Assembly (NCBI GenBank): GCA_041664605.1
Contig: JBAYKO010000003.1
Span: forward strand, 6,858-70,857
Reading direction: 5' to 3'
Length of the DNA stretch: 64,000 nucleotides
Origin: Minisyncoccota bacterium
GTDB taxonomy: Bacteria > Patescibacteriota > Minisyncoccia > Phycocordibacterales > UBA9973
Shown here: positions 1 to 64,000 of the stretch, in pieces
Layout: every line of letters starts with the position of its first letter
How positions within the stretch are numbered: position 1 is the stretch's first letter
Notes under the pieces: model-generated
What the model was told of the DNA's origin: nothing
What the model saw: only the letters and a program-made list of their open reading frames with translations
Databases searched by the model: none
Program-made: the position numbers and the translations under genes

Positions 1-517
1 TACCACTAATACATCTTTGAATTTGTAAAAATCCTAATTTTGAATTAAGAAAAGTTAGTAAAAATAATTTATCTTCGGCTTTTATTTCTTTATTTGTAAA
101 TTTTATACCAATATTATTTTCACTAATATTACACAAATGCCAATCTTCAGGCACAGAAGAAACAATACCAATTGTATTCCCAACCTTAGATAACACTAGA
201 TCAAAAGGTTTAAGTTGAGATTGTTTTAATCTGTTATTATCATCTTCCGAAATATAAGTTAAATTTTCATCGTTAATAAAAAAATCTTCCAAATCACTTA
301 TTCTTAAGAATGGAACACCGGTTTCTAAATATGCCTCACTTTTAAGAGAAGAGCCAAATGGTCCACTAACAATTTTACAGCCAAATTCTTCTAATGTACT
401 ATGTTGTTCGTTTTTTATACCTTGAAGTAACTTAAGATATTCAGGTTGATAGTATTCAGGATCTAATCGGTAAGCTCCTTCAATTTCTGATTTTTTGATT
501 ATGGAATAAGTGGTCAT
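1..517 (-). CDS. hsdS: RM specificity subunit (HsdS / BcgI-B-like), N-terminal part; continues beyond left edge
   Basis: Minus-strand ATG at 517 overlaps the stop of the upstream ORF (ATGA). Translation reads MTTYSIIKKSEIEGAYRLDPEYYQPEY..IVSGPFGSSLKSEAYLETGVPFLRISD..LSKVGNTIG, a canonical HsdS target-recognition-domain start. The ORF track omits it because the stop lies outside the window. Confidence 0.8.
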   Translation of the reverse strand, partial: MTTYSIIKKSEIEGAYRLDPEYYQPEYLKLLQGIKNEQHSTLEEFGCKIVSGPFGSSLKSEAYLETGVPFLRISDLEDFFINDENLTYISEDDNNRLKQSQLKPFDLVLSKVGNTIGIVSSVPEDWHLCNISENNIGIKFTNKEIKAEDKLFLLTFLNSKLGFLQIQRCISG

Positions 518-870
518 ATATAATCATTACCGCGATTATTTCTATTGTTTTCATATTGAGACGTTAGGTGTGCAGATTCAGATTTAGTAATAGTACTAAT
601 ATACACTCCAAACTTAACACGACTAACAGTAGAACTTTTAATTTCTTTGTTAATTTCTCCACCACCTTCAACAAATTGAAGCACTCGAATTCCTGCTTTG
701 CCTCCAGTTTTTGTGGTATCTTCAGCACTAACTGCAATATCAAATTCAACTGTTTGGTTACTATCTTTATGAGATAATAAATGCATATCACGACTAGATT
801 CTTTTCGCGTTTCTTCAACAGCATCAACTACATCTTTTATTACACTTTTCACAAATTCTTTTAATTCCAT
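514..870 (-). CDS. hypothetical 118-aa protein lying between the RM A and S subunits
   Basis: ORF is tightly packed in the operon; its stop overlaps the hsdS start. No motif recognised. Confidence 0.4.
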   Translation of the reverse strand: MELKEFVKSVIKDVVDAVEETRKESSRDMHLLSHKDSNQTVEFDIAVSAEDTTKTGGKAGIRVLQFVEGGGEINKEIKSSTVSRVKFGVYISTITKSESAHLTSQYENNRNNRGNDYI

Positions 871-871
871 A

Positions 872-1363
872 TTATTTATTTAGTCCTAGTTTTAAAATTA
901 AAAATGATCCAAACAATAAGACCACTAATGGAAAAATAATGTATTTAACCCACCATATTTGGTACCAAGCTAGTTTGAAATTAGTATCAATGTTTTTTTG
1001 AAAACTATTTCCTAATGCTTTGGTATTTTCTCCCTCATCTTTTATTCCAATATCAAGATTTTCAAAAGTATTATTAATAAATTTATTATTTTTACCTTGA
1101 TTCAGTATCCCAATTGTTTTTTTATTTTCTATCTTATCTGTTTCAATTTTGTTAATTATTTTTCCACCATTAAAAGCATTCATTGTATTTCCTATCTGCG
1201 TTAAATTCTGTGTTGCGCTATGTTTAATAATTCCACCATCGACATTTTGTTTTGTATTTTGCATAAAAATTTTATCTCCATTAGTAATAATTGAATCCCC
1301 TTTTCTAGGATTCATCTCTATACCTTTATCGCCTATTGAAAAAATTGGTTTTTCTTCTTCCAT
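872..1363 (-). CDS. hypothetical 163-aa N/K/G-rich protein with a C-terminal TM anchor
   Basis: C-terminal hydrophobic helix WYQIWWVKYIIFPLVVLLFGSFLIL. Sits 3 nt after the MTase-nuclease gene. Confidence 0.4.
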   Translation of the reverse strand: MEEEKPIFSIGDKGIEMNPRKGDSIITNGDKIFMQNTKQNVDGGIIKHSATQNLTQIGNTMNAFNGGKIINKIETDKIENKKTIGILNQGKNNKFINNTFENLDIGIKDEGENTKALGNSFQKNIDTNFKLAWYQIWWVKYIIFPLVVLLFGSFLILKLGLNK

Positions 1364-1366
1364 ATT

Positions 1367-3316
1367 TTAAAATTTAATTTTTTCTTTACTAATAAATTTC
1401 ACAAATTCTTCCGCGATATCGTCCAAATCGTGGTCAATTATTTTCTTGCCTTTTAAGTCATACATAACATTCCCATCTTTGTCTTTCCTGTAAATATAAT
1501 CCCCCGAATTATCTTTCCCGCCCTTTTTCGAAACTGCCATAAATATCGGATAATCTTCTAGTGGTTTTTCATTTTCTTCCCATTTTTGTAAAAACAAAAC
1601 GCTAGTTTTAACTCCAGTATGCGGTTTAAAAGTATTTCCATGAAGCCCAACCACTGACAAAATTCGTGCTTTATCAAAAAGAAATCTGCGAACATATTCG
1701 GCATTTGTATTGTTAAAAATTCCTTGAGGTAAAACTATTGCCATGCGTCCGCCCGGTTTTAGGAAACTCAAATTTCTTTCAATAAATAAAATATCACGAG
1801 TTACTTTGTTTTGATGTTTATTGGTTTTGTGAAAATCTTTGTCCCATTTAAAACCTAAATCATATTTGTTTAAAAGTGTGCCTTTTATTTCTCCGGCAAA
1901 AGGCGGATTGGTAAGAACGATATCAAAATTGAAATCATTCATTTTTTCTTGATTTCTTCTGTTTTCTTCGCCATCTTTTGGATGAGCTAAAAATTGCCTG
2001 AATCTATTTCTTGCATCTTCATTCCAAACTTCTGAATCTAAGGAGTTGGCGTAAGTGACATTGGTTTTTCCATCGCCAGCGATCAACATCATAGCTTTAC
2101 CGATTTTTACAGAACGAGGATCAAAATCTATACCAAAAAGATGTTTTTCGGCATATTCTTTTTGTTTCATTTTATATTCATTACCATATTTTTTCTCATT
2201 TATTTCATTTTCCCAAACATACTGCATCGCATGAAGTAAAAATCCGCAACTGCCTGAAGCGGTGTCAATAATCATATCTTTAGGACTTGGAGCAAGCATC
2301 TTTACTGCCATATCAATAACTGGTCTCGGAGTAAAATATTGTCCTTTTTGCCCTTTTGACTCTTGAACAATAAGATATTCAAAGGCTTCGTCTATAATCT
2401 GTAAATTTGAACCAAAAAGACGATATTTTTGCAAAAGAGAAACTGCTGGAATAATTACATTTTCTGGAATTTCTATTTCTTCATTTGGCTTAAAAACATC
2501 TCTCCATTCTTTTCTGGCTTCTTCAAAAAGACGTGAGATATTATTTAGATTTTCTTTATTTGTTTCCCCTGCTATTACTCGAAAACGTCTGTTTTCATTT
2601 CTTGGAGTTTCTAGTTCGTCATACAATTTCGCATAAATAAGTTTAAAAATTTCTTCAAAAGAATTCACCCCACTATTTGCCAGAACAACTTCTTCTAAGT
2701 CAGAAATAAGCTGTTTTAAATCAACAACTGTTTCTAAGTCATTATAAGTAAGTTTTTTAGAACGAACATCATCAACAGTTTCATTAAATTTTGGAATATC
2801 CGGTAAATCTTCAAAAAGATTCGGGTCTGTACGTAAAATATTATTTTGAATTTTTCCATCGGTCAAAACTAAAATCGGAGCACCTGTGGCATTAGCATAA
2901 CTTTTTAATTGACCAAGTCCATCTTTCACATCTGGCTTTTTGACTTCAACAATTAAGTAAGGAGTTTGCATATCTTCTCGGTAAATAACAATATCAGCTC
3001 TTTTAGCACTGATCTCACGACCAAATTGAACGTGAACTTCTACATCCATTCTATTTAAAGGATATTTGTAATGGTTTTTTAATTTGTAAATCATAAGCTG
3101 GCGGACTATTTCTTCTGGCTTACTTAGATTTTTTTCTTCATTAAAAATTAAAATATCTTTGTCTCTTTTTAAACATTTAACATAAAACTTACCTTTTTCT
3201 TTTTCAAAAATGTCTAGCACTTCATTTATATCTACATCATGAAAAACAGATAGACCAAAAATTGCATCTTGATTTTTAAAAACTTTATTTATTATTTTGT
3301 TAGTTGTTTCTTTCAT
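1367..3316 (-). CDS. restriction-modification fusion protein: N-terminal PD-(D/E)xK nuclease (HsdR-N-like) + gamma-class N6-adenine DNA methyltransferase (BcgI-A-like architecture)
   Basis: N-terminal motif ADIVIY..PYLIVEVKKPD (D..EVK). C-terminal half has the NPPF catalytic motif (TNPPFAGE) and AdoMet-binding region (IIDTASGSCGFL). Length of 649 aa is close to BcgIA. Confidence 0.75.
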   Translation of the reverse strand: MKETTNKIINKVFKNQDAIFGLSVFHDVDINEVLDIFEKEKGKFYVKCLKRDKDILIFNEEKNLSKPEEIVRQLMIYKLKNHYKYPLNRMDVEVHVQFGREISAKRADIVIYREDMQTPYLIVEVKKPDVKDGLGQLKSYANATGAPILVLTDGKIQNNILRTDPNLFEDLPDIPKFNETVDDVRSKKLTYNDLETVVDLKQLISDLEEVVLANSGVNSFEEIFKLIYAKLYDELETPRNENRRFRVIAGETNKENLNNISRLFEEARKEWRDVFKPNEEIEIPENVIIPAVSLLQKYRLFGSNLQIIDEAFEYLIVQESKGQKGQYFTPRPVIDMAVKMLAPSPKDMIIDTASGSCGFLLHAMQYVWENEINEKKYGNEYKMKQKEYAEKHLFGIDFDPRSVKIGKAMMLIAGDGKTNVTYANSLDSEVWNEDARNRFRQFLAHPKDGEENRRNQEKMNDFNFDIVLTNPPFAGEIKGTLLNKYDLGFKWDKDFHKTNKHQNKVTRDILFIERNLSFLKPGGRMAIVLPQGIFNNTNAEYVRRFLFDKARILSVVGLHGNTFKPHTGVKTSVLFLQKWEENEKPLEDYPIFMAVSKKGGKDNSGDYIYRKDKDGNVMYDLKGKKIIDHDLDDIAEEFVKFISKEKIKF

Positions 3317-3952
3317 TTAATTTATTGTGCTTAAATTTAATATAACCTTTCCTTCGAAAACTATTTCTTCGGGAATTATTTTAATAATGTCATAGTTTGG
3401 GTTTTCCGGCTTTAAAAAAATTTTTGAACCTTCGACCATAAATCTTTTAACAGTTGTGCCGTCAGAATTCCTAGCCACAACAATATCTCCATTTTTAAAC
3501 GATTTACTTTTTTGAATTAAAAGTTTATCGCCATCATTTATGTTGGCATTAATCATTGAATCTCCATGAACTTGAACAATAAAAACATCTTCTGCTCTTT
3601 TTATTTTTTCTTCTGGAATAATTCCAGTTGGAACTTCCATCCATTTAAATTCAACATCTTGAAATGATTCTGTAAAAGGACCAGCCGAAGAAATCCCAAC
3701 CATTGGAAACATTTGTTTGCCTAAAATTTTAAAACCAAGTGGAGTTATTTTAATACTTCTAGCTGAACCCTCGCTTCTTTTGAGAGTTTGTGATTTTTCT
3801 AATTTTCCTAAAAGATCAATAATTGATTGATTGGAAGCAACTTTCAAATTTTCTCTCATTTCTTCAAAACTAGGTGGAAAGCCCGTGTTTTTAATAAAAT
3901 CATAAATAATTTGGAGAAGTTCTTTTTGCCTTGTGGTTATAGATAATTTCAT
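3317..3952 (-). CDS. lexA: LexA-family repressor (wHTH + S24 peptidase)
   Basis: N-terminal LexA DNA-binding fold (TRQKELLQIIYDFIKNTGFPPSFEEM..LEKSQTLKR). AG cleavage site (SSAGPF). Ser in GDSM and Lys in VKRF form the dyad. Stop abuts the downstream RM gene start (3316/3317). Confidence 0.8.
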   Translation of the reverse strand: MKLSITTRQKELLQIIYDFIKNTGFPPSFEEMRENLKVASNQSIIDLLGKLEKSQTLKRSEGSARSIKITPLGFKILGKQMFPMVGISSAGPFTESFQDVEFKWMEVPTGIIPEEKIKRAEDVFIVQVHGDSMINANINDGDKLLIQKSKSFKNGDIVVARNSDGTTVKRFMVEGSKIFLKPENPNYDIIKIIPEEIVFEGKVILNLSTIN

Positions 3953-3960
3953 ACATTATC

Positions 3961-3998
3961 ATTATACCCGACCATATAGTCAGTTTGCAAACAAAACT
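3961..3998 (-). promoter_or_regulatory. putative lexA promoter (-10 TATAAT, -35 TTGCAA) with a 10-bp perfect palindrome GTTTGCAAAC overlapping the -35
   Basis: Minus-strand reading gives ..ttGTTTGCAAACtgactatatggtcgggTATAATgataatgtATG. The palindrome sits at 3983-3992. Confidence 0.4.
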
Positions 3999-4064
3999 GT
4001 GGAAAACCCAATAATTGTGTGTATCACAAGTTACTAAACTAAATAGCTTTTTGGTAAGTAGTCT

Positions 4065-4090
4065 AAAAACCACCCTTAAGGGTGGTTTTT
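4065..4090. terminator. bidirectional rho-independent terminator hairpin (AAAAACCACCC-ttaa-GGGTGGTTTTT)
   Basis: 11-bp stem with A/T runs on both sides. Lies between lexA upstream region and the 3' end of the SWIB gene. Confidence 0.6.
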
Positions 4091-4113
4091 AGACTAAATC
4101 TATGTTTTTAAAT

Positions 4114-4377
4114 TTATGAAAGATGTTTTGAAACAAGTTTTGTCATTTCAAACATATCTACTACTGACTTACCACCAAAAACTTTTTTTAAGTTTTCGTC
4201 AGCAACTATATTTCTCTTATTTTTAGGGTCTTGAAGATTATGCTTCTTGATATATACCCAAAGAGCCTTGACCACCTCGGAACGAGGCATTGGACCCTTA
4301 CCCACAACTGCTGATAAATCAGCACTAATCGTTAAAGGCTTCATAAAACCAGAGTTTGCTTTTTTTGTTGTTACCAT
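4114..4377 (-). CDS. SWIB/MDM2 domain protein
   Basis: 87 aa; LTISADLSAVVGKGPMPRSEVVKALWVYIKKHNLQDPKNKRNI matches the SWIB fold signature. Confidence 0.75.
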   Translation of the reverse strand: MVTTKKANSGFMKPLTISADLSAVVGKGPMPRSEVVKALWVYIKKHNLQDPKNKRNIVADENLKKVFGGKSVVDMFEMTKLVSKHLS

Positions 4378-4515
4378 AAAATAAAATTAGTTTCTAGTAA
4401 CTAGGTTCTCCCGCCTTTGGACGGGACAGGTAGTTTCTAGTGAAAAGAAACTTTTATAATAATATTAATAATTTATAATTACTATTATACTACAAAAACA
4501 AAGTTATATACAGAA

Positions 4516-4543
4516 GGGGGGCGGAGGCAACGCCTCCGCCCCC
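4516..4543. repeat. GC-rich hairpin GGGGGGCGGAGGC-aac-GCCTCCGCCCCC + T-run; left copy of an inverted repeat flanking fic
   Basis: 13-bp G/C stem in an AT-rich context. Exact reverse complement (including the ttctgt flank) of the copy at 5808-5842. Confidence 0.7.
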
Positions 4544-4585
4544 ATTTTTTTATTTAAGCATTTGGGTTACTTTTGTGGGCATAAA

Positions 4586-5650
4586 TTATATTTTCTTATA
4601 CCTTGTAGCACGGCCTTGCCCAATACGCTTAATTTTGTTTAAGCGGAGTAATTTTTCTATTGATTGATTGACAGTAGGACGACCAACGTCAGTATATTTT
4701 ACAATATCCCCAGCACTAGCATCTTCCACACTTCCGATATAATTCCAAACTTCCAATTGTTTCTGAGATAAAATATCCTCTAAATGTTCAGTCTCAAGAA
4801 GTGCAATAGCTCTTATACTTTGTTCCTCAACAACACTCAAAAAGAATAGAAGCCATGCTTCGATTGATTGATTTTTTGTTTTAAATGTCCCCTGACTTTG
4901 ACGTAAGGTAGTGTAATATTCTTCTTTTCGTTTTTCAATAATTTGTTCATGCGAAACATACGGCATATATAAATAGCCAGCACGAAGTAAGAGAATATTT
5001 GTCAAAATACGAGAAAGACGACCATTTCCATCTTTAAATGGATGAATTTTTAAAAATTCTACTAAAAAATTACCAATGACAAGTAAGGGGTGTATTTCTT
5101 TCTTTTCTAATTCAGAATATGTCCATTCAACAATTTCAGTCATTTCTTTTTGAGTAAGCCAAGCTTGTGTAGTTTCAAAAATAATCTGCCCTATTTCTCC
5201 ATTTTCTTTTTGAATCGCAACAGCATTTTCTTCTTGTTTGTATTTACCAGAATGTAATTTGTCTTTTTCTGAATACTTCAACATTGCTTTATGTAAGTGT
5301 TGTATTACACCTTCACGAAGTGGTAACGTTTCAAAACTATCAAAAATATTTGATAGTAATTCAAGATACCCTTTCACTTCTTGTACATCTCTATCTCGAA
5401 ATTTTGTTGTTGAGAGACCACGCATAACTCTTTCTACTTCTTCATCCGACAATTGTGAGCCTTCTATACGAGTAGAAGCCCCTGAGGAAGTGATAAGTAC
5501 TGAATGATGAAGAGTTGTTAGAATAGACGGGGTAAGTTTACTTCCAAAACTCCATTTACCTTTAATCTCATCTATACGAGCAATAAACTCCCAAACTTTT
5601 CCGTCGAGTTTTATTAAACGCTTATTAAATTGGTTGTTATTTTTATCCAT
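4586..5650 (-). CDS. fic: Fic-family (FIC domain) protein, class II with N-terminal inhibitory motif and C-terminal wHTH
   Basis: Canonical Fic motif HPFKDGNGRLSR. Inhibitory helix motif STRIEG ((S/T)xxxE(G/N)) near the N-terminus. Confidence 0.85.
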   Translation of the reverse strand: MDKNNNQFNKRLIKLDGKVWEFIARIDEIKGKWSFGSKLTPSILTTLHHSVLITSSGASTRIEGSQLSDEEVERVMRGLSTTKFRDRDVQEVKGYLELLSNIFDSFETLPLREGVIQHLHKAMLKYSEKDKLHSGKYKQEENAVAIQKENGEIGQIIFETTQAWLTQKEMTEIVEWTYSELEKKEIHPLLVIGNFLVEFLKIHPFKDGNGRLSRILTNILLLRAGYLYMPYVSHEQIIEKRKEEYYTTLRQSQGTFKTKNQSIEAWLLFFLSVVEEQSIRAIALLETEHLEDILSQKQLEVWNYIGSVEDASAGDIVKYTDVGRPTVNQSIEKLLRLNKIKRIGQGRATRYKKI

Positions 5651-5807
5651 AATCTTATATATTTGATATATTAGATTATATATGATTATATTAGAAAATG
5701 CAAGTTTAGCGTGAATTTTGACTATTTTTAGCCAAAATTCACGCTATTTTATAATATTTTCTTCAAATTATCCTTTATTTTCTTCTCTAATTTGGCAGAC
5801 TCATTAA

Positions 5808-5842
5808 GGGGGGCGGAGGCGTTGCCTCCGCCCCCCTTTCTG
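5808..5842. repeat. GC-rich hairpin GGGGGGCGGAGGC-gtt-GCCTCCGCCCCCC-tttctgt; right (inverted) copy of the fic-flanking repeat
   Basis: Reverse complement of 4510-4543 including the loop (aac/gtt) and flank (acagaa/ttctgt). Confidence 0.7.
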
Positions 5843-5900
5843 TGCCTTCCACAAGCTAAAAATCTCCCGAAGGGGAGATTTTCTTGTATTTTGTGGTCAC
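5840..5900. repeat. ~60-nt structured repeat copy A (CCACAA..hairpin AAAATCTCCCgaagGGGAGATTTT..TTGTGG)
   Basis: About 80% identical to the copy at 5979-6038. Each copy is a nested hairpin. Confidence 0.55.
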
Positions 5901-5978
5901 GAATATTTTTTTGTCGTCACAAAAAAATTTCTCGACCCCGGCTCGGCTTTTTGTCTACTGACAAAATATGCCTGTGCC

Positions 5979-6038
5979 TTCCACAAACTAAAAAATCCCC
6001 AGCAGTGGGGATTTTTTTACGTTTGTGGACCTTATTGG
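5979..6038. repeat. ~60-nt structured repeat copy B (CCACAA..hairpin AAAATCCCCagcagtGGGGATTTT..TTGTGG)
   Basis: Direct repeat of 5840-5900. Confidence 0.55.
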
Positions 6039-6244
6039 ATTAAACTGGAACCAAGTAGTTGCCGAATTGTATCAATGGCACCTAGTAATGGAGGCAGTTA
6101 AGCCATATAAAGCACTTTAAAAGGTTTGATAATAGTAACTATCGCTATATGGTTCCCTTATCGTGTCACTGGGAGCTTACATTGATCGTTACCGGCTATT
6201 ATAGACCTTATATGCAGAATGAGCTAGTAATGTACAATACTCCG

Positions 6245-6403
6245 CTAAGCATAATTTATTTTATTCTGGAATTTCCAGACTGCATTCATATAAGTAACAA
6301 GTGCCGTAAGCTCGTCTCGGGCACGGGCTTTGTCTACTGGATGGCCGAATTCTTCTAGATATACAGCCATATATTTTTCTATCTGTTCTTCACTTATTTG
6401 CAT
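6245..6403 (-). CDS. possible small ORF (52 aa), hypothetical
   Basis: ATG at 6403, stop at 6245. Sits at the start of the GC-elevated island. Below the ORF-track length cutoff, so weakly supported. Confidence 0.25.
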   Translation of the reverse strand: MQISEEQIEKYMAVYLEEFGHPVDKARARDELTALVTYMNAVWKFQNKINYA

Positions 6404-7112
6404 ATTCTATAAAAGACGGGAGTGTTTTATATTTTCCAAAGTTTTCACCAGTATTTGCATTAGTACCGGAAAGATACATACTAGTAATTGTATTAAAAAC
6501 TTCAAAAACATCATCAGAATCTTCGAAGTTTCCGCCAAAATTTGCACCAGGTTGCATATCGGTAACAAACATACATGCATCCCAAGGATTTTTACCTAAA
6601 AGTCCAGCAGCTGCCCAAGAATAAATTAATTCTGATAACATCTCATACCAGATATAATAACGCTCTATTTTTTCAAGATCAGAATCGCTTCCACTAATAG
6701 CACTTTCTATCATTTTAGAGTAATTTGAAAAGCGTATGTCTGTATTGTATTTATTTGTTGTTGATCTAATAGGGATGTTTTCAAGTAATAAAGCGTCTAA
6801 ATCAGGGAGTATTTTTTCTACTTGTATTTTTCTCTTTATCTCAACTAACCAATTGAACGCTATATTATAATCAGAAAATCCACTACTATCATATTTTATC
6901 CCTAATTTAAAATCCTCTTTACCTTGTAAAGTAAAAGAATTCAAGATAAATGGCCAGGATGCTTGTAGCGTATATAAATCATAAAACATATTTCTGACTA
7001 CCTTGCTGGAATATTCTTCTCTAGAATACTTTTTACGCCACTCCAAAAGAACGCTGTATAGTTTAGATAAAATTTCATCTTGCAATAATAAGGTTTCATT
7101 TTTATTTTCCAT
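6390..7112 (-). CDS. hypothetical protein (240 aa)
   Basis: Long ORF with no recognised motif; lies inside the higher-GC island. Confidence 0.5.
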   Translation of the reverse strand: MENKNETLLLQDEILSKLYSVLLEWRKKYSREEYSSKVVRNMFYDLYTLQASWPFILNSFTLQGKEDFKLGIKYDSSGFSDYNIAFNWLVEIKRKIQVEKILPDLDALLLENIPIRSTTNKYNTDIRFSNYSKMIESAISGSDSDLEKIERYYIWYEMLSELIYSWAAAGLLGKNPWDACMFVTDMQPGANFGGNFEDSDDVFEVFNTITSMYLSGTNANTGENFGKYKTLPSFIEYANK

Positions 7113-7120
7113 ATAAGATA

Positions 7121-8023
7121 TTATTTATTACTTCTTACAAGCAGGGCTCGAATACCTACTAATGTTCGTTCCGGTATAATAAAGGAACCGAGAAAGCTAC
7201 TTTTATCCTGATTGTCGTCTATATATCCTCCTCCTGAGACCATCCTCCCGCTCAGTCCTTGCCGGCTGATCATTCTTTCTACTATCTTTTCCGCCCCTTG
7301 ATTTGGAGTAGCAACGCCAACATAGTTCTGCGTTGAAAATCCTATCAATTTGTAAGCTGACAGGTTTTTCAAAAAAGTGTTGTATTCTATTTTGAATTTC
7401 CTCACATCATCACTTTCGCTAGCATTGCCAAATCCGATAAGATATGAGGGGTCATACATTACCCATCGGTACTTGGACGAGTTTTCTGCTAGAGCACAGA
7501 TATTGCCTGTATTTTCATATAGAGTGTTCGTTTTAGTGGTAAAGTCTGTTCTTAAATCATTAAGCACTTTCTTTTCTCCTAAGCCATTTAGTGTTTTAGC
7601 TGTGGCACAAAATGTCTTAAAAGACACTAATGTAGGGCTGGCTAGGAATGTGTCTATGGTTGCGATTGATTGACTATAGTCAGCTTTAGGGAATCCACCA
7701 GGTTGTCTACCAATAGAAGTCTCTTGGGATAGAGAGATACTAAAATCAACTAGTGGATTAAAAACAGGAGAAGGATTACCAGTGACAGAAGCAGGTTTAT
7801 TTTGACCCTCTGATTTTTCCTTTAATTCTATAACCTGTTTTTTCAGATCTTTGATTTCTTTATCGTTCGTAGCTGTAGGGACAGGAGTAGAGATTTGAAC
7901 TGTCGGTGTCTCTACCGCCTTTTTATGAAACCACGAAAATGGGTTCCACCATGAGGCTAGGGCAACAGATGGGATGATTAGAAAACTCAAAACAATTATT
8001 ATTGGAAGTTGTATTTTTTTCAT
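7121..8023 (-). CDS. hypothetical secreted protein (signal peptide)
   Basis: N-terminus MKKIQLPIIIVLSFLIIPSVALASWW is typical of a Sec signal peptide. Confidence 0.55.
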   Translation of the reverse strand: MKKIQLPIIIVLSFLIIPSVALASWWNPFSWFHKKAVETPTVQISTPVPTATNDKEIKDLKKQVIELKEKSEGQNKPASVTGNPSPVFNPLVDFSISLSQETSIGRQPGGFPKADYSQSIATIDTFLASPTLVSFKTFCATAKTLNGLGEKKVLNDLRTDFTTKTNTLYENTGNICALAENSSKYRWVMYDPSYLIGFGNASESDDVRKFKIEYNTFLKNLSAYKLIGFSTQNYVGVATPNQGAEKIVERMISRQGLSGRMVSGGGYIDDNQDKSSFLGSFIIPERTLVGIRALLVRSNK

Positions 8024-8262
8024 GGTGATATCTTCTGTTGATCAGTGATAAGTCCCATGAGTAGGCAACAAAAAACCCGCAACATAGGTAGAGACCGAAA
8101 TCTCTCGTGCAGTTTCCCACACGGCGTATAAGGCGACCCTATATTACGGGGTTGTTTATGCCTTATACGACTCACTTTCACCATGTCGGCACAAGACCGA
8201 TTTAGGCTACTGCTTTTATTAACTTGTATGATTATATTACCAAATAAGGACCAAAATAAAAA

Positions 8263-8299
8263 GGGGTTAGTAATTACCGTAATGGTAACCACTAACCCC
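8263..8299 (-). terminator. rho-independent terminator hairpin (GGGGTTAGT..ACTAACCCC) followed by a T-run on the minus strand
   Basis: 9-bp outer stem with an inner ttacc/ggtaa stem. Immediately downstream of the 8305-8538 ORF. Confidence 0.6.
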
Positions 8300-8304
8300 T
8301 TCTA

Positions 8305-8538
8305 TTACGACCACTTTCCCATTGAATACTGATACAAGGCAAAATCCGCATCATGAAATGTGAGGTCGTCCAACTCCATGAGCCTGAGCTCTCGTTCGTT
8401 TCCTTCGAGATTTTGGTAGATAAGGGTGATTAATTCCTTCTTTTGCTTAGGAGATATCATTTGGACCTCTGGCGGATATTTCAGCGGAAAGTAGCTCCGT
8501 GCCGAATCGCCACAGCCGACAGTAATTGTGTTTGTCAT
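8305..8538 (-). CDS. hypothetical protein (77 aa)
   Basis: ORF only. Confidence 0.4.
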   Translation of the reverse strand: MTNTITVGCGDSARSYFPLKYPPEVQMISPKQKKELITLIYQNLEGNERELRLMELDDLTFHDADFALYQYSMGKWS

Positions 8539-8559
8539 AGATATGTAGTTGGTTGATAA

Positions 8560-9111
8560 TTACTTCTTCACAAAGGACTGGATTTTTTCAGATGCTTCGT
8601 CCTTGGTCAGCATGTTGATCTGTGATTCCCAATATTTTCTCTTTTGTTCATCGACCACATTTACTTTGATGAGCTTCTGCAGGTACGACTTCTGGGCATC
8701 GGTGGCAGGTTCAGTGGCACGATCCGCCTCTTTGACTGGAATGTCGACATCTTTCTGCTCGTTTGGCTGGAGGTATAGGGCATCGAGCATTTTAGTGGAT
8801 CTTACTATTGCATCCACTATTGAGGCACAGTAGGCATAGCGAGTACTGCGTTCTATGTACTTGTTCAGTCTGTTCAATACGGCACTGCCTCTGCCAATTC
8901 CTAGAGTCTCAGTACCTCTTTTGAGGGTGCAGATAAAGGCAACGAAGTTAGGGACATGTTTGAATTGAGCAACTGTAGCAGTGTCTTCCTCGACTTGGAC
9001 CGTCAGATTGAATGTACCGATGTTCTTTTCTACTTCCTCCTGTATAGGGCTCAGACGGACCTGTTTTGCCCTATATGGTGATGTTATGTGCGGTTTGTAT
9101 GTGTCGTTCAT
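8560..9111 (-). CDS. hypothetical protein (183 aa), last gene of a 3-gene operon
   Basis: Start overlaps the stop of the upstream 60-aa gene by 4 nt. Confidence 0.5.
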   Translation of the reverse strand: MNDTYKPHITSPYRAKQVRLSPIQEEVEKNIGTFNLTVQVEEDTATVAQFKHVPNFVAFICTLKRGTETLGIGRGSAVLNRLNKYIERSTRYAYCASIVDAIVRSTKMLDALYLQPNEQKDVDIPVKEADRATEPATDAQKSYLQKLIKVNVVDEQKRKYWESQINMLTKDEASEKIQSFVKK

Positions 9112-9290
9112 ATGGTTTTGGTTACTTTAGTGATAATAATTTGATTTGACAGGTATTCGATCACTGCTTTGTCGGAAACAGAGAATCCGGCATTCTTTAG
9201 AAAGTTATTTGATATGACAATCTTTGGTAAGACAGTATCCGTATACTTTCTGGGGTGATTCATGTAACCAATTTGGATTTCTCTTTTCAT
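9108..9290 (-). CDS. AbrB/SymE-like swapped-hairpin small protein (60 aa)
   Basis: HPRKYTDTVLPKIVISNNFLKNAGFSVSDKAVIEY..IIITKV resembles the SpoVT_AbrB / SymE-toxin pattern (P.I.L.G.WL..GF..GD.V.V...G.I.I). Confidence 0.5.
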   Translation of the reverse strand: MKREIQIGYMNHPRKYTDTVLPKIVISNNFLKNAGFSVSDKAVIEYLSNQIIITKVTKTI

Positions 9291-9610
9291 ACAGATTTTT
9301 TATGATCAACCGGCTCTATTTGACGATAATAGAAAAGAAACACTGGACGACGAAACCGTTTTAGGACATTACCGTTGGCATCCTTTGTTTCCACATAAGT
9401 GATCGACTCAATGGCTTTTTCACCTTTACGAACTTTAAACCCTAATTTCAGCCACGAATTGAATGTTCGCATATTGTGATAACAGTCTAGGTTACGGAGT
9501 TCTGACTTGCCATACTTCGCAATAACCTGTTCCTCGACCATTGACTTCGTTTCTTCTGATCCTGTATAGGCGGACACTGGACCAGAGAGTATTTCATTAA
9601 TATTTTTCAT
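9287..9610 (-). CDS. small protein with an ArdC-N-like (DUF1738-like) ssDNA-binding motif
   Basis: MRTFNSWLKLGFKVRKGEKAI resembles the ArdC N-terminal motif (W.TF.QA..LG..VRKGEK) as recalled. The protein is shorter than a full ArdC-N domain. Confidence 0.4.
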   Translation of the reverse strand: MKNINEILSGPVSAYTGSEETKSMVEEQVIAKYGKSELRNLDCYHNMRTFNSWLKLGFKVRKGEKAIESITYVETKDANGNVLKRFRRPVFLFYYRQIEPVDHKKSV

Positions 9611-9922
9611 CGATAAATAATAATGGGTTAATAATATAGCTCAGTGACTAGCTGAGCTGAAAGAGACAAGCTCTGCAGTTCTTATCTCTCAAAGAAATAG
9701 TTTTCTTGTGGCTGAGTGCGACTGATAGTTATAGTAGGTAGTAGTGACGGTGATTGTAATAGTAACTGCAATGTAATGGCTTCGGTAATAACAGAGGGTG
9801 GGGAGTGGTTTTAGGGTCCCATATAGGCGTCGGTAAGACACTGTGGGTATGGAAGGAAGCTGTCGCCGGAGCATTTGCCCAATATTCGGCCATTGGCGTG
9901 GTACTAATGTTAAGATTAATTC

Positions 9923-10567
9923 ATGCCTAATAATTTTGTGGAAGAAAGCTATGTCCTCGACACGCACTCTATCCTAAATGACCTAAAACGAATCAGAGAG
10001 GGCGAAACCGTAGACGGGATGATCACCATTCATAACGAAACAAAAGGGATCCAGTTGCATTATTGGAGCCTTGATAAGCATGGCGAAAAGTATATTGTCC
10101 TCAGTCTGCTTAATGTCGAACCACAGGAGATCGCCCTACAGTCCTTCCCCTTGAAATATGGCGATAGGAGCTTCTATACCTGCCCTAGTTGCTTAAAACG
10201 GTGCAATAAGCTGTATGTGCGTTCCGATGAGTGGACCGGCTTTAAATGCGTTAGATGCCAAGGATTGCGGTATCGGCTGACCTCTCTTAATTTGTATTCC
10301 AGAATAGGGCGAATGGCGTACCGGACCGATCAGCTAGACAAGTTCTTTAATAATGGGAAAAAGACGCCAAGGATCTTCTATCGTGGACAGGAAACGAAGC
10401 CGTTTATTGCATATTCAAAAAAGATGTGGAAACTAGGCATGCAAGACAAAGTACAATACGGTTTTAAATTAATTTCAGAAATTAAAAATGCATCTCAGAG
10501 ATTTTCGGCGATGTCTAATGATTTTGGTAAAAGTGGGAACCTAGCTGGTCGGCGGACCAATTTGTAA
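9923..10567 (+). CDS. hypothetical protein with a CxxC..CxxC zinc-ribbon (214 aa)
   Basis: CPSCLKRC..CVRCQ motif pair; no other motif recognised. Confidence 0.5.
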   Translation: MPNNFVEESYVLDTHSILNDLKRIREGETVDGMITIHNETKGIQLHYWSLDKHGEKYIVLSLLNVEPQEIALQSFPLKYGDRSFYTCPSCLKRCNKLYVRSDEWTGFKCVRCQGLRYRLTSLNLYSRIGRMAYRTDQLDKFFNNGKKTPRIFYRGQETKPFIAYSKKMWKLGMQDKVQYGFKLISEIKNASQRFSAMSNDFGKSGNLAGRRTNL

Positions 10568-10650
10568 TATTTTTGGAGTGTTTTCTAGTTCAAGAATAGG
10601 TGGGCCTGAAAAAATTCAGCATAAATTTTTAGACTTTTCTGTTTACTAAA

Positions 10651-11676
10651 TTATCTTGTCCATGCAATATAGTATTCAAAACGGACATGTGTTTTATCTG
10701 GAGACGAATTTATTCTGGGAATTTCAAATTGAATTACTGACCTTACATCTCCTGCAAATGGTTCTGCGTGAATATTGCATAGATGTGCCATAAGGGTTTC
10801 AAAAGATGTCTGTAATCTTTCAAGTGTATTGGCCATAAACTTTGATATTAACATTTCATGAAGAGGAGTTTTGGGGTCTATGTGTGATAGTATCGGTGGC
10901 CTTACATGACCTTCTTTATTTAAAGAGTAATCTTGTATATCAAGCTCTGCACCTGTAGTAGTATGTTCAATAGCATTACGTAGACTGCGTATGAGTTTTA
11001 ACCATGATACAAGTCCTCCAGCAAATTTAGTACTTGGGTCCGTTGGTCCTTTTTCCTTTTCAAACTTTTCTTGAAGTTGCTCCGCCCAAATTTTCCCTCG
11101 CTTCTTATTATTCTTCGTAATATCAGGGTAAAACAACTGTGCCATTTCAATCAGATGTAAAATTGCGTAATCTGAATTATTTATAAACTGTTTTGTCCTT
11201 TGTTCTAGCTTATGTATGGTAGGAAGATGAAGTGACTGGTCTTCCTCGAGTTTACCTTTGAATGACAAATTTGCCTTGTCTTCTTCGGTAATATAGTCAT
11301 TCGCAAGTTCGTGTAGTGCTGTTATTTCTTTAAGGAAAGCGAGTCCAATATTTAAACCCTTTTTGCAGTCAATCGTACTAGGCAGTCCTTGCTCTCCAAA
11401 TAAGGCTTGTGCTTGAAGAAGTGTCCTGCCAACAAATAGCTCATCTGAACCATACGAAAGAATTTTCTGCTGACTTTGTTTAGGTATTGCTGAATTAGTT
11501 CTTTCTGGATCAACAGAATCAGCAAGAATAGGAGTATAAATACCTTTTCTTGTTACAACCAGCAAAGAATCACCAGTATTTATCATGGCGGAAATACCTA
11601 GGTCTTCTTTGTCTCCAATTTTGATCCATCCTCCTTCATTACGATATGCAAACGGATCTTTATTTTCTGTTGTCAT
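10651..11676 (-). CDS. 341-aa partner protein of the ABC ATPase; carries an RNxxxH (HEPN-like) motif
   Basis: Start lies 2 nt after the ATPase stop. Motif LIRSLRNAIEHTTTG fits R[NDH]xxxH. Confidence 0.55.
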   Translation of the reverse strand: MTTENKDPFAYRNEGGWIKIGDKEDLGISAMINTGDSLLVVTRKGIYTPILADSVDPERTNSAIPKQSQQKILSYGSDELFVGRTLLQAQALFGEQGLPSTIDCKKGLNIGLAFLKEITALHELANDYITEEDKANLSFKGKLEEDQSLHLPTIHKLEQRTKQFINNSDYAILHLIEMAQLFYPDITKNNKKRGKIWAEQLQEKFEKEKGPTDPSTKFAGGLVSWLKLIRSLRNAIEHTTTGAELDIQDYSLNKEGHVRPPILSHIDPKTPLHEMLISKFMANTLERLQTSFETLMAHLCNIHAEPFAGDVRSVIQFEIPRINSSPDKTHVRFEYYIAWTR

Positions 11677-11677
11677 T

Positions 11678-14266
11678 TTATGTTATTAAATTTTTAACTT
11701 CTTGAATATCTTTTTTTAATTTTTCAATATTATCCGGCATGGCATGCTGTATCATTTCGTTTGATTGATCATGAGCATCTATATACCGACTAAATTCCTC
11801 GTGGAGTTCCTTTGCTTTTTCAAGCTTTGATTTGTTAAGGGTTGCTCTAGGTATATTACGCATCTGAATTTGCTCGGACCATCTTGTAACAACTTTCCCA
11901 AATATCTTTTCTTCCACGGCCTTTTCTATAGCTTTTCTTAAGTTACTGTAGGCGGTTCTAATACCATCTCTTTTACTCTCACCGCTTAAACTTGAAAGAG
12001 AAGTGAACATCCCATCAACCTTTTGAACTTGTGCATTAAAGTTAATAGATCCAGCATAATCATTTTCAGTTACTACACCAGCATCGATATCATTTTTCTC
12101 GACTTTATGAAAGGCTGCTTTTATACTATCTACTTCATGATTTTCCTTTTCAACTTGTTCGTGTAAATAGTTAGCAAACATCAAATCATGAGTGAAAACA
12201 ATGACTTGTCGTGATTCAGATTCCTTGACAATTCTTTTGGCGATTTTTTCTTTTCTGTCATGGTCAAAACTGGTAGCAGGATCGTCAAATATGACAGGGG
12301 TCTTTTCACCTTGCATTGCCAATTCAGCAAAAAAATCAGAGAGTGCAACTGCCTTTTGTTCTCCTTCGCTTAAAAACTGATTAATATGGTCCATCCCGCT
12401 TAAGCTTTTCTCTCTCATTTGCGAACCATATTCACCTCGAAAATTCAAGTTTACATTTGGTGCATCGAGACTTGCGACTTCAGTGTTGAATTGCCGTTTA
12501 AATGAATCTGACACTAATTCCTTCCATGCTTTCATCCCGAGCTCTGTTATAGGTCTGGTATTAAATTTAACCGCAAGAGAGCTTGCTTTTGCTATCCATT
12601 GATTAATTCCGATGTATTTTTCTACATGTCTTTTATATTTTGAAAATTTCTGAATATCTTTCATTTCAACCTCTGCCAGATTCAACTCTACTGAACGACG
12701 GTTAAAATTTCGCTGTGCTTCATTAAGCTGTTTTATATCGTTTTCAATTTTCGCTTTCACTAATCCAGTACTGGTTATAAGACCACTGATATTCAACGGT
12801 TTCAGTTTACCTGCTTTTTTCGTGTTCAAGCATCCAATAACCTGCTGGATTAAAGCATCCGCATTATCCATGGCGTCAAATGAAGAATGAGCTAGTTTTT
12901 TCGTAAGTATTTTTACGAAGTCGTTTTTTTTATATGGAAAATTATTACTAAATGAAATATCTTCCAAATTTGAAAGTGCTTCATCAAGCTCATTCTCTAT
13001 GTCCTCGAAATCATTTGACTCCTCTTCTTCGAAGAGCTTCCTGTAGAGTTGTATGAGTTTGGTCGCTGTCTTGCTAAGCTTTTGCTGACAATAGATACAA
13101 TTATCAGCCTCCTCGGGATAATTTTCATGATAGGCAATATCAGTATACGATTCTCCTGCTTCGATGAATTTTTCCCATTCATCCGATGCCATTTCCGGAA
13201 TTTTATAATCATCCAGTGTTTTTCCTTTCTTTTCCGTAAATTTCTTCTTGCTTATGTTGAATTTTTTTATCAATTGTAAATAAGTGCGAACACTCGCTGG
13301 CGAAGTCTCTGTTTTAATTTCTTCCAATTTTTCCTGCAGGGCAGTCACTTTCTGTAATCTTGTTTGTAGATTTTCAAATTGCAGGTCCATGTTTTGTAAG
13401 CTCTTGGACTCTTTGATGTTCGCTAACAGTGCTTCCTTGGCAGACTGACCCCACTGAGGAAGTTTATTTAAGTCTGCAACTTTTGTTGAAGGACCAATAC
13501 TATTAATAAATTTTCCTATTGTAGTTCCACTATTGAAAATACCTTCAAGTGGCGGTTTGTCGTCTTCTGCTTTCTGTATATGGTTTGTCATTCGCTGCTG
13601 TAAACCAGTCAATGCACGTGAAGCAGATTGGAATAATTCAAAACCATATGGTTGATAGGAAAAATCGAGTCCTTCGGTTAAGTAGATTGGAATACATTCT
13701 CCATCAAAAATACTCATTCGATTGAATGGGGTTAATGTATTATGGCCATCCCACATAACTGTTCGATCCGTACCATTATTAAACACAATCTTTACCTTAC
13801 ACTCATTCTTTTTTTTTGAGTTATTTATATTTTGCCAAATATCTTCCTGCGTTCTCGATGCACTGATTCTCTTCAAAATACGGACAAAGCCTGATTTACC
13901 ACTTCCATTTTTACCATAAATTACAGTGAGTCGTGAGTGGAATGATAGTGTTGCCCCTTTGACTAGTGCATTCACGCCATCCTCATGTACTAAATTCTTA
14001 AGTTCAAATCCATTGTTAGCAGTCAAAGGTCTAGCAATTACCGGAGTAGGGGTTTTAATGTCGGTACTTTTTTCTTTGGCATCACTCAGTCCGTGTGTAA
14101 TCAAAAAATCTTCGTATATTGTGTCTAAAAACGTATTGTCAGGAACGGCACGGATGGAAATGATCCGATCCAGTAACGGACTCATCCATTGTTCACGATC
14201 TTGAGCCCCAAATTCCTTTAGGTAGTCGTCAGCTTTAGTTTTTGGAATAGGAGTAACTTCTGACAT
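11678..14266 (-). CDS. large ABC-type ATPase with a coiled-coil insert and central CxxC zinc hook (RloC/Rad50-like), plus a ~160-aa C-terminal extension
   Basis: Walker A GKNGSGKSG (~aa 118). CIYC at ~aa 388, midway through the coiled coil. ABC signature LSEGEQ, Walker B VIFDDP and H-loop VIVFTHD at ~aa 640-700. C-terminal tail contains SRYIDAH (Rx4H). Confidence 0.8.
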   Translation of the reverse strand: MSEVTPIPKTKADDYLKEFGAQDREQWMSPLLDRIISIRAVPDNTFLDTIYEDFLITHGLSDAKEKSTDIKTPTPVIARPLTANNGFELKNLVHEDGVNALVKGATLSFHSRLTVIYGKNGSGKSGFVRILKRISASRTQEDIWQNINNSKKKNECKVKIVFNNGTDRTVMWDGHNTLTPFNRMSIFDGECIPIYLTEGLDFSYQPYGFELFQSASRALTGLQQRMTNHIQKAEDDKPPLEGIFNSGTTIGKFINSIGPSTKVADLNKLPQWGQSAKEALLANIKESKSLQNMDLQFENLQTRLQKVTALQEKLEEIKTETSPASVRTYLQLIKKFNISKKKFTEKKGKTLDDYKIPEMASDEWEKFIEAGESYTDIAYHENYPEEADNCIYCQQKLSKTATKLIQLYRKLFEEEESNDFEDIENELDEALSNLEDISFSNNFPYKKNDFVKILTKKLAHSSFDAMDNADALIQQVIGCLNTKKAGKLKPLNISGLITSTGLVKAKIENDIKQLNEAQRNFNRRSVELNLAEVEMKDIQKFSKYKRHVEKYIGINQWIAKASSLAVKFNTRPITELGMKAWKELVSDSFKRQFNTEVASLDAPNVNLNFRGEYGSQMREKSLSGMDHINQFLSEGEQKAVALSDFFAELAMQGEKTPVIFDDPATSFDHDRKEKIAKRIVKESESRQVIVFTHDLMFANYLHEQVEKENHEVDSIKAAFHKVEKNDIDAGVVTENDYAGSINFNAQVQKVDGMFTSLSSLSGESKRDGIRTAYSNLRKAIEKAVEEKIFGKVVTRWSEQIQMRNIPRATLNKSKLEKAKELHEEFSRYIDAHDQSNEMIQHAMPDNIEKLKKDIQEVKNLIT

Positions 14267-14356
14267 ATATTTTTATTCCTCCCAGAGCTTGGCTAAGGTG
14301 GCTTTAGTTTTCTGTTCGTAAATCTCGATCAGTTTTTTGTTGCCTATTTTCATATA

Positions 14357-15436
14357 TTATTTTATAAACCTTACCTGTAGGTTTAATTTCATAAAGTACC
14401 GTCCACCTTCTTTGAATACACTTATTGGATATCGAGTTGTACTCGGTGTATCAAGCTTGGTGTTATTTATTAAATAATCCCTAAAATCTTCTATATTGTA
14501 TAAATAATAACAAAGCACATCACCGTCTTTTTTTACCAACAAAAAACCACCCAAACTAGTAAGTATCCCATTCCATTCTTTATTAGGCATCATCCCTAAA
14601 GCCATCACGCTTAAAAATTCTTTTATTTTATGAATTGGTTGAATATTTTGCTTGTCGGCTATTGGAAAATTTATTTCCAATAAATCAGAAAAACTAGTCG
14701 CACCTCTGGAATAGAAAGATAATAGAATTTTTGCTATGTGCAACGCCAAATTACTATCAATCAACGACATATTGTTTTTAAATTTCTCACTATCAACATT
14801 ATGCAAAACTATGTTATATCCACTACTTATCAAGAGACCGACATTATCCTTCACATTTTTAGCGTGTAGCTTTGGTAATTTAATTGGTACCTTCATTTTT
14901 TCATCGAGAATTTCAAAAGTGAAGCTTGTCGCCTTTGATGAGTTAAGAAGCGTTGACGGACTGCCCAGTTGTGACTTTATACTAAAACCAATTTCAGGAC
15001 TTGGTTTTTTCGTCTTTACATCAAAAACCACTAAGTCTAAGTCTTTTTTATCAGAGCTAGATGCTTTAATAATTTCCTTCTGCAAAATTTGCATCATTTC
15101 TGACCCAACTTCTAATGGAAAAGATCGACCCTCATTTTTGACTGAGAGATTATTGAACATTCTATTTAAAATTGACTCGATTTTTTTTACTTTTACAGAG
15201 GCTACTTTATTTTTTCCAGAAAAAATATCAACGACTTCTTGACCTATTTCATATGTAACTTTTTCCTTTCCTGCTTTTTCAGAAAAAATTATTTTTAGTA
15301 CCTTGTAAAATAAATCTTCTCTACGATTTTGATATTTGTCTGCAGCGTATGCACCACCATTTACCAATAGAAAAGCTAGTGCGTACAACTCACTCCACTC
15401 CCCAGTATTGCCAGTTGTCTGTTTTTGATTAATCAT
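14357..15436 (-). CDS. putative type II restriction endonuclease cognate to the upstream m5C-MTase
   Basis: Start overlaps the MTase stop by 8 nt. No catalytic motif recognised, so the call is positional. Confidence 0.45.
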   Translation of the reverse strand: MINQKQTTGNTGEWSELYALAFLLVNGGAYAADKYQNRREDLFYKVLKIIFSEKAGKEKVTYEIGQEVVDIFSGKNKVASVKVKKIESILNRMFNNLSVKNEGRSFPLEVGSEMMQILQKEIIKASSSDKKDLDLVVFDVKTKKPSPEIGFSIKSQLGSPSTLLNSSKATSFTFEILDEKMKVPIKLPKLHAKNVKDNVGLLISSGYNIVLHNVDSEKFKNNMSLIDSNLALHIAKILLSFYSRGATSFSDLLEINFPIADKQNIQPIHKIKEFLSVMALGMMPNKEWNGILTSLGGFLLVKKDGDVLCYYLYNIEDFRDYLINNTKLDTPSTTRYPISVFKEGGRYFMKLNLQVRFIK

Positions 15437-16328
15437 AATGATTTTCTAACGCCTCAATTATTTTTTTTGCATAATCCTGTATTGCATAAATTGCCACACT
15501 GTTGCCTAACTGCTTCATGGCCTGGCTTTCTGTAACAGGAAATATAAAATCTTCAGGAAAGCCCTGCATTTTTTTCCCTTCTTTTGAAGTAATTCTTTTT
15601 ACTTTTCCGTTCACCAAATAGCTGTCCCAATTTCGTCTGTCGGTAATATTGGACCCCTTACCACCAACTCTAAGAGTAAAACCAACTTCTTTATTTACCT
15701 TTGCTCCATCAAAGACATCGGACATGGTAAATTTTAAAGGTCTTTTTTGTGGAAATTCAAAAGGTATTTTTTTGTTTTTAAAACCAATCATAAACAAACG
15801 GGGGCGGTTCTGTGGCAGGCCGTGCTCCGATGCTTTTACAATATTAAAATGAAGAGAATATCCCAAATCTTTAGTCAAAACATTACTAATTACTTCAAAT
15901 GTTTTTCCATTATCGTGAGCAAGTAAACCCCTGACATTTTCCAAAAAGAATGCTTTTGGTTTTTTTACACGAATAATTTCTGCAATGTTATAAAACAAGG
16001 TCCCACGTGTATCATTAAAACCTTTCTTGAAACCAGCCTGACTAAATGGCTGACACGGAAAGCCTCCAGTTAAAATATCAAAATTGGGTATTTTTTTTGG
16101 ATCGATTTTTGTAATATCTCCAACAAAATTTCCACTAGAAAATAATTCGGGGTCAATTTTTTCAAAATTTGTCTGGTATGTATTTCTTGCATGAGAATCC
16201 CATTCTGACGAAAAAACGCACTTGGCACCAACATTATTAAAAGCTATATGAAAACCTCCAATTCCTGCGAATAGATCAATAAATGTAAATTTTTTCTTTT
16301 TCATTTTAATATTTGCCATATATAACAA
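15429..16328 (-). CDS. DNA (cytosine-5)-methyltransferase
   Basis: Motif I DLFAGIGGF, motif IV GFPCQPFS, motif VI FLENVRGL, motif VIII QNRPRLF, motif X GNSVAI. Confidence 0.9.
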   Translation of the reverse strand: MLYMANIKMKKKKFTFIDLFAGIGGFHIAFNNVGAKCVFSSEWDSHARNTYQTNFEKIDPELFSSGNFVGDITKIDPKKIPNFDILTGGFPCQPFSQAGFKKGFNDTRGTLFYNIAEIIRVKKPKAFFLENVRGLLAHDNGKTFEVISNVLTKDLGYSLHFNIVKASEHGLPQNRPRLFMIGFKNKKIPFEFPQKRPLKFTMSDVFDGAKVNKEVGFTLRVGGKGSNITDRRNWDSYLVNGKVKRITSKEGKKMQGFPEDFIFPVTESQAMKQLGNSVAIYAIQDYAKKIIEALENHYD

Positions 16329-16366
16329 AAATATAGCATTTTAAGGCTTTAAAATCAATCTGATAC

Positions 16367-16397
16367 TTGACAGGAAAATGGATTTTTTTGATATAAT
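16367..16397 (+). promoter_or_regulatory. sigma70-like promoter with extended -10 (TTGACA-N19-TGaTATAAT)
   Basis: Lies 10 nt upstream of the 16407 ATG. The spacer is slightly long; the TG extended -10 compensates. Confidence 0.45.
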
Positions 16398-16406
16398 GAC
16401 TCGGTC

Positions 16407-17372
16407 ATGGACAGCATCAAAATACCAGATACGGGAGGACACGAAGGAACACAAAATCAGTGTTTTATTGTGCTTGATAAAAGTGGCAATGAACTTGTGG
16501 GGTGTATAAAAGAACTAACTTGGCTTTTTCAGCTTTTATTAAAAAAGGGAGACGGAGTTTATACGGATGGAGTCACAACGGCAGTCAAAGTAAGCACTCT
16601 CTTGGCGGGGCCTTTCTTCAAAGATAAAAACACAATACAAACAGATGTATGTACTCTAGTAATGCCAGTAATCGCAGATAAGGGCTTTCTTAGAAAATAT
16701 GACATGACAAAGTATCAGCCACACTACGAATACAATGGGGATTCTTTTGTTCAGGATGGCTCGGTCTTTTTTACTGACTTTACAGACGATTTTTTAATAG
16801 CATACATGGAAGACCGGCTTGGCATAAAAACTGGGCCTGGAATAAATGCTAATCAGAAAAGTAAAGTCATTTTACAGAAAACAAAGAAAAAGCGGTTACA
16901 GCTTCCGGACCTTCCGAACGATCTCAAGTGGGAAGAAATAACAATAAGGTTTCTAAATGGTGGTGAAGTACAAATCACGGCGAAAGGACTGGTTTATCAG
17001 GTAAGCCATGAACTAATGGGCTTTCAGGATGAAAAAACCAAGAAGCCTAACTTTCAGTGGAATTTGTTGAAACTACTTTCACTAAAGGGCGGTTACTTGA
17101 ATTGGAGTAACAACAGGGAGCTAGACATAAAAACAAGAGATCGGGTAAAAAAACAAAAACAGGGGCTGTCTGAGAGGTTAAAAGTATATTTTCATTCCGT
17201 TGAGGGCGACCCATTTTTTAACTACAGAACGGAAGATGGTTATAAAATCAGAATACAACTCATACCGGAACAAGGTAGCGATATTCAAGATACCATTGAA
17301 GCAATCAGTAATACCATGGATTATTACGACGAAGATAATGATGTAAACATCGGAGACTATTCCAAGGAATAA
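16407..17372 (+). CDS. hypothetical protein (321 aa), cargo gene
   Basis: Has its own promoter and terminator; no motif recognised. Confidence 0.5.
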   Translation: MDSIKIPDTGGHEGTQNQCFIVLDKSGNELVGCIKELTWLFQLLLKKGDGVYTDGVTTAVKVSTLLAGPFFKDKNTIQTDVCTLVMPVIADKGFLRKYDMTKYQPHYEYNGDSFVQDGSVFFTDFTDDFLIAYMEDRLGIKTGPGINANQKSKVILQKTKKKRLQLPDLPNDLKWEEITIRFLNGGEVQITAKGLVYQVSHELMGFQDEKTKKPNFQWNLLKLLSLKGGYLNWSNNRELDIKTRDRVKKQKQGLSERLKVYFHSVEGDPFFNYRTEDGYKIRIQLIPEQGSDIQDTIEAISNTMDYYDEDNDVNIGDYSKE

Positions 17373-17430
17373 GCACCGTTTTGAACGACCAGTGAATTCA
17401 CCCAAAACTAAATAAAAAGATATCGCTAAC

Positions 17431-17456
17431 GGCCCTTAATTTATAAGGGCTTTTTT
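17431..17456 (+). terminator. rho-independent terminator (GGCCCTTAAtttaTAAGGGC + TTTTTT)
   Basis: Hairpin followed by a T-run. Confidence 0.65.
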
Positions 17457-17553
17457 GCTGCCAATTTTTCACGGTGATTTTTCGCCACTAGTAAATATAG
17501 GACGGTCAGTCGAAACCAACACCTATATTTATTAACTAACATAAACAAATCGT

Positions 17554-17760
17554 ATGAAAGCAACGAAAGAAAAAGGAGGGTCTATGACGAAATCAAAAAA
17601 CATAGTGCCGTTGGAGGAGGCTAGAGAAACTTTTTTCAGAAGCATCAGAAATGCCATGAAGATATTCGAAATTTCTCTTTTGAAAAATCGTCTCGCAAGT
17701 TCAAAAAAAGGAAGAAATGTTGTTGATGCACTCATGGCTGATTGTTATAAGGAAAAATAA
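17554..17760 (+). CDS. hypothetical small basic protein (68 aa)
   Basis: ORF preceded by an inverted repeat AAATATAGG..CCTATATTT at ~17490-17530. Confidence 0.4.
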   Translation: MKATKEKGGSMTKSKNIVPLEEARETFFRSIRNAMKIFEISLLKNRLASSKKGRNVVDALMADCYKEK

Positions 17761-17918
17761 TGATTTCAGTGGATGATGCAAAAAGAATACTACAGGACGA
17801 CTCTATGTCCGACCAAGAAGTTGAGACAGCTATAAGCGACCTACAATTACTAGCAGAATTAATATTCGATCATTGGACCAATGAAAAGGCCAAAGAAAGA
17901 AAAAATTATAATAAGTAA
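17760..17918 (+). CDS. possible small ORF (52 aa), overlapping-stop coupled (TAATG)
   Basis: MISVDDAKRILQDD..; below the track cutoff. Confidence 0.3.
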   Translation: MISVDDAKRILQDDSMSDQEVETAISDLQLLAELIFDHWTNEKAKERKNYNK

Positions 17919-17944
17919 CGCTGTATATCAGCACAAAAAAATAT

Positions 17945-18313
17945 ATGAAAAATAATATTAAAGAATCTAAAAAAAATCTTATAAAAATGGTAAAAGGTGT
18001 GCAGATGGACCAAACAATTGATGCCGTGCAAGGACTAGTTAAGGCATATGGTTTTAAAATAGCAGCTTCATTAATAAGAATGACTTTAGAAGCTACATAT
18101 GAAGTTGATCAGAAGAATGTAAAAGAGGAAAAAAGTAAAAATAGGAAAGAAATGATAACGGTAGAATTTAAAGATGGTAAAAAAAATATATGTATCGCCT
18201 CAGAAAGACGCCCAGGAGAAACGAAGAATCAACACGAAGAAAGGATCGAATTAATGAAAAAAATGATGATAGACGCTTCTATATCTAATAAATATGGTGG
18301 CCTTTGTATCTAG
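17945..18313 (+). CDS. hypothetical protein (122 aa)
   Basis: ORF only; overlaps the start of the prim-pol gene. Confidence 0.4.
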   Translation: MKNNIKESKKNLIKMVKGVQMDQTIDAVQGLVKAYGFKIAASLIRMTLEATYEVDQKNVKEEKSKNRKEMITVEFKDGKKNICIASERRPGETKNQHEERIELMKKMMIDASISNKYGGLCI

Positions 18314-20141
18314 AAAATACATGGAAAATAATATTACAAATAAAAAACTGGAAGCGGCGTTAAGATATACAGCAATGGGATGGGTTATTGTGCCAGCGAT
18401 AGGAAAACATCCTTGTGTGAAATGGAAAAAATTCCAGAAAGTTAAGCCAACCCAGGATCAAATAAAAGAATTCTGGACAAAGTTTCCTAATGCTAAAATA
18501 GCAGTCATTACCGGTCCACTGTCGAGTATTGTGGTATTCGATATTGACACGAAACATAATCGTAGGCCGGAAGAATTTGATTTACCTGCCACAGTATCGT
18601 CACGGACGACTAACGGTGGTTGGCATTACTTCTTCAAGCATCCAGGATATAAAGTTAGAAATAGTAATGGGACACTGTTTGGGCCAGGAATTGATATTAA
18701 GGGAGATTCCGGAATTGCCATATTACCTTCGTCAGATACTGGTCCAGACAAGGCGTATACATGGGCTGTAGAGTCTACTGGTGACAACATGGCACCGATG
18801 CCGAAATGGCTGGAAGATAGAATCTCGAGTGCCCAGAGTACTCCCACCCTGCCCGCTATGATTACTAGCAACGAGGTTGTACTTACTAATAAAATTGGAG
18901 AATCAAGCCTGAATGAAATACCGGAAGGGACTCGCAATGACAAGCTTACAAAGTTAACAGGCACACTATTAGCCAAGTTTAAGCCTAATGAGTGGAATTC
19001 TCTGGTGTGGCCTATTGTTACTTCTTTTAACACAGCCAACTGTAAACCACCATTGCCACTATCCGAAGTAAAAAGTATATTTGATTCTATTTCTGGATCC
19101 GAGATGTCAAAACCATCTATGGTTAATACTGGACCGATTGAAATTCTGACAGCAAAGGAACTCAAAGAACTACCATTCACGGATCCTAAATGGGTTGTTG
19201 ACGGCTTGTTCGAAGCCGGCACGGTAAATATGATTGGAGCCGCTTATAGTAACTTCAAAAGTATGATCAGTATGCATGTGGCGGATTGCTTGATTACCGG
19301 CAAACCTGTATTCAACAAGTTCGAAGTTGTTAAGCAGTCTGTATGGGTAATTAATGAGGAAGATCCTAAACGCCATGTACAGGAAAGAATGAATATCATA
19401 AATAGCGACTGGGGTGAGTTACCAATTTACTTCTCGATCAAAAAAGGATTAAAGCTGAGCGATGATATCGTCGGACAGATTATCGTACGAAGTAAAGCAC
19501 TCGGCATAGGTTTTGTAATTTTTGACTCGTTGAGGAGTGTGCATGACAAGGAGGAAAACGCTTCAGGGGAAATGCAGGCTGTAATGGATTGGCTCGGCAA
19601 GATCGCAGATGCAGGTATAACTGTCCTATTCACACACCATAATCGAAAGAGAAGCGGTTTTGGTAAGGCAAACGAGGGTGAAGAAGCACGAGGTAGTAGC
19701 GTTATAACCAATGCATCACATAGCTATATATCATCTAATGCAAAGAAAGAAAATGGCATGGACTATGCGATTATCATGCAACATAAACAAAAATCGGCGA
19801 AAAAATTAGATCCGTTTCGAATACGCATCAACCTACTACCTGACTGCGACAACGATGAACGCTTTATTTATGAGGGTGAAGAAATAAATAACAGCCTAGT
19901 TGTGTTAAAAGCAAAAATTATAGGAGCACTGGAATCATCCGAGAAATGGCTATTTATGAATGATTTCACAGCATTGAAGTTCGGTGGTAAAAAAACCATT
20001 AAAAAGGCCTTAGACGAATTAGTGTTGGAAGAAAGAATTGAATGTAAATTAGGTGAAGAAATTATTAGGGAGGAATTAGATGCATCAATTGCTGTGCCTC
20101 GCCCCAATGCCAAATTTTATTTTTTGGCCAATGAGGAATAG
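18294..20141 (+). CDS. mobile-element replication protein: bifunctional primase-polymerase (Prim-Pol) N-domain + RecA-like / AAA_25-type NTPase C-domain
   Basis: Prim-Pol motifs VVFDIDTKH and GGWHYFF. C-terminal domain shows a RepA/DnaB-like pattern (VIFDSLRSV.., LFTHHNRK). The Walker A appears degenerate (IGAAYSNFKS). Confidence 0.75.
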   Translation: MVAFVSRKYMENNITNKKLEAALRYTAMGWVIVPAIGKHPCVKWKKFQKVKPTQDQIKEFWTKFPNAKIAVITGPLSSIVVFDIDTKHNRRPEEFDLPATVSSRTTNGGWHYFFKHPGYKVRNSNGTLFGPGIDIKGDSGIAILPSSDTGPDKAYTWAVESTGDNMAPMPKWLEDRISSAQSTPTLPAMITSNEVVLTNKIGESSLNEIPEGTRNDKLTKLTGTLLAKFKPNEWNSLVWPIVTSFNTANCKPPLPLSEVKSIFDSISGSEMSKPSMVNTGPIEILTAKELKELPFTDPKWVVDGLFEAGTVNMIGAAYSNFKSMISMHVADCLITGKPVFNKFEVVKQSVWVINEEDPKRHVQERMNIINSDWGELPIYFSIKKGLKLSDDIVGQIIVRSKALGIGFVIFDSLRSVHDKEENASGEMQAVMDWLGKIADAGITVLFTHHNRKRSGFGKANEGEEARGSSVITNASHSYISSNAKKENGMDYAIIMQHKQKSAKKLDPFRIRINLLPDCDNDERFIYEGEEINNSLVVLKAKIIGALESSEKWLFMNDFTALKFGGKKTIKKALDELVLEERIECKLGEEIIREELDASIAVPRPNAKFYFLANEE

Positions 20142-20173
20142 GAGAGTAAAAAAACAACATCTTCTGCTTACAT

Positions 20174-20242
20174 GCTTGGTATTCTCTATAATAGAATACC
20201 AAGCACTAAGCAAAATGCGAGAAGATAGCTTGCTTGGTATTC
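20174..20242. promoter_or_regulatory. three copies of GCTTGGTATTC (an inverted pair forming a 12-bp hairpin with loop CTATAAT, plus a third direct copy) upstream of the recombinase gene
   Basis: Hairpin at 20174-20204 and third copy at 20232-20242. Candidate operator / promoter region or terminator of the prim-pol gene. Confidence 0.4.
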
Positions 20243-20258
20243 CTGTGTTTGACTAGGC

Positions 20259-21902
20259 ATGCAAAGCAATGTATTAACAGTAGTAAAAATTAAATTAAGT
20301 TGTATTATGAAAAATATGAAGACTGGAATTATATATACAAGAGTAAGTTCAGACGAACAGATCAAAGGTACCTCCCTCGGTGAACAGGAGGAATTTTGTC
20401 GTAAATATTGTGCCGAAAAGGATATAACCATAGTGCGTGAGGTATTCCGTGAAGAAGGAGCTTCTGCCAAGAGTACCGATCGGGCAGTGTTTTTGAGTGC
20501 TATTGAATACTGTCGAAAAAACAAGGTAGACTTTTTTGTCGTTTGGAAGTGTGATCGCTTTGCCAGAAATTCAACCGACCATTACGCAGTCAAAAGCACC
20601 TTATTAAAATACGGCACCCGGCTTGACTCTGTAACAGAGCAGATCGGAGACGATCCAACTGGTAAACTAATGGAGGGTATGATGGCTATTATTGGCGAAT
20701 TTGATAACGATATACGAAAACAGCGTTGCAGTGGCGGAATGCTTGGCAGACTGAAACAAGGAATATGGCCATGGAAACCACCTATTGGTTATATCTGTGA
20801 AAATAACAAAAAGCAGGACAGGAAGAAAGAACAGCCGGACCCGATTAACCCGGTTATATTTCCTATCATTCAGCGTGGCTTAAAAGAATTCGTGGCTGGA
20901 CAATACACCATGACGCAATTAGCAGAAGCATATAATCGCTATGGGCTTGTTGCTCCAAATGGTAAAAAAATAAACGCAAAATTAGTAGACAGATTGTTTA
21001 CACATCATCTGGCCTATTATGCTGGTATATTGAATAATCCATTTTTCCCCAAGAACGGCGAAGCTTCATATGAGGGTAAGCATACTCCCATGATCACCAA
21101 GGAAGAATACAGGGCGATCTTAATGATCCGAGCAGGTAAAAGGGTGCAGACAATGAAACGGAGTCGCCACAACCCAATATTTCCCCTCAAAGGTAGCGTA
21201 TTTTGCTCTAAATGCGACAAGAGGCTAACTGGAAGCTGTTCCCGTGGGAATGGCGGGGTTTATGCCTTCTACCACTGCTATAACGTCTCATGTGACCTCC
21301 GTGGCAAGACAGTCCAAAAGAAAATCATTGAAGACGCCTTTATTAAATTTCTGGAGTCTGTTACTCCTAATGAAAAGTTTTTAAAACTGTTCGAGGAGAT
21401 AGTCATACAGCACTGGACCAACAAAGGCCATGTATTCGAAGTACAGACTAATAAATATGCAAAAGAGATAGCCGAATTGAATCAAAAGAAAAAGAGGATC
21501 TATGAAATGAGAGAGGACGGCGAATACACCAAGGAACAATGCACAGATAGATTGAACGAAATAGAAGACAAAATAGTCGCATTGGATATTTCTTTAAACG
21601 AGGCAAAAATAGAGCAGTTTGATGTTGAAGCTACAGTGAAATATGCAGTAAGGACCATTACTGATTTACCAAAACTTTGGTTTGATCTTGCACCGGAATT
21701 ACGCCCACGGTTCCAAAAGATGGTATTTCCCGAGGGAGTTCTCTATTCCAAAGAAGAAAGTTTTCGAACCAACAAATTGGCTTATATCTACGAGCTAAAA
21801 AAGAAAAAAGGAGCTCAAAGAACTCCTTTTTTCAACATAGTGGACCCTAGCGGATTCGAACCGCTGACCTCCTCATTGCAAATGAGGCGCTCTACCAGCT
21901 AA
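20259..21902 (+). CDS. large serine recombinase (integrase)
   Basis: Resolvase catalytic region GIIYTRVSSDEQ. Recombinase domain and Cys-rich zinc-ribbon (CSKCDKR..CSRGNGGVYAFYHC). Spacing of the catalytic Ser suggests the true start is nearer 20307 (MKNMKTGIIY). The 3' end overlaps tRNA-Ala. Confidence 0.85.
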   Translation: MQSNVLTVVKIKLSCIMKNMKTGIIYTRVSSDEQIKGTSLGEQEEFCRKYCAEKDITIVREVFREEGASAKSTDRAVFLSAIEYCRKNKVDFFVVWKCDRFARNSTDHYAVKSTLLKYGTRLDSVTEQIGDDPTGKLMEGMMAIIGEFDNDIRKQRCSGGMLGRLKQGIWPWKPPIGYICENNKKQDRKKEQPDPINPVIFPIIQRGLKEFVAGQYTMTQLAEAYNRYGLVAPNGKKINAKLVDRLFTHHLAYYAGILNNPFFPKNGEASYEGKHTPMITKEEYRAILMIRAGKRVQTMKRSRHNPIFPLKGSVFCSKCDKRLTGSCSRGNGGVYAFYHCYNVSCDLRGKTVQKKIIEDAFIKFLESVTPNEKFLKLFEEIVIQHWTNKGHVFEVQTNKYAKEIAELNQKKKRIYEMREDGEYTKEQCTDRLNEIEDKIVALDISLNEAKIEQFDVEATVKYAVRTITDLPKLWFDLAPELRPRFQKMVFPEGVLYSKEESFRTNKLAYIYELKKKKGAQRTPFFNIVDPSGFEPLTSSLQMRRSTS

Positions 21903-21913
21903 GCTAAGGGCCC
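21841..21913 (-). tRNA. tRNA-Ala (anticodon UGC)
   Basis: Manual cloverleaf fold. Acceptor GGGCCCT/AGGGTCC with the Ala G3:U70 pair. Anticodon stem CCTCA/TGAGG with loop TTTGCAA. T-loop TTCGAAT. Length 73 nt with no encoded CCA. Confidence 0.9.
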
Positions 21914-21932
21914 ATTATATTATATTTTTACA

Positions 21933-21983
21933 AAATTGGGCTTTACTCCTGTTGCTTCCACGAAGCGCTACAACTAAGCTACA
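21933..21983 (-). pseudogene. tRNA-like 5' fragment (acceptor + D-arm only) in tandem upstream of tRNA-Ala
   Basis: GGGTCTGTAGCTTAGTTGTAGCGC resembles a tRNA 5' half (TAGCTTAG identical to the tRNA-Ala D-arm) but has no anticodon or T arm. Confidence 0.35.
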
Positions 21984-22087
21984 GACCCAGGAATAAGTTA
22001 AAAGTTTATAAAGTTCATAAAGTTATAAAGAAAATCCAAAATTCATAGACTTTTTATCTTATAAGCTTTACAGCTTTATATTTTAAC

Positions 22088-23080
22088 TTATTTTTTCTTT
22101 AAAGCAAGTGTAATGATGTGGTCTAAAAAATGAGACATATTACTACCCACAGATTCAAGTGCTTTTCTAAAAACTGAATGTTTGTGTAAATGTGGCAAAC
22201 TATCAACTTCAAGCACATATACCCCCTTCGGAGAAATCAAAAAATCTACACTTGAATAATGCTCTAGCCCTAATTCTTTGTGAATCTTTTTCGCAGAATC
22301 TTCTAGAAATTCTTTTTTATCTTTCTCGTGATATCCAAGATTTAATAAATCATAATTTCCCTCCGATCTTGAACCATAATCAAAAATTTTATTAACCTTT
22401 TTTATTTCATTAGGCAAAAGAGTATATTGATTTTCTCCTCTATAATTATCTATCACTCCAACCACAACTTCCCTGCCATTGATAAATTCTTCAATCAAAA
22501 TATCGCCTGGCGTCTGAGCTACTTTAAGTAAGGCAATATATAAATCGTAAAAATTATCTGCGTAATAAGTATCATAAGAAGCTCCACCTTGGGCCGGTTT
22601 TATTATCCATGGAGGTGGGATTTTTCTAAACACATTTTCTGCTATATCTTTAAAATAGCCCTCTTTCAAATCTTCATCGTCTTTTTTTCTGAAATCTTCA
22701 ATGACCTCATGCAATGGAGTTTTAAAACCTAAAGATTTAAAAACTTTTTTAGAAAGAATTTTATTAGAAGTAATATTAGAAGAAAGAGTGTTTGAACCAG
22801 TGTAAGGAATCTCAAGTTCATTAATTAAATTTAAAATTTCCCCATTTTCACCATAACCACCATGAAGAGCGTTAAAAATAACATCAACAGATTCTTTAAT
22901 TTCTTCAGGAGAAGTATCCATCCCGTCTATGTGCCAAACACCATTTTTTGTAATAAGTAAATCAACAGGATGATATTTATCATCTGGTAAATTTATCAAA
23001 ACATCAGCTCCGGTTTTAATAGAAGCCTCGAATTCCGGACTCTGTCCTCCACGCAAAACTCCAACTCTAATTTTATCCAT
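22088..23080 (-). CDS. ddl: ATP-grasp enzyme, D-alanine--D-alanine ligase family
   Basis: N-terminus RVGVLRGGQSPEFEASI matches the Ddl N-domain pattern; ATP-grasp core follows. Confidence 0.65.
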   Translation of the reverse strand: MDKIRVGVLRGGQSPEFEASIKTGADVLINLPDDKYHPVDLLITKNGVWHIDGMDTSPEEIKESVDVIFNALHGGYGENGEILNLINELEIPYTGSNTLSSNITSNKILSKKVFKSLGFKTPLHEVIEDFRKKDDEDLKEGYFKDIAENVFRKIPPPWIIKPAQGGASYDTYYADNFYDLYIALLKVAQTPGDILIEEFINGREVVVGVIDNYRGENQYTLLPNEIKKVNKIFDYGSRSEGNYDLLNLGYHEKDKKEFLEDSAKKIHKELGLEHYSSVDFLISPKGVYVLEVDSLPHLHKHSVFRKALESVGSNMSHFLDHIITLALKKK

Positions 23081-23107
23081 ATACTTCTATTGTATCGCAA
23101 GAAAAAA

Positions 23108-24442
23108 TTAAAATAAAGATTTTCTTCGTAAATTTCGGTGGTACGATATAGCGAAACGATGAGATTCACTGTTCACTAAAAGAATTTCTCTTTCTCTTTT
23201 AAAAACAAGACTCTTTTTGTCTAAAACTTCACTTCGTGAAGTTCGGCCGATCAATCCGCCTTTGGTGGATTGATTTAGGCCTAAAATATCTTTAGGTCTG
23301 TGACGTTCATCTTTAACCACAGAAACAACATCAATATCAAAACCTCTTTCTTTTAAAACTCTTTCAACTGCATTTTTTTGGGCTATTCCACCATCAACAA
23401 CAATCAAATTTGGGAGTGTCCATTCAAAATGCCCCAACCTCCTTAAAATGATTTCTTTAAGGCTTCCAGTATCATCCGGTCCCTTTATAGTTCTTATTTT
23501 AAATTTTCTATATTCATTTTTATCTACTTCTCCATTTAGAACCACTGTCATAACCCCTACCATATTATTCCCGCCCATATGAGCAATATCATATCCTTCA
23601 ATTCTAAAATTATTTTCTGTCTCTTCTTTTAAATTCTCCTCTTTTAAAAGCGATATATCTTGAATATGTTTTAAAGCAAAAATTTTTCTTTTTAATTCTC
23701 CAGCTTTTTCAAACTTTTGTAACTTAGCCAAAGATTTCATTTCTTTTTCAAGATTTTTCAAGATTTGTATTTTTTTGCCTTCAAAAAATAATTTAATATT
23801 TCGTATAGTCTTTTTATATTCTATTTTTATCTGACTACTTTTCATATCAGGAGTAAGACCTAGCTGTCTATAAAATTCATAATTATTTTTTGAATTAGAA
23901 TTTTTATCTATAAACGGAAAAATTCTACGAATAATTTTTAAAGCTTCTCGTAAAGAAGTTCCTGAAGTATATGACCCGTAGACAGATTGATATATTGAAT
24001 TTTTAAGGTCAGACCTTTTTAAATTCCCAAGGTCCGACCTTTTCCCGTCAATCAATTCCCTTCCGCGAATAACTAAAATTCTAGGGAAACCTGCTCCGCC
24101 AAGGCGGGGTGAATCTTTTGTTATACAGACATAATTAAAACTTTTATCGTCTTTTTCTTTGGTATTATATTTTGGCTTATATTTTTTTATTAAATTAGCT
24201 TCTAAAATTAAAGCCTCAAGTACTGAATCGGTTGTTTGCCATTTAATATCTTTTGACTTAAAAACCATGTCTAAAATAGTTGGACCCCTTGTTTCAATTA
24301 AGTCACTTGAAAAATAACTTTTTACACGATCCTTCAGAGATGTGGCTTTGCCAATGTATAGAATTTCCTTTTTTGATCCAAGGAAAAAATACACTCCGGG
24401 AGTGTCGGGAATCTTATGATTTTTTAAATCTTGACTAATCAT
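23108..24442 (-). CDS. uvrC: excinuclease ABC subunit C (short form: GIY-YIG + UvrB-interaction + RNaseH-like endonuclease domains, no HhH tail)
   Basis: GIY-YIG motif PGVYFF..ILYIGKATSLKDRVKSYF. Carries an in-frame GC-rich repeat insertion encoding GKRSDLGNLKRSDL. Confidence 0.85.
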   Translation of the reverse strand: MISQDLKNHKIPDTPGVYFFLGSKKEILYIGKATSLKDRVKSYFSSDLIETRGPTILDMVFKSKDIKWQTTDSVLEALILEANLIKKYKPKYNTKEKDDKSFNYVCITKDSPRLGGAGFPRILVIRGRELIDGKRSDLGNLKRSDLKNSIYQSVYGSYTSGTSLREALKIIRRIFPFIDKNSNSKNNYEFYRQLGLTPDMKSSQIKIEYKKTIRNIKLFFEGKKIQILKNLEKEMKSLAKLQKFEKAGELKRKIFALKHIQDISLLKEENLKEETENNFRIEGYDIAHMGGNNMVGVMTVVLNGEVDKNEYRKFKIRTIKGPDDTGSLKEIILRRLGHFEWTLPNLIVVDGGIAQKNAVERVLKERGFDIDVVSVVKDERHRPKDILGLNQSTKGGLIGRTSRSEVLDKKSLVFKREREILLVNSESHRFAISYHRNLRRKSLF

Positions 24443-24488
24443 GGCTATGATTATATGATAAAAGCAGAAAATTTCAAATTAGTTTTTT

Positions 24489-24635
24489 ATGGAAAGTAAA
24501 AAGTATCGTATAACTTTTAGAGAATTTTTCGGGATTAAAAAACCAACAGATCCAGGCCTTATAGCTGGAGTAATATATACTTTTTTAGTTGTTCTGTTCT
24601 TTACTGCCTTGATAATTTATGCCCACAGTTTTTAA
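24489..24635 (+). CDS. possible small membrane protein (48 aa)
   Basis: MESKKYRITFREFFGIKKPTDPGLIAGVIYTFLVVLFFTALIIY; one TM helix. Below the track cutoff. Confidence 0.3.
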   Translation: MESKKYRITFREFFGIKKPTDPGLIAGVIYTFLVVLFFTALIIYAHSF

Positions 24636-24646
24636 AAAATCCAATT

Positions 24647-24883
24647 ATGGATACTATACAAAATTCCTTAAATGAATTTTCAGAAGAAGAACTTAAGGAT
24701 ATGGATTATCTAATATGGGCAATAAATTCTTTTTGCAACAGAGAAGAGGGTGAGATAAATCATTTAGCCTTTGCTCTTCTGCAATCAGACATGTTGGCAA
24801 CGGTAGGAATAACTGAAAAAGTAAGAGTCTTTTCTTCTAGGGTTCATAAAAAATTAAAAAAATTTAGTTCTCTTGCACAATAA
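24647..24883 (+). CDS. hypothetical protein (78 aa)
   Basis: ORF followed directly by a terminator. Confidence 0.35.
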   Translation: MDTIQNSLNEFSEEELKDMDYLIWAINSFCNREEGEINHLAFALLQSDMLATVGITEKVRVFSSRVHKKLKKFSSLAQ

Positions 24884-24908
24884 AATCCGCCTCACTAGGC
24901 GGATTTTT
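24883..24908. terminator. bidirectional terminator AAAATCCGCC-tcacta-GGCGGATTTT
   Basis: Sits between the convergent 78-aa gene and uvrA. Confidence 0.65.
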
Positions 24909-27603
24909 ACTTTCTTAACACCTTCTTCAAGTATCTCCCAGTATAACTTTTGTCATTATTTGCAATTTCCTCTGGACTTCCTTTGGCTATTATTTTACCA
25001 CCACCTGTTCCACCTTCTGGTCCAAAGTCTAAAATGTAATCGGCATTTTTTATAATATCCATATTGTGTTCAATTAGCACAACCGTATTCCCTCTTCCAA
25101 CTAAACGCTCTAAAACATCAATTAAATTTTTCACATCATCATAATGAAGACCAATAGTTGGCTCATCTAAAAGATAAATTGTTTTTTCTAAAAACGGACG
25201 GTAAAGTTCTGAAGAAATTTTTACCCTTTGAGCCTCACCCCCAGAAAGTGTCGTTGCAGATTGTCCCAGTTTTACATAAGAAAGCCCAACATCCATTAAG
25301 GTTTTTAATCTATCATAAATTGCCGGAATATCTTCGAAAAATTTTATTGCTTCTTCAACAGTCATTTCTAGTATCTCAAAAATATTTTTTTTCTTATATC
25401 TAATTTTTAAAGTTTCTTTATCAAATCTTTTTCCACTACAAATATCACAAGTGACATAAACTGTCGGTAAGAAATGCATCTCAACAGCAATTTCTCCGTT
25501 TCCTTCACAAGCTTCACATCTGCCACCTTTAACATTAAAAGAAAACCTATTAGCTTTCCAGCCACGAAGACGCGCTTCTTCTGTTGTTGCAAAAAGATCA
25601 CGAATGAAAGTAAATGTCCCAGTATAAGTAGCGATATTTGATCTTGGGGTCCTGCCGATTGGTGATTGATCAATTAAAATAACACGAGAAATATATTCCA
25701 TTCCAGAAATTGAAGCACAGTTGAAAAAATTTTTATCTTTTAATCTTCGGTCAAGTTTGTTTTGTAAATTTTTATGTAAAATTTCATACATAAAAGAAGA
25801 TTTTCCAGAACCAGAAACGCCAGTAATAGCTACCATTTTCCCAAGTGGAATTTCAGCATTTAAATTATCAATATTAAATATTTTTCCTCCAACAATTTTT
25901 ATTGACCCTTTTTCAGCAGTTCTTCTCTTTTCTGGAATTTCAATTTTTTCTTCGCCTCGTAAATAAGCTAAAGTTCTTGAACCTGAATCATTTTTTTTGG
26001 CAGTTAAAAGTTTATCTAAATAATCAGCCACCACAACTTCCCCACCGTGAACTCCGGCTTTTGGACCAAGATCAACAATATAATCTGAAGAATAAATAGT
26101 ATCTTCATCGTGTTCGACTACAATGATTGTATTTCCTAAGTCGCGAAGATCTTCTAGAGTTTTAATTAATCTTTCATTATCTCTTTGATGAAGCCCAATT
26201 GTCGGCTCGTCTAGAATATATAAAGTTCCAACAAGTCTAGAGCCAAGTTGTGACGCAAGACGAATACGCTGAGCTTCTCCACCAGACAAGGTGTTTGCCC
26301 TTCTATTTAAAGACAAGTAATCAAGCCCAACATTTAACATAAATTGTAAACGGTTTTCAATTTCTTTTATAACCACATCCGAGATACTTTTTTCTTTTGG
26401 AGTAAGTTTTAAATTCTTAAAAAATTCTGCACATTCTTCTATAGAAAGTGCTGTAAGTTCTACAATATTTTTTTGCAATTTTTTATCAGGACCACCAACA
26501 AAAACACTCAAGGCTTCTTTTCTTAAACGCTTTCCGCCACACTCTTCACAAGGCTCATCTCCAAAAAAATCCTTTGTCCCAAGTCCATTACATTCCGGAC
26601 ACGCCCCATAAGGAGAATTAAATGAAAATAATCTAGGTTCTATCTCAGGATATGAAAATCCATCTTTAGGACAAGCAAATCGAGCAGAGAGCAAGACTTC
26701 TTCCTGCTCTTTGCGAAGTCCCGTACTAAGCTTTGCTTTAATACCGAGATTTGCCGGATTATTAGAAAAAGTTCCATCTCCAAAAATAATTTTTACTAAT
26801 CCGTCTGACTCTATTAAAGAAAGTTCTACTGCTTCAGATAATCTCATTTTTGCAGTATCAATATTATCTTTGAATTCATGTACAGCAAATTCATCCACTA
26901 AAACATCAATATCGTGTTTTTTGGTTTTTGATAAAACTACTTGTTCACGTAGGTTTTTCATCACACCGTCTAGTCTAATTCTAGAAAAACCTTTATTCAA
27001 AAAATCATAAAGCATTTGATAATATTCTCCTTTTCTCCCTCTTACAACTGGAGAAAAAATTTGAATTTTAAAATCATTCCATTCAACACCCATTAATTTT
27101 TTCTTACCCGCAGAACCTTTGCTGTATTCACCAACTTTTTCCATAATAAAATTTAAAATTTCTTCATTGGAAAGTTTTTTTATTTCATCGCCACAAATAA
27201 GACAATGTGGTTTACCAACACGAGCATAAAGCACACGAAGGTAGTCATAAATTTCCGTAATGGTTGCTACCGTCGAACGCGGATTATTTGAACGAGATTT
27301 TTGATCAATAGAAATTGCAGGTGAAAGCCCAGATATTTCATCAATATCTGGTTTTGGCATTTTATTTAAAAACTGCCTTGCGTAGGCTGAAAGTGACTCC
27401 ACATAGCGTCTTTGACCCTCAGCGAAGATAGTATCAAAAGCAAGAGATGATTTTCCAGAGCCAGAAAGACCAGTAAAAGCTATCATCTTGTTTCTTGGCA
27501 TCTCAACTGATATGTTTTTTAAGTTGTGAGTTCTAGCACCCTTAACTATCAATTTATCAGCTTCACCATTATTTAGTTTTTGTTTGTTTTCCTGATTCTT
27601 CAT
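24907..27603 (-). CDS. uvrA: excinuclease ABC subunit A
   Basis: Two ABC modules: [34 protein letters not shown] and GVSGSGKSS. Multiple zinc-finger cysteines. Length 898 aa. Confidence 0.95.
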
Positions 27604-27685
27604 AACACTAAAATTTACCCCAACAATCTCTTATAGGGGTACATACGATTATTTTATTGGTTCTATTATAGCACAAGAGTTACTG

Positions 27686-27713
27686 TTGACAAATTTTAAT
27701 AGTCTGATATACT
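27686..27713 (+). promoter_or_regulatory. sigma70 promoter TTGACA-N16-TATACT
   Basis: Near-consensus hexamers about 38 nt upstream of the 27751 gene. Confidence 0.5.
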
Positions 27714-27750
27714 TTAGCCAGAAAATATAAGTTATTTAAATTTTGATCTT

Positions 27751-28122
27751 ATGATTACATTACAAGAAACTGCCTTTATGATTGACCTTATTAATAGGTC
27801 GTATCACAGAAGAATGTCGCATTTTTATTTTTTAATCAAGCTTATAATTATTTCTTTTTTTGTCTGTGCCTTTTTATATCCAGAAACATCAAGTCTTATA
27901 AACGCGCCGATAAATTCATGGATTTTTTTATCGTCTGGTGTGATATGTGCCTTGTCTTGTCTTTTAATGCTTAGCATATATGCAAGCAAAGAATATCAGC
28001 CGTGGAATATCAAAAAACAACAAATGGCCGCATTAGAAAAAACCTCTGAAAAACAAAAAGAAAATGGGTTTGAAGATCTAAAAAACTGTGAACCTCTTAA
28101 AGAATACTTTAAAATGTCTTAA
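27751..28122 (+). CDS. small membrane protein (123 aa); paralog of the 36130-36516 gene
   Basis: Shares YHRRMSHFYFL..TM..TM..FEDLKNCEPLKEYF with the 36130 gene (YRRRMMSFYFF..FEDLKDSENLKEYF). Confidence 0.5.
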   Translation: MITLQETAFMIDLINRSYHRRMSHFYFLIKLIIISFFVCAFLYPETSSLINAPINSWIFLSSGVICALSCLLMLSIYASKEYQPWNIKKQQMAALEKTSEKQKENGFEDLKNCEPLKEYFKMS

Positions 28123-28145
28123 CCTTGATACCCTGAGCTACACAC

Positions 28146-28180
28146 AAAAAACCATTCCGACCTAAGTCGGAGTGGTTTTT
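28146..28180 (+). terminator. terminator hairpin and member of the TCCGACC-core palindromic repeat family
   Basis: AAAAACCATTCCGACC-taa-GTCGGAGTGGTTTTT; 15-bp stem with one G-U pair, followed by a T-run. Confidence 0.6.
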
Positions 28181-28195
28181 ATTTTTATCCAAAAC

Positions 28196-28224
28196 TTGAC
28201 AAATTTGTTTAATTTTGATACAAT
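28196..28224 (+). promoter_or_regulatory. sigma70 promoter TTGACA-N17-TACAAT
   Basis: Consensus -35, good -10 and optimal spacer; 30 nt upstream of the 28254 gene. Confidence 0.55.
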
Positions 28225-28253
28225 ATTAACAGATAATTTTAAAATATTTTAAG

Positions 28254-28484
28254 ATGAAAATGATTAGATATTTTATTGTTTTTACGATCGATGATCAACA
28301 AAATGATCCGTATCATGATAATACTGAGATTGCATTCCAGGAAATTAAAAACATCAAAGATGTTAGAAACCTGGAAAAGGTTATTCTTGATAAGGCCATG
28401 GAAAAGGAAATTGATATCCACTATCAAATAAGGAAAGGAGATATCATAACGGTCCTTAGTTATAAAGACATGGATAACGAGTAA
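28254..28484 (+). CDS. hypothetical small protein (76 aa)
   Basis: ORF with its own strong promoter and terminator. Flanked by two related palindromic repeats. Confidence 0.4.
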   Translation: MKMIRYFIVFTIDDQQNDPYHDNTEIAFQEIKNIKDVRNLEKVILDKAMEKEIDIHYQIRKGDIITVLSYKDMDNE

Positions 28485-28499
28485 AGTAATGCGTCACAA

Positions 28500-28526
28500 A
28501 AAAACCGCCGAATTCTGGCGGTTTTT
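28500..28526 (+). terminator. terminator hairpin AAAACCGCC..GGCGGTTTTT
   Basis: 9-bp stem followed by a T-run. Confidence 0.55.
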
Positions 28527-28537
28527 ATTTTTATCCA

Positions 28538-28583
28538 ATATGACATTCCAACTCCGACCATAGTCGGAGTTGGAATGTCATAT
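28538..28583. repeat. perfect 21-bp-stem palindrome ATATGACATTCCAACTCCGAC-cata-GTCGGAGTTGGAATGTCATAT (TCCGACC-core family) abutting the uvrB stop
   Basis: Exact inverted repeat read directly from the sequence. Related to the 28146 hairpin. Confidence 0.7.
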
Positions 28584-30737
28584 TTATTTTTTATTTTTAT
28601 TTGAAAATTTATCTTTCAATATTAGAATTTCATCCCTTAATATCGCAGCTGTCTCAAAATCTAATTCTTTAACAACTTTATTCATTTCTTTTTCTTTCAT
28701 CTTGATTATTTTTTCATAAATTAAATCATTCCATTCAGCATCAGATAAAAGAGACTTGGTTTTAGTCTTTTCTTTTTTTAAAGTTTTTCTAAATAATTCT
28801 ATATCGAGCCCTAGTTCTGTTTTTATCGCTTTGTCATGTTTATCTTCTAGTTCTTCGGTAATATCGTGAATATTTTTAATAATAGTTTTTGGGGTAATTT
28901 TATGTTTTTTATTATAAGCAATTTGTATTTCTCTTCTTCTGTTTGTTTCTGAAATTGCTCGCTCCATTGATCCGGTAATATGATCAGCATACAGAATTAC
29001 TCTACCTAATACATTTCTGGCAGCACGGCCAATAGTCTGGATCAAAGAAACTTCAGATCTTAAAAATCCTTCTTTATCAGCATCTAAAATTCCAATAAAA
29101 GAAACTTCTGGTAAATCCAAGCCCTCCCTTAACAGGTTAACTCCAACCAAACAATCAAACTCCCCTCTTCTGAAACTAGTTAAGATTTTTATTCTATCTA
29201 TGGTTTTTACATCGCTGTGTAAATATTCTGATTTTATATTTTGTTCTTTAAGATAAATACTTAAATCTTCCGCCATTTTTTTGGTCAAAGTTGTTGCAAG
29301 CACTCTACCGCCATTTTTAATTTCTTTTAAGGTTTCCTTTATAAAATCTTGCACTTGTCCGGGGTATGGGCTCCTCAAGGTCTTACCTTTCCCGTCGCTT
29401 CGCTCCTCCTCAAGGAAAGACCTTTTCCCGCCCGCAGAAACTGGTCTTACTTCAAGTTCTGGATCAATAAGCCCAGTTGGTCTAATTATTTGCTCAACTA
29501 CTTGATCACTTTTTTCTCTTTCAAATAAAGAAGGGGTGGCTGTTGTATAAACAACCTGCCCAACCCTTTCTTCAAATTCAGAAAATTTTAAAGGGCGATT
29601 GTCTTTTGCTGATGGCAACCTAAAACCAAATTCTACTAATGTCTTTTTTCTTGAAGCATCACCTGCATACATCCCTTGAAGCTGGGGCAAAGTAACATGA
29701 GATTCATCTATAATAGTAAGAAAATCAGCTTCGCCATTTACTTTATGTGGAAAATATGAAAGCAAAGTTTCTGGTGGTTCTCCGGCTTTTTTGCCGGATA
29801 AATGTCTTGAGTAATTTTCAATTCCACTACAATATCCCATTTCTTTTATCATCGCCAAATCATAGTTGGTTCTTCTTTTTAATCTTTCAGCCTCAAGAAG
29901 TTTTCCTTCTTTTTCAAATTTTTTTAATTGTTCAGATAATTCTTTTTTAATTACCTTAACCGCCATGTCCCTCTCAGCTTTATTAGTCATAAAATGCTTT
30001 GCCGGAAACAAAGACACATTTTCTAAAGTTTCTAATATTTCAGATGTTACTGGGTCAATTTTAAAAATTTTATCTATTAAATTATTTTCAATTGAAATAC
30101 TTATTATATAGGTTTCGGAAATTGGCATTATTTCAATTTTATTTCCTATTACCCTAAACTGCCCTGAAGACAAGTCGGCATTTGTTCTTTCAAAATGTAG
30201 ATTAATTAAACGCTTCAAAAAATCATTTCTGGAAATTTTATCCCCTCTTTTAAATTGAATATTTTCTTCTTTATATTGTTCTGGAGATCCAAGACCATAA
30301 ATGCAAGAAACAGAAGCGACAATAATCACATCATTTCTTGAAAGAAGTGATTGAGTAGAAGCATGGCGAAGTCTATCTATTTCTTTATTTATTTGTGCAT
30401 CCTTTTCAATGTAAGTGTCTGTGATTGGTAAATATGCTTCTGGTTGATAATAATCATAATAAGATACAAAATAGTGCACGGCATTTTCTGGAAAAAATTG
30501 CTTATATTCTTGAGCAAGCTGAGCGGCTAGAGTTTTATTGTGAGCGATAACTAAAGTTGGTTTTTGTAGTTTTTCTATAACATTTGCCATGGTAAAAGTT
30601 TTTCCCGAACCCGTAACACCAAGAAGAGTTTGTTTTTTAAACCCTTTTTTAATTCCTTTATTTAAATCCTCTATTGCCTTCGGCTGGTCGCCCGCCGGAG
30701 AATATGGACTCTTTAATTTGAATTTATTTTGAGACAT
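28584..30737 (-). CDS. uvrB: excinuclease ABC subunit B
   Basis: LLGVTGSGKTFTMANVI, YFVSYYDYYQPEAY, helicase motifs and C-terminal UVR domain. Contains a ~25-aa in-frame insertion (SAGGKRSFLEEERSDGKGKTLRSPYPG) between conserved VRP and QV(Q/D)D. Confidence 0.95.
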   Translation of the reverse strand: MSQNKFKLKSPYSPAGDQPKAIEDLNKGIKKGFKKQTLLGVTGSGKTFTMANVIEKLQKPTLVIAHNKTLAAQLAQEYKQFFPENAVHYFVSYYDYYQPEAYLPITDTYIEKDAQINKEIDRLRHASTQSLLSRNDVIIVASVSCIYGLGSPEQYKEENIQFKRGDKISRNDFLKRLINLHFERTNADLSSGQFRVIGNKIEIMPISETYIISISIENNLIDKIFKIDPVTSEILETLENVSLFPAKHFMTNKAERDMAVKVIKKELSEQLKKFEKEGKLLEAERLKRRTNYDLAMIKEMGYCSGIENYSRHLSGKKAGEPPETLLSYFPHKVNGEADFLTIIDESHVTLPQLQGMYAGDASRKKTLVEFGFRLPSAKDNRPLKFSEFEERVGQVVYTTATPSLFEREKSDQVVEQIIRPTGLIDPELEVRPVSAGGKRSFLEEERSDGKGKTLRSPYPGQVQDFIKETLKEIKNGGRVLATTLTKKMAEDLSIYLKEQNIKSEYLHSDVKTIDRIKILTSFRRGEFDCLVGVNLLREGLDLPEVSFIGILDADKEGFLRSEVSLIQTIGRAARNVLGRVILYADHITGSMERAISETNRRREIQIAYNKKHKITPKTIIKNIHDITEELEDKHDKAIKTELGLDIELFRKTLKKEKTKTKSLLSDAEWNDLIYEKIIKMKEKEMNKVVKELDFETAAILRDEILILKDKFSNKNKK

Positions 30738-30739
30738 AA

Positions 30740-30859
30740 TTAGAAAATTATATTACCACTTCTCGCCCCGTAGTCAAAAATTTGTGTGTTTAGACAAATT
30801 TTTGTACTTCTGGGGTCGCCCGCTGGAGAATAAGGACTCTTTAATTCAAACTTATTCAT
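30740..30859 (-). other. 39-codon upstream ORF duplicating the first ~15 codons of uvrB, interrupted by a palindromic element
   Basis: MNKFELKSPYSPAGDP.. versus uvrB MSQNKFKLKSPYSPAGDQP; about 85% nucleotide identity over ~45 nt. The stop lies 2 nt before the uvrB ATG. Confidence 0.4.
30763..30828. repeat. palindromic element of the CCCCGTAGT-core family (CGCCCCGTAGTCAAAAATTTGT..ACAAATTTTTGTACTTCTGGGGTCG)
   Basis: The arms are imperfect reverse complements. Related to the outer arms of the 35086-35169 element. Confidence 0.45.
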
Positions 30860-30917
30860 CAAATTAAATATTATAGGTAAATCAATAAAAAGAAAAGGGA
30901 GCCATAGCTCCCTTTTT

Positions 30918-31400
30918 CTAATTGTTCGTAATTTCTTTTATTACGTTTTTTTCTATTTTTCTTGCCATTTTCCGATAGGAAACTTTTCCTCCTGATTGAT
31001 TAATGGAATAAATTTCCCCTGGTTCAAAAACTCCCTCAAATAATTCAGGTATTTTTTTATCTTCCGGAATTTTATCTTGGTTGTTGATCAAGACTGGTTT
31101 CATTATGGAACAATTTTCCTTTGGGTCACAAGATAAACAAAAAAATGATTTAAAAGTATCACCTTCGTGAAAAGCACGGGGTCTTGAATACTTCCTTGAG
31201 TCGAATTTTTTCTTAGCTTTTTTATAGCCTATATAATAGGCAAATACACAAAAAATAATTGCAAATACTAGCCATGAAAGGTCAGGTGGCTCATGTTTTC
31301 CTCCATTAAAAGAGGAAATTCTCATAAATACATTTATCATATTGTTAAAGTTTACAGAACAAATCTGCAGTAATAATACTACAGTTTTAAAAATAAGCAA
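30918..31400 (-). CDS. hypothetical membrane protein (160 aa)
   Basis: One TM helix (WLVFAIIFCVFAYYIGY) and a Cys-rich C-terminus. Confidence 0.45.
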   Translation of the reverse strand: MLIFKTVVLLLQICSVNFNNMINVFMRISSFNGGKHEPPDLSWLVFAIIFCVFAYYIGYKKAKKKFDSRKYSRPRAFHEGDTFKSFFCLSCDPKENCSIMKPVLINNQDKIPEDKKIPELFEGVFEPGEIYSINQSGGKVSYRKMARKIEKNVIKEITNN

Positions 31401-31415
31401 TTAGGATATATATTT

Positions 31416-32657
<1,242 letters not shown>

Positions 32658-32665
32658 CTATAGTT

Positions 32666-33184
32666 TTATGTATTAGAAATTATTTTATCGACAATGGAAT
32701 CAATCAAGTCATTTGAGTTTATCACAATAGCTTTTTTATTAATTAAATCGTTTTCAAATTTTTTTCTAAAGCTTTTAATATATTCTTTTTCTGAATTATT
32801 TTTACCAAAATCATTATCCTTTCTATTATCAATTCTTCTAAAAAGTTCAGCTTCATCACATTGAAGTAAGAAGATTTTATCAAAAAGATTTAAAAATTCA
32901 TTTTGATTTTCTGCTATACCAACAACAAAAAAATTATTCTTGTCATCAGAATTTATTAGAAATTTTAATTTTTCTATATCACAATACCAACCATTTGTAT
33001 TTAGAAAGTCTAATCCTGTTCCATATCCTGAAAAAGAATCTTTTCTGGTTTTTTTATTCTTCCAATGACATAACTTAATATTCTCATCATCCAGGTCTAT
33101 AACATTTAGTCCCTTTTGTTTTAGTTTGAGTGAAATTGCAGTCTTTCCTGTCCCAGATATACCTGTTATATAAAATTTTTTCAT
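32666..33184 (-). CDS. P-loop nucleoside/nucleotide kinase-like protein (172 aa)
   Basis: Walker A GISGTGKT at the N-terminus; small size. Confidence 0.5.
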   Translation of the reverse strand: MKKFYITGISGTGKTAISLKLKQKGLNVIDLDDENIKLCHWKNKKTRKDSFSGYGTGLDFLNTNGWYCDIEKLKFLINSDDKNNFFVVGIAENQNEFLNLFDKIFLLQCDEAELFRRIDNRKDNDFGKNNSEKEYIKSFRKKFENDLINKKAIVINSNDLIDSIVDKIISNT

Positions 33185-33188
33185 AAAC

Positions 33189-33974
33189 TTATTTTAAAAC
33201 TTCTACAAATTTTAGCTCTTGAATATTTACAGGACTCTTTAATAGAATCTTTTGCGATGGGTCACGAGGATCAGAAATAACTTCTTCAACAGTGCCTATA
33301 ATATATAACGAAAGTGAAGGAGCAACAACTTCAGTCCCTTTTTCAAGTTGGATTTCGTGTAAAATATCGATTTCAAAATTTCCACCACCGAGCCCTATAG
33401 CATCAACATATAAATCTTTTCCTTTTACTAAAACTGGAATTTTTTCTCCTGGAGAGGAATACATTTTTACAACTGAAGAATTTTTGTAAACTTCGGAAAT
33501 CTCTCCTATTAAAACATTGCCATAAGCAAACACTCTTTCCCCTTTTAAAATTCCAGAACTTTCCCCTATGTCGATTACAAAAGTGTCATATAAAGATTTA
33601 TTTGGTTTTGTAAGAATTACCCCTAAAACTAAATTTGAACTTACTTTTCTATTTAAAATTTCTTTGAGTTTATCATTTTCTTCAGCTAAAATATTCCTAT
33701 CAAAAATTTTTATATTCCCTTCCTCTATTTGCTGTTTTAATGATTCGTTCTCTTTTAATAAACTTTTTTTTGAATCAAAAATAACTGACAGATGAGAAAT
33801 ATAATTCCTTAAAGAATTTCCACCAATCCATATTGGTCTTGTGAAGCTATGTGAAAAAAAAGAAAAACCACTTAAGGCACTAGAAAAAACTATTATTAAA
33901 AATAAAACCACGGCTATAACAAGGCCAATAATAGTTTTTTTATTTTTTATTCTTTTATCTTGGAGGTAGCTCAT
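33189..33974 (-). CDS. mreC: rod shape-determining protein MreC (putative)
   Basis: N-terminal TM, coiled coil and beta-rich C-domain. Overlaps and follows mreB. Confidence 0.65.
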   Translation of the reverse strand: MSYLQDKRIKNKKTIIGLVIAVVLFLIIVFSSALSGFSFFSHSFTRPIWIGGNSLRNYISHLSVIFDSKKSLLKENESLKQQIEEGNIKIFDRNILAEENDKLKEILNRKVSSNLVLGVILTKPNKSLYDTFVIDIGESSGILKGERVFAYGNVLIGEISEVYKNSSVVKMYSSPGEKIPVLVKGKDLYVDAIGLGGGNFEIDILHEIQLEKGTEVVAPSLSLYIIGTVEEVISDPRDPSQKILLKSPVNIQELKFVEVLK

Positions 33975-35001
33975 CTTGAAGGTTTACTAATAAATCTTTT
34001 AAATTTTCAAAGTCTTCAAGTATAACGCCCGTACCACGAGCAACAGCAGACAATGGATCATCTGCAACATAAACTGGGATTTTCAAAATATTCTGAAGGT
34101 AAATATCTAAGCCTTTGATTAGTGCCCCACCGCCCGTTAGAACAATTCCTCTGTGCATAATATCAGACAGTACTTCAGGTGGAGTGGTCTCTAGTACTTC
34201 TTTTATCCCGTCTACAAAATTTAACATCGATTGCCCTATTGCTTCCCTAACATCAGCGTCGGTAACAATAACACTTCTTGGAAGCCCTGTGACTAAATCT
34301 CTCCCCCTGATTTCTGCTTCCATAATAGTCCCGGGTATAACAGACCCGATTGCAATTTTTACATTCTCGGCTGTTTTTTCTCCTATTAAAAGTTTAAATT
34401 CATCACGCATATACGAAGAGATATCAGTATTTAATTTATCCCCTGCAATTTTTAAATTTTTCGATTTAACAATACCCCCGAGTGAAATAACCGCGATGTC
34501 AGTAGTTCCACCTCCTATATCAATAATCATTGAACCAATGGGGTCTTTAACTGGAAGTTTAATTCCAATCGCCGCTGCCATTGGTTCTTCAACAATATGA
34601 ACTTCTCTGGCCCCTGCATTTTTTGCCGCATCATAAACTGCTCTAATTTCAACATTCGTAATTCCAGATGGAACTCCGACAATCACTCTTGGTCGAAACA
34701 TTTTTTTAGACATCTTTTCGGTTTTATTTATCAAATAACTTAACATTTCTTCCGTAACTTCAAAATCAGAAATCACTCCGTCTACAAGTGGACGAATGGC
34801 TTTGATATGACCAGGAGTTCTACCAATCATTTGTTTTGCTTCCATTCCTACGGCGACAATCTGACCAGTCTTTTGGTTGATAGCAACAACAGATGGTTCG
34901 TTTATAACCACCCCTTGACCACCAAGATAAACAAGGGTACTTGCAGTACCTAAATCTATTCCTATATCGTTTGAAAATGATTTGTAGAATTTTTTGAACA
35001 T
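33955..35001 (-). CDS. mreB: rod shape-determining protein MreB (actin homolog)
   Basis: GIDLGTASTLVY..VINEPSVVAI and DIGGGTTDIAVISLGG actin-fold motifs. Confidence 0.9.
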   Translation of the reverse strand: MFKKFYKSFSNDIGIDLGTASTLVYLGGQGVVINEPSVVAINQKTGQIVAVGMEAKQMIGRTPGHIKAIRPLVDGVISDFEVTEEMLSYLINKTEKMSKKMFRPRVIVGVPSGITNVEIRAVYDAAKNAGAREVHIVEEPMAAAIGIKLPVKDPIGSMIIDIGGGTTDIAVISLGGIVKSKNLKIAGDKLNTDISSYMRDEFKLLIGEKTAENVKIAIGSVIPGTIMEAEIRGRDLVTGLPRSVIVTDADVREAIGQSMLNFVDGIKEVLETTPPEVLSDIMHRGIVLTGGGALIKGLDIYLQNILKIPVYVADDPLSAVARGTGVILEDFENLKDLLVNLQDELPPR

Positions 35002-35085
35002 GTAAAAACGCTAGCTATTAACAGCTTTATATTACTCTAATTTTGGGTCATGGTCAAAGATGGAAAATTGAGAATTTTTAAGCTC

Positions 35086-35169
35086 TTGACCCCGTAGTGA
35101 ATTTTGGTGATACTCCAACCAAGGTCGGAGTGCATTAGTGTGCATTACCAAAATCTACTACGGGGTTGA
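35086..35169. repeat. ~84-bp composite palindromic element (CCCCGTAGT outer arms, TCCAACCaaGGTCGGAGT centre)
   Basis: TTGACCCCGTAGTGAATTTTGGTGATACTCCAACC aa GGTCGGAGTGCATTAGTGTGCATTACCAAAATCTACTACGGGGTTGAC; the arms are imperfect reverse complements. Confidence 0.5.
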
Positions 35170-35229
35170 CAAATATTTGACATTATACTAACATACGGTT
35201 CAGAAATAGTAACTTTAAAAATTGGTTTT

Positions 35230-35988
35230 ATGGAAAATAAAAATGAAGATTCTTTTGAAACTCTTCAGAGAGCAATCGCTAATGACAGCAAAGAATACAT
35301 AGAAAAAATTAAATCCCAAATAAGGACAAACCGGGTTATCCGGTGGATCATCTTTATTATTGTATCTGGGATAGTTTTTTTTATATTCCTGCATACATGT
35401 TTCCCTATTGAGAATTCCAGTGATTTAACATTTGATAAAAATGTAACTAATTTAGTGGAATCTATTTTTTTATCTCTACTCATAGGCATTTTTTCCCTGA
35501 TCCTCACATTTAAATTGAGCAGTAATGTTTTCAAAACACATTCAAAATTAAAGGAGTGTGGACAGAAAAGTATGGCTGATGTGATAATCAATGCACTATA
35601 TCTATTCTGTCTTAATAAGATGAGGAACAAAGAAGAAGACATGGCTTATAAAATTGCCTCAATAATAAGGCAAAAAGTAAATGAGTACGTCAAACCTAAA
35701 TTCCTTATAAAGTTTAATAAAGAAAGCAAATTCGATTTATTCCTAGATTTTGATTGGAAAAGTTATAGTCAACCGTTTGAATTACGACTCCCTGATAGTA
35801 GTGAGAAATTTCTAATAAAAAGAATTTATTTTTATTCTGAAGAGAAGTACCTTACTCATTTTGGGTTTTACCCAATCAAGATAGAATTCTTTAAGAATGA
35901 AGGAGTTCAACATGGAATTCCCTTGAATCCAAAAGCTTTCGAAAAAGAATCTGAGATCATTCCTGTCTACCCAGATAAGATGATTTAA
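35230..35988 (+). CDS. hypothetical membrane protein (252 aa)
   Basis: N-terminal cytosolic segment followed by 2 TM helices. Confidence 0.45.
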   Translation: MENKNEDSFETLQRAIANDSKEYIEKIKSQIRTNRVIRWIIFIIVSGIVFFIFLHTCFPIENSSDLTFDKNVTNLVESIFLSLLIGIFSLILTFKLSSNVFKTHSKLKECGQKSMADVIINALYLFCLNKMRNKEEDMAYKIASIIRQKVNEYVKPKFLIKFNKESKFDLFLDFDWKSYSQPFELRLPDSSEKFLIKRIYFYSEEKYLTHFGFYPIKIEFFKNEGVQHGIPLNPKAFEKESEIIPVYPDKMI

Positions 35989-36011
35989 TGATTCAGTTGA
36001 TCTTTAATTTA

Positions 36012-36036
36012 AAAAACCGGCACACGCCGGTTTTTT
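36012..36036 (+). terminator. terminator AAAAACCGGC-acac-GCCGGTTTTTT
   Basis: Hairpin followed by a T-run. Confidence 0.6.
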
Positions 36037-36040
36037 GTTT

Positions 36041-36087
36041 ATCCCCCTCACTATTTTAAAAGACTTTTTAAAATAGTGAGGGGGATT
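36041..36087. repeat. 18-bp-stem hairpin ATCCCCCTCACTATTTTA..TAAAATAGTGAGGGGGAT abutting the downstream -35
   Basis: Exact long inverted repeat. Its 3' arm ends at the TTGACA of the next promoter. Confidence 0.55.
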
Positions 36088-36115
36088 GACAGACAGTTTT
36101 AGATTTGTTATACTC
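36087..36115 (+). promoter_or_regulatory. sigma70 promoter TTGACA-N17-TATACT
   Basis: Lies 15 nt upstream of the 36130 gene start. Confidence 0.55.
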
Positions 36116-36129
36116 TTTCCAGATAAAAA

Positions 36130-36516
36130 TTGTTTTTAAAATTAACTAAATCTGAAATTATGATAACAGCAGTTGAAGAGGCTTTTATGAAAAGCCTTAT
36201 TATGAAAAATTATCGTCGGAGAATGATGAGTTTTTATTTTTTTCTCATTATCATTGTTGTTTCTTTTTTAATGATCGTTATTTTTTGGCCTGAATCAAAA
36301 ATGACTATAACAGCGACAAGTTGGATCTTTATTTGCTCTGTTGTAACGTTCGTCTTGTCATCAATAATTTTTATTGCTGTATATTTTGACGAGGATGAAA
36401 ATTGCCCATGGATTATAGAAAATAAACAAATTACTACCCTTAGGGGAGTTATTGGAGAAAAGGGTAAATTTGAAGATCTAAAAGATTCTGAAAATTTGAA
36501 AGAATATTTTGTTTAG
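36130..36516 (+). CDS. small membrane protein (128 aa), paralog of the 27751-28122 gene
   Basis: Shared N-terminal basic motif, 2 TM helices and C-terminal FEDLK..ENLKEYF. Confidence 0.5.
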   Translation: MFLKLTKSEIMITAVEEAFMKSLIMKNYRRRMMSFYFFLIIIVVSFLMIVIFWPESKMTITATSWIFICSVVTFVLSSIIFIAVYFDEDENCPWIIENKQITTLRGVIGEKGKFEDLKDSENLKEYFV

Positions 36517-36532
36517 GTCAGTTTATGATTTT

Positions 36533-36567
36533 AAAGAGCGTTTCGGTCACCGACCGAAACGCTCTTT
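36533..36567. terminator. bidirectional terminator AAAGAGCGTTTCGGTC..GACCGAAACGCTCTTT
   Basis: ~16-bp stem between the convergent 36130 gene and proS. Confidence 0.65.
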
Positions 36568-36614
36568 CTTTTTATTTCTCATTATTTAAAAATTTTTTAC
36601 AAGGAACGACCTTT

Positions 36615-37883
36615 TTAAAGATTTAAGGTCGCACCTTTCAAAAAATTTAATAGCTCATCAACAGAAACTATTTTTGATTTTTCTTCATTTCTCTTTTTTA
36701 TTTCCACTCCTCCTGATTCAAGACTTTTTTTACTTATTATTATTCTATATGGTATTCCTATCAAATCTGCATCAGCAAATTTTTCACCCGCACTCAATTC
36801 TTTTCTATCATCATACAAAACTTCTATATTTTTTTCTTGTAAATTAGCGTAAATCTTTTCAGCTTCTTCTTTAATTTTCTCGTCTTCCCCTAAAGAAAGC
36901 AGATGAATCTTAAACGGAGCAACTGATTCTGGCCAAATAATTCCTTTGTCGTCTGACAAAGTTTCCACAATTGTTCCCATTAATCTTCCAAGTCCAATTC
37001 CATAACTACCCATAACCACTAATTTTTCTTCTCCATTTTCATCTTTATATTTCAAATCAAAAGGAGCTGAAAATTTCGTTCCAAGTGAGAAAATATTTCC
37101 AACTTCTATGGCTCTTTTTTCAATTAAAGATTCCTTGTTTAATCCGAGTTCTTTAATTGTTTCGTCATTATAAACTTCTTTATTTATAGCAATTCCTTTT
37201 TTCTCATCTAAATAAATACTATCTTCGCCCACATCTGATAGAGTCTGAAATTCATGAGAAAATTTAGAAAAACTTCCTCCCGAAGCAAAAGTTATATAAG
37301 TTAACCCACCAATACCCGTTCTTTTAAAAATATTTTTATAAGCAATTTTTGATTTTTCATAAAAATCATTATGTTCTTCTTCATCTTTTGAAAAAGAATA
37401 AAGTGCTTTCCAATAAAATTCTCTGCCTCTTAGAATTCCAGACTTGGTTCTTGTTTCATTTCTAAATATCTCTTTAAAATCATAAGGATAAACTGGTAAA
37501 TCTTTATACGAGCTTATGTACTGTTTTAATATATTTGAATAAGCTTCTTCGTTTGTAAAAGATAGGCCAACTTCGCCACCGTTTTTTAATTTTGTTTTAA
37601 ACCAAGTATCTACAACTTCATCATCCCACCTATTTGATTTTTCCCATATTTCTTTGTTTTGAAGAACAGTGGTCTTCATTTCAGTTCCTCCAATTTTATT
37701 CATCTCCTCACGGATAATATTTTCAATTTTTTTTATAACCATCAAACCCATAGGCAAAAAGGAGTAAACCCCCGCCATTTCTTTGTGAATAAAACCACCT
37801 CTAATCAAAAGTTCTGCATTTTTAGAAACCTCGTCTGCTGGGCTTTCTTTTTTGGTTTTAGTAAAAAGTTGTGATTGTTTCAT
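36615..37883 (-). CDS. proS: prolyl-tRNA synthetase (short form without editing domain)
   Basis: Class II aaRS; N-terminus SKNAELLIRGGFIHKEMAGVYSFLPMG; C-terminal anticodon-binding and Zn-like domain. Confidence 0.8.
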   Translation of the reverse strand: MKQSQLFTKTKKESPADEVSKNAELLIRGGFIHKEMAGVYSFLPMGLMVIKKIENIIREEMNKIGGTEMKTTVLQNKEIWEKSNRWDDEVVDTWFKTKLKNGGEVGLSFTNEEAYSNILKQYISSYKDLPVYPYDFKEIFRNETRTKSGILRGREFYWKALYSFSKDEEEHNDFYEKSKIAYKNIFKRTGIGGLTYITFASGGSFSKFSHEFQTLSDVGEDSIYLDEKKGIAINKEVYNDETIKELGLNKESLIEKRAIEVGNIFSLGTKFSAPFDLKYKDENGEEKLVVMGSYGIGLGRLMGTIVETLSDDKGIIWPESVAPFKIHLLSLGEDEKIKEEAEKIYANLQEKNIEVLYDDRKELSAGEKFADADLIGIPYRIIISKKSLESGGVEIKKRNEEKSKIVSVDELLNFLKGATLNL

Positions 37884-37992
37884 TAAGTTTATCTTACATT
37901 AAAAAGGTTTTTTGGTCAAAAATTAAGGAATTTAATATACAACGAAAATAGGCCTTAATTATTTGCAAAAATAGCCCTTTTTTGGTAGAATT

Positions 37993-38694
37993 TTGCCTAT
38001 GCAAAAAGAAACAAAAATTAATGAAATGTTTAAGGCTGGAGCTCATTTTGGCTATTCAAAGACAAGAAGACACCCATCAGTAGTTTCCTATATTCTTACA
38101 ACAAAAAACAAGACAGATATAGTAGATCTAGAAAAAAGTAACGAGCTTTTAGAAAAAGCAAAAGATTTTGTTAAAATTCTTTCCAAAGAAGGTAAACAAA
38201 TATTATTTTTAAGTGTTAAACCAGAAGCAAAAAAAATAATGAAAGATGCCGCGATGTCTATAAATATGCCATATGTAACAGAAAGGTGGGTTGGCGGAGT
38301 TTTAACTAACTTTTCTGAAATTAAAAAAAGGATCGCAAAACTAGAAGATCTTATGGATAAAAAAGAAAAAGGAGAACTTGATGTTTATACTAAAAAAGAA
38401 AGAAAACTTTTTAATGACCAGATACATAAAATGAATAAAGTATTTTCTGGTCTTATTGGTTTAAGAAAAGTTCCAGATGTAATATTTGCTATAGATTCTA
38501 AAAAAGAAAAAATTGCAGTTACAGAAGCTGAAAAAATGAAAATTCCAGTAATCAGTCTATCTAATACAGACTGTAATATGAAAGATTCTAGTTACCCTAT
38601 TATTGGAAACGATGCCTCAACATCAAGTATAAAGTTTTTTGTTGATGAAATTATTAAGGCATACAACGAGGGAGGGTTAACTTCAAAAGAATAA
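37993..38694 (+). CDS. rpsB: 30S ribosomal protein S2
   Basis: MFKAGAHFGYSKTRRHPSVVSYIL.. Confidence 0.95.
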   Translation: MPMQKETKINEMFKAGAHFGYSKTRRHPSVVSYILTTKNKTDIVDLEKSNELLEKAKDFVKILSKEGKQILFLSVKPEAKKIMKDAAMSINMPYVTERWVGGVLTNFSEIKKRIAKLEDLMDKKEKGELDVYTKKERKLFNDQIHKMNKVFSGLIGLRKVPDVIFAIDSKKEKIAVTEAEKMKIPVISLSNTDCNMKDSSYPIIGNDASTSSIKFFVDEIIKAYNEGGLTSKE

Positions 38695-38826
38695 ATGATT
38701 AGTTCATAAAGTTTTTAAAGTCCATAAAGTTATAAAGTAAAGATTTAAAATTTAAAAATAATTTTTCTAGTTCCTAGTTCTTTGTTTTTCACTAAAACCT
38801 AACCACTAGAAACTAGAACCTAACCC

Positions 38827-39420
38827 ATGATTACAACAGAACAAATTAAAGAATTAAGAGACGCCACAGGTGTTTCTGTTATGCAATGTAAAAGAGCATT
38901 GGAAGAAGCAAATGGTGACAGAGAAAAAGCTCTTATGATTTTAAGGAAAAAGAGTTCAGAAATATCAGAAAAAAAGGCTGATAGAACCCTAAAAGCTGGG
39001 TTAATTCAATCATATTTACATAGTACTGGTAAAGTTGGTGTTTTAATTGAACTTCTTTGTGAGACAGATTTTGTGGCTAAAAATGAAGAATTCAAAAATT
39101 TGGCTTACGATATAGCTATGCATATAGCAGCACTTAACCCAGAATATATAAAAAGAGAAGATGTAAGCGAAGAAACATTAGCTCCAGTCAGAGAATTATT
39201 TAAAGAAGAGGTTGCTAAGATAGATAAACCAGAAGATATAAAAGAAAAAATGTTGCAAGGTAAAATTGACACTTATTTCAAAGAAAAGACTTTACTTGAC
39301 CAGCCTTTTATTAAAAACGGAGATCTAACAATTAAAGGTTTAATCGACGGGGCTGTCCAAAAAATTGGTGAGAAAATAGAAGTCGGAAGATTTGTTAGAT
39401 ATTCTCTTTTTGAACAATAA
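38827..39420 (+). CDS. tsf: elongation factor Ts
   Basis: ITTEQIKELRDATGVSVMQCKRALEEANGDREKALMILRKK (UBA-like N-domain). Confidence 0.9.
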   Translation: MITTEQIKELRDATGVSVMQCKRALEEANGDREKALMILRKKSSEISEKKADRTLKAGLIQSYLHSTGKVGVLIELLCETDFVAKNEEFKNLAYDIAMHIAALNPEYIKREDVSEETLAPVRELFKEEVAKIDKPEDIKEKMLQGKIDTYFKEKTLLDQPFIKNGDLTIKGLIDGAVQKIGEKIEVGRFVRYSLFEQ

Positions 39421-39422
39421 TC

Positions 39423-39980
39423 ATGTTTACTACAATCATTATATTTTCTATATTTCTAGTTGCCTTGTTTTCAATGCTTTATTTTAGAGCATGGAAAATA
39501 AGAGCGGGTTTTACATATGGAGAAGTTGGTGGTTGGCCTTGGGAAAACATAAACTTTGCATTAGTAAAACAAAATATGATAGACTACGCAAAGAAATATA
39601 CGCATTTAATAATCCTTTTGACATTAAAAATTTGGATAAAAACAACTTATTTCTTGCACAGAAAAACAAAACATGTTGGAGCTGGATTAAAAAAGATAAA
39701 AGAGAAGGTAAATATTTTTCCAGAAAATATATTATTGCCTGAGGAGGAAAAGAAAAATAAAAAAGGCCTCCCTGAATTTATAAAAAGAGTCAACGCTTAC
39801 AAAGAGAGACTTGGTAATATTTCAAAAAGGATGAAAGAAAAAGAGATAAAAAAAATTAAGGAAATTGAAAAGTCAAAATCTGAAGAAATAAAATTATTAG
39901 AAAATAAAAAAGAGGAATTTTTACCAAATCCCCTTTCAGTTCCAGAAATTGAAAAAGACACAGAAATAGAAAATTTATAA
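39423..39980 (+). CDS. hypothetical membrane protein with a K/E-rich tail (185 aa)
   Basis: N-terminal TM followed by a KE-rich low-complexity region. Confidence 0.4.
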   Translation: MFTTIIIFSIFLVALFSMLYFRAWKIRAGFTYGEVGGWPWENINFALVKQNMIDYAKKYTHLIILLTLKIWIKTTYFLHRKTKHVGAGLKKIKEKVNIFPENILLPEEEKKNKKGLPEFIKRVNAYKERLGNISKRMKEKEIKKIKEIEKSKSEEIKLLENKKEEFLPNPLSVPEIEKDTEIENL

Positions 39981-39988
39981 AAAATATT

Positions 39989-40064
39989 GCCGGCATAGCT
40001 CAGTTGGTAGAGCGCCACTTTTGTAAAGTGGATGTCCGGGGTTCGAACCCTCGTGCCGGCTCCA
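39989..40064 (+). tRNA. tRNA-Thr (anticodon UGU), CCA encoded
   Basis: Acceptor GCCGGCA/TGCCGGC. Anticodon stem CCACT/AGTGG with loop TTTGTAA. T-loop TTCGAAC. 3' CCA present. Confidence 0.9.
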
Positions 40065-40152
40065 ATAAAATTAACTTCTAAATTAGAAATAAAAAAGTCA
40101 CACAATTTTTCGTTGGGATTATTTGAATCTGAGAGGCGGCTCCAAAACTCTA

Positions 40153-40548
40153 TTAAACCTTCTTATTTGTCTTCTTTTTTAAAACCTTTTTTATAGCAGG
40201 ACTAGTTTGATTTTTTATATCTTTCCATTCTCCTTTTAATTTTTTTGCCAAAGAATTTATTTCTTTAGAGTGTTCTTTGTATTGTTTATTGTAATTTGCA
40301 GAAATAGAATCTATTGTTTTATTATAAATTGATTCGGTTGAATTTTTAACTTTTTTAGCTTCTTTTACTACTTCGTCTTTCATTTTTTTCATCAAACCCA
40401 AAGCTTTCTTTTGGTGTGCTTTCGATTTTGGCCCTAGTAAATAATACGCCCCAACACCAACAGTTACTACTCCTGCTCCAATTGCCATCTTCTTACCTAA
40501 GGACATTTTCTTCTTTTTTAAAACCTTTTTTACATTTATTTTTTTCAT
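40153..40548 (-). CDS. lysine-rich membrane-anchored protein (131 aa)
   Basis: One TM helix (AIGAGVVTVGVGAYYLLG) and a K-rich sequence. Confidence 0.4.
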   Translation of the reverse strand: MKKINVKKVLKKKKMSLGKKMAIGAGVVTVGVGAYYLLGPKSKAHQKKALGLMKKMKDEVVKEAKKVKNSTESIYNKTIDSISANYNKQYKEHSKEINSLAKKLKGEWKDIKNQTSPAIKKVLKKKTNKKV

Positions 40549-40686
40549 CCCATTAGAAATTATTCTATTCGTACATATACTATATTATATATAAAAATAG
40601 GTAATTAATTATATTTATAATTTTATCCCATTTTGTGAATTTCTAACGGGACAAGTATTTTTTTAAAAATTACGACCATATTTATT

Positions 40687-40938
40687 TTAATCTTTTTTGT
40701 GCTTTTTCTTTTTCTTAAAAATAAAATTAAATATTGTGCTATTTTTTATTTCTTCTAGTAAATCTTTAGTTGTGTCCCCTATTTTATCTACATCTTTCTC
40801 TAATTTATTTATAATTCTCGAAAAAGTCTTAATTGCTCGAATTAGATAAAATAGAAATATTACTACCAAAACCCATAGAACAATAAATCCTAACGAAGAA
40901 ATAAAAAAAAATATTTGTGACTGTAAAATATTTTCCAT
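40687..40938 (-). CDS. small membrane protein (83 aa)
   Basis: TM helix with a charged tail. Confidence 0.35.
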   Translation of the reverse strand: MENILQSQIFFFISSLGFIVLWVLVVIFLFYLIRAIKTFSRIINKLEKDVDKIGDTTKDLLEEIKNSTIFNFIFKKKKKHKKD

Positions 40939-40953
40939 AAATACACTATATCA

Positions 40954-41565
40954 TTATTCTATTAATTTATCAGTAAACACCACTAAACGACTTGAGTGGC
41001 TTTTGAGAACTTTATTCCAAAATCCTGTGCAAGTAATTAAATTAAGGTGTGCTTTTCCATCATTTAAAACAAACACCTCCGAAGCATTCGCCTTGGGATC
41101 ATACTTTTTAATTTTACTCACAACGAAAGTAGTAATCATTCCTTTTTTATCTTCAATCAATATCTTGTCCCCCTTTTTTAATTTATACAAGTTATCAAAA
41201 ACCGCTGGGCCATTTTTCCATCCAGAATGTCCATCGATAACAGCGCTTCCAATTTCTCCAGGTATTGGTCCGAGATTAAACCAAGCAACAGAAGAAGGAC
41301 CATTTGGTACACCTACCTCCCCTTTAGAATTAAGACCAACAAATTCTATATTGGTATTAATTTTTATCTTCGGTATTTTAATACGTGCTGGCATTTCCGC
41401 ATTAATAACAGGTAAATAATTAATTTGTTTTTGTTCTTTTACTGATGCGAAACTATTTTTTATTAAAGTTTTTGAATTAAAGTTTAAAAAAACTCCAGCA
41501 AAAAATACAAAAATAAAAATAATTATTATTGATAATTTTAGTTTTGATAAAATTTTTATTTTCAT
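40954..41565 (-). CDS. sortase (class E/F-like)
   Basis: N-terminal TM. Catalytic His in IDGHSGW, Cys in HLNLITCTG (TLxTC) and Arg in SSRLVVF. Confidence 0.75.
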   Translation of the reverse strand: MKIKILSKLKLSIIIIFIFVFFAGVFLNFNSKTLIKNSFASVKEQKQINYLPVINAEMPARIKIPKIKINTNIEFVGLNSKGEVGVPNGPSSVAWFNLGPIPGEIGSAVIDGHSGWKNGPAVFDNLYKLKKGDKILIEDKKGMITTFVVSKIKKYDPKANASEVFVLNDGKAHLNLITCTGFWNKVLKSHSSRLVVFTDKLIE

Positions 41566-42653
41566 ATATTTTTTTTATTTCTTAATAATTTAAAAGATAC
41601 AAAAATTATTAGGGCTAAAATAATAGAAGTAACTAATCCGTCTATTGGGGTTCTAAATAATATTTTTACAGACTGAATAAAAATATTATGCGATACTAAT
41701 AATTCAGGTGCTATAGCAGTTGATGGAAGTGTTGGATTAACTGCCAATTGAGATTGTTCTAATAAAAGCTTCGCTCTGGTCAACGGACCAAAAATACCAT
41801 CTGAAACTAAACCGACACTTGTTTGATATTTTGAAACTGCAACCCATGTAATTTTACCGAAAATACCATCTATAATTCCCGGAGAAATTCCTTTTTTATC
41901 AAGAGCAGTTTGAAGTGTTACAACATCCATACCATATGCACCAATCCGTAGTGTCTGATAAGATACAGGAACTTTTACAGAAATAGATCCTTCCCTTTGT
42001 ATTGCATCGGTAAAGACTACTCGTCGTTCTGGATAATTACCATTAACTTTATTCCAAATTCCTTCACAAGTAATAAGATTTAAGTGTGATAATCCATCAT
42101 TTGATGTGAAAACCGTAGTCGCATCAGCATTTCGATCAAATAATTTAGTTGATCGAACTTGGAATGCAAGAGTCTCTCCTTTATCATTTTCTATGTATAC
42201 CTTATCTCCAATTTTAAGAGTATCTAATTTATAGAAAACAAACGATATTCCTTTTTTAATACCGAAATGTCCTCCAATAACAGCACTACCAACTTCACCA
42301 GGATGTGGACCTAGTGCAAACCAAGCAACATTTACAGAACCTTCAGGTACGTCCATTCTTCCATCAGATGTGATTAGCGCATCTTCTATGGCTGAATCTA
42401 CTCCAATAACCGGAATTTTAAGACGAACTGGTAACCCTTCTGGAACACCCCCAGAGTCTCTGATATTAGAATACGCAATTTGTTTTTCGCCTACTCCAAC
42501 CGCGGGGAATTTTGTTACAGGAAATTTCCAACCAAAAGTATTATCAACTATACTATTTCCTGCTTTATCTTGGTTATAAAATAGAAAATAATATCCAGCT
42601 CCTAAAACAAGAATAAGACAAGCTAGAATTAATATTATTTTTTTTATTTTCAT
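41562..42653 (-). CDS. sortase domain protein fused to a peptidoglycan-binding (PG_binding_1) domain
   Basis: GGHFG..HLNLITCEG..ERRVVF sortase triad. C-terminal LQTALDKKGISPGIIDGIFGKIT..GIFGPLT PG-binding repeats. Confidence 0.7.
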   Translation of the reverse strand: MKIKKIILILACLILVLGAGYYFLFYNQDKAGNSIVDNTFGWKFPVTKFPAVGVGEKQIAYSNIRDSGGVPEGLPVRLKIPVIGVDSAIEDALITSDGRMDVPEGSVNVAWFALGPHPGEVGSAVIGGHFGIKKGISFVFYKLDTLKIGDKVYIENDKGETLAFQVRSTKLFDRNADATTVFTSNDGLSHLNLITCEGIWNKVNGNYPERRVVFTDAIQREGSISVKVPVSYQTLRIGAYGMDVVTLQTALDKKGISPGIIDGIFGKITWVAVSKYQTSVGLVSDGIFGPLTRAKLLLEQSQLAVNPTLPSTAIAPELLVSHNIFIQSVKILFRTPIDGLVTSIILALIIFVSFKLLRNKKNI

Positions 42654-42665
42654 TATTTTTTGTTT

Positions 42666-42869
42666 TCATTTTTTAGGCTTTGGTTTTTTTAATCTATTTT
42701 TTCGAATAAAAATAAACAAAATAATAAGCAGGGTTAAAACTCCAAGTAAAATTTTCCAAATAATAAACTTCAGATCTAGATTTATCTCAGGAGCAGTTCC
42801 TACGTCTGGAAAACCAGCTTGAGTTTGTGCAAAAGCAATATTGATATTTGTAAAAATAATTTTTAACAT
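42666..42869 (-). CDS. small membrane protein (67 aa)
   Basis: ORF with one TM helix. Confidence 0.3.
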   Translation of the reverse strand: MLKIIFTNINIAFAQTQAGFPDVGTAPEINLDLKFIIWKILLGVLTLLIILFIFIRKNRLKKPKPKK

Positions 42870-42902
42870 CTTATTATTCCAACAATACTAAACAATACTA
42901 AT

Positions 42903-44702
42903 TTACTTAATTAATTTACTTTTTTTAACAAAATAAACAGAAAGCAGGGCAACAAATAATCCACCTACTATATAAATTAGTTTAATAGATTCATTTGAGG
43001 GGAATCCTGTTTTTGGAAGCCCTGGAACAGAAACAACTACAGTAGCTATCGCAAAATCTTTTGCGGTTAAGCCATTTGCATCACCACTAGCTGTTGCAGT
43101 ATTTGTTGTTGTTTTTGTAAGATTTGATTTACAAGTGAAAGACCATGATTCATTACTTTCAAGCAAATTGTTGTTATTAATATCTCCTGGGTGTCCAACA
43201 ACACGACCTGGTAATCCGGTACATTTATCATCAGTGATAGTGACATTACTTAATGGCACTGTGCCGGGATTAGTTACTGTGTATGTATATGTAACTGCAC
43301 CACCCCCAATAAGTGCAAGTGGACTTGGAATTTTTGTCACATGAATTAATGGTGGCACCACTGGCGCACCAACAACAACGGTAGCACTGGCAATATCTGT
43401 TGCCGTAATTCCATTAGCTACACCTGTCGCAGTAACAGTGTTTGTATGAGTCGCTGAAAGTGTCGCAGTACAAGTATGAATCCAGGTTTCAATTAAATCA
43501 AGTTTAGAATTATCATTAGTATCTCCAGAAACACGAACTACTGGACTACAAGTATCATCAACTATTGTTATATTATCAACAGGAACTGTCCCGATATTGC
43601 GAAGGGTATAAGTATACATTACTGAGCCTGGGCCCGCCGGTAAAGATAAAGGATTGGGAATCTTAACCACTTCAATTAGCGGAGGCACAGGAGGAACATA
43701 TGGTACCCCCCCACCATTCGATGCAATGTCATCATTTGTAATCGTACAAGTTTTATCTCCCCCAGCTGTAATAGTTCCTGAACAATCTGCAGAAAGTGAA
43801 TTAGTATATCCAACATGTGCACCTTCATCAACACTATATGAACCTGCATCAAGTAGAACGGTCGTACCTAATTCATCTCCAGCAAAAGAACTTGGGGAAA
43901 TATTTGTTGTTCCAGAAACAGTAATTGTTGAAGCTGGAGCAAGAGTACTTCCTCCATTGTTATTTACAACATGTTTTATTACATGAAGAGTTCCTTGAGC
44001 AAGCCCTGCACAAGTTGCTTTAGTAATGCTTGTGTTATTTAATGTGATTGCAGCATTTCTTGCAAGTAACCTTCCTACAATAGTTGAACCACCATCATCA
44101 GTTATAGAATCCATAGCTATTATATTTCCTTTAAAATCAGAACCAGTCCCAATAGTTGCCGAACTTCCAACTTTCCAGAATACATTACAAGCTTGTGCTC
44201 CACCTATAAGACTAACGTGACTTGTAGAGCCAGAAGATGTTGTAAGCGTTGATCCTGCTTGAAAAATCCACACATCTGATGGACCACCATTCAAAGTTAC
44301 AGTTCCAGTAATTGCAATTGAAGAAGCTGTATTATAAACACCAGCTGATAAGGTTTGTCCACCGAGATCAGCAACAATTGCGGTATCTAATGGTTGACCA
44401 GCCGCATCATTATAAGCTGTAACTAAATCAGTTTTAGCTGTTTGAGTACCAGCATCGCCAAGATGATTAATACCTGTTAATGTTACGGAACCAAACCCAG
44501 TTTGAGTCAACGTTGGAAATGAACCCACGTCTCCAACAATTGTTGTTGCACCAGTATTAGTTATTCCTGAACCCGCCAGAATTGCAAAATTATCCGCGGA
44601 CAGAAGATCAACCCATGTGGCAGCCTTAATCACACTTGTAACGCCCAGAATAAGAACAGCAGTAAATGCTGTGATTATTAAATATTTTTTAAAGTTTTTC
44701 AT
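42903..44702 (-). CDS. LPXTG-anchored surface protein with an N-terminal DUF3494 (ice-binding-like) domain and DUF11-like repeats
   Basis: Signal peptide. AILAGSGITNTGATTIVGDVGSFP matches the DUF3494 motif. TYTYT..NPGTVP repeats. C-terminal LPKTG followed by a hydrophobic helix and KKSK tail. Confidence 0.8.
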   Translation of the reverse strand: MKNFKKYLIITAFTAVLILGVTSVIKAATWVDLLSADNFAILAGSGITNTGATTIVGDVGSFPTLTQTGFGSVTLTGINHLGDAGTQTAKTDLVTAYNDAAGQPLDTAIVADLGGQTLSAGVYNTASSIAITGTVTLNGGPSDVWIFQAGSTLTTSSGSTSHVSLIGGAQACNVFWKVGSSATIGTGSDFKGNIIAMDSITDDGGSTIVGRLLARNAAITLNNTSITKATCAGLAQGTLHVIKHVVNNNGGSTLAPASTITVSGTTNISPSSFAGDELGTTVLLDAGSYSVDEGAHVGYTNSLSADCSGTITAGGDKTCTITNDDIASNGGGVPYVPPVPPLIEVVKIPNPLSLPAGPGSVMYTYTLRNIGTVPVDNITIVDDTCSPVVRVSGDTNDNSKLDLIETWIHTCTATLSATHTNTVTATGVANGITATDIASATVVVGAPVVPPLIHVTKIPSPLALIGGGAVTYTYTVTNPGTVPLSNVTITDDKCTGLPGRVVGHPGDINNNNLLESNESWSFTCKSNLTKTTTNTATASGDANGLTAKDFAIATVVVSVPGLPKTGFPSNESIKLIYIVGGLFVALLSVYFVKKSKLIK

Positions 44703-44726
44703 AGTTTTTTTTATTAACTAATAATT

Positions 44727-45926
44727 TTATAAACCAAGATCAAAAATCTTAGCTTTAGTTTTTGGACCAAGAATCCCATCACCTATTAAGCTATGCGCCA
44801 TTTGCCATTCTATAAGAGCAGCCTTAGTAACTGAACCAAATCTTCCATCAAGTCCATAGTTTATCATAGCTTGACCTCCTACATTTTGAGAGATAAGAAA
44901 TTCTTGTAAGGATTTTACAAAATCTCCCATACTTCCCTTTTTTAGAGTACCGGCAATTGAGCTGACTGTCTGACCAAAAAGAGATGCTTGAGGTAGTGTT
45001 ATGGAACCTCCACTATTTCCACTAGAATTATTTGAACCTGAATTTGAATTTGAATTAGGGCAACTTAATACCATCCCACAATAAGTGGTTGGGTTATAAC
45101 TAGGACCAGGAATATAGGTACAACCTTGTGCTGGAGTTATATAATCACATATATGTTGAGAATTTTCTGACACTGTACTTATTTTATTAGCATCTAAGGT
45201 AACCGCTGTCTGCGCTAATGCCCTACCAATTAAACTAGCACCAGTGTTTAAGACAATCGCTGTTTGATCTAAAATATTTCCATTAAAGGTAGCTCCTGTG
45301 CCAATCGTTGTTTGCCCTGCTACAATCCAAAAAATATTTTCTGCTCTTGCTCCACTACTAAGGATAACTTTTTTTGTAGAACTAATATTAAGATTTTGAG
45401 CTATTTGAAAAATCCAAACATCATTTGCGCTACCAGACAAAGTAACATCTGTTGGAATTGTTAATCCTGTACTCCATTTATATAACCCAGGAGCAAGAGT
45501 CATCCCCCCTATGTTTCCAGCACCAAGTTCGGTCGCAGTTGGATTTGTTCTTCCAGCACCAGAAGTATACGCAGTTTGCATATCACTGATTGCTGTAGTC
45601 ATCTTAACTGGAGTAGGACTGGCATAGCCAGGTGCATATATTTTACCAGTAACCAAAGCTGAAGTTGAAAATTGACTAGCCGTAGGAAGAATTAAATTAA
45701 ATCCAGTTATATAACTTGCTGCGGCTGGACTAATTCCAAGATCCCCAACAATAGAAGTAGTTCCAGTAGTTGAAATTCCTGTTTTTGCTAAAATCACAAA
45801 ATCACTAGCTGATCCGAGATTTATTATTGCTGGACCCGCAGAAAATGCAATCATTGGCCCAACGAGACTAGGTATCAATAAAACGGCAAGTATTGTCATT
45901 TTAATATTTTTGTTAAAGTTTTTCAT
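44727..45926 (-). CDS. secreted DUF3494 (ice-binding-like) protein with a C-terminal PG-binding domain
   Basis: LGSASDFVILAKTGISTTGTTSIVGDLGISP. C-terminal GDGILGPKT PG_binding_1 motif. Confidence 0.65.
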   Translation of the reverse strand: MKNFNKNIKMTILAVLLIPSLVGPMIAFSAGPAIINLGSASDFVILAKTGISTTGTTSIVGDLGISPAAASYITGFNLILPTASQFSTSALVTGKIYAPGYASPTPVKMTTAISDMQTAYTSGAGRTNPTATELGAGNIGGMTLAPGLYKWSTGLTIPTDVTLSGSANDVWIFQIAQNLNISSTKKVILSSGARAENIFWIVAGQTTIGTGATFNGNILDQTAIVLNTGASLIGRALAQTAVTLDANKISTVSENSQHICDYITPAQGCTYIPGPSYNPTTYCGMVLSCPNSNSNSGSNNSSGNSGGSITLPQASLFGQTVSSIAGTLKKGSMGDFVKSLQEFLISQNVGGQAMINYGLDGRFGSVTKAALIEWQMAHSLIGDGILGPKTKAKIFDLGL

Positions 45927-46228
45927 AAATTTTATAGTTAGTTAGTTAGTTTTTTAATCAAGAAAGATTAAAAAATATTAATATGATTAGTAAGATAAAA
46001 AAAGACAATATAATTAATTTCGACCTACATATTGTCCTAGAGATGGCGTTAAGCTATCTATATATAAGTATGGGCTTAATTCAAAAATAAGCCAGGCATA
46101 ACTTCATTAATAGATTAAAAACAAAAAATAGCCCTTTCTCCACAAGGGTATTTTAATAAAAAGATTAAATTGGGTTTATGACTATAAATTGATAAAAACA
46201 AATTTATAGCATTCTTAATGAAATCTAC

Positions 46229-46377
46229 TTAAATGGATTTTCTCCACGAATAATACGAATCAAAAATAAGATAACGGCAATCACAAGAAGAATATGAATA
46301 AATCCCCCTAAAAGGTGAAAGCCAATAAACCCCAAAGCCCAAAGGACCAAAAGTATAACCGCAATTGTTGTAAGCAT
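46229..46377 (-). CDS. lmo0937-family small membrane protein (~49 aa)
   Basis: MLTTIAVILLVLWALGFIGFHLLGGFIHILLVIAVILFLIRIIRG matches the family signature. Below the track cutoff. Confidence 0.5.
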
Positions 46378-46460
46378 AAATTTAAATTAGTTAACAAATT
46401 TAATAATAATACTAAGTATGAACTTACTTCAAAAAATAAGCTAGGGGGTTATGAACATTA

Positions 46461-47609
46461 TTAACTGTTATATCCAAATTTTTCTTTTAAAGAAAGAAAT
46501 TTCTTTTCCATAAAAGTATAGGAGATTGAAGAAAATAAAATTGCCAATAAAAAAGCTGTGACTATTTCTAATAAATATAAAATGAAATTATGATTATTTT
46601 CTGGCATTCCTAGTAAATAAAAAACATAAAATGTGCAGAAAATTGAAACCATGTGATAACAATATAAACCATAAGACCTTACACCTAGATAATTAAATAT
46701 TTTAAAATTCCCAAATTTTACAAAAGAATTCTTGGCTATATTTTGTTCTAAAATCACAAAAGCAAAAAATGATGAGAATATAATTGGTTCAAGAGAATAA
46801 ATAAATCTATATAAAAAACCTGAAGAAACATCACCCAAAAAGTTTCTAAGAATCGGCAAAGAAAGACCGATTATATATATAACTATTATCCAGGCTTTGG
46901 GAATTTTTTCAAAAAACGAACGGAAATTATTAGAAAAGAAAGAAAAGTACGCTATTGTAGCACCTATTAATAAGTCAGAAATTAAAGAAAAAGTAGAGTA
47001 TTTTATAATATTATAATCATTATAATAAACAAAACGATATATGAACGATAAACTAATTATTATAAAAACTATTTTTAAAAGATTCTTTTTAGAAACAAAG
47101 GATAAAACTAATGGCCAAATTAAATAAAATTGCTCTTCCATAGACACGGACCAAAGAACTACAAGGATTGCACTCCCCAACCCATAAAAAGCCATTTTAA
47201 GATTCACCCCAAAAAACAAAAACCAAGGAATTGATTTAAAATCAACCTCAATACCAAACGGAAACCTTATACCTGATTTTGAAAATATTGGATAAATTAT
47301 AAAAAATCCAACAATAAGAGTTAGAAAATAAACTGGCCAAATTCGTAAGATTCTACGAATATAAAAATGGCGAATAGAAATACTTCCATTTTTTGCTTTT
47401 TCAGTAAATAAAAGAAAAGATATCAAAAAACCACTAAGAACAAAGAAAAAACTCACACCCAAATCACCGTGAACTAAGAAAATATTTTTAAAATGTTCAA
47501 AAGAACCACTCTTACTTTCATAACCTAGAAATAAAGCTGAATGTGAAATAAATACTGACAAAAAGGCCAAAAAACGAAGAGCGTCTAAATTTTTAAAGTA
47601 AGTTTTCAA
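46461..47609 (-). CDS. acyltransferase family 3 (OatA-like) membrane protein
   Basis: LDALRFLAFLSVFISHS plus ~10 TM helices. Confidence 0.8.
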   Translation of the reverse strand: MKTYFKNLDALRFLAFLSVFISHSALFLGYESKSGSFEHFKNIFLVHGDLGVSFFFVLSGFLISFLLFTEKAKNGSISIRHFYIRRILRIWPVYFLTLIVGFFIIYPIFSKSGIRFPFGIEVDFKSIPWFLFFGVNLKMAFYGLGSAILVVLWSVSMEEQFYLIWPLVLSFVSKKNLLKIVFIIISLSFIYRFVYYNDYNIIKYSTFSLISDLLIGATIAYFSFFSNNFRSFFEKIPKAWIIVIYIIGLSLPILRNFLGDVSSGFLYRFIYSLEPIIFSSFFAFVILEQNIAKNSFVKFGNFKIFNYLGVRSYGLYCYHMVSIFCTFYVFYLLGMPENNHNFILYLLEIVTAFLLAILFSSISYTFMEKKFLSLKEKFGYNS

Positions 47610-47633
47610 GGATTTTAAATCTTAAGTATTTTA

Positions 47634-48383
47634 TTATTGGGTGGTGTCTACACTAGTCGTCTTTTGTTGCTTTTTCTCTGCGTCTAATTTTGCTTTTTCT
47701 TGTAATTTGCGAGCTTTCACTAAATCAGGAATTAGTTTTTCTATATCAGAAATACTTTTAAAACCAGTATAAGTTTTGTCATTTATTACAAGAGATGGAG
47801 TTTTTTCTATTTGAAACATTGATACTAAAGTTTGAACTGCTGGTGTTTGAAGATTACGGTCAAACCAATACACTCTTATGCTAGGGTAAAGCGAGGAAAT
47901 CTCATCAAGAACAAGTGATTGATTACTACAATCAGTAGTACATTCTAAGTCATGGAAATAAATGAAAACAGAAATTTTCTTCTTACAACGAGTTGCCAAT
48001 TCCCTTACAAGTAAATAATCTTTAATTTGAAGAAGAGAATATTGAGTTTTAATAAGAATAACATTTGAATTATCAGAACCTAGTTGATCTTCCATATATT
48101 TAACTTTTTTTGCCATACCATTAAGTTCTTGATTGAGTTGATCTTCAAATGAAACACTAGAGACGGCATCCTGACATGAAGCAAAACGAAGTAATGAAAA
48201 TTTTGTTTCAGTAGAAAGAACATTAGTATAAATTTGCTGATAAATATTTTCTAAATTTTTTAATTTTTGCCCATTAACATAATTACTCAACAAAAAAGCC
48301 CCAATAAAAATTGAGAGAGTAATAACAAAAACGCTTAAATATTTTTTATAACCAGCTAAAAATCGGTTCCAATTAATATCCAT
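47634..48383 (-). CDS. hypothetical membrane-anchored protein (249 aa)
   Basis: N-terminal signal anchor; no motif recognised. Confidence 0.45.
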   Translation of the reverse strand: MDINWNRFLAGYKKYLSVFVITLSIFIGAFLLSNYVNGQKLKNLENIYQQIYTNVLSTETKFSLLRFASCQDAVSSVSFEDQLNQELNGMAKKVKYMEDQLGSDNSNVILIKTQYSLLQIKDYLLVRELATRCKKKISVFIYFHDLECTTDCSNQSLVLDEISSLYPSIRVYWFDRNLQTPAVQTLVSMFQIEKTPSLVINDKTYTGFKSISDIEKLIPDLVKARKLQEKAKLDAEKKQQKTTSVDTTQ

Positions 48384-48426
48384 ATTATTGTTGCCATTCT
48401 ACGCCAAAATTGAATATTTTGCAAAT

Positions 48427-49677
48427 CTAACGCCAAGTCTCTTTTTTAGAAACAATCGTGCTATAAATTGAACGAATTATCCAAAGCGGTTGAGTAAAAC
48501 TGTAAATTAGAAAGTACCACAAAATATAAAACAAACTTTCTTTGGCACCACTTAATTTTCTTCCTAGAAGAATCGCCATTATAATTGAACCAAATAAAAT
48601 TATGGATAAAAAAGAGGCTGTTTTTGTATCAATAAAAAACCAATTCCAAGAAAACTCACCAGAAAATAAATGACTCCAACCGACAATTTGAGCAGATTGT
48701 ATTTTTTCAATAAGCATTAAAATTATTCGATACCAACTATAAAAAAATACAAAAACCAAAGCAAGATAAGCAAATAAACTCATTGGAATAGTAAACATCC
48801 CAAAATTGCCAAACTTCTTATTAAAAATCATATTTTTATATTTTTTAGTATTATGTAAAAAACCTGTACCCCAACGAATACGTTGCTTCCAAAGTTTTTT
48901 AAATGTCTCTGGACCTTTAGTGTAGGCTACAGCAGTATGACAATGATCAACAGTATAACCATGTTGCTGAATACGAAAAGTTAATTCCAGGTCTTCTAAA
49001 AGATGTCCGTGTTGCCAGCCACCAACTTTTTTTAGAATTTTAGTCTTATAAACAGAAAAAGCTCCGGGGGCAACTAAAACTCCACCCATGAGTCCCAACA
49101 TTTTCTTGTTATAAGAAAACATTTGATATTCAATACTTTGAGCTTTCTGAGAAATAGCTTTTGGATTACCAATTAATATTGTTCCACCAACAGCTGAAAC
49201 ATTTGGATTTTCTTGAAAAAACTTAACCATTTCCACTAAAGCATTTTTTTCTAGAACCGTATCAGCATCAACAGAAATTACTAATTCTGTGTCGACGTAT
49301 TCTAGAGCAAAATTCATAGCTGTATATTTTCCACCATTTTCTTTGTGATAAACTTTTATCTGAGGATGATCTATAAATGTTTGTAATATCTGCCAAGTAT
49401 TATCTTTACTTCCATCATCCACTATATAAATTTTCAATTTATCTATGGGATAATCAACTGATAAGATAGACTCTATTGAACTTACAATTGTTTTTTCTTC
49501 GTCCCAACAAGGAACAATAATACCAATTGTTGGATAATGTAGAATAACAACATTATTGTTGGCAATTTTTAATTTTCTTCTTTTTTCAAAAAAGGTAACC
49601 AAAAAAAACACCTGCACATACAGTGAGAAAAAGATAAAGACATACAATACTATTTGCAAAAAAGAGTCCATATACAA
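48427..49677 (-). CDS. family 2 glycosyltransferase, processive type (QxxRW)
   Basis: DDGSKD, DADT and QRIRW motifs. Multiple TM helices. Confidence 0.85.
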   Translation of the reverse strand: MYMDSFLQIVLYVFIFFSLYVQVFFLVTFFEKRRKLKIANNNVVILHYPTIGIIVPCWDEEKTIVSSIESILSVDYPIDKLKIYIVDDGSKDNTWQILQTFIDHPQIKVYHKENGGKYTAMNFALEYVDTELVISVDADTVLEKNALVEMVKFFQENPNVSAVGGTILIGNPKAISQKAQSIEYQMFSYNKKMLGLMGGVLVAPGAFSVYKTKILKKVGGWQHGHLLEDLELTFRIQQHGYTVDHCHTAVAYTKGPETFKKLWKQRIRWGTGFLHNTKKYKNMIFNKKFGNFGMFTIPMSLFAYLALVFVFFYSWYRIILMLIEKIQSAQIVGWSHLFSGEFSWNWFFIDTKTASFLSIILFGSIIMAILLGRKLSGAKESLFYILWYFLIYSFTQPLWIIRSIYSTIVSKKETWR

Positions 49678-49749
49678 TTCGCAATTCTACTACAAAAATG
49701 AGCAAAAATCAACCCCCACTTATTCTCTATAAATGGGGGTTGATTTTTA

Positions 49750-50028
49750 TTATATTGAGCTTGAATTTGTTTGTTCTGGAACCTGGCAAGTCTCACACTT
49801 TTCACATTTTTTACATTTTTTTGTAAAAAGAGTAACAATAGCAGAAACGCCGACTAAAATGTAAACAATCCATTCAATTGTTGGCCATTTTCCAAAGGCG
49901 AGATTTACTAAATTTAGATTTGTTTTTAAAAATCCACCTACCCCTACTAATCCCCAATTAATTCCTCCTACAATAACGAGCGCAGAGAAAATACAACATA
50001 GAACACATTTTTTGTTTTTAAAATCCAT
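49750..50028 (-). CDS. DUF378-family small membrane protein
   Basis: VIVGGINWGLVG motif. Confidence 0.5.
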   Translation of the reverse strand: MDFKNKKCVLCCIFSALVIVGGINWGLVGVGGFLKTNLNLVNLAFGKWPTIEWIVYILVGVSAIVTLFTKKCKKCEKCETCQVPEQTNSSSI

Positions 50029-50201
50029 TGTAATATAGTGAGTTTAAAAATTAATAATAAAAAAGACCTTTAAATTATATTAATATAATAACATAGAAAA
50101 TTGAAAATGAATAAATTTATTGTATTGTTGATAAATATTAAATAGTGATATAATTAATTCACTTTATAATTAATCTACCTCAAGAAGAGGTTAAAAAGCA
50201 T

Positions 50202-50927
50202 ATGGAAGAACAAAAAAATAAAATAAGTATAAGTTCAATTATTATAGTCGTGGTTTTCTTGGTAGTTTTAATAGGTTTAATAGCAACTTTTAAAAAATCA
50301 CCTGTACCCCAAAATTTAAATGAAAATAGTAATCAACTCACTATTTTGACCCCAAAGCAGTTACCTGAAGCTTATAAAAATGATCATTATTTTGGAAATG
50401 GAGATGAAAGTGTTGTTATTGTTGAATATTCTGATACAGAATGTCCTTTCTGTAAGAGATTTCAAGGAACCATGCAAGAAGTTATGAAAAATTATTCGGG
50501 AAGAGTAGCTTGGGTCTATAGACATGTTCCCCTTGATTCATTACACACAAAAGCCAGAAAAGAAGCAGAAGCCACAGAATGTGCAGCTGAGTTGGGGGGT
50601 AATGAAATTTTCTGGAAATATTTAGATGCAATTTTTACAATTACTCCATCAAATGACGGGTTAGATTTGGCTGAATTACCTAAAATTGCCGTTGACCTTG
50701 GTCTTAATAAAGTTGACTTTGAAGAATGTTTAGCAAGTGGTAAATATGCAGAAAAAGTTGAAGCCGATGCACAATTAGCTGTAAAAGCAGGTGCAAAAGG
50801 TGCCCCATATAGTGTAATAATCAAAAAAGATGGAACACAAACTATCGTAAATGGTGCTTATTATTACGATCTACCAGACCAGCCAACTCTATCACTTAAA
50901 ACAATGATTGAAGCCGCTCTAAAATAA
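50202..50927 (+). CDS. DsbA-like thiol:disulfide oxidoreductase
   Basis: Signal anchor. Thioredoxin CxxC motif (ECPFCKRF). Confidence 0.8.
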   Translation: MEEQKNKISISSIIIVVVFLVVLIGLIATFKKSPVPQNLNENSNQLTILTPKQLPEAYKNDHYFGNGDESVVIVEYSDTECPFCKRFQGTMQEVMKNYSGRVAWVYRHVPLDSLHTKARKEAEATECAAELGGNEIFWKYLDAIFTITPSNDGLDLAELPKIAVDLGLNKVDFEECLASGKYAEKVEADAQLAVKAGAKGAPYSVIIKKDGTQTIVNGAYYYDLPDQPTLSLKTMIEAALK

Positions 50928-50988
50928 AAAGAGTAATAAAAAAATCCTTAACATATGTTAAGGATTTTTTTAATTACTTCAAGATAAT

Positions 50989-52860
50989 TTATAATCCAAA
51001 ACTTGATGGAACAACAACAGTGGAAAAACCAAGTCTAGGTGAAAAAACTGTTCCTGTTGGTATAATTTGAGTCCACGTTATTCCATCATTTGAAGACCAA
51101 ATATCATTGTCTGGTCCACAAGAACCAGGGATAGTACAAGAAGTGCCGTCTGGTGTTGCCCCTGCCACGATAAACATTTTTCCATTAAGCACAAAAGAAG
51201 AATGCCAATATCTATCATAAAAAGAATTAGTGGAAGATTTTAAAGACCAAGGCGCGTCGTATAAAACTTCAGTCCAGTGTAATCCATCAGAAGAAGACCA
51301 AACATCAGCAAGATTATTAGTATTACTAAATCCTGCTTCTCCACCTAAAATCCATATTTTATTATTATAAAATAATGACGTAAGCCCATAACGTGGCTCC
51401 CACATTGTTCCTATTGGTATTTCTTGTTGCCAAGTAATACCATCAACTGAAGACCATATTTCGTTAGTACTACCAGTACCAGTAGAATTATATCCTCCAA
51501 ATGACCATATTTTTCCATAAGCAACAACTGAGGCTGTAAAGCTACCTGCAGGTAAGGTAGAATTCTGTGTCCCATTTTCAGTTAACCAAGAACTTCCATC
51601 TGAAGAAGACCAGAGATCAGAAAAAAGACCCAGGGTAGAACCAACACGCAATGCTCTCAATTTGTTGTTAAAAATTTCTAAAGTATGACTTGCAACCAAA
51701 TTACATCCTTGAAAGACATGTTCAAGATTCCAAATAGAACCATTACTTGAAGACCAAACATCACTAAAAGAACCGGGAAAATTATCGCTACCGCCAACAA
51801 CCCAAATTTTATTATTAAAAAGTTTTGAATTATATGGCAAAAATATTCTAGGAGACCACTTAGTTGTTGGTAATGGATCATTAATAGAAAGTAAATTCCA
51901 GTTTTTTCCATTATAGGACTGGTAAACATCATTAAAATTATTTCCATCACTACCCCCCATTAAAATAACTTTTTCTTTACATTTTCCTGAACGATCGGCA
52001 TTGAAAATAGATTGTAATTCAATCTGAGAAAGACCTCTGTTGAAAAATTCAATCTCATCCATATATCCTTTTAAATGTACTGCAAACCCATAGTTTGAAC
52101 CAGAACCAAAGAGTAAATTACTAGAAGTAGAAGACAAACTCGTTGGTAAAATAGTTGTACTATATAAATTAACCATCGTCGGAATCTGGATACCATTAAC
52201 ATAAATCTTCATTATGTTTGTCGCATTTTGAGAACCATCGTAAGTTACAGCAATAAAATTCCAATTATTTAAACTAAGAGGAGTTGTTGTAGTATAAATT
52301 GAACGATATGTATTGTTTACACCAAAAACAGTAAAGGTAAGGTTTAACCCATCAGAAACAACTGAATAAGTTCCATCTTTAAAAATTTGATATGTATTAA
52401 AAGTTGTCTGTAGAGTTGGTTTTAACCAATAATCAAAAGTAAAAGCATTAGTGGAAGGAACTAAGGTCGAATCGTTTTGTACCTCCATATAATCATTGAT
52501 ACCGTCAAAAGAGAATGCTCCTGCAACCTTACCATTACTTAAGATTGTAGTTCCATTTAAAACACCATTGTTTTTATGAGACTCCCTTGCAATATCAGAA
52601 GCATTAGTATCTCCAGGCCACCAACTAACTAAATTGTCTGGTGGCACAACACAAGGACTTATTTTTGAAGATGGAGACGGTGTTGGGGTGGGAATTGTGG
52701 TTCCAATAGCCATAGATGATATTTGGGATTGAGAACTAGAAATCTGTTTCTGGAGAGATTCTGTTTGTTTTTGTGAATCAATCAGATTATATGCTTCAAT
52801 ATTTGATGTAAATGTAAAAAATATTACAAGAATCAAAGGGAAAATGACAGTTTTTTTCAT
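50989..52860 (-). CDS. secreted LamG/ConA-like + BNR/Asp-box repeat protein
   Basis: Signal peptide. Five or more SxDGxxW Asp-box repeats (WSSSDGSSW, WSSNDGITW ..). Confidence 0.7.
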   Translation of the reverse strand: MKKTVIFPLILVIFFTFTSNIEAYNLIDSQKQTESLQKQISSSQSQISSMAIGTTIPTPTPSPSSKISPCVVPPDNLVSWWPGDTNASDIARESHKNNGVLNGTTILSNGKVAGAFSFDGINDYMEVQNDSTLVPSTNAFTFDYWLKPTLQTTFNTYQIFKDGTYSVVSDGLNLTFTVFGVNNTYRSIYTTTTPLSLNNWNFIAVTYDGSQNATNIMKIYVNGIQIPTMVNLYSTTILPTSLSSTSSNLLFGSGSNYGFAVHLKGYMDEIEFFNRGLSQIELQSIFNADRSGKCKEKVILMGGSDGNNFNDVYQSYNGKNWNLLSINDPLPTTKWSPRIFLPYNSKLFNNKIWVVGGSDNFPGSFSDVWSSSNGSIWNLEHVFQGCNLVASHTLEIFNNKLRALRVGSTLGLFSDLWSSSDGSSWLTENGTQNSTLPAGSFTASVVAYGKIWSFGGYNSTGTGSTNEIWSSVDGITWQQEIPIGTMWEPRYGLTSLFYNNKIWILGGEAGFSNTNNLADVWSSSDGLHWTEVLYDAPWSLKSSTNSFYDRYWHSSFVLNGKMFIVAGATPDGTSCTIPGSCGPDNDIWSSNDGITWTQIIPTGTVFSPRLGFSTVVVPSSFGL

Positions 52861-52910
52861 AAAATTTATAATTAATTGCTAATAGTTCATGTATAGCACA
52901 ATGGTTAAAT

Positions 52911-54230
52911 TTAATCAAAGTAGTTTTTTAATCGGAGTATTTTATCGTTGGATCTTAGTTTTTCATGAACTTTAGCTTCAATCTGTCTTATTCTCTCTCT
53001 TGTAACTCCGAATTCTTGACCCACTTCTTCTAGAGTATGTTGTACTCCGTCTATTAAACCATATCTTAATTCTAAAATTTTTCTTTCTTTTGGAGTAAGT
53101 TCTTCTAATACTTCTTTGATTTGATCAGACAAAATTCTCCTCGAAGAATCTTGATCAGGGCGAAGAATTTTATCATCAGCAATAAATTCGCCTAGTGTTG
53201 ATTTTTCATCGTCATCTCCTATTGGTTGTTCAAGTGATCTTGTGTCTTGATTAATATTTTCAATCATATGAATTTTTTCTACCTCAAGCCCCATTTCGGC
53301 AGCAATTTCTTCAGGCAATGGATCCCGCCCTAAATCTTGAGAAAGTCTTCTAAAAACCTGCTTATATTTTGATATAGTTTCAACCATGTGCACTGGAATT
53401 CTAATTGTTCTTGATTGATCTGCTAAGGCTCTTGTAATTGATTGGCGAATCCACCAAGTAGCGTAAGTTGAAAATTTATAACCCTTAGTCCAGTCAAATT
53501 TTTCAACCGCCTTAAAAAGACCGAGATTTCCTTCTTGAATGAGATCAAGTAAAGTTAGATCCTGACTTCTGCCAACATATTTTTTCGCAATAGAAACAAC
53601 AAGCCTCAAGTTAGCACGAGCTAAAAGATTTTTTGCTTCCAAATCACCTTTTTCAATTTTTTTCGCTAGCTCTTTTTCTTCGTCTGCTAAAATCAAAGGA
53701 TACTGACCAATTTCTTTTAAATACATCTGAATTGAATCATAGGTCGCAGCATCTTTTATATACTTACTACTTTTTTCTAAAACAGAATCTATATCCAGCA
53801 AGTTTCCTCCCTCTAAAACATCTATACCTGTTACACTTAATTTTTCATAAAGCTCATCAAGAAAAACAATATTATTTTCTATATCAGGAAATTTTTTTAA
53901 TATTTCATCATAAGTAATAAAACCTCTTTTTTTCCCTTTATTTACAAGCTCTTCTGCCCCAGTCTGTAAAAGTTCTAATTTTTTTTGCAAAGTCATAACT
54001 ACTTTTTTTTCTGGTTTTTCTGTAATGCTTTTTTTCTTAGTAGCAAAAATTGCAATCTTTCTTTGTTTGGTAGTTTTATTTTTTATTGGTTTTTTAATTA
54101 TTTTTGGCTTTGTTTTTTTAACTGAACCTTTTTTTACACTTATTGGGCGAGTCTTTTTTGAGACTATTGATTTTACTTTCTTACTTGCCCCGCCTTGACG
54201 TAGGCTTTTTTTGATTATTTTTTTCTTCAT
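52911..54230 (-). CDS. rpoD: RNA polymerase sigma factor RpoD
   Basis: Region 2 ([27 protein letters not shown]) and region 4 ([19 protein letters not shown]). Confidence 0.9.
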
Positions 54231-54255
54231 AAAAATTTTATAAAAAGACTTTAAT

Positions 54256-55986
54256 TTATAATTTAAACCTACTATTTTTAATCTCGTTTATTTTTTTTGA
54301 TAAATCATGACATTCTTTTAAAATTACTGTTGCTAAATTTAAATCATTCATATTTTCTGCTTTTTTAAGGTTATACATTAATTTAGCTAATTGTTCTTCT
54401 AATAATTCTTTTTCTAAATTCATTAGAAGTTCATCTATCTCTGATTTTAAATTTTTATCATTTAAATAATAAAATTCAGCTTGAAGTATTAAATTTTGCT
54501 TCTCTTGTTCTGTAATATCTTTTATTTCTGTATCAAAATCTCTTTCGCTAATTTTTTTATATTTTAATTTTATTTCCTCAATATTCACCGCTGGAATTTT
54601 TTCACTTTCCTGCCAAAGGATTATCCCTGTGATTTTATCTTTCATAATATCTTTCATCTTTTTAGATGGCGTATCTCCTGCTTCTGTTTTTTGATTCCTT
54701 AAATCTTCTTTTGTAGCCGGACTTGCAATTTTATCTACTTCTCCCTTTATTAATTCTTCTTCAACTGACAGTTTATTGGCTATTTTTCGTATAAAATGAG
54801 ATTGGTCTATTTTATTATTTATTAAAGAAACATAAGGAAGAATTTTTTTGACTACTTCTTTTTTAAGCATTCTCTCTTCATAATCTTTTTCCATTAACAT
54901 TTCTAGATAAAAATCAACTATATGCTTCGCTTCTTTTAATGAACCTTGCCACTCTTCCTTATTTTCTAAAATCATCTCAGCTGGATCTTTTCCTCCTTTA
55001 ATTTTTACAATTTTAACATCAAGTGAAGATGCTAAGGCTAGTTTTACACTTCTTTCAGAAGCAGAAAAACCTGCATCATCTGCGTCAAAAGCAAGCAATA
55101 AATTATCACTAAATCTTTTAATCAGAGAAATGTGTTCCTCTGTAAGAGCAGTCCCCGAAACCGCTACAGTGTTTCTTGTCCCAGATTGATGAGCCATAAT
55201 TAAATCAATTTGTCCTTCCACTAAAATACAAGAATCGGCATTCATAATATATCTCTTGGCCTTGTCGTAACCATATAGAATTTTTGATTTATTGTAAAGA
55301 ACTGTCTCAGGACTATTAACATACTTGGCTCCTTTGTTTTCCTCACTCTCATTAAATATTCTTCCAGAGAAACCAACCGTTCTTCCTTGACTATTATTTA
55401 GTGGAAACATTATCCTTCCTCTAAATCTATCATAGTAACCTTTTTCACTTTTAATAATAAGACCAACCTTTTCAATTTGCGGTTCCTTAAAATTTTTCCC
55501 TTGTAAATAATGAAGTAAAAGTCTCCATTCATTTGGAATGTACCCAATTCTAAATTCTTTTATTGTCTCATCTTTTAACCCCCTTTTTCTTAAATATTCA
55601 AGAACTTCAGGATTTTTATAAAGATTGTTTTCAAAAAATTTAGTGGATTCTTCTAAAATATCGTAAAGATGATTTTGTTCACTTTTTTCTTCAGGGTTTA
55701 TATTTTTTATCTCTACTCCAGCTCTATCAGCAAGTAATTTTAAGGCTGAATAAAAATCAATTCCTTCTATGTCTTCAGTAAAAGTAAAAATGTCCCCACC
55801 TCTATTACAACCGAAACAATGATAACTGTTCCTTGTGGGTGATACCATAAAAGAAGGTGATTTTTCATTATGAAAAGGACATTTAGCTTTTAGATTTGAC
55901 CCAGCTTTCTCTAATTTTACATAAGATGAAATAACATCAACAATATTAAGTCTTTCTTTTATTTGTTCAACAGTAGATGTTGTCAT
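54256..55986 (-). CDS. dnaG: DNA primase
   Basis: Zinc-finger [21 protein letters not shown] motifs ([14 protein letters not shown]). Confidence 0.9.
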
Positions 55987-56037
55987 AATTAAATAAACAT
56001 TAAAAGCCTCTTATTAAATTATTTATTAAGCAGTAAA

Positions 56038-59000
56038 TTACTCTTCTGTATTACCTTCATTCATTTCTCCAACTTCCTCCTCTTCTTCTGGTTTTGCCCT
56101 AAAACCTGTTCCCGCAGGAATCAATCTTCCAATAATAACATTCTCTTTTAATCCTCTTAGATTATCCACTCCACCTCTAATAGCGTTGTTAATAAGAACC
56201 CTATTTGTATTTTGGAATGATGCAGCTGATAACCAACTCTTCGTAGTTAAAGAAACTTCAGAAATACCGAGAACAATTGTTTCCCCTTTTGCTTCTTCTC
56301 CCCCCTCTTCTACTACTCTAATGTTTTCATCTGTAAGTTCTGATACTTCAACAATTTCTCCAGTGGACAAAGTTGTATCGCCAGGATTTTTAACTTTCTT
56401 TCTTGAAAACATTTGCCTAATTATAATTTCAATATGTTTCCTAGAAATTGACGCACCCTGAAGCTCATAAACTTTATTTATTTCTCTAATTATATATTCT
56501 TCTGCCATTTCTTTTCCTCCATATTTAAATATTTCAGAAATATCAGCAGACCCATCTGTTATAATTTCACCTTTCTTAATTTTTTGTCCCTTTTTAATTA
56601 AAGGATTTCTTCTAAATGGGACAGGGTATTCAACTTCATTATCTTTACCATCATTCTTACTGTCATTTAGAACAACAATAGTTTTTTCTTTTCCATCATT
56701 TTTTATTTCAATAACTTCCCCATCAGCCTTACTAACAATTGCTGGACTCCTTGGAGTCCTCTTTTCAAATATTTCTTCAACACGAGGAAGACCAGCTGTA
56801 ATATCAAGCATTGCCACACCTCCAGCGTGGAAAGTTCTAAGTGTTAACTGTGTTCCTGGTTCACCGATTGCTTGGGCTGCAACAATTCCAACCGCTTCAC
56901 CCGGTTCAATAAGTTTATTTCTTCCCAAATCAAGACCATAACACATACGACAAACATTATGCACTGTCTTACATGTAAGTGGCCCTCTAACAAAAACTTG
57001 TTCTACTCCAGAACTTTCTATCTTTTTTGCATCTTCTTTTGTTACAATATGACCCTTCTTAAATATAATTTCTCCTTTTCCATCTTTTATATCAGCACCC
57101 AAAACTCTTCCATGAACATTTTTTGAAAGTGGTATTTCAACTCCTAAAATATTTTCTTTACTTACCCATTTACCATCTTTTGTTCCACAATCTTCCTCTG
57201 TAACAATAACATCTTGAGCAACGTCAACTAAACGTCTTGTTAAATATCCAGCTTTTGCAGTCATAAGTGCAGTGTCAGCAAGACCTTTTCTAGCACCGTG
57301 AGTAGTAATGAAGTATTCAACAGGAGATAGCCCCTCTTTATATGATGGAATAATAGGGAAATCAATTGTCTTTCCTGCGGTATTAATAATAAGACCTTTC
57401 ATCCCAGCCATTTGAACAAGGTTATTTATAGATCCTCTAGCTCCTGAATAAAGCATGTCATAAACAGAACCTTTTTTGTCTAATGTTCCAGGAATGACTT
57501 TCTCTATTTCTCCTCTTGCTCCCTCCCAAAGTTCTATTGTTTTCTTAAACTTTTCATCATCAGAAAGAAGTCCATCTTCGTGTTGTGATTCTATTTCATC
57601 TTCTTTTATTTTTGCTCTTTCAATAATTTCTTCTTTTTCTTTTGGAACAATAACATTATCAATTCCCCATGTTATTCCAGCTTTGGTTATATATTTATAT
57701 CCGAAGTCTTTTATTTTATCTAAAATTTTTGCAGTTTCATCAATACTGTATTTTGTTATAAGTTCATCAACTAAGGCAGACATTTTTTTTGATGTTATTT
57801 CTTCATTTATAAAATCAAAATCTTTCGGAAGAACACTATTAAATAAAATTCTTCCTACTGATGTCTCTATTAATTCTCCTTTAAATCTTTTATATCTTAG
57901 ACTTTCTGTTCCCTGAATTTTAATTTTTGACCTGAAGCTAATTTCTCCAAAATCATAAGCAGTAATAGCGAAGTTTGGAGAAGGGAAAATTTTTCCTTCA
58001 CCCTTGTCCCCCTCAACAGCTTTTGTCATCCAATAACATCCCAAAATAATATCCAGTTTAGGATTAACAATAGGATCACCATTTTGTGGTTTAAGTAAGT
58101 TTCTATTTGAAGCCATAAGTTCCCTTGCTTCTGTTTGTGCTTCTTCTCCAAGTGGAACATAAACGGCCATCTGGTCCCCGTCGAAGTCAGCATTGAAAGC
58201 TGTACAAACCAAGGGATGAACTTGAATAGCATTTCCTTCAATTAAGATTGGATTAAAAGCTTGAATTCCAAGACGGTGAAGTGTAGGGGCACGGTTAAGT
58301 AACACATATTTTCCCTTAATAACTTCTTCTAGAATTGCCCAAACTTCATAGACACCTTCTTCAATAAGTTTGTTGGCACCCCTAATATTGTAAGCTAATT
58401 CTCCCTCTAAAATTTTTGCAATTACAAATGGTCTGAAAAGTTCAAGAGCCATATGTTTTGGTAATCCACACTGATTTAATTTTAATTGAGGACCAATAAC
58501 AATAACTGATCTACCAGAATAGTCTACTCTTTTTCCAAGAAGATTTTGTCTGAAAAGACCTTGTTTACTTTTTAGATTATCAGAAAGAGATTTCAAAACT
58601 CTCTTTTGTGATTGACTCATTGCGGGAGAATCGGACTGTTTGGAAATGGAGTTATCGATTAAGGCGTCAATGGCTTCTTGAAGAATTCTTTTTTCATTTC
58701 TTAAAATAACATCTGGAGCTCCGATTTCTTTTAGTTTTTTTAGACGATTGTTTCTATTAATAACTCTTCTATACAAATCATTCAAATCAGATGTTGCATG
58801 GCGTCCCCCATCAAGTGCTACCATTGGGCGAAGTGCTGGTGGAATAACAGGAATAACAGTCAAAAACATCCACTCTGGTCTAATTTCTGATTTAATCATT
58901 GATCTAATTAAACTTAATCTTTTTTCTACTTTTTCTCTTTCTGCTGATCCAACTTTTTCATAAATAGTTTCTACTTGTTCTTTCAATCTGTCGAGATCAA

Positions 59001-59673
59001 GATTTTTGAAAATATTATAAATTGCTTCAGCTCCAATATTTGCTTCAAAACAAGTTCCATATTTTAATGAAAAATAATGATAAGTAACTTCATTTAAAAC
59101 GTTCCCTTCATAAATTTCATTAATTTCTTTTTTTGCGTTACTTAAAAGTTCTTTTAACTTTTCTCTCGTTTCATCATCAGCAGAAGTTTTTACTTTTGAT
59201 TTATACTCACTTTCTAAACTTTTAACAACTGACTCTTTTTCTTCATGATTAACTTTGGTTATTATATGTCCAGCAAAATAAATAACTTTTTCCAAATCAG
59301 AAACTGTAATACCTAAAAGTGTACTCATTTTTGATGGAACACCTCTTAGAAACCATATGTGTGCAACAGGCGTTGCAAGTTCAATATGGCCCATTCTTTC
59401 TCTTCTAACGATTGATCTTGTGACTTCAACTCCACATTTTTCACAAATAATGTCCTTATATCTAATTCTTCTATACTTTCCACAATAACATTCATAATCT
59501 TTTTCAGGACCAAATATTCTTTCATCAAAGAGACCTCCTCTTTCACTTCTTCCAGTTCTGTAGTTTATTGTTTCAGGTTTTGTAACTTCTCCATAAGACC
59601 ATTCTTTTATTTTCTCAGGTGAAGCCAATTTAAGTGTAATGCTACTAAAATCTTTTGTATCTAATGTTTTCAT
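56038..59673 (-). CDS. rpoC: DNA-directed RNA polymerase subunit beta'
   Basis: NADFDGDQMAV catalytic motif. Zn-finger CYCGKY..CEKCGVEV. Confidence 0.97.
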   Translation of the reverse strand: MKTLDTKDFSSITLKLASPEKIKEWSYGEVTKPETINYRTGRSERGGLFDERIFGPEKDYECYCGKYRRIRYKDIICEKCGVEVTRSIVRRERMGHIELATPVAHIWFLRGVPSKMSTLLGITVSDLEKVIYFAGHIITKVNHEEKESVVKSLESEYKSKVKTSADDETREKLKELLSNAKKEINEIYEGNVLNEVTYHYFSLKYGTCFEANIGAEAIYNIFKNLDLDRLKEQVETIYEKVGSAEREKVEKRLSLIRSMIKSEIRPEWMFLTVIPVIPPALRPMVALDGGRHATSDLNDLYRRVINRNNRLKKLKEIGAPDVILRNEKRILQEAIDALIDNSISKQSDSPAMSQSQKRVLKSLSDNLKSKQGLFRQNLLGKRVDYSGRSVIVIGPQLKLNQCGLPKHMALELFRPFVIAKILEGELAYNIRGANKLIEEGVYEVWAILEEVIKGKYVLLNRAPTLHRLGIQAFNPILIEGNAIQVHPLVCTAFNADFDGDQMAVYVPLGEEAQTEARELMASNRNLLKPQNGDPIVNPKLDIILGCYWMTKAVEGDKGEGKIFPSPNFAITAYDFGEISFRSKIKIQGTESLRYKRFKGELIETSVGRILFNSVLPKDFDFINEEITSKKMSALVDELITKYSIDETAKILDKIKDFGYKYITKAGITWGIDNVIVPKEKEEIIERAKIKEDEIESQHEDGLLSDDEKFKKTIELWEGARGEIEKVIPGTLDKKGSVYDMLYSGARGSINNLVQMAGMKGLIINTAGKTIDFPIIPSYKEGLSPVEYFITTHGARKGLADTALMTAKAGYLTRRLVDVAQDVIVTEEDCGTKDGKWVSKENILGVEIPLSKNVHGRVLGADIKDGKGEIIFKKGHIVTKEDAKKIESSGVEQVFVRGPLTCKTVHNVCRMCYGLDLGRNKLIEPGEAVGIVAAQAIGEPGTQLTLRTFHAGGVAMLDITAGLPRVEEIFEKRTPRSPAIVSKADGEVIEIKNDGKEKTIVVLNDSKNDGKDNEVEYPVPFRRNPLIKKGQKIKKGEIITDGSADISEIFKYGGKEMAEEYIIREINKVYELQGASISRKHIEIIIRQMFSRKKVKNPGDTTLSTGEIVEVSELTDENIRVVEEGGEEAKGETIVLGISEVSLTTKSWLSAASFQNTNRVLINNAIRGGVDNLRGLKENVIIGRLIPAGTGFRAKPEEEEEVGEMNEGNTEE

Positions 59674-59693
59674 ATTTTTAACTTAAATTATTA

Positions 59694-62600
59694 TTAAATC
59701 TCTTTTGAGTTTTTCTTATTAAGCTCGACATCAAGTGCAAGACCTCTTAGGTAATTTAACATCACACTAAATGATGCTGGTGCATTTGGTTGCTTAATTT
59801 TTTCACCCTTGATAATGGAATCGAATGTCTGAGATCGACCGATAATATCGTCAGACTTAATTGTAAGCATTTCTCGTAATGTATAAGACGCACCATATCC
59901 TTCAAGTGCCCAGACTTCCATTTCTCCAAATCTCTGACCTCCTCCTTGAGCCTTACCCCCGAGTGGCTGTTGTGTAATTAATGAATATGATCCTATTGAA
60001 CGCATATGAATTTTATCTTCAACCATGTGGTGAAGTTTCAACATATACATATATCCAATAGCAATATCTTGATCAAAAGATTCCCCTGTTCGTCCATCAA
60101 AAAGTTTTACTTTTCCGTTTTCTGGAAAATTGGCTTTCTTTAATTCTGCTTTAATTTCAACATCTGATGCCCCTGAGAACGTCGGAACGATTGCTTGATA
60201 TCCTAAAGTATTTGCTGCATAACCTAAGTGCATTTCCAAAATCTGTCCTAGGTTCATACGAGAAGGCACACCAAGTGGAGTCAAAATAATATCAACTGGT
60301 GTTCCATCTGCCATATATGGCATTTCTTCTTCTGGTAGAATTGTTGAAATAACCCCTTTGTTTCCATGTCTTCCGGCTAATTTATCTCCGACAGAAATAT
60401 TTCTGATTTGAGCAACTTCAACAACAACTTTCTTTATTATTCCTGATTCAAGATTGTGCCCTTGATCTCTAGAAAATATTTTCACACTGATAACTCTACC
60501 TTTCTTTCCGTGTTCCATTCTTAAAGATGTATCTTTAACATCTCTAGCTTTTTCAGCAAAGATTGATCTTAGAAGTCTTTCTTCTGGTGTAAGTTCTGTT
60601 TCACCCTTTGGAGTAATTTTGCCAACCAAAATATCATTCTCTCTTATTTCAGCTCCCACTCTTATAATTCCCTCTTCATCTAGATCTTTTAATTTAGCTT
60701 CACCGACATTTGGAATATCTCTAGTTGTAATTTCAGGTCCTAGCTTTGTATCACGAACTATACAAATAAATTCTTCAATGTGAATGGATGTAAATTTACT
60801 TTTTTTAACAAGTCTTTCAGAAAGAATAATAGCGTCTTCGTAGTTTGATCCGCCCCATGACATAAAAGCAACGAGTGCATTTTGTCCTAGTGCCATTTGT
60901 CCTTGTGCAGTAGATGAAGTATCTGCAAGAACATCCCCTTTTTTAACTTTTTCTCCAACCGAAGTTATTGGTCTTTGATGAAAAGATGAAAAGTTGTTTG
61001 TTCTTGAAAAAGTTACAAGATTATAAACTTTTTCTTTTCCCTTTGTGTCTTTATTTATGATTTTATTAGCATCAACATAAGTAATTACCCCATCCTCTTC
61101 TGCAACAATAAGTCTTCCGGAATCTCTTGATGCAAGTTCTTCCATTCCAGTTGCCACCAATGGAACATCAGGAACGATACAAGGCGTTGCTTGTTTCTGC
61201 ATGTTTGATCCCATCAGAGCTCTGTTTCCATCATCGTGTTCTAGAAATGGAATTGTTGAAGTAGCAATAGAAAAAGCTTGGTTTGTAGCCACATCAATAT
61301 AATCAATTTTTTCTCTTTCAATAAAACCAGGCAAGGTTTTTATTCTAGCTTCAACTTTTTTATCGAGTAAATTTCCTTTTTCATCATAATTTGCTCCAGC
61401 ATGAGCAATAATAAATCTTTCTTCTTCAAGCGCATTCAAGTAGTGAACTTCATCAGTTATTTTTCCTTTGTGTACTTTTACATAAGGAGTTTCAATAATT
61501 CCAAATTCATTTACTCTAGCGTAATTTGATAGGTGAAGAATCAATCCAATGTTTGGACCTTCTGGTGTGTGAATAGGACAAACTCTACCATAGTGAGAAG
61601 TGTGCACATCTCTAACTTCAAGACCTGCTCGTTCTCTTGTTAATCCTCCAGGGCCTAAAGCAGACAGTGTTCTTAAATGTTCAAGTTCAGCCAAGACATT
61701 TTCTTGGTTCATAAATTGTGAAAGTTGGTTTGTTGTAAAAAATTCTTTTATTCTTGCTTGTAATGGTCTCTGATTTATAACTTGAACAGGAAGTGTTGTA
61801 ACTGCATCAATAGTAGACATTCTATCTTGAATATTTCTTTTAATCTGAGTCATACCAACTCTAATTCTGCTTTGTAGAAGTTCCCCAACAAACCTTACTC
61901 TTCTTTGACCTAAGTGGTCAATATCATCAGCTTTTGCGTTTGGATTTGAGTTTAATTCAATAACGTTTGAAATTATAGAAACTAAATCTTCTTTGGAAAT
62001 TGTTCTTCTTTCAAGTTCCTTAGGATCCATACTTTTTTCAAATCTTGAATTAAAACGAAATCTTCCAACTGGAGATAAGTCATATCTTTCAGCACTAAAA
62101 AGTGATTCTATAAATTCTTTTGCATTATCGGCAGTAGCCATGTCGCCATCTCTTAATCTTTTGTAAATTTCAATATATGATTCATTAGGAAGTTTAGCCA
62201 AGTCTTTTTCAAGACAAAGTTTTAAAATTTCTTGATCAAGCTCTTTTGGAAAAGCTTTCAAAATCTCTTGATCATTTTTGAAACCAAGCGCTCTTAAAAG
62301 TGAAGCGATAGGGAATTTTCTTTTCTTGTCGATACGAACATAAAGCGTTCCATCAGTATCTGTTTCGATTTCAATCCATGCCCCACGAGCTGGAATTATT
62401 TTTGCACCAAAATATTTTTTTCCTTTAACTTCTTGGTCAGTAAAAAATACCCCGAAACTTCTAGCAAGTTGAGGTACTATAACTCTTTCTACTCCATTTA
62501 TTATGAAAGTTCCATGAGCTGTCATCATTGGAAGATCAGACATGAAAACTTCTTGTTCTTTAAAACCACCAATAGTCTTATTGGTAAGTTTTACCATAGC

Positions 62601-62867
62601 CTTAAGAGAAGCTTCATAAGTAAGCTTATTAGTCTTGGCATAATATTCGTCACACTTTGGTTCTCCTAGTGAGAATGACGTGAACTCTAATTGGAATTTT
62701 TTATCTGCATAGTCATTGATGGGAGAAAATTCCTTAAAAACTTCTTTCAAACCTTTTTCAACTAACCAGTTGAATGAGTTTATCTGGGTCTCAATTAAAT
62801 CCGGAAATTTAACCAAGGGCTTTCTGTATTTCGCAAAATACTTTTTTTCTATTTTGGTGCTTTTCAT
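59694..62867 (-). CDS. rpoB: DNA-directed RNA polymerase subunit beta
   Basis: Conserved beta-subunit blocks (GEMEVWALEGYGA etc.). Confidence 0.97.
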   Translation of the reverse strand: MKSTKIEKKYFAKYRKPLVKFPDLIETQINSFNWLVEKGLKEVFKEFSPINDYADKKFQLEFTSFSLGEPKCDEYYAKTNKLTYEASLKAMVKLTNKTIGGFKEQEVFMSDLPMMTAHGTFIINGVERVIVPQLARSFGVFFTDQEVKGKKYFGAKIIPARGAWIEIETDTDGTLYVRIDKKRKFPIASLLRALGFKNDQEILKAFPKELDQEILKLCLEKDLAKLPNESYIEIYKRLRDGDMATADNAKEFIESLFSAERYDLSPVGRFRFNSRFEKSMDPKELERRTISKEDLVSIISNVIELNSNPNAKADDIDHLGQRRVRFVGELLQSRIRVGMTQIKRNIQDRMSTIDAVTTLPVQVINQRPLQARIKEFFTTNQLSQFMNQENVLAELEHLRTLSALGPGGLTRERAGLEVRDVHTSHYGRVCPIHTPEGPNIGLILHLSNYARVNEFGIIETPYVKVHKGKITDEVHYLNALEEERFIIAHAGANYDEKGNLLDKKVEARIKTLPGFIEREKIDYIDVATNQAFSIATSTIPFLEHDDGNRALMGSNMQKQATPCIVPDVPLVATGMEELASRDSGRLIVAEEDGVITYVDANKIINKDTKGKEKVYNLVTFSRTNNFSSFHQRPITSVGEKVKKGDVLADTSSTAQGQMALGQNALVAFMSWGGSNYEDAIILSERLVKKSKFTSIHIEEFICIVRDTKLGPEITTRDIPNVGEAKLKDLDEEGIIRVGAEIRENDILVGKITPKGETELTPEERLLRSIFAEKARDVKDTSLRMEHGKKGRVISVKIFSRDQGHNLESGIIKKVVVEVAQIRNISVGDKLAGRHGNKGVISTILPEEEMPYMADGTPVDIILTPLGVPSRMNLGQILEMHLGYAANTLGYQAIVPTFSGASDVEIKAELKKANFPENGKVKLFDGRTGESFDQDIAIGYMYMLKLHHMVEDKIHMRSIGSYSLITQQPLGGKAQGGGQRFGEMEVWALEGYGASYTLREMLTIKSDDIIGRSQTFDSIIKGEKIKQPNAPASFSVMLNYLRGLALDVELNKKNSKEI

Positions 62868-63008
62868 AATAAAATAAAATACAAAGACAAAAAAATTGCC
62901 TTTTTATTAAAGGTTTGCCTCCCGCTAAAAAAGAGGCTTTAATTTATAAAAATTTTACTAAATAGTTCTTAGATTGACACCAGTAACTCAATCTCTCAAT
63001 CGAATATA

Positions 63009-63036
63009 AGTATATGGATTTCCTTAATAATGTCAA
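63009..63036 (-). promoter_or_regulatory. sigma70 promoter (TTGACA-N16-TATACT) driving rpoB with a ~135-nt leader
   Basis: Minus-strand read gives TTGACAttattaaggaaatccaTATACT. Confidence 0.5.
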
Positions 63037-63086
63037 CCCGGCAGTAGATCTTGATGTGGATAACAACAAGTCTCACTGCCGGGTCA
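63035..63086 (-). other. GC-rich stem (AACCCGGCAGT / ACTGCCGGGT) with a ~30-nt loop immediately upstream of the rpoB promoter
   Basis: 10-11-bp GC stem in an AT-rich context. Confidence 0.4.
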
Positions 63087-63110
63087 AGGAATTATATGTG
63101 TATAAACAAA

Positions 63111-63139
63111 AAGTGCCTTTCCGCAAGGAAGGGCACTTT
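63111..63139 (-). terminator. terminator AAAGTGCCTTTCC-gcaa-GGAAGGGCACTTT followed by a T-run on the minus strand
   Basis: 12-bp stem with one mismatch; downstream of the 63159-63452 gene. Confidence 0.55.
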
Positions 63140-63158
63140 AAAAGGACAATTTATGAAA

Positions 63159-63452
63159 TTATTGTAGTCTCATAACAAATTTCTTGGGATTACGCTCTTT
63201 AACATAAGCTTCGACTTTCCATCCAGCTTCTTCATAAAGTCTTACTAATACATTCTGAAAGTTTTTAAAATATCTGTCTTGGATAATTTCGTCATCACTT
63301 TCAAAAATTACTGTAACTTTTGAAATAATAAACTGATCATCTATCTCTTTATTAATAGCTGTCATAAAATCAATAAGCTTGGCTTGAAAAAATGATGGAA
63401 GAATTATTTTTAAGGCATCTGTCTTTCTTTTAGCTGAAACGGGTACAATCAT
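63159..63452 (-). CDS. hypothetical protein (97 aa)
   Basis: ORF between trmD and rpoB. Confidence 0.4.
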   Translation of the reverse strand: MIVPVSAKRKTDALKIILPSFFQAKLIDFMTAINKEIDDQFIISKVTVIFESDDEIIQDRYFKNFQNVLVRLYEEAGWKVEAYVKERNPKKFVMRLQ

Positions 63453-63589
63453 AATATCATTATTTAAATTACATTTTCTGAGTACATGGTATCATATAAT
63501 TAATTCTTTGTCAACAAAAAAATAACATACCAACAAACTGGAGTTTATTGGTATGTCTTTTCTATTTTCTCTTTTATAATATTTAATTC

Positions 63590-64000
63590 TTACCTCTTAA
63601 TACTTTTCTGTTTCCATTTCTCAATTTCAGCATGATTACCTGACAACAACACCTTAGGAACTTTATAGCTTTTATCTTTATGTTTGATTATTTCTGGCCT
63701 TGTATACATTTCACTTGTTGAAATTCTATTCTCTTCAATAGATTCTCTATCTCCCAATACACCATCAATTTGCCTTGAAACTGAATCAATAATTATCATC
63801 GCTCCCAATTCCCCACCAGTTAAAATATAATCTCCAACAGAAATTTCTTCTGCTTTTAATATTTTTTTAACTCGACTATCAATTCCTTCATATCTTCCTG
63901 AAATTATAATTAAATCAGAAAACTTTTTTGACCAATCTTTGGCGATTTTATTTGTAAACTTTTTCCCACTTGGCGATAATATTATTACTTTAGGTTTTAG
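63590..64000 (-). CDS. trmD: tRNA (guanine37-N1)-methyltransferase, C-terminal ~137 aa (gene continues past the right edge)
   Basis: Frame is open to 64000. ..ISGRYEGIDSRVKKILKAEEISVGDYILTGGELGAMIIIDSVSRQ..LLSGNHAEIEKWK matches the TrmD SPOUT knot region. Confidence 0.85.
   Translation of the reverse strand, partial: LKPKVIILSPSGKKFTNKIAKDWSKKFSDLIIISGRYEGIDSRVKKILKAEEISVGDYILTGGELGAMIIIDSVSRQIDGVLGDRESIEENRISTSEMYTRPEIIKHKDKSYKVPKVLLSGNHAEIEKWKQKSIKR

Follow-up and report, generated by a model that had tools for sequence, protein, structure and literature searches.

A lexA gene that abuts the gene of a fused restriction–modification (RM) enzyme raises the question of whether a restriction system can be placed under the control of a DNA-damage sensor and, if so, whether the repressor belongs to the restriction module or to the host. 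The arrangement was analyzed in a stretch of 64 kb (the window) from an uncultured Candidatus Paceibacterota (Patescibacteria) genome, in its source contig (JGI 3300037810, Ga0376277_0000758, 156 kb; locus L001) and in related loci.

Organization of the operon

Five open reading frames on the minus strand follow each other in the order lexA, a 649-amino-acid RM fusion, a 163-amino-acid gene, a 118-amino-acid gene, and hsdS, and both the order and the coordinates given by the original prediction were confirmed by the reading frames and their translations. The gaps between the genes are 0, 3, 1, and −4 nt: the TAA of lexA directly abuts the ATG of the RM gene (3317/3316), the stop codon of the RM gene is separated by 3 nt from the ATG of the 163-amino-acid gene, a single nucleotide separates the latter from the ATG of the 118-amino-acid gene, and the last stop and start codons overlap in ATGA. 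The abutment and the overlap had both been predicted and were verified in the letters of the sequence. Judged from the abutting codons only, lexA and the RM gene may be translationally coupled. A terminator scan revealed no convincing terminator inside the operon, including the lexA–RM junction, and this together with the tight packing supports the proposal that lexA forms one unit with the RM gene.

A GC-containing, terminator-like hairpin with 17 pairs (4059–4096, minus strand, listed on the plus strand by the scan; core in the minus-strand reading aaaaaccacccttaagggtggttttt) lies 3′ of the upstream SWIB gene (4114–4377) and delimits the operon on its upstream side. The window edge cuts the hsdS-like gene, which starts at 517, so that the window holds its 5′ part (1–517, minus strand, 172 of 460 codons; PADLOC Specificity_I) and the remainder lies beyond the window start. 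The complete gene in the source contig (L001 12800–14182) encodes 460 amino acids with a Pfam Methylase_S match and is followed by a 69-amino-acid DUF3892-like reading frame and an ABC transporter. The GC content of the operon (29–31%) equals the host baseline and there is therefore no evident recent transfer at this locus.

A predicted type IIB-like restriction enzyme

The RM subunit (1367–3316, minus strand) is a fusion of a PD-ExK nuclease and a gamma-class N6-adenine methyltransferase, with the Pfam domains HSDR_N_2 (residues 67–175) and N6_Mtase (307–601) and the NPPF motif at 470–473. Its closest solved relative is RM.BsaXI (8w0p, E = 1e-24, full length), and the only significant match of a profile of the N-terminal domain is the BsaXI nuclease domain (E = 1.4e-7). 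Residues E93, D108, E124, and K126 align with the experimentally defined catalytic residues E73, D90, E105, and K107 of BsaXI (PMC11997821); all four are invariant in two alignments (17 and 32 sequences), and the invariance extends to family members that share only about 40% of their residues with the RM protein of the window, in agreement with the intact nuclease motif that had been predicted. Like BcgI and BsaXI, the system combines the fused nuclease and methyltransferase with an S subunit that is a protein of its own, is type I-like, and has two target recognition domains (TRDs), and it has no ATPase or translocase, which bears out the predicted BcgI-type (type IIB, RM+S) architecture. It differs from both by the LexA-family first cistron and the cargo between RM and S, and from BsaXI by the length of the RM protein (649 vs. 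916 amino acids) and by the lack of an aligned knob/paddle region.

Several annotations would instead fit a type I HsdM whose N-terminal domain has decayed, either with its HsdR encoded elsewhere or as a methylation-only M+S orphan. The protein matches the PADLOC model PDLC03034 over its full length (616 bits), its best PADLOC model is labelled “Type I methyltransferase”, public annotations name a type I M protein, and the S subunit is type I-like. This explanation is nevertheless highly improbable given the invariance of the four type IIB nuclease residues within the family. A degenerate nuclease motif together with an hsdR gene just beyond the window edge had been named as a finding that would speak against the original prediction; the motif is intact and no helicase-type hsdR gene is present within 10 kb on either side of the locus, and this objection is therefore removed. 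The sole nearby ResIII/DEAD gene encodes a 446-amino-acid protein 7 kb downstream, and the related systems of plasmids and viral contigs, which consist of an RM+S pair or of RMS fused in a single chain, also lack hsdR. These sequence features place the 649-amino-acid fusion among the type IIB-like RM subunits.

The LexA-family regulator and its putative operator

The first gene (3317–3952, minus strand) encodes a 211-amino-acid LexA-family repressor with a winged-helix DNA-binding domain and a self-cleaving S24 peptidase (Pfam LexA_DNA_bind and Peptidase_S24). An alignment of 23 LexA sequences (22 module-linked proteins and, as an outgroup, the second LexA-like protein of locus L008) identifies the cleavage site A90–G91 and the residues Ser132 and Lys169. 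The cleavage-site Ala is present in 20 of the 23 sequences and the Gly, Ser, and Lys in all of them. A function of the protein as damage sensor fits this conserved cleavage site and Ser/Lys dyad.

The best minus-strand match to a sigma-70-like promoter within positions 1–4600 (TTGCAA-18-TATAAT, 3961–3990, 10 out of 12 positions) directly adjoins lexA on its 5′ side, and the −35 and −10 elements are conserved across the 21 aligned promoters. Only 8 nt separate the end of the −10 element from the ATG of lexA, so that a leaderless mRNA is probable. The spacer between the two elements contains a 12-bp near-palindrome, GACTATATGGTC (3970–3981, minus strand), as the putative LexA operator. In 22 related loci a palindrome occupies the matching place, −24 to −38 relative to the start codon (−112 in L039); its consensus is GACTAAATAGTC, and GAACATATGGTC (L006) and GTACAAACAGTC are variants. 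The putative operator is the sole strong intergenic match in the window to a position weight matrix that is narrow and missed the Moranbacteria variant; its two strands score 17.7 and 19.0 bits. A scan of about 958 kb of sequence revealed no further copy 5′ of any gene. Together with the position of the gene, whose slot holds an XRE helix-turn-helix protein in a sister clade, the conserved promoter operator fits a function of LexA as the controller of the operon. Just 5′ of the −35 element lies a DnaA-box-like sequence, TTTTCCACA (3998–4006, minus strand; consensus TTATNCACA). Of 22 related promoters, 17 have a TT(A/T)TCCACA-like element, located at −45 to −62 relative to the start of lexA, and the window contains only four copies of the DnaA-box-like element (2.2 expected).

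The same data raise the possibility that the protein is the ordinary SOS master regulator of the host and that the RM, cargo, and S genes merely lie downstream in the lexA unit, in which case restriction would belong to a broader SOS regulon and have no dedicated controller. The score against the LexA equivalog model TIGR00498 (135.5 bits) exceeds the cutoff (110.95), the protein aligns over its full length with solved LexA structures (3k2z, 8s7g), the window yielded no further lexA, and the GC content at the host baseline likewise favors a resident gene. The operator resembles the Gram-positive SOS box GAAC-N4-GTTC, most visibly in the L006 variant, and a GTTC half-site is present in the Moranbacteria. 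The absence of other operator copies from the 958 kb, in contrast, speaks against a wider regulon, and L008 carries its second LexA-like gene only 2 kb away. None of the sequences examined yielded recA or another SOS gene.

Conservation of the LexA–RM pair

The comparison of related genomes that the original prediction had called for shows that the adjacency is conserved. A LexA homologue is located immediately 5′ of the RM gene in 23 nonredundant related loci and, checked separately, in a Moranbacteria locus. The LexA-linked RM proteins form three clades with 50–94% identity to the RM protein of the window, and the LexA and RM trees yield the same three groups. The flanks of the LexA–RM unit are not syntenic from locus to locus, even in L015 where the RM proteins share 94% identity. 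The recurrence, the codivergence, and the differing flanks indicate that the LexA–RM linkage is not accidental.

These observations also bear on the ownership of LexA, which is all that separates an ordinary host regulator from the otherwise overlapping explanation of a regulator that belongs to the module. The Moranbacteria locus has ribosomal genes and further core genes as its neighbors and is seen again on 21 contigs, as a host gene might be. However, variable flanks and codivergence with the RM protein are not what a host regulator would predict, and RM identities of 75–80% that span MAGs labelled Nomurabacteria, Moranbacteria, and Paceibacterota suggest transfer of the unit. Furthermore, sister RM clades either have no LexA or have a 69-amino-acid XRE helix-turn-helix (HTH) protein (HTH_3) in its slot. 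An ordinary SOS regulator of the host is thus considered unlikely, albeit a serious alternative, and the LexA-first operon suggests a restriction system under the control of a DNA-damage sensor.

Variable cargo between the RM and S genes

The 163-amino-acid protein (872–1363, minus strand) carries a C-terminal hydrophobic helix as a transmembrane anchor and belongs to no known family (no match in Pfam, NCBIfam, or PADLOC). Only five homologues were found, all of them with a hydrophobic C-terminal stretch and one of them within a ResIII/HEPN_AbiU2/SNase island. The 118-amino-acid protein (514–870, minus strand) resembles trypco2 proteins with a score below the Pfam cutoff (Trypco2, E = 0.017, 15.8 bits, cutoff 24.2); PF19631 is found in several homologues, and the annotation of one reads “trypco2 family protein”. 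Within the Patescibacteria, most of the homologous genes stand alone, and their contexts vary. Pepco proteins (Trypco1/Trypco2) are protease-activated pore formers (bioRxiv 10.1101/2025.11.14.688446) and share with the 118-amino-acid protein the length (117 amino acids in Pepco), the PF19631 family, and a predicted N-terminal amphipathic helix, beta strands, and C-terminal tail (N-terminal helix, four strands, and C-terminal helix in the AF2 model). Although the gene differs from Pepco in that no trypsin- or caspase-like protease adjoins it and in its subthreshold Pfam score, the protein is putatively a divergent trypco2/Pepco-like pore former.

The two small genes had been regarded as without precedent in BcgI loci, but they are not a special feature of this system. 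The contents of the M–S gap are nonhomologous from locus to locus and differ in nearly every related locus (NYN four times, DUF3800 three times, DUF4145 twice, AAA_13 [PrrC-like], RhuM, Fic, PemK, Trypsin_2, and others), and accessory defense genes embedded in type I RM operons are well known (bioRxiv 10.1101/2024.01.29.577857; PMC12255303). The RM–S gap is thus a cargo hotspot and the two small genes are not parts of the system. Cargo is present in 18 out of 19 loci with LexA and 12 out of 40 loci without LexA (Fisher p = 2.6e-6, uncorrected for phylogeny), a correlation that is confounded by shared ancestry.

The order regulator, M, two genes, S also resembles the methylation-associated defense system (MADS), and the locus could represent a truncated or variant form of it. 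Matches to NCBIfam MADS2 (319 bits) and MADS5 (43.7 bits) and to PADLOC mad2 (127 bits) point in this direction, but the two NCBIfam scores are far below their cutoffs (720 and 400) and neither of the two genes in the middle has a match to a MAD3 or MAD4 model. MAD6–8, mandatory in the published MADS model (bioRxiv 10.1101/2023.03.30.534895), are absent, and hsdS is followed by the 69-amino-acid reading frame and the ABC transporter. A MADS is the least probable of the explanations considered and can practically be dismissed.

A model for an autorepressed restriction operon

The locus is probably an autorepressed, damage-inducible operon of an RM system and its cargo. Gene order, domains, catalytic residues, LexA–RM conservation and codivergence, the conserved operator, and cargo variability were computed directly, and from these we infer DNA binding, RecA dependence, cleavage chemistry, and cargo function. 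The operon would be a self-contained defense unit in which one promoter serves lexA, the RM gene, both cargo genes, and the S gene. By homology to BsaXI and BcgI, the RM and HsdS-like subunits would assemble into an (RM)2S enzyme that methylates a bipartite site on host DNA and needs no ATP-driven translocase to cut DNA that is unmethylated. By binding to the 12-bp palindrome in the promoter spacer, the LexA-family protein would repress its own operon and hold the amounts of the enzyme and of the cargo, which is potentially toxic, low and homeostatic, similar to the role that C-proteins and RptR play for other RM systems. Because the Ala-Gly site and the Ser/Lys dyad are conserved, self-cleavage triggered by activated RecA would be expected; possible triggers are DNA damage, phage replication, and breaks from self-restriction, and cleavage would induce the whole operon. 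The small genes would be exchangeable passengers in a recombination hotspot between RM and S, of which the tail-anchored protein and the putative trypco2/Pepco-like pore former probably provide a second, abortive-infection-type layer.

Relation to known regulated systems

With canonical LexA the protein shares the winged-helix and S24 domains, the Ala-Gly site, and the Ser/Lys dyad, and the locus shares a lexA promoter, here putatively autoregulated, with a palindromic box, but no SOS repair gene is linked to it in the sequences examined. To our knowledge, no described SOS regulon contains a lexA gene that is cocistronic with a restriction enzyme. DNA-damage-responsive regulators of defense are found in CBASS (CapH/CapP). 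C-proteins, XRE-type HTH proteins of about 80 amino acids, time the expression of R relative to M. As upstream-encoded, DNA-binding autoregulators within the unit that set the enzyme level, they resemble the proposed role of the LexA-family protein, and the XRE HTH protein in the sister clade of the window's RM occupies the LexA slot. The regulator analyzed here differs from them in its family, and since R and M form one polypeptide there is no differential timing of the two.

RptR is the first-ORF autorepressor of a type I RM system with embedded DarTG2, encoded in EPEC in an island of RptR, HsdM, HsdS, DarTG2, and HsdR (PMC12255303). The locus of the window would share with it a small autorepressor in the first reading frame and a palindromic operator overlapping the core promoter, and both have an embedded defense module and a regulator–RM association that is kept across genomes. 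RptR, however, is a 9-kDa, all-helical protein without a sensor domain, whereas the S24 domain of LexA would be an in-built damage switch, and its island is type I with the embedding between S and R rather than type IIB-like with the embedding between M and S. Embedded genes inside RM systems (bioRxiv 10.1101/2024.01.29.577857), such as PrrC, RloC, RhuM, and DarTG in type I RM, BREX, and DISARM operons (“guilt by embedding”), share the variable slot within the operon; the present locus differs in that the host enzyme is a two-subunit, type IIB-like one and the presence of cargo tracks the presence of LexA.

A LexA-Family Repressor Gene at the Head of a Restriction Operon

The operon is encoded on the minus strand in the order lexA (3317–3952, 211 aa), a gene for a nuclease–methyltransferase fusion protein termed RM (1367–3316, 649 aa), two genes for the small proteins p163 (872–1363, 163 aa) and p118 (514–870, 118 aa), and an hsdS-like gene that starts at position 517 and runs past the start of the window. 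The lexA stop codon (TAA) directly abuts the ATG of the RM gene, the RM–p163 and p163–p118 gaps are 3 and 1 nt long, respectively, and the p118 and hsdS genes overlap in an ATGA sequence. The LexA protein contains a winged-helix domain (PF01726, E = 1.3e-11) and an S24 peptidase domain (PF00717, E = 1.6e-24), and exceeds the cutoff of TIGR00498, the LexA equivalog of NCBI. Its alignment to LexA proteins of known structure spans the entire sequence, and it has the cleavage site A90–G91 and the residues Ser132 and Lys169. In an alignment of 23 sequences (22 module-linked LexA proteins and a second LexA-like protein of locus L008 as outgroup) the glycine of the cleavage site, the serine and the lysine are present in all 23 sequences and the alanine in 20.

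Approximately 90 related loci were gathered from genome and metagenome collections, and in 23 nonredundant loci the RM gene is directly preceded by a gene for a LexA homolog. Within a neighbor-joining tree of RM, the loci with LexA (LexA-plus) form three groups that share 76–94%, 56%, and ∼50% identity with the RM of the window, and the same three groups are recovered in the LexA protein tree. A Moranbacteria locus likewise carries LexA directly upstream of RM and is surrounded by ribosomal and other core genes. The flanking genes differ between the loci, including L015 where RM is 94% identical, and the conserved unit is therefore LexA-RM-(cargo)-S. The sister clade of the clade that contains the window locus (65–69% identity to its RM) lacks LexA. 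In L020, and likewise on the P0098 contig, the exact LexA slot is taken by a 69-aa XRE helix-turn-helix protein of the C-protein type. C-proteins are XRE-type helix-turn-helix proteins of about 70–100 aa that act by differential timing; the regulator of the operon in the window is a 211-aa LexA and not a small protein of this kind.

The enzyme type, embedded cargo and autorepressors encoded by the first ORF are already known. The literature searched (the 2017 Patescibacteria SOS paper excluded) yielded no restriction operon with a self-cleaving LexA-family repressor as its conserved first cistron and no description of a lexA-restriction operon in Patescibacteria. The control of RM systems and defense islands is far less understood than their mechanisms. 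To our knowledge, none of the known controllers (C-proteins, RptR, BrxR/CapW) is directly linked to RecA–LexA signaling.

Two further arrangements were observed among the related loci. A 137-aa ORF without a known family is located between lexA and RM in L031 (2021–2434) and L035 (820–1233), and the LexA–RM junction can therefore accept cargo too. In L008, a segment 2 kb downstream of the hsdS gene of the module (6034–7975) contains a second, divergent LexA-like gene (220 aa, S24 E = 1.2e-17) beside a 347-aa ORF that appears RhuM-like by eye. S24 repressors may recur in the defense islands of Patescibacteria.

A Type IIB-Like Restriction–Modification Enzyme

The RM protein is a single chain that joins an N-terminal PD-ExK endonuclease domain (HSDR_N_2, residues 67–175) to an N6-adenine methyltransferase domain (N6_Mtase, residues 307–601, with the NPPF motif at 470–473). 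Its closest solved relative is RM.BsaXI (8w0p), a type IIB RM subunit (E = 1e-24), and when the first 200 residues of 32 family members were combined into a profile, the BsaXI nuclease domain was its sole significant match (E = 1.4e-7), with a weak match to an HsdR nuclease domain. The catalytic cluster of BsaXI (E73, D90, E105, and K107), which the BsaXI study describes as common to type IIB enzymes (PMC11997821), corresponds in the alignment to E93, D108, E124, and K126 of RM, and these four residues are invariant in two RM-family alignments of 17 and 32 sequences that reach ∼40% identity to the RM of the window. The specificity subunit is separate and resembles type I HsdS; it is a 460-aa Methylase_S protein in the source contig (L001, JGI 3300037810 Ga0376277_0000758, 156 kb; 12800–14182), and PADLOC Specificity_I matches it.

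The full length of RM is also covered by a PADLOC model labeled “Type I methyltransferase” (616 bits), and a type I system that depends on a remote HsdR was considered. The Pfam matches of RM include no helicase domain, and the gene tables of L001 and L002 contain no hsdR with nuclease and SF2 translocase domains within 10 kb. Furthermore, relatives exist that have no hsdR: the RM relative on a Klebsiella plasmid consists of RM and S and nothing else, the relative on the Picosynechococcus plasmid pAQ6 is a single-chain form of 1179 aa, and the relatives on viral contigs (39–48% identity) are plain RM and S pairs without LexA. The remote-HsdR explanation was rejected as the main reading based on the nuclease motif, the missing hsdR within 10 kb and the hsdR-less relatives, and is considered very improbable. 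The original prediction had assigned the locus to the BcgI-like type IIB enzymes and had named a degenerate nuclease domain with an hsdR gene just outside the window as the finding that would speak against it; the motif is intact and no hsdR is present within 10 kb, and the assignment is borne out by BsaXI as best solved relative and by the intact motif. Because of the BsaXI match, the invariant nuclease residues, the absence of a nearby hsdR and the RM and S relatives, the reading of the pair as a type IIB-like (BcgI/BsaXI) enzyme holds at the sequence level, with two-sided cutting as a prediction only. Type IIB enzymes of this composition make a double-strand cut to either side of a bipartite site and need only SAM and Mg2+. 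The RM family comprises >8000 highly conserved homologs that are publicly annotated as type I M subunits despite the full type IIB nuclease motif.

Membership in the MADS systems was also rejected, because MAD6–8 are missing and the MAD2 and MAD5 matches score far under the cutoff. MAD6, MAD7, and MAD8 are mandatory in the published MADS model (bioRxiv 10.1101/2023.03.30.534895), and the genes downstream of hsdS in L001 instead encode a DUF3892-like protein of 69 aa and, after it, an ABC transporter. An AlphaFold2 model of the 649-aa protein, based on a 17-sequence alignment of close homologs only, had a mean pLDDT of 50.7 and was unfit for a fold search. On two viral contigs, L109 (7698–8227) and L110 (7710–8152), the RM match is broken by ∼450–530 bp near query residues 584–588, and the methyltransferase could carry an insertion or an intein-like element at this point.

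The Promoter and a Putative LexA Operator

The best minus-strand promoter match (TTGCAA-18-TATAAT) is located directly upstream of lexA, and the SWIB gene farther upstream ends in front of a hairpin. The promoter segment (3945–4015) includes the elements GACTATATGGTC and TTTTCCACA, the first of which (3970–3981, minus strand) is a near-palindrome between the −35 and −10 boxes and a putative LexA operator. In 22 related promoters the near-palindrome has kept this position while the other bases have diverged. Its consensus is GACTAAATAGTC with the variants GAACATATGGTC and GTACAAACAGTC, and the Moranbacteria variant ends in GTTCA. This family of putative operators resembles the Gram-positive SOS box, GAAC-N4-GTTC. 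A position weight matrix (PWM) derived from the operator sites has its sole strong intergenic match in the 64 kb at 3970–3981; two other matches, at 21567 in a recombinase ORF and at 59508 in rpoC, are intragenic and at chance level. No convincing extra operator sites were identified with this narrow PWM in ∼958 kb of loci, a sequence that contains no repair genes, and because the Moranbacteria variant escaped it, the PWM is not broad enough to define a regulon.

The distance from the end of the −10 box to the lexA start codon is 6–9 nt in nearly all related loci (3953–3966 in the window). Judged from this spacing, the sequence suggests that the lexA mRNA is leaderless, in parallel to lambda cI transcribed from PRM.

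Two additional conserved elements were observed in these promoters. A DnaA-box-like sequence, TT(A/T)TCCACA (3998–4006, minus strand), is located just upstream of the −35 box of the lexA-RM promoter. The element is present in 17 of 22 loci, where it either abuts the −35 box or lies a short distance upstream of it (also in L004, L015, L016, L024, L026, and L028–L040), and the 64-kb window contains just four copies compared with 2.2 expected; the operon may be under additional control by DnaA or another factor. In L006–L008 and L115, which are part of the group of the window locus, a further element, (GGCTC)AAATAAAG-N4-CTTGAC, is found ∼10–25 bp upstream of the −35 box, the copy in L115 being partial (TTTAAAG).

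Variable Cargo between RM and S

The RM–S interval of the related loci holds differing, nonhomologous ORFs, and the p163 and p118 genes are cargo in this sense. Among 46 interval ORFs, the Pfam families NYN (four), DUF3800 (three), and DUF4145 (two) were identified together with AAA_13, RhuM, ORF6N, Fic, AAA_15, PemK, Trypsin_2, and others; further examples are a RhuM protein and an ATPase of the AAA_13/SMC type. Of the 19 LexA-plus loci, 18 contain cargo, versus 12 of the 40 loci without LexA (Fisher P = 2.6e-6, uncorrected for shared ancestry). The slot represents the same embedding that has been described in type I RM, BREX, and DISARM systems (bioRxiv 10.1101/2024.01.29.577857; PMC12255303), and as a cargo hotspot it is usable for a “guilt by embedding” search for new defense genes.

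The p163 protein belongs to no family and has only five homologs, all of which (5/5) share a hydrophobic C-terminal stretch; one of them lies within a ResIII/HEPN_AbiU2/SNase island. The p118 family consists of ∼130 proteins, mostly from Patescibacteria, and occurs elsewhere as stand-alone genes. In L040, a p118 homolog is found in the same slot beside an NYN protein although the RM is just 50% identical. PF19631 (Trypco2) is present in some p118 homologs, several of them at 56–65% identity, and one homolog bears the name “trypco2 family protein”; p118 itself scores 15.8 bits against PF19631, under the cutoff of 24.2. Trypco1/2, renamed Pepco, are ∼117-aa pre-assembled beta-barrel pore formers that are activated when a partner protease removes the C-terminal tail (bioRxiv 10.1101/2025.11.14.688446). 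Whereas Pepco has this protease adjacent to it, p118 has no such partner, as no trypsin- or caspase-like protease is encoded in the operon.

In the AlphaFold model of p118 (pLDDT 69.8), four strands are framed by a helix at each terminus, and a Foldseek search of the PDB with this model returned no match at E ≤ 0.001. A profile search of PDB sequences only matched uL24, which was rejected as spurious. A LexA-type Ala-Gly site in the p118 tail, searched for by eye, was also rejected as the sole A-G lies in the middle of a predicted strand region.

Proposed Regulation of the Operon

LexA bound to the operator within the promoter spacer would most likely autorepress the operon. Repression would hold the bifunctional RM enzyme and the potentially toxic cargo at a low level, and activated RecA would trigger LexA self-cleavage and thereby derepression. 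Differential timing as with C-proteins is impossible because nuclease and methylase are one polypeptide; dosage control and a damage-induced boost are plausible functions of LexA. We infer this mechanism as a whole from the anatomy of the operon and its conservation. A conserved first-cistron LexA would wire a DNA-damage switch directly to restriction and to the embedded abortive-infection genes.

The main rival explanation, which we regard as doubtful, is that LexA is the ordinary SOS regulator of the host and that the restriction genes merely lie downstream of it, and it differs from the proposed explanation solely in who owns the regulator. With the exception of the divergent LexA-like gene in L008, no recA or second lexA was identified in the sequence of the window and the related loci, and the first-cistron LexA retains the self-cleavage residues and co-diverges with the enzyme. 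We tentatively put forward, as possible rather than probable, that LexA is a module-borne dedicated sensor and not part of host SOS, and that together with the type IIB enzyme and embedded membrane-active effectors it forms a two-tier inducible immune operon. With such a dedicated sensor, restriction would be basal until RecA filaments form as a result of phage replication or failed restriction, and LexA self-cleavage would then flood the cell with enzyme and abortive-infection cargo. If the LexA is a dedicated sensor, this regulatory design would be widespread in the CRISPR-poor Patescibacteria, a group for which CRISPR is described as rare and RM is regarded as the principal defense (PMC4742961). 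An extreme version, in which the Pepco-like protein, lacking its usual protease partner, is a further substrate of the S24 peptidase, is highly speculative.

Genomic Surroundings of the Operon

The gene directly upstream of the operon (4114–4377) encodes an 87-aa stand-alone SWIB/MDM2-domain protein (Pfam E = 1.9e-31), a domain that is uncommon among bacteria other than Chlamydiae. An Rfam search of six loci returned zero matches, and no tRNA gene adjoins the module in the 20 LexA-plus loci scanned; L032 contains two that are unrelated. Defense genes adjoin the operon at 4586–5650, 11678–14266, and 14357–16328 and encode a SoFic-like Fic protein (PADLOC SoFic, 147 bits), an 862-aa ATPase matched by PDC-S06 (406 bits) and its 341-aa partner without a known family, and a type II restriction endonuclease paired with a C5 methyltransferase. 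Within 20259–21913, a large serine recombinase ORF overlaps at its 3′ end with a tRNA-Ala gene (21840–21913), and the GC content is 34–42% over ∼6–22 kb of the window compared with ∼30% elsewhere. The ∼6–22 kb region looks like an integrated island beside the lexA-RM operon, with the operon itself outside.

Follow-up and report, generated by a model that had tools for sequence, protein, structure and literature searches.

How a single anti-phage gene comes to lie between two copies of a strong hairpin in the chromosome of an ultra-small bacterium, a Candidatus Paceibacterota (CPR), is the question raised by the locus described here. The mobile-element biology of CPR bacteria is poorly known. 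In the analysed stretch of DNA (64,000 nucleotides, hereafter the window), a fic gene located inside a defence island is bracketed by a GC-rich inverted pair, which a first-pass annotation had read as terminal inverted repeats of an IS/MITE-type element, as recombination sites for cassette inversion, or as terminators. The features of the locus are the following.

4059..4096, no strand: 38-nt perfect palindrome between the SWIB gene (4114..4377, minus strand) and the LexA promoter
4510..4546, no strand: left GC-rich palindrome copy, ACAGAA + GGGGGGCGGAGGC-AAC-GCCTCCGCCCCC + ATT, with a 12-bp stem
4547..4585, minus strand: locus-specific 39-nt spacer from the fic stop codon to the left hairpin, A-rich on the fic strand
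4586..5650, minus strand: fic gene (354 aa), encoding a predicted class II Fic of the SoFic type (anti-phage defence) that carries a winged-helix domain at its C-terminus
5651..5746, minus strand: putative control region of fic, conserved and moving together with the gene (8-locus alignment, conservation from about -100 to the ATG)
5747..5805, minus strand: locus-specific spacer from the right hairpin to the control region, without detectable homology to other fic loci
5806..5843, no strand: right palindrome copy, AA + GGGGGGCGGAGGC-GTT-GCCTCCGCCCCCC + TTTCTGT, with a 13-15-bp stem
5840..6028, no strand: 57-nt nested-hairpin repeat in two copies (5840-5896 and 5972-6028), directly abutting the right GC hairpin

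The fic product matches the Pfam Fic domain (5.6e-14) and DIP2311-like_C, the PDB entry 8uqu (4.8e-31) as well as SoFic structures, and the PADLOC SoFic model (1.9e-43). Its alignment contains the STRIEG inhibitory motif (SxxxEG) and the active-site motif HPFKDGNGRLSR, in agreement with the class II assignment proposed earlier; the patterns HxFx(D/E)GNGRxxR and N-terminal (S/T)xxxE(G/N), which together with the SoFic model match define class II Fic/SoFic proteins, are thus all present. Judged from its sequence, the protein is a class II, SoFic-type anti-phage defence protein with a predicted AMPylation and defence activity. It shares the Fic motif, the intramolecular inhibitory motif and the C-terminal winged-helix domain with known SoFic/class II Fic AMPylases (PMC12249575; PDB 3EQX, 8UQU), but differs from them by its CPR host and by the 39 nt that separate the gene from the hairpin, too short for a downstream antitoxin gene such as AS1. 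Upstream of the gene, a putative promoter, TTGCAT (5698-5703) and TATAAT (5675-5680) separated by 17 nt, is located within a tandem ATATAATCATATATAATC motif and is preceded by an operator-like 18-bp inverted repeat, CGTGAATTTTG.../...CAAAATTCACG (5707-5746), these promoter and operator roles being presumed from the motifs. In the Paceibacterota, homologues of SoFic-type fic genes number in thousands.

The stem-loop GGGGGCGGAGGC-NNN-GCCTCCGCCCCC is found at 4517-4543 with the loop AAC and at 5809-5835 with the loop GTT. No further copy exists in the window even when three mismatches are allowed, and none appeared in 100 shuffles. Both hairpins bracket the minus-strand fic ORF with a start-to-start spacing of 1,292 nt, as estimated at first (~1.29 kb). 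The distance from the fic stop codon to the left copy is 40 nt, and on the plus strand this copy continues into TTTTTTTATTT; the right copy is located 156 nt upstream of the start codon, with ~100 nt between it and the conserved promoter region. The pair had been described as a perfect 35-bp inverted repeat. An inverted pair does flank fic, but its two copies match exactly, in inverted orientation, over no more than 30 nt (4514-4543 versus 5809-5838); without gaps the match is 33 nt with one mismatch (97%), and allowing one mismatch and a single 1-nt indel extends it over ACAG/CTGT to 37/38 nt. The reported reversal of loop and flank is likewise real (AAC/GTT and ACAG/CTGT); however, because each copy is itself a palindrome, the two copies are also 88% identical as direct repeats, and their inverted orientation is carried solely by the 3-nt loop and 4-6 flank bases (ACAG/CTGT). 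The flank match may be partly coincidental, as CTGT, the outer end of the inverted match, also opens the adjacent 57-nt terminator-like repeat.

The stem measures 12 bp in the left copy and 13 bp in the right copy (15 bp with AA/TT) and contains one A:T pair in each, which corrects the 13-bp pure G/C stem initially reported. The atypical composition was confirmed: with 11-12 G:C pairs, the two fic hairpins exceed every other perfect hairpin of the window, typical terminators having 4-5 in the same survey, and no perfect hairpin with at least 8 G:C pairs was detected in ~80 kb from related CPR loci. The folding energy of the left copy is -26 to -30 kcal/mol. Screening of positions 3950-6450 against Rfam gave no match at the gathering score, the sub-threshold matches being generic hairpin noise. 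Long perfect palindromes with 16-22-bp stems are a feature of the intergenic regions in this genome, and a strong hairpin is present in every intergenic gap of this gene row (4059-4096, 4517-4543, 5808-5836, 5859-5882 and 5990-6017).

We then looked for further copies of the hairpin in 185,579 GTDB species genomes, 241 M JGI metagenome records and IMG/VR. The scans gave 5 matches in species genomes, 24 in metagenomes and 0 in viral contigs, all of them unrelated: their loops, flanks and GC content differ, and no blastn or tblastx homology extends beyond the stem. A related copy sharing its loop or flanks was absent from all three collections. Within these collections and the 64 kb of this genome that were searched, the hairpin is not a widespread element, nor is it found at the ends of many genes as a generic terminator would be; it is private to this locus. 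A resemblance of one flank of a Ga0172379 hairpin (ACAGAGAG versus ACAGAAAG) was marginal, needed a 1-nt shift and was not used. Multiple copies of the core GGGGCGGAGGC-NNN-GCCTCCGCCCC do occur in contigs from a single unrelated metagenome; in L017, two of them with flipped loops (TTA/TAA) are spaced 246 nt apart. These contigs have a GC content of 44-50% and no other homology to the window. No relative of the Fic protein was found in IMG/VR.

Unlike the hairpin, the gene recurs elsewhere. Eight other fic loci, encoding proteins 75-85% identical to that of the window, lie in eight unrelated genomic contexts, which supports the earlier proposal that fic is a mobile cargo. Conservation among these loci is limited to the interval from about -100 to the stop codon; the private spacers on both sides (-260..-100 and +1..+140) have no significant homology to the other fic loci, and no terminal motif is common to the inserts. 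The GC hairpin is absent from all eight loci and from about 80 kb of sequence from relatives. Synteny delimits a variable region: relatives with an 85% identical LexA are 89% identical at the nucleotide level up to position 4016 and retain the LexA-methylase pair, but past this point they carry entirely different genes, without SWIB, fic or hairpin. Since the homology of these relatives stops just to its left, the 38-nt palindrome stands at the edge of the variable region formed by SWIB, fic and the island. The exact SWIB and Fic proteins were retrieved only on the same three contigs, in one context, and the fic segment has an identical orientation in the three assemblies.

To compare the bracketing with that of other genes, 87 genes from the window and the related loci were scored for flanking repeats. 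The four top scores (64-81) belong to the fic gene of the window (64, inverted), the fic genes of two other loci, L042 (81, direct) and L044 (64, direct), and a glycosyltransferase gene that adjoins fic in L040 (75, direct), whereas the remaining 83 control genes do not exceed 40. In L042, a 54-nt direct repeat is located at -162..-109 and +10..+63 relative to fic; in L044, a 37-nt direct repeat is located at -204..-168 and +30..+66, its sequence being equal to codons 9-21 of the downstream hsdR gene. Expressed in the same terms, the window repeat lies at -193..-156 and +40..+76. The offsets are similar in the three cases, yet the sequences are unrelated and locus-specific. Long locus-specific repeats thus bracket three of the nine fic loci; six of the eight other loci have no significant flanking repeat, and where such repeats are present there, they are non-palindromic and direct. 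In a further locus, L037, fic is flanked by two related 22-nt hairpins at -166 and +4 (17/22 identical positions, same loop, two compensatory stem changes), a similarity that is not significant alone (score 19 versus a shuffle mean of about 19-22).

At the fic locus, two locus-specific copies bracket DNA that is absent from relatives, as expected of junction repeats. We tentatively favour the reading that the hairpins are the junction repeats of a fic module inserted where a long palindrome already existed, the left copy doubling as a terminator. Comparable arrangements are the att- or target-derived junction repeats of genomic islets, including those produced by homology-facilitated illegitimate recombination after DNA uptake, in which an accessory gene absent from relatives is similarly bracketed by short locus-specific copies, and the same bracketing with other sequences is seen at the two other fic loci and the glycosyltransferase gene. 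The fic hairpins differ from islet repeats in that they are palindromic with inverted loop and outer bases, and no integrase is present within the module. The repeat lengths (34-76 nt) exceed those of the target duplications made by transposases.

According to the junction-repeat model, the acquired module would be self-contained and comprise the operator, the promoter, the gene and ~40-55 nt of private spacer per end. The ancestral site would have been one long palindrome of the chromosome, ACAGAAA-GGGGGGCGGAGGC-loop-GCCTCCGCCCCCC-TTTCTGT, placed between the terminator cluster and the SWIB promoter and similar in style to the other 16-22-bp-stem palindromes of the genome; this single palindrome is hypothetical because no empty site without fic was found among relatives, none of which conserves the flanks beyond the end of synteny at 4016. 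The module may have entered by recombination with the same palindrome on incoming DNA, in an att-like manner, or by target duplication, and insertion would leave a copy of the palindrome at either junction. In that case ACAGAA and TTTCTGT, the outer flanks, would be the outer stem of the old palindrome, and the inner flanks would belong to the module. An uninterrupted site would read ...TATATACAGAA[A]-hairpin-TTTCTGTGCC..., and the junction of an excised module circle ...CTCATTAA-hairpin-ATTTTTTTATTT.... Either orientation of the 3-nt loop can result, given that the site is palindromic. However, the AAC and GTT loops and ACAG/CTGT are better accounted for by a genuine inverted duplication than by a plain direct duplication of the target, so the model needs either a palindromic att site usable in both directions or a later flip of the loop. 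Models of cruciform resolution, considered by reasoning alone, were set aside: they yield direct and not loop-inverted duplications and leave the loop flip unexplained.

It is unlikely that the palindromes are instead recombination sites for a host or trans-acting recombinase (Xer/dif-like, or lox/FRT-like with a 13-n-13 layout) that moved or inverted the fic module. The ~33-nt sites with 13-bp arms and an asymmetric centre, inverted ~1.3 kb apart around one toxin-type gene, recall the dif modules of Acinetobacter, in which inverted 28-bp XerC/XerD sites (11-bp XerC arm, 6-bp centre, 11-bp XerD arm) enclose a cargo that often includes toxin-antitoxin genes (PMC6449649). These modules, like that of fic, are small, often of toxin type, bounded by an inverted site pair and devoid of an internal recombinase (PMC6449649, PMC13141974). 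However, pdif sites are 11-6-11, AT-rich, dif-like and recurrent on the same replicon and across plasmids, whereas the fic sites are 13-3-13, G/C-rich, palindromic through the centre and limited to two copies, without any other in the window or the three public collections. The inverted pair is dif-like but the 28-bp architecture is not, with the reservation that a CPR dif consensus may differ, and exact-protein look-ups returned the same context only, not the module and its sites in other contexts. Related fic modules also lack the site, their repeats being, if any, non-palindromic and direct, and the 3-nt centre contrasts with the 6-8-nt overlap of tyrosine recombinases and the 2-nt centred crossover of serine recombinases. 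The hairpin pair of L037 could be cited in favour of such sites, despite its lack of significance, as could a large serine recombinase within the window (20259..21902); the latter lies 14 kb from fic, beside a tRNA and a PrimPol gene, a setting typical of an integrated island, and no recombinase is adjacent to the module. The idea that the core of the 57-nt repeat, CTGTGCCTTCCACAA, is an att site matching the tRNA-Ala/serine-recombinase end of the island was rejected, as shuffled sequences gave a background that the resemblance near 21948 does not exceed. Integron attC sites, which have R'' (RYYYAAC) and R' (GTTRRRY) cores in one orientation on both sides of a cassette and an IntI integrase in the vicinity, do not fit either: the core RYYYAAC is not matched, by eye, at the site ends around AAC/GTT (GAGGCAAC), the loops are opposite and the window has no tyrosine recombinase. 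A slightly less probable view holds that both hairpins are ordinary intrinsic terminators or insulators, alike through local duplication or gene conversion and unrelated to the arrival of fic. The left copy, 40 nt after the fic stop, was terminator-like on both strands in our scan, each gap of the gene row has a strong hairpin, and a tight insulation of a toxin gene would be plausible. Both hairpins resemble Rho-independent terminators in their strong G:C stem-loop and, for the left copy, in having a T-run on one strand and in directly following a stop codon. This T-run, which the first-pass annotation had noted, is present but on the plus strand, opposite to fic; the tail on the fic strand has 5/8 T. 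The right copy, also proposed as a terminator, was scored as such on neither strand, has no U-tract on either strand and would be redundant behind two canonical terminators, the copies of the 57-nt repeat, which form bidirectional terminator-like hairpins ending the upstream minus-strand operon. Moreover, the normal terminators of this genome are AAAA-(4-5 G:C)-TTTT hairpins of -13 to -15 kcal/mol, well below the stability and G:C content of the fic hairpins, whose sequence identity is a further difference. A 30-nt exact match is not attainable by chance or convergence, and the flanking repeats at other fic loci would be left unexplained. The left hairpin plausibly still acts as an orientation-independent transcription stop; it would be canonical for plus-strand (antisense) transcripts, with a weak U-tract for fic, whereas the right one would be at most a roadblock or insulator upstream of the toxin gene.

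The remaining explanations invoke other kinds of mobile or invertible DNA. Palindromes rich in GC, when they occur in a genome of 30% GC, are the hallmark of REP/BIME-like elements and of elements like the GC clusters in AT-rich yeast mitochondrial DNA, and a small mobile palindrome of this kind could have inserted twice independently, in opposite orientations, and bracketed fic by chance. The multi-copy core in the unrelated metagenome and the L017 pair with flipped loops are in line with this, but those contigs differ from the window in GC content and share nothing else with it. With only two copies in 64 kb, both exactly at the borders of one acquired gene, none in the sequences from relatives, and neither a RAYT nor a Y1 transposase among the window ORFs scanned, we consider such a coincidence improbable. 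We find it very improbable that the hairpins are the terminal inverted repeats of a non-autonomous IS/MITE-like transposon with fic as cargo, although the 37/38-nt inverted repeat with ACAGAA(A) as outer bases bounds a 1.33-kb segment and fic is mobile among CPR genomes. Direct inspection of the sequence outside the repeats, for any combination of ends within 4506-4517 and 5834-5847, revealed no target-site duplication of at least 3 nt, and this absence largely refutes the transposon reading. In addition, only two copies exist within the window, no solo or empty copies were found, the window ORFs scanned contain no transposase, and homologous fic cassettes lack the hairpin, differ in their boundaries and share no terminal motif. 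MITE/IS terminal repeats, REP/BIME and the palindromic ends (PATE) of IS200/IS605 elements do resemble the fic segment in that inverted ends or hairpins bound a short segment, but here there is neither a multi-copy family nor a cognate transposase, and the cargo is protein-coding with its own putative promoter. A palindromic repeat pair may thus mimic transposon ends, which calls for caution. Finally, the segment could flip between the repeats and regulate fic or its neighbours. Hin and Gin invertible segments are of a scale similar to ~1.3 kb, and the repeats are indeed inverted at this distance. We nevertheless regard such a switch, and the cassette inversion proposed earlier, as extremely improbable: the putative promoter and operator are inside the segment with the gene, so inversion would not switch expression, a single orientation was observed in the three assemblies, and no invertase adjoins the segment.

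On the junction-repeat reading, the fic locus provides an example of a toxin-type anti-phage gene (SoFic-type Fic) present as a bounded, self-contained module in a CPR defence island. Extending the junction-repeat reading beyond this locus is speculative, and we think it unlikely to hold: Paceibacterota may acquire defence modules of one gene each through an integration process not yet described, which would leave long (about 35-76 nt) locus-specific junction repeats and perhaps enter at long palindromes, in which case the fic hairpins would be one footprint of this process and not a one-off scar. The agent would be either a trans-acting, structure- or palindrome-directed recombination, analogous to Xer/dif but distinct, or an integrase making very widely staggered cuts. 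Should a systematic survey reproduce the pattern of flanking repeats, a specific and as yet undescribed way for CPR bacteria to gain genes would be indicated. As a separate observation, the two copies of the glycosyltransferase repeat in L040 are 80% identical and differ mostly by synonymous changes, which suggests that they diverge as donor and recipient alleles.

The GC-rich hairpin GGGGGCGGAGGC-NNN-GCCTCCGCCCCC occurs twice in the window, once with the loop AAC (4517-4543) and once with GTT (5809-5835), and its copies flank a minus-strand ORF, fic (4586..5650). No further copy was found in the 64-kb window with up to three mismatches, and none arose in 100 dinucleotide-preserving shuffles of it. 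The first-pass annotation described a perfect 35-bp inverted repeat, which overstates the match: without any mismatch or gap the inverted match extends over at most 30 nt (4514-4543), the ungapped arms reach 33 nt at 97%, and the repeat grows to 37/38 nt if the outer ACAG/CTGT is counted, at the cost of a 1-nt indel and a mismatch. The stems measure 12 bp on the left and 13 bp on the right (15 with AA/TT). A single A:T pair in each means that they are not purely G/C as had been proposed; the compositional oddity nevertheless holds, since their 11-12 G:C pairs are the highest number among all perfect hairpins of the window. Ordinary terminators of the window are AAAA-(4-5 G:C)-loop-TTTT hairpins of -13 to -15 kcal/mol, and ∼80 kb of related CPR DNA contained no perfect hairpin with at least 8 G:C pairs. 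The hairpin pair is real and compositionally unusual. Because the copies are individually palindromic and 88% identical when compared as direct repeats, nothing but the 3-nt loop and 4-6 bases of the flanks defines their arrangement as inverted.

A scan of species genomes (one for each of 185,579 species) gave five hairpin matches, all in other organisms and with other loops and longer, different stems. With a slightly relaxed pattern, 241 M metagenome records yielded 24 heterogeneous matches and IMG/VR yielded none, and no low-GC match had any other nucleotide or translated similarity to the window. In the 64 kb of this genome and in these collections, from which only unrelated matches were recovered, the hairpin is, as far as can be seen, private to the fic locus; on this coverage it is neither a repeat family nor the generic terminator, present at many genes, that the first-pass annotation had considered. 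Separately, in five contigs of the JGI sample Ga0172379 (L009, L017, L026, L029 and L031; 44-50% GC), GGGGCGGAGGC-NNN-GCCTCCGCCCC occurs six times or more with differing loops and may be a repeat family of an unrelated organism. Two of these copies, 246 nt apart in L017 (4725-4749 and 4971-4995), have loops that are reverse complements of each other (TTA/TAA); the first is an extended palindrome after a tRNA gene and the second lies within an ORF.

The product of fic is a Fic protein with the active-site motif HPFKDGNGRLSR, a class II inhibitory motif (STRIEG) in its N-terminal part and a winged-helix domain at its C terminus; the PADLOC model for SoFic defence recognises it at 1.9e-43 (for SoFic, see PMC12249575). 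Among the thousands of Fic homologues in CPR, we compared eight further loci (75-85% identity). Their context is different each time, e.g. ribosomal protein genes, trigger factor, an hsdS/hsdR interval, DpnI or zeta toxin, and conservation covers the gene and ∼100 nt upstream, nothing more, which indicates that fic and its control region are a horizontally mobile module. The control region (5651-5746), conserved in all nine loci (the window, L033, L037, L040-L044 and L055), contains an 18-bp inverted repeat (CGTGAAnnTT...AAnnTTCACG), TTGCnTTTT and tandem CATATAyAAT overlapping a TATAAT box (-10), and is a candidate autoregulatory operator for the winged-helix domain of Fic. None of the eight related loci carries the window hairpin, and no homologues of the spacers adjoining the hairpins were detectable.

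The window is a chromosome segment of Candidatus Paceibacterota (CPR/Patescibacteria), identical to JGI contig Ga0376277_0000758, with core genes such as rpoB/C, uvrABC, sigma-70, dnaG, mreBC and ribosomal protein genes. The surroundings of fic form a variable stretch rich in defence genes. To its right, a region of 36-42% GC (against ∼30%) that also holds unknown ORFs is a probable integrated defence island (6031-21940).

Features around fic in the window
Left of fic: HSDR_N/N6-methylase, 649 aa
3317..3952: LexA, left of fic
4114..4377: SWIB/MDM2-domain protein, 87 aa (Pfam 1.9e-31), between LexA and fic
11678..14266: PDC-S06-type ATPase, 862 aa, probable island
14357..15436: HpaII endonuclease, probable island
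15429..16328: C5 methylase, probable island
18294..20141: PrimPol-AAA_25 protein, probable island
20259..21902: large serine recombinase, probable island, ORF extending into tRNA-Ala
21840-21913, minus strand: tRNA-Ala

No empty site was found among the relatives compared. In those with an 85% identical LexA, the DNA spanning the methylase, LexA and its promoter matches the window at 89% nucleotide identity as far as position 4016. From there on their gene content differs completely (an ATP synthase operon and TP_methylase in one, TsaE in another), which indicates that the DNA from ∼4017 to tRNA-Ala, with SWIB, fic and the island, is accessory. SWIB is missing from the equivalent position in both relatives examined, and the end of an independent ENA contig (L007) falls precisely at window position 6031. 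LexA and the type I/IIG-like methylase (HSDR_N + N6_Mtase) are separated by 0-2 nt in the window (1367-3952) and in two relatives, L048 (7001-9586) and L051 (3771-6373); the pair is 89% identical in nucleotide sequence between the window and L048 while all upstream DNA differs, suggesting a conserved operon of this Paceibacterota lineage.

Long repeats also bracket other fic loci. L042 fic (79% identity) is bracketed by direct repeats of 54 nt (-162..-109 and +10..+63; 2839-2892 / 4075-4128), which take in the ribosome-binding region of the next gene, and L044 fic (76%) by direct repeats of 37 nt (-204..-168 and +30..+66; 2793-2829 / 4094-4130), which duplicate codons 9-21 of the downstream hsdR. 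These offsets are very close to those of the window repeat (-193..-156 and +40..+76); the repeats themselves are locus-specific and differ in sequence from the window hairpin. In a control over the window and related loci, four of 87 genes had a flanking-repeat score of at least 64 and all others at most 40. Three are the fic genes of the window, L042 and L044. The fourth is a minus-strand GT4 glycosyltransferase gene (2302..3453) adjoining fic in L040; on each side of it stands a direct copy of 76 nt from the 3' end of an Smr gene (2219-2294 and 3535-3610). The L040 copies are 80% identical and their differences are largely synonymous, which suggests that one is a donor and the other a recipient allele, not a recent duplicate. 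In L037, a pair of related 22-nt hairpins flanks fic (-166 and +4), whose similarity alone is not significant; the other five fic loci had no significant flanking repeats, and no terminal motif was common to the inserts. These recurrent repeats around Paceibacterota fic modules are a more interesting lead than the hairpin pair.

The pair is most probably the trace left at the boundaries of a SoFic-type fic module on its acquisition, not a transposon or a switch. Our best, still tentative, explanation is that the hairpins are two junction copies of one long chromosomal palindrome where the module entered. The left outer bases, ACAGAA(A), are complementary to TTTCTGT, their counterparts on the right, so the pre-insertion site would have had a stem of ∼20 bp. 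Such a site would resemble other long perfect palindromes of the window (28537-28584, 36041-36086, 4059-4096 and 36533-36567). These four are intergenic, with 16-22-bp stems of -25 to -36 kcal/mol, and are far longer than the ordinary terminators of this genome. As the polarity of the site resides in the 3-nt loop only, recombination with incoming DNA carrying a copy of the palindrome could have left the loops in opposite orientation, whereas target duplication alone would require a later loop flip. Today the left copy, 40 nt past the fic stop codon, may act as a terminator: it was called terminator-like on both strands, with a strong T-run on the plus strand and a weaker one on that of fic. 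The right copy has a U-tract on neither strand and stands behind two canonical terminator hairpins (5859-5882 and 5990-6017); its features fit a scar or roadblock better than a terminator.

Foremost among the alternatives, though unlikely, is a recombinase-site module like dif modules, which are also flanked by inverted sites, namely 28-bp XerC/D sites (PMC6449649); the window pair differs in site architecture and copy number, and its hairpin is missing from related fic modules. A plain terminator pair ranks next and is rather improbable. That a REP-like GC palindrome inserted twice by chance has a low probability. IS/MITE-type terminal repeats, as initially suggested, are quite improbable because there is no repeat family, no target-site duplication of at least 3 nt outside any plausible repeat end, and no transposase, RAYT or tyrosine-recombinase domain among the window ORFs scanned against Pfam. 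Cassette inversion, the other initial suggestion, is the least credible, since the predicted fic promoter lies inside the segment and the locus, 100% identical in three assemblies, has a single orientation in all of them.

Directly adjoining the right hairpin, a 57-nt nested hairpin with no Rfam match is present in two copies (5840-5896 and 5972-6028). They share the outer stem CTGTGCCTTCCACAA...TTGTGG, and their inner terminator stems differ in sequence while both pair (TCTCCC/GGGAGA and ATCCCC/GGGGAT). Elsewhere in the window (42903-45963), two Ice_binding-like surface proteins encoded in tandem (42903..44702 and 44727..45926) are paralogous and resemble each other in their start and upstream regions, with a 70-nt repeat at 44670-44739 and 45894-45963.

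Follow-up and report, generated by a model that had tools for sequence, protein, structure and literature searches.

The DNA analysed here, a 64,000-nucleotide stretch referred to as the window, contains a tRNA-Ala(UGC) gene that is overlapped from one side by the gene of a large serine recombinase (LSR). Is the DNA behind this recombinase a mobile element, where does it begin and end, and why does a recombinase gene stop inside a tRNA? We consider it very probable that the locus is a 15.8-kb site-specific integrative element that carries the attachment site of its free form (attP) in its own LSR gene, swaps the tail of that gene upon integration, is replicated as a circle by a PrimPol protein, and bears defence cargo.

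Boundaries and the empty site

The element spans positions 6025-21846 of the window and lies at the 3' end of tRNA-Ala(UGC) in a Candidatus Paceibacterota (CPR) chromosome (Table 1). The UvrB protein of this host is 100% identical to one that NCBI lists as Candidatus Paceibacterota. A preliminary description had proposed a recombinase-driven integrative element at this tRNA and had suggested a search for the empty site. The search succeeded: in a second metagenome, ENA contig k141_732001 joins window 21847-33080 directly to window 5891-6031 (11,234 + 141 nt) with 0 mismatches, so that the chromosome is otherwise identical. In ERZ27249449 the empty and occupied alleles are both present, and their paths meet at one 141-mer that begins exactly at the core. 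The two alleles of one chromosome fix both junctions at the 7-bp core GTGGACC, the only sequence common to both, and the two core copies define an element of 15,815 bp. The limits first given, 6045-21913, thus began about 15-20 nt inside the element and took in the host tRNA at the other end.

The tRNA is whole in occupied and empty alleles alike. In the empty-site contig (L002), the B-arm hairpin lies directly downstream of tRNA-Ala. In the occupied allele, the coding sequence of the recombinase contains a terminator-like hairpin that follows the tRNA 3' end at a distance of 6 nt and is inferred to be the replacement terminator. The compositional deviation anticipated for the island is also present, both in G+C (37.5% versus 31.8% in the remaining window; 2-kb windows, Mann-Whitney p = 4e-13) and in a raised tetranucleotide distance (p = 6e-6). 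The JGI and ENA assemblies and two from Logan carry the island with 100% sequence identity; four samples bear it, their independence is uncertain, and all data are metagenomic assemblies.

Table 1. Features of the element and its target, in window coordinates.
Feature	Position	Strand	Basis
Host-side attachment-site arm (B arm), extended hairpin/terminator	5980-6029	.	inverted repeats I3/I7
attL core GTGGACC (left junction)	6025-6031	.	same 7-mer at both ends; contig k141_390143 begins exactly there
Displaced LSR gene 3' end: VD + LIGLNWNQVVAELYQWHLVMEAVKPYKAL + stop	6025-6120	+	translation; like conserved tail of uninterrupted homologues
52-aa ORF	6245-6403	-	called in JGI/ENA contigs; no family match
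240-aa protein, element-specific	6390-7112	-	no Pfam/PADLOC/PHROGs/NCBIfam match
300-aa protein, signal-peptide-like N-terminus, backbone	7121-8023	-	sequence; 39% identical homologue in L015
77-aa ORF	8305-8538	-	called gene; no family match
183-aa protein, weak DUF3072-like C-terminus, backbone	8560-9111	-	Pfam E 6.8e-5, under cut-off
60-aa SymE/AbrB-like protein	9108-9290	-	PF08845 E 9.8e-4, under cut-off; 4-nt overlap with next gene
107-aa stand-alone ArdC-N-like protein (ssDNA-binding fold), backbone	9287-9610	-	PF08401 23.2 bits, cut-off 22.6
214-aa protein, CPSC...CVRC zinc-ribbon motifs	9923-10567	+	sequence; relatives in L083, L026
341-aa protein	10651-11676	-	1-nt gap, immediately downstream of ATPase; no family match
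862-aa AAA_13/SMC_N ATPase, cargo	11678-14266	-	PADLOC PDC-S06 E 8e-122 to 1e-122, full length; Pfam AAA_13, SMC_N, AAA_21
HpaII-family restriction endonuclease, cargo	14357-15436	-	PF09561 E 3.8e-77, full length
C-5 cytosine DNA methyltransferase (m5C), cargo	15429-16328	-	PF00145 E 4.1e-83
321-aa protein	16407-17372	+	no family match; C-terminal part recurs (tblastn: L043, L038, L042)
68-aa protein, weakly PrtN/excisionase-like	17554-17760	+	PF11112 E 9e-4, under cut-off
52-aa LSR-accompanying small protein	17760-17918	+	iterated HMM
122-aa protein	17945-18313	+	called gene; overlaps PrimPol start; no family match
Prim-Pol + PriCT_1 + AAA_25 (RecA-like NTPase) replication protein	18294-20141	+	Pfam; PHROGs DNA primase/polymerase
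LSR, integrated form, 547 aa from first ATG	20259-21902	+	Pfam; PHROGs integrase E 6e-73
Terminator-like hairpin + T-run	21803-21833	-	consensus scan, 14-pair stem
attR core GTGGACC (right junction)	21840-21846	.	7-mer identical to left core; empty-site comparison
tRNA-Ala(UGC), target gene	21840-21913	-	ARAGORN (tgc); Rfam 71.4 bits

An attachment site within the recombinase gene

The recombinase matches the Pfam Resolvase family (E 4.7e-29), with Recombinase and Zn_ribbon_recom slightly below curated cut-offs. We found 453 homologues, which begin at an MK..IIYTRVSS motif (M20 = 20316); in a homologue alignment (A1) the four Zn-ribbon cysteines are invariant, and the predicted model of one homologue (P0089) has two long helices where a coiled coil is expected. 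The final 20 codons lie over the tRNA-Ala sequence; the preliminary description had seen that there is an overlap without recognizing the cause. Because the LSR gene crosses the right junction, attP lies inside it, at the codon of Val528 (21840-21842), which sits on the tRNA 3' end and is invariant. The trait belongs to the family as a whole: among 80 related genome loci, 46 have an LSR gene whose 3' end runs over a tRNA on the opposite strand in the same register, with the Val codon on the tRNA 3' end. The targets are mostly tRNA-Ala, and also Glu, Met, Lys, Ile, Leu, Tyr and Arg. Another 11 islands, of about 4-11 kb, are bounded by a core and a remnant of the gene. This LSR family is large, undescribed and tRNA-targeting, and each integration cuts the end of its own gene.

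The displaced tail at the left junction shares the reading frame of the core and is the sole such motif in the window. We infer that excision would rejoin it to the LSR gene and restore the full reading frame; the predicted tail of the excised form, VDLIGLNWNQVVAELYQWHLV, agrees with the tails of uninterrupted homologues. In the integrated form the last 29 codons, which encode a conserved amphipathic helix (WNQ..EL..W..L), give way to 18 antisense-tRNA codons. Solved LSR structures hold no sequence match for this extra C-terminal helix, and PDB alignments end at about residue 441. Intact-tail and tRNA-tail proteins are interleaved, reaching 82% identity over the part before the junction. Some intact-tail homologues (L049, L056, L069) lie within long chromosomal contigs, and thus an intact tail does not always denote a free element.

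Does the tail swap have a function? The leucine at +7 of the tail uses six codons with high third-position entropy, and the same holds in 12 orphan remnants; codon usage of this kind shows conservation at the protein level. The swap could still be functionally neutral, a reading to which we give considerable weight while inclining against it: attP would just overlap the recombinase 3' end in a compact element, the helix would be useful and dispensable, and both forms would behave alike. Only 29 of 558 residues are altered, the catalytic and DNA-binding domains all being unaffected, and no confident docking of the tail helix was obtained in the model, where AlphaFold assigns the helix low confidence (pLDDT about 50-58). 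Moreover, TGGAAC of the Trp-Asn codons doubles as a needed DNA motif, so that conservation is partly at the DNA level. However, conservation extends beyond the 25-bp half-site (E+6, L+7, W+10, L+13) with synonymous variation, which points to selection on the peptide, and none of the 12 delimited islands has a disrupted remnant ORF.

The attachment sites carry a further signature. Without exception, attB has the tRNA T-loop motif GAACC at +18 and attP has GGAACC at +23. The offset reproduces the 5-bp shift of the zinc-ribbon (ZD) motif between attP and attB of serine integrases (Rutherford et al. 2013, PMC3783163). The shared motif is confined to the P'/B' arms; comparison of the P/B arms revealed none.

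The element LSR resembles phage-type large serine integrases (A118/LI, Bxb1, phiC31, SPbeta SprA) in its Resolvase catalytic domain, recombinase domain and zinc ribbon with coiled-coil insertion, in its short att sites with few bases in common, and in a ZD motif displaced outwards by 5 bp in attP relative to attB (PMC3783163). In contrast to them, it targets a tRNA gene 3' end rather than a protein-coding gene, has attP inside its own coding sequence and an additional conserved C-terminal helix, and has a host range centred on CPR bacteria. The archaeal 'suicidal' SSV-type integrases (SSV1, pTN3, pT26-2) likewise have attP in the integrase gene and a tRNA target, and integration splits their gene while excision restores it (PMC8371274), the latter being only inferred for our element. 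Those enzymes are tyrosine recombinases left as two inactive halves, whereas here a serine recombinase exchanges only its last 29 codons. Self-disrupting recombinases of the SSV type have been stated to be known in archaea only (review, PMC8371274).

Conserved backbone and variable cargo

We separated backbone from cargo by tblastn against the 80 related loci. The backbone is the LSR, the PrimPol-helicase and the ArdC-N/AbrB-like operon. Relatives of the Prim-Pol protein adjoin an LSR in 12 loci, and homologues of the 183-aa protein adjoin ArdC-N-like genes in five (L015, L089, L075, L026, L084). The leftward gene order and identities first proposed (PrimPol, m5C restriction-modification, ATPase, ArdC-N-like, SymE/AbrB-like, zinc-ribbon and secreted-type proteins) agree with the annotation in Table 1. 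The higher-GC block is backbone and not cargo: its ArdC-N-like, 183-aa, zinc-ribbon and 300-aa proteins recur with the recombinase in other CPR genomes.

The 107-aa protein had been called anti-restriction, which is not shown. It has 52 homologues of about 100-119 aa, and its model (pLDDT 77) finds R388 ArdC (6I89/6SNA) as the top PDB match in Foldseek (E 2e-3, TM 0.41). It shares with ArdC the N-terminal ssDNA-binding fold only and, unlike ArdC, lacks the C-terminal metalloprotease domain; members of this stand-alone family are sometimes fused to an AbrB/SymE-like domain, as in relative P0292, which joins ArdC-N-like and PF08845 domains. The role of this conserved operon is perhaps ssDNA handling upon entry.

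The restriction-modification, PDC-S06, 341-aa and 240-aa proteins do not recur in related loci and are thus variable cargo; the 240-aa protein has no relative in any of the 80. The ATPase has a single CxxC (hook-like) motif, and PDC-S06 is a PADLOC candidate defence gene, with the 341-aa protein as a possible effector partner. This candidate-system HMM is the sole basis for genes earlier termed abortive-infection-like, a function that remains undemonstrated. We propose that the HpaII-type restriction-modification system and the ATPase with its partner are exchangeable defence cargo.

Proposed cycle and alternatives

In the proposed cycle, the LSR would pair attP with attB and exchange strands at a dinucleotide in the core by the serine-integrase mechanism, its recombinase activity being unproven. 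The crossover dinucleotide would most likely be the GT of the Val codon, equivalent to tRNA A73-C74 (also unproven). The zinc-ribbon domain may read the T-loop GAACC on the host arm; on the element arm it would read, 5 bp farther out, the GGAACC at the Trp-Asn codons. Integration would keep the tRNA whole, supply a new terminator hairpin encoded in the LSR gene, and put an antisense-tRNA peptide in place of the amphipathic helix at the LSR C-terminus. Excision would reconstitute the complete LSR gene, for which no attP-spanning read or contig was available, a junction scan of the JGI collection, which lacks the source sample, having given no match; the PrimPol/AAA_25 protein would replicate the excised circle.

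An integrase, a primase/helicase-type replicase, small regulators and defence genes within 15.8 kb, without conjugation genes found in the element, would also suit a phage satellite (PICI/P4/tycheposon-like), excised and replicated when triggered by a helper phage, packaged in helper capsids and armed against competing phages. Some tycheposons carry large serine recombinases at tRNA-associated sites (10.1101/2020.12.28.424599). We nevertheless find this unlikely: no capsid, terminase or packaging-interference gene was recognized among the element proteins, and a survey of 2.9 million IMG/VR contigs shows almost no members of the recombinase family, the one close relative lying in a locus that lacks clear virion genes. 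Even harder to sustain is an integrative mobilisable or conjugative element transferred as ssDNA, the incoming strand being protected by the ArdC-N-like protein. Its support is the ArdC-N fold, the joint conservation of the ArdC-N-like and 183-aa proteins in related elements, and an FtsK/SpoIIIE-type translocase adjoining this module in one of them (L084), but neither a relaxase or coupling protein nor a type IV secretion gene was found in the element, and the ArdC metalloprotease domain is missing. Scarcely tenable is the view that the locus is no mobile element but a variable region passed on vertically or a product of chimeric assembly. It is imaginable since every dataset is a metagenomic assembly, and is contradicted by the precise empty site with mismatch-free flanks, by an island and junctions identical across independent assemblies, and by a junction-spanning recombinase and tRNA-end architecture in dozens of genomes.

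The site-specific integrative element that we favour shares with tRNA-gene islands of the tyrosine-integrase type (Islander-type, tycheposons, PICI/P4-like) insertion at the 3' end of a tRNA without loss of tRNA function, and a combination of integrase, primase/helicase replicon and defence or adaptive cargo in 4-17 kb. It differs in integrase chemistry and in the duplicated tRNA segment, only 7 bp here against tens of bases there. Broussard et al. in 2013 reportedly described integration-dependent immunity in cluster G/N/P mycobacteriophages, in which attP is said to lie within the 3' end of the repressor gene, so that integration by a tyrosine recombinase alters the repressor C-terminus and hence its activity or stability. 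There the repressor gene is altered; here it is the serine recombinase itself.

The 52-aa protein encoded at 17760-17918 might act as a directionality or accessory factor in this cycle. It is the best candidate for such a role, which is inferred from co-occurrence and unproven. It belongs to no Pfam or PHROGs family. Its own family lies upstream of the LSR and co-oriented with it in 59 of 80 loci (72/72 matches on the LSR strand), and a search of 1.84 billion proteins yields 34 representative clusters of it at E<=1e-3.

The tRNA-Ala site, empty and occupied

CPR bacteria have tiny genomes, and few mobile elements have been described in them. A preliminary description of this DNA, made from the sequence alone, had read window positions 6045-21913 as an integrative element at tRNA-Ala(UGC). 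Exact-protein look-ups of the flanking genes recovered the 156-kb source contig (JGI 3300037810) and three contigs of a second assembly (ENA ERZ27249449), one of which contains the empty site. This contig, k141_732001, has the gene order UvrB-UvrA-UvrC-Ddl-tRNA-Ala followed directly by the window sequence left of the island, and corresponds to window 21847-33080 joined to 5891-6031, both flanks with 0 mismatches. Contig k141_730903 is the island itself, identical to the window across 15.3 kb and spanning the left junction, while k141_390143 (Fic, SWIB, LexA and further genes) starts exactly at the G of GGTCCAC. The same 141-mer terminates both the empty and the occupied paths, which is how an assembly graph built with k=141 behaves where a genuine branch occurs. 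The empty site and the shared 141-mer therefore establish that occupied and empty alleles coexist in one sample, ERZ27249449. Island fragments, 100% identical, are also present in two Logan assemblies.

Both junctions share a 7-bp core, GTGGACC, delimiting an element of 15,815 bp. The junction falls at the last bases of the tRNA, which is identical and intact in both alleles, and the proposed insertion at tRNA-Ala(UGC) is thus confirmed. The reconstructed attP (site of the free element) contains ...TTTTTTCAACATAGTGGACCTTATTGGATTAAACTGGAACC..., and attB (empty host site) contains ...TTTTTTTACGTTTGTGGACCCTAGCGGATTCGAACC.... All of this evidence consists of metagenome assemblies, with no reads behind the junctions, and no circular junction was seen. 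A single IUPAC pattern covering attP, attB, attL and attR had 0 matches among JGI metagenome contigs; the same pattern has two matches in the window, so the source sample is absent from that collection and the search is uninformative on circles. When GTDB genomes were scanned with Ddl in search of a related empty site, no relative was found.

Support for a CPR host comes from the window UvrB: it shares 100% identity with an NCBI entry from a 'Candidatus Paceibacterota bacterium' MAG, and the relatives that follow, at 73-74% identity, belong to Paceibacterota and Nomurabacteria where their source is named. The suspected compositional deviation also holds, with a G+C of 37.5% in the island versus 31.8% elsewhere (p = 4e-13). 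Tetranucleotide use deviates most at the two island ends and resembles that of the host more in the central restriction-modification/ATPase segment. With both alleles, exact junctions and a clear backbone/cargo split, the element provides a clean case of mobile DNA in CPR bacteria.

Positions of features in the window and, where a locus is named, in related loci
Feature	Position	Strand	Remark
tRNA-Ala(UGC)	21840-21913	-	ARAGORN and Rfam
attL core	6025-6031		
attR core	21840-21846		
Large serine recombinase (LSR), 547 aa	20259-21902	+	Resolvase, Recombinase, Zn_ribbon_recom; PHROGs 'integrase', E 6e-73
Codons completing the LSR gene	6032-6120		in frame
Hairpin inside LSR gene	21833-21803		
Native tRNA terminator	5990-6017		
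Tandem hairpin-terminator modules	5840-6028		look-alike core at ~5890-5900
Stretch between tRNA-Ala and ddl	21935-21990	-	
52-aa ORF	17760-17918	LSR strand	resembles small ORF in locus L065
N6-methylase/HSDR_N fusion	1367-3316		
LexA	3317-3952		
SWIB-domain protein	4114-4377		
SoFic-like Fic protein	4586-5650		PADLOC SoFic, E 2e-43
Sortases	40954-41565; 41562-42653		
Ice_binding-like surface proteins	42903-44702; 44727-45926		SpaA-like or peptidoglycan-binding domains
LSR homologue and cassettes, L065 (= L066)	10007-16600		GenBank PLNZ01000273.1 / PLGI01000152.1
FtsK/SpoIIIE protein, 446 aa, L084	3729-5069	-	alpha/motor/gamma domains without membrane part
Resolvase-domain fragment, 153 aa, L084	9391-9852	+	just upstream of LSR

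The recombinase, its exchanged tail and the att sites

The LSR reading frame extends 63 nt into tRNA-Ala. Its catalytic domain (PF00239, E 4.7e-29) has the YTRVSS motif, with Y26, R28, V29 and S30 invariant in our recombinase alignment, A1, as are the zinc-ribbon cysteines C316, C319, C340 and C345. PF07508 and PF13408 fall just below their cut-offs in the window protein (20.0 vs 21.1 and 25.0 vs 25.3 bits) and are recorded in many homologues. Helices 372-419 and 425-468 occupy the coiled-coil position in the model of one homologue, P0089. PDB matches are to the C-terminal domains of the A118 and SPbeta integrases, and solved serine integrases align only to about residue 441. By domains and att architecture the protein qualifies as a large serine recombinase; attP x attB catalysis, with excision that needs a directionality factor, is inferred, without biochemical data.

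We compared C-terminal tails in the closest 120 of 453 homologues (E<=1e-10). After an invariant Val, usually Val-Asp, these proteins end in one of two tail types: about 93 of the 120 end in peptides such as VDPSGFEPLTSSLQMRRSTN, the antisense translation of tRNA genes (GFEP corresponds to the T-loop, and the Ala anticodon falls within LQM), and about 19 end in a conserved, intact tail, xxWNQ[IV][IV]xELxxWxxL. When the right and left junctions of the window are joined, the result is ...NIVDLIGLNWNQVVAELYQWHLVMEAVKPYKAL*, a tail of the intact type, so that the 29 codons completing the gene lie parked immediately behind the left core. Judged from sequence, integration swapped 29 LSR codons for 18 antisense-tRNA codons. 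The attP is inside the LSR reading frame, which crosses attR and leaves its remnant in frame at attL, with 527 of 558 residues remaining contiguous. The two tail types, as inferred from the alignments, are not lineages, because tRNA-tailed relatives of intact-tail proteins reach 82% identity, in alignments that end at the junction.

Across 27 tails, including 12 orphan remnants, W0, N1, E6, L7, W10 and L13 are kept. Third codon positions vary and Leu+7 is encoded by six different codons, which indicates selection on a putative amphipathic helix and not on the DNA alone. In the AlphaFold model of an intact-tail homologue the tail is predicted, with low confidence, to be a helix (531-551, pLDDT ~50-58) without confident docking on the monomer. 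Intact-tail copies also occur inside long chromosomal contigs, so that an intact tail is not always the sign of a free element. A look for free circles around the intact-tail homologues P0092, P0085 and P0089 gave only linear contigs with other genes.

Exact look-up of the LSR protein returned no record; the gene is uncalled in the JGI contig and cut by the contig end in the ENA contig. The JGI table for Ga0376277_0000758 (our loci L001/L007) has no gene between ddl and the PrimPol gene, presumably due to the tRNA overlap. Such hiding of the gene from annotation may help to explain why the family has been overlooked.

We reconstructed attP and attB in eleven islands, that of the window and ten others, and aligned them on the Val codon. 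In 11 of 11 delimited islands, the tRNA T-loop GAACC is at +18 to +22 in attB, and GGAACC (the Trp-Asn codons) is at +22 to +27 in attP, its inner GAACC at +23-27; GAACC is thus 5 bp further out in attP than in attB. In a Listeria integrase, the zinc-ribbon motif is likewise 5 bp nearer the centre in attB than in attP, and this shift sets coiled-coil geometry and directionality (Rutherford et al., PMC3783163). Every shared core includes the GT of the Val codon, from which we infer that crossover probably takes place at A73-C74, so that the tRNA stays complete on the host side. No common motif was found in the P and B arms of these 11 reconstructions. In the window, both arms consist of an A-run, a hairpin and a T-run. 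The hairpin inside the LSR gene scores as an intrinsic terminator, 6 nt past the tRNA end, and probably replaces the native tRNA terminator.

Left of the island, two tandem hairpin-terminator modules are 70% identical and 132 nt apart; the second finishes on the true core (TTTGTGGACC) and the first on a sequence resembling it (TTTGTGGTCAC). Possible explanations are that the attachment site was duplicated, that a secondary site is present, or that earlier events left a relic here. The stretch between tRNA-Ala and ddl (GGGTCTGTAGCTTAGTTGTAGCGCTTCGTGGAAGC...), also present in the empty allele, resembles a tRNA 5' half by eye, a candidate we rejected after no Rfam tRNA match appeared even at E<=10. 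Within it, TTCGTGGAAGCAACAGG resembles TTGTGGAAGGCACAGG of the tandem modules.

A tRNA-targeting family and its linked small protein

A scan of one genome per GTDB species yielded 181 relatives, and we examined the best 80 of these 181 loci, most of them from MAGs that span many classes of Patescibacteria. The Val codon coincides exactly with an antisense tRNA 3' end in 46 of the 80, where TGGTG reverse-complements A73-CCA. The targets comprise at least eight tRNA types: Ala in 28 loci (UGC 12, GGC 9, CGC 7), Glu in 7, Met in 4, Lys and Ile in 2 each, and Leu, Tyr and Arg in 1 each. Several of 17 unresolved loci among the 80 also have tRNA-like tails. An orphan tail 4-11 kb upstream, behind a short core shared with the tRNA end, delimits further islands in 11 loci. 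Their cores were set by Val-codon alignment, which replaced a longest-common-substring search that gave spurious TGGAACC matches for several islands.

The 52-aa ORF of the island belongs to a family that we traced by iterating an HMM over the ORFs of fetched loci (motif MLS[IV]E..K.LL.DP.LSD.E.EEIRD.F..LAE[IV]IFE.W). It is found upstream of LSR in 59 of the 80 loci, with every match on the LSR strand, at a median distance of 1.7 kb and with a gap of <=162 nt in 16 loci; 14 of the 21 loci without it have <2.3 kb of upstream sequence. It matches no Pfam or PHROGs family, and a scan of 1.84 billion representatives found 34 clusters of 42-108-aa proteins and one 438-aa protein. We regard it as the leading candidate for an accessory or directionality role, which is inferred. 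An adjacent 68-aa ORF is weakly PrtN/excisionase-like. A gene-spanning attP and a tightly linked small protein offer a handle on how directionality is set.

Two other arrangements occur among related loci. In L065, four cassettes of 1.0-1.45 kb stand in tandem behind an intact-tail LSR homologue. Every cassette has one variable opposite-strand gene (95-225 aa), a single copy of the small protein associated with LSR, and a ~170-bp repeat that re-encodes the LSR tail. The array gives the impression of mini-elements inserted one after another into the in-gene att site, an integron-like accretion. In L096-L099 (Logan SRR319201xx), the intact-tail homologue P0085 belongs to an element with a DnaG-type zinc ribbon + D5_N/DUF5906 primase-helicase, a KAP NTPase and restriction-modification genes of a type III-like system. 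It follows the plan of the window element (small protein, replicase, recombinase, defence cargo), built from different parts.

A single reading would join the tail swap as a switch, the T-loop/acceptor-reading integrase family and the seeding of integron-like mini-cassettes; we offer it only tentatively and consider it more doubtful than probable. Full-length LSR with its C-terminal helix would drive integration. Once integrated, the tRNA-tailed LSR would be altered in activity and may respond to the 52-aa protein for excision; alternatively, it could be silenced, aided by convergent tRNA transcription. The family would then be a natural set of integrases reading the universal tRNA T-loop and acceptor end, and would seed arrays such as that in L065. 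The function of the tail swap is inferred.

Archaeal SSV-type suicidal integrases likewise have attP inside the integrase gene, which is partitioned on integration, but there a tyrosine recombinase (Phage_integr_3) is split into inactive N and C halves; the window LSR is a serine recombinase and keeps most of its residues contiguous. If the switch reading is true, the family would be a bacterial serine-recombinase counterpart of these enzymes. Recombinases that cut their own gene have been stated to exist only in archaea (PMC8371274), which the window LSR family contradicts. Targeting of tRNAs goes unmentioned in the large LSR survey of Durrant et al., and our search of the open-access literature on serine recombinases and Patescibacteria/CPR found nothing relevant; prior description elsewhere is not excluded. 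As inferred from the att sites, the family recognizes the T-loop and acceptor end of tRNAs, a sequence conserved in every organism, and its members are therefore possible starting points for integrases with natural landing sites.

Gene content, kind of element and surroundings

Family searches recovered the gene list previously proposed for the region left of LSR. PrimPol-PriCT_1-AAA_25 comes first, followed by a number of small ORFs, an uncharacterized 321-aa protein, and the genes for an m5C methylase and an endonuclease of the HpaII family; further left are an 862-aa AAA_13/SMC_N ATPase and a tightly coupled 341-aa unknown protein. A further block encodes ArdC-N-like, SymE/AbrB-like and zinc-ribbon proteins and one with a signal-peptide-like N-terminus.

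We separated backbone from cargo by tblastn of the island proteins against related loci. Relatives were found for PrimPol in 12 loci, for a 183-aa protein in 5 (with the ArdC-N-like protein in L015, L089, L075 and L084, without it in L026), for the ArdC-N-like protein in 4, for the C-terminus of the 321-aa protein in 3, for the zinc-ribbon protein and a 300-aa protein in 2 each (the latter strong only in L015), and for the SymE/AbrB-like protein in 1. The restriction-modification pair, the PDC-S06 ATPase and the 341-aa and 240-aa proteins had no comparable relative in these loci; PDC-S06 and the methylase each gave one weak partial match. The two backbone operons are adjacent and divergent in L084, and in the window the cargo lies between them. 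L084 also encodes an FtsK/SpoIIIE protein beside its ArdC-N/183-aa module, and a separate resolvase-domain fragment.

Within the cargo, the methyltransferase (PF00145, E 4e-83) and endonuclease (PF09561, E 4e-77) genes overlap by 8 nt and, by domains and adjacency, qualify as a putative HpaII-family type II restriction-modification pair whose recognition sequence is not established; no CCGG avoidance was detected in the island or flanks. The 862-aa ATPase matches PADLOC PDC-S06 over residues 14-860 (E 1e-122 to 8e-122), and its defence role is only a candidate. The preliminary description had also claimed an anti-restriction gene. For this 107-aa protein, PF08401 is just above cut-off, and its model (pLDDT 77) matches in Foldseek only the N-domain of R388 ArdC (6I89/6SNA, prob 1.0, E 2e-3); a PDB sequence search found nothing meaningful. 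Its relatives are stand-alone proteins of 92-119 aa, mostly about 100-119 aa, apart from one that is fused to a SymE/AbrB-like domain, and the C-terminal metalloprotease domain of ArdC is absent. The designation 'ssDNA-binding, ArdC-N-like' is therefore supported; an anti-restriction activity has not been shown.

Integrative conjugative or mobilisable elements carry a relaxase, a coupling protein and/or type IV secretion genes, none of which was detected among the element's proteins (Pfam, NCBIfam, PHROGs). Islander-type islands also integrate into a tRNA gene that element sequence restores, but they use a tyrosine integrase and displace a sizeable tRNA fragment, whereas here a serine recombinase duplicates only 7 bp. 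Like PICI/P4-like satellites, the island combines an integrase with a replication initiator or primase in 10-16 kb. Having defence cargo and small regulators besides its integrase and primase-type replicase, all at a tRNA, it resembles these satellites and tycheposons in architecture. No capsid, terminase, packaging or capsid-redirection genes (terS, cpm, sid/psu-like) were detected, with eight ORFs lacking annotation. An IMG/VR scan for the LSR family found only one close relative, in a neighbourhood without clear virion genes (PHROGs); a phage link is neither shown nor ruled out by this scarcity.

The host side of the att site (window 1-5650) is itself rich in defence genes, among them the SoFic-like Fic protein and the N6-methylase/HSDR_N fusion; a specificity subunit lies just past the window start in the source contig, and LexA and a SWIB-domain protein are also encoded there. 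A second G+C-rich stretch (40954-45926, ~38-40%) encodes two sortases and two large surface proteins. No recombinase was seen in it, and it has the appearance of a cell-surface locus, not of an island.
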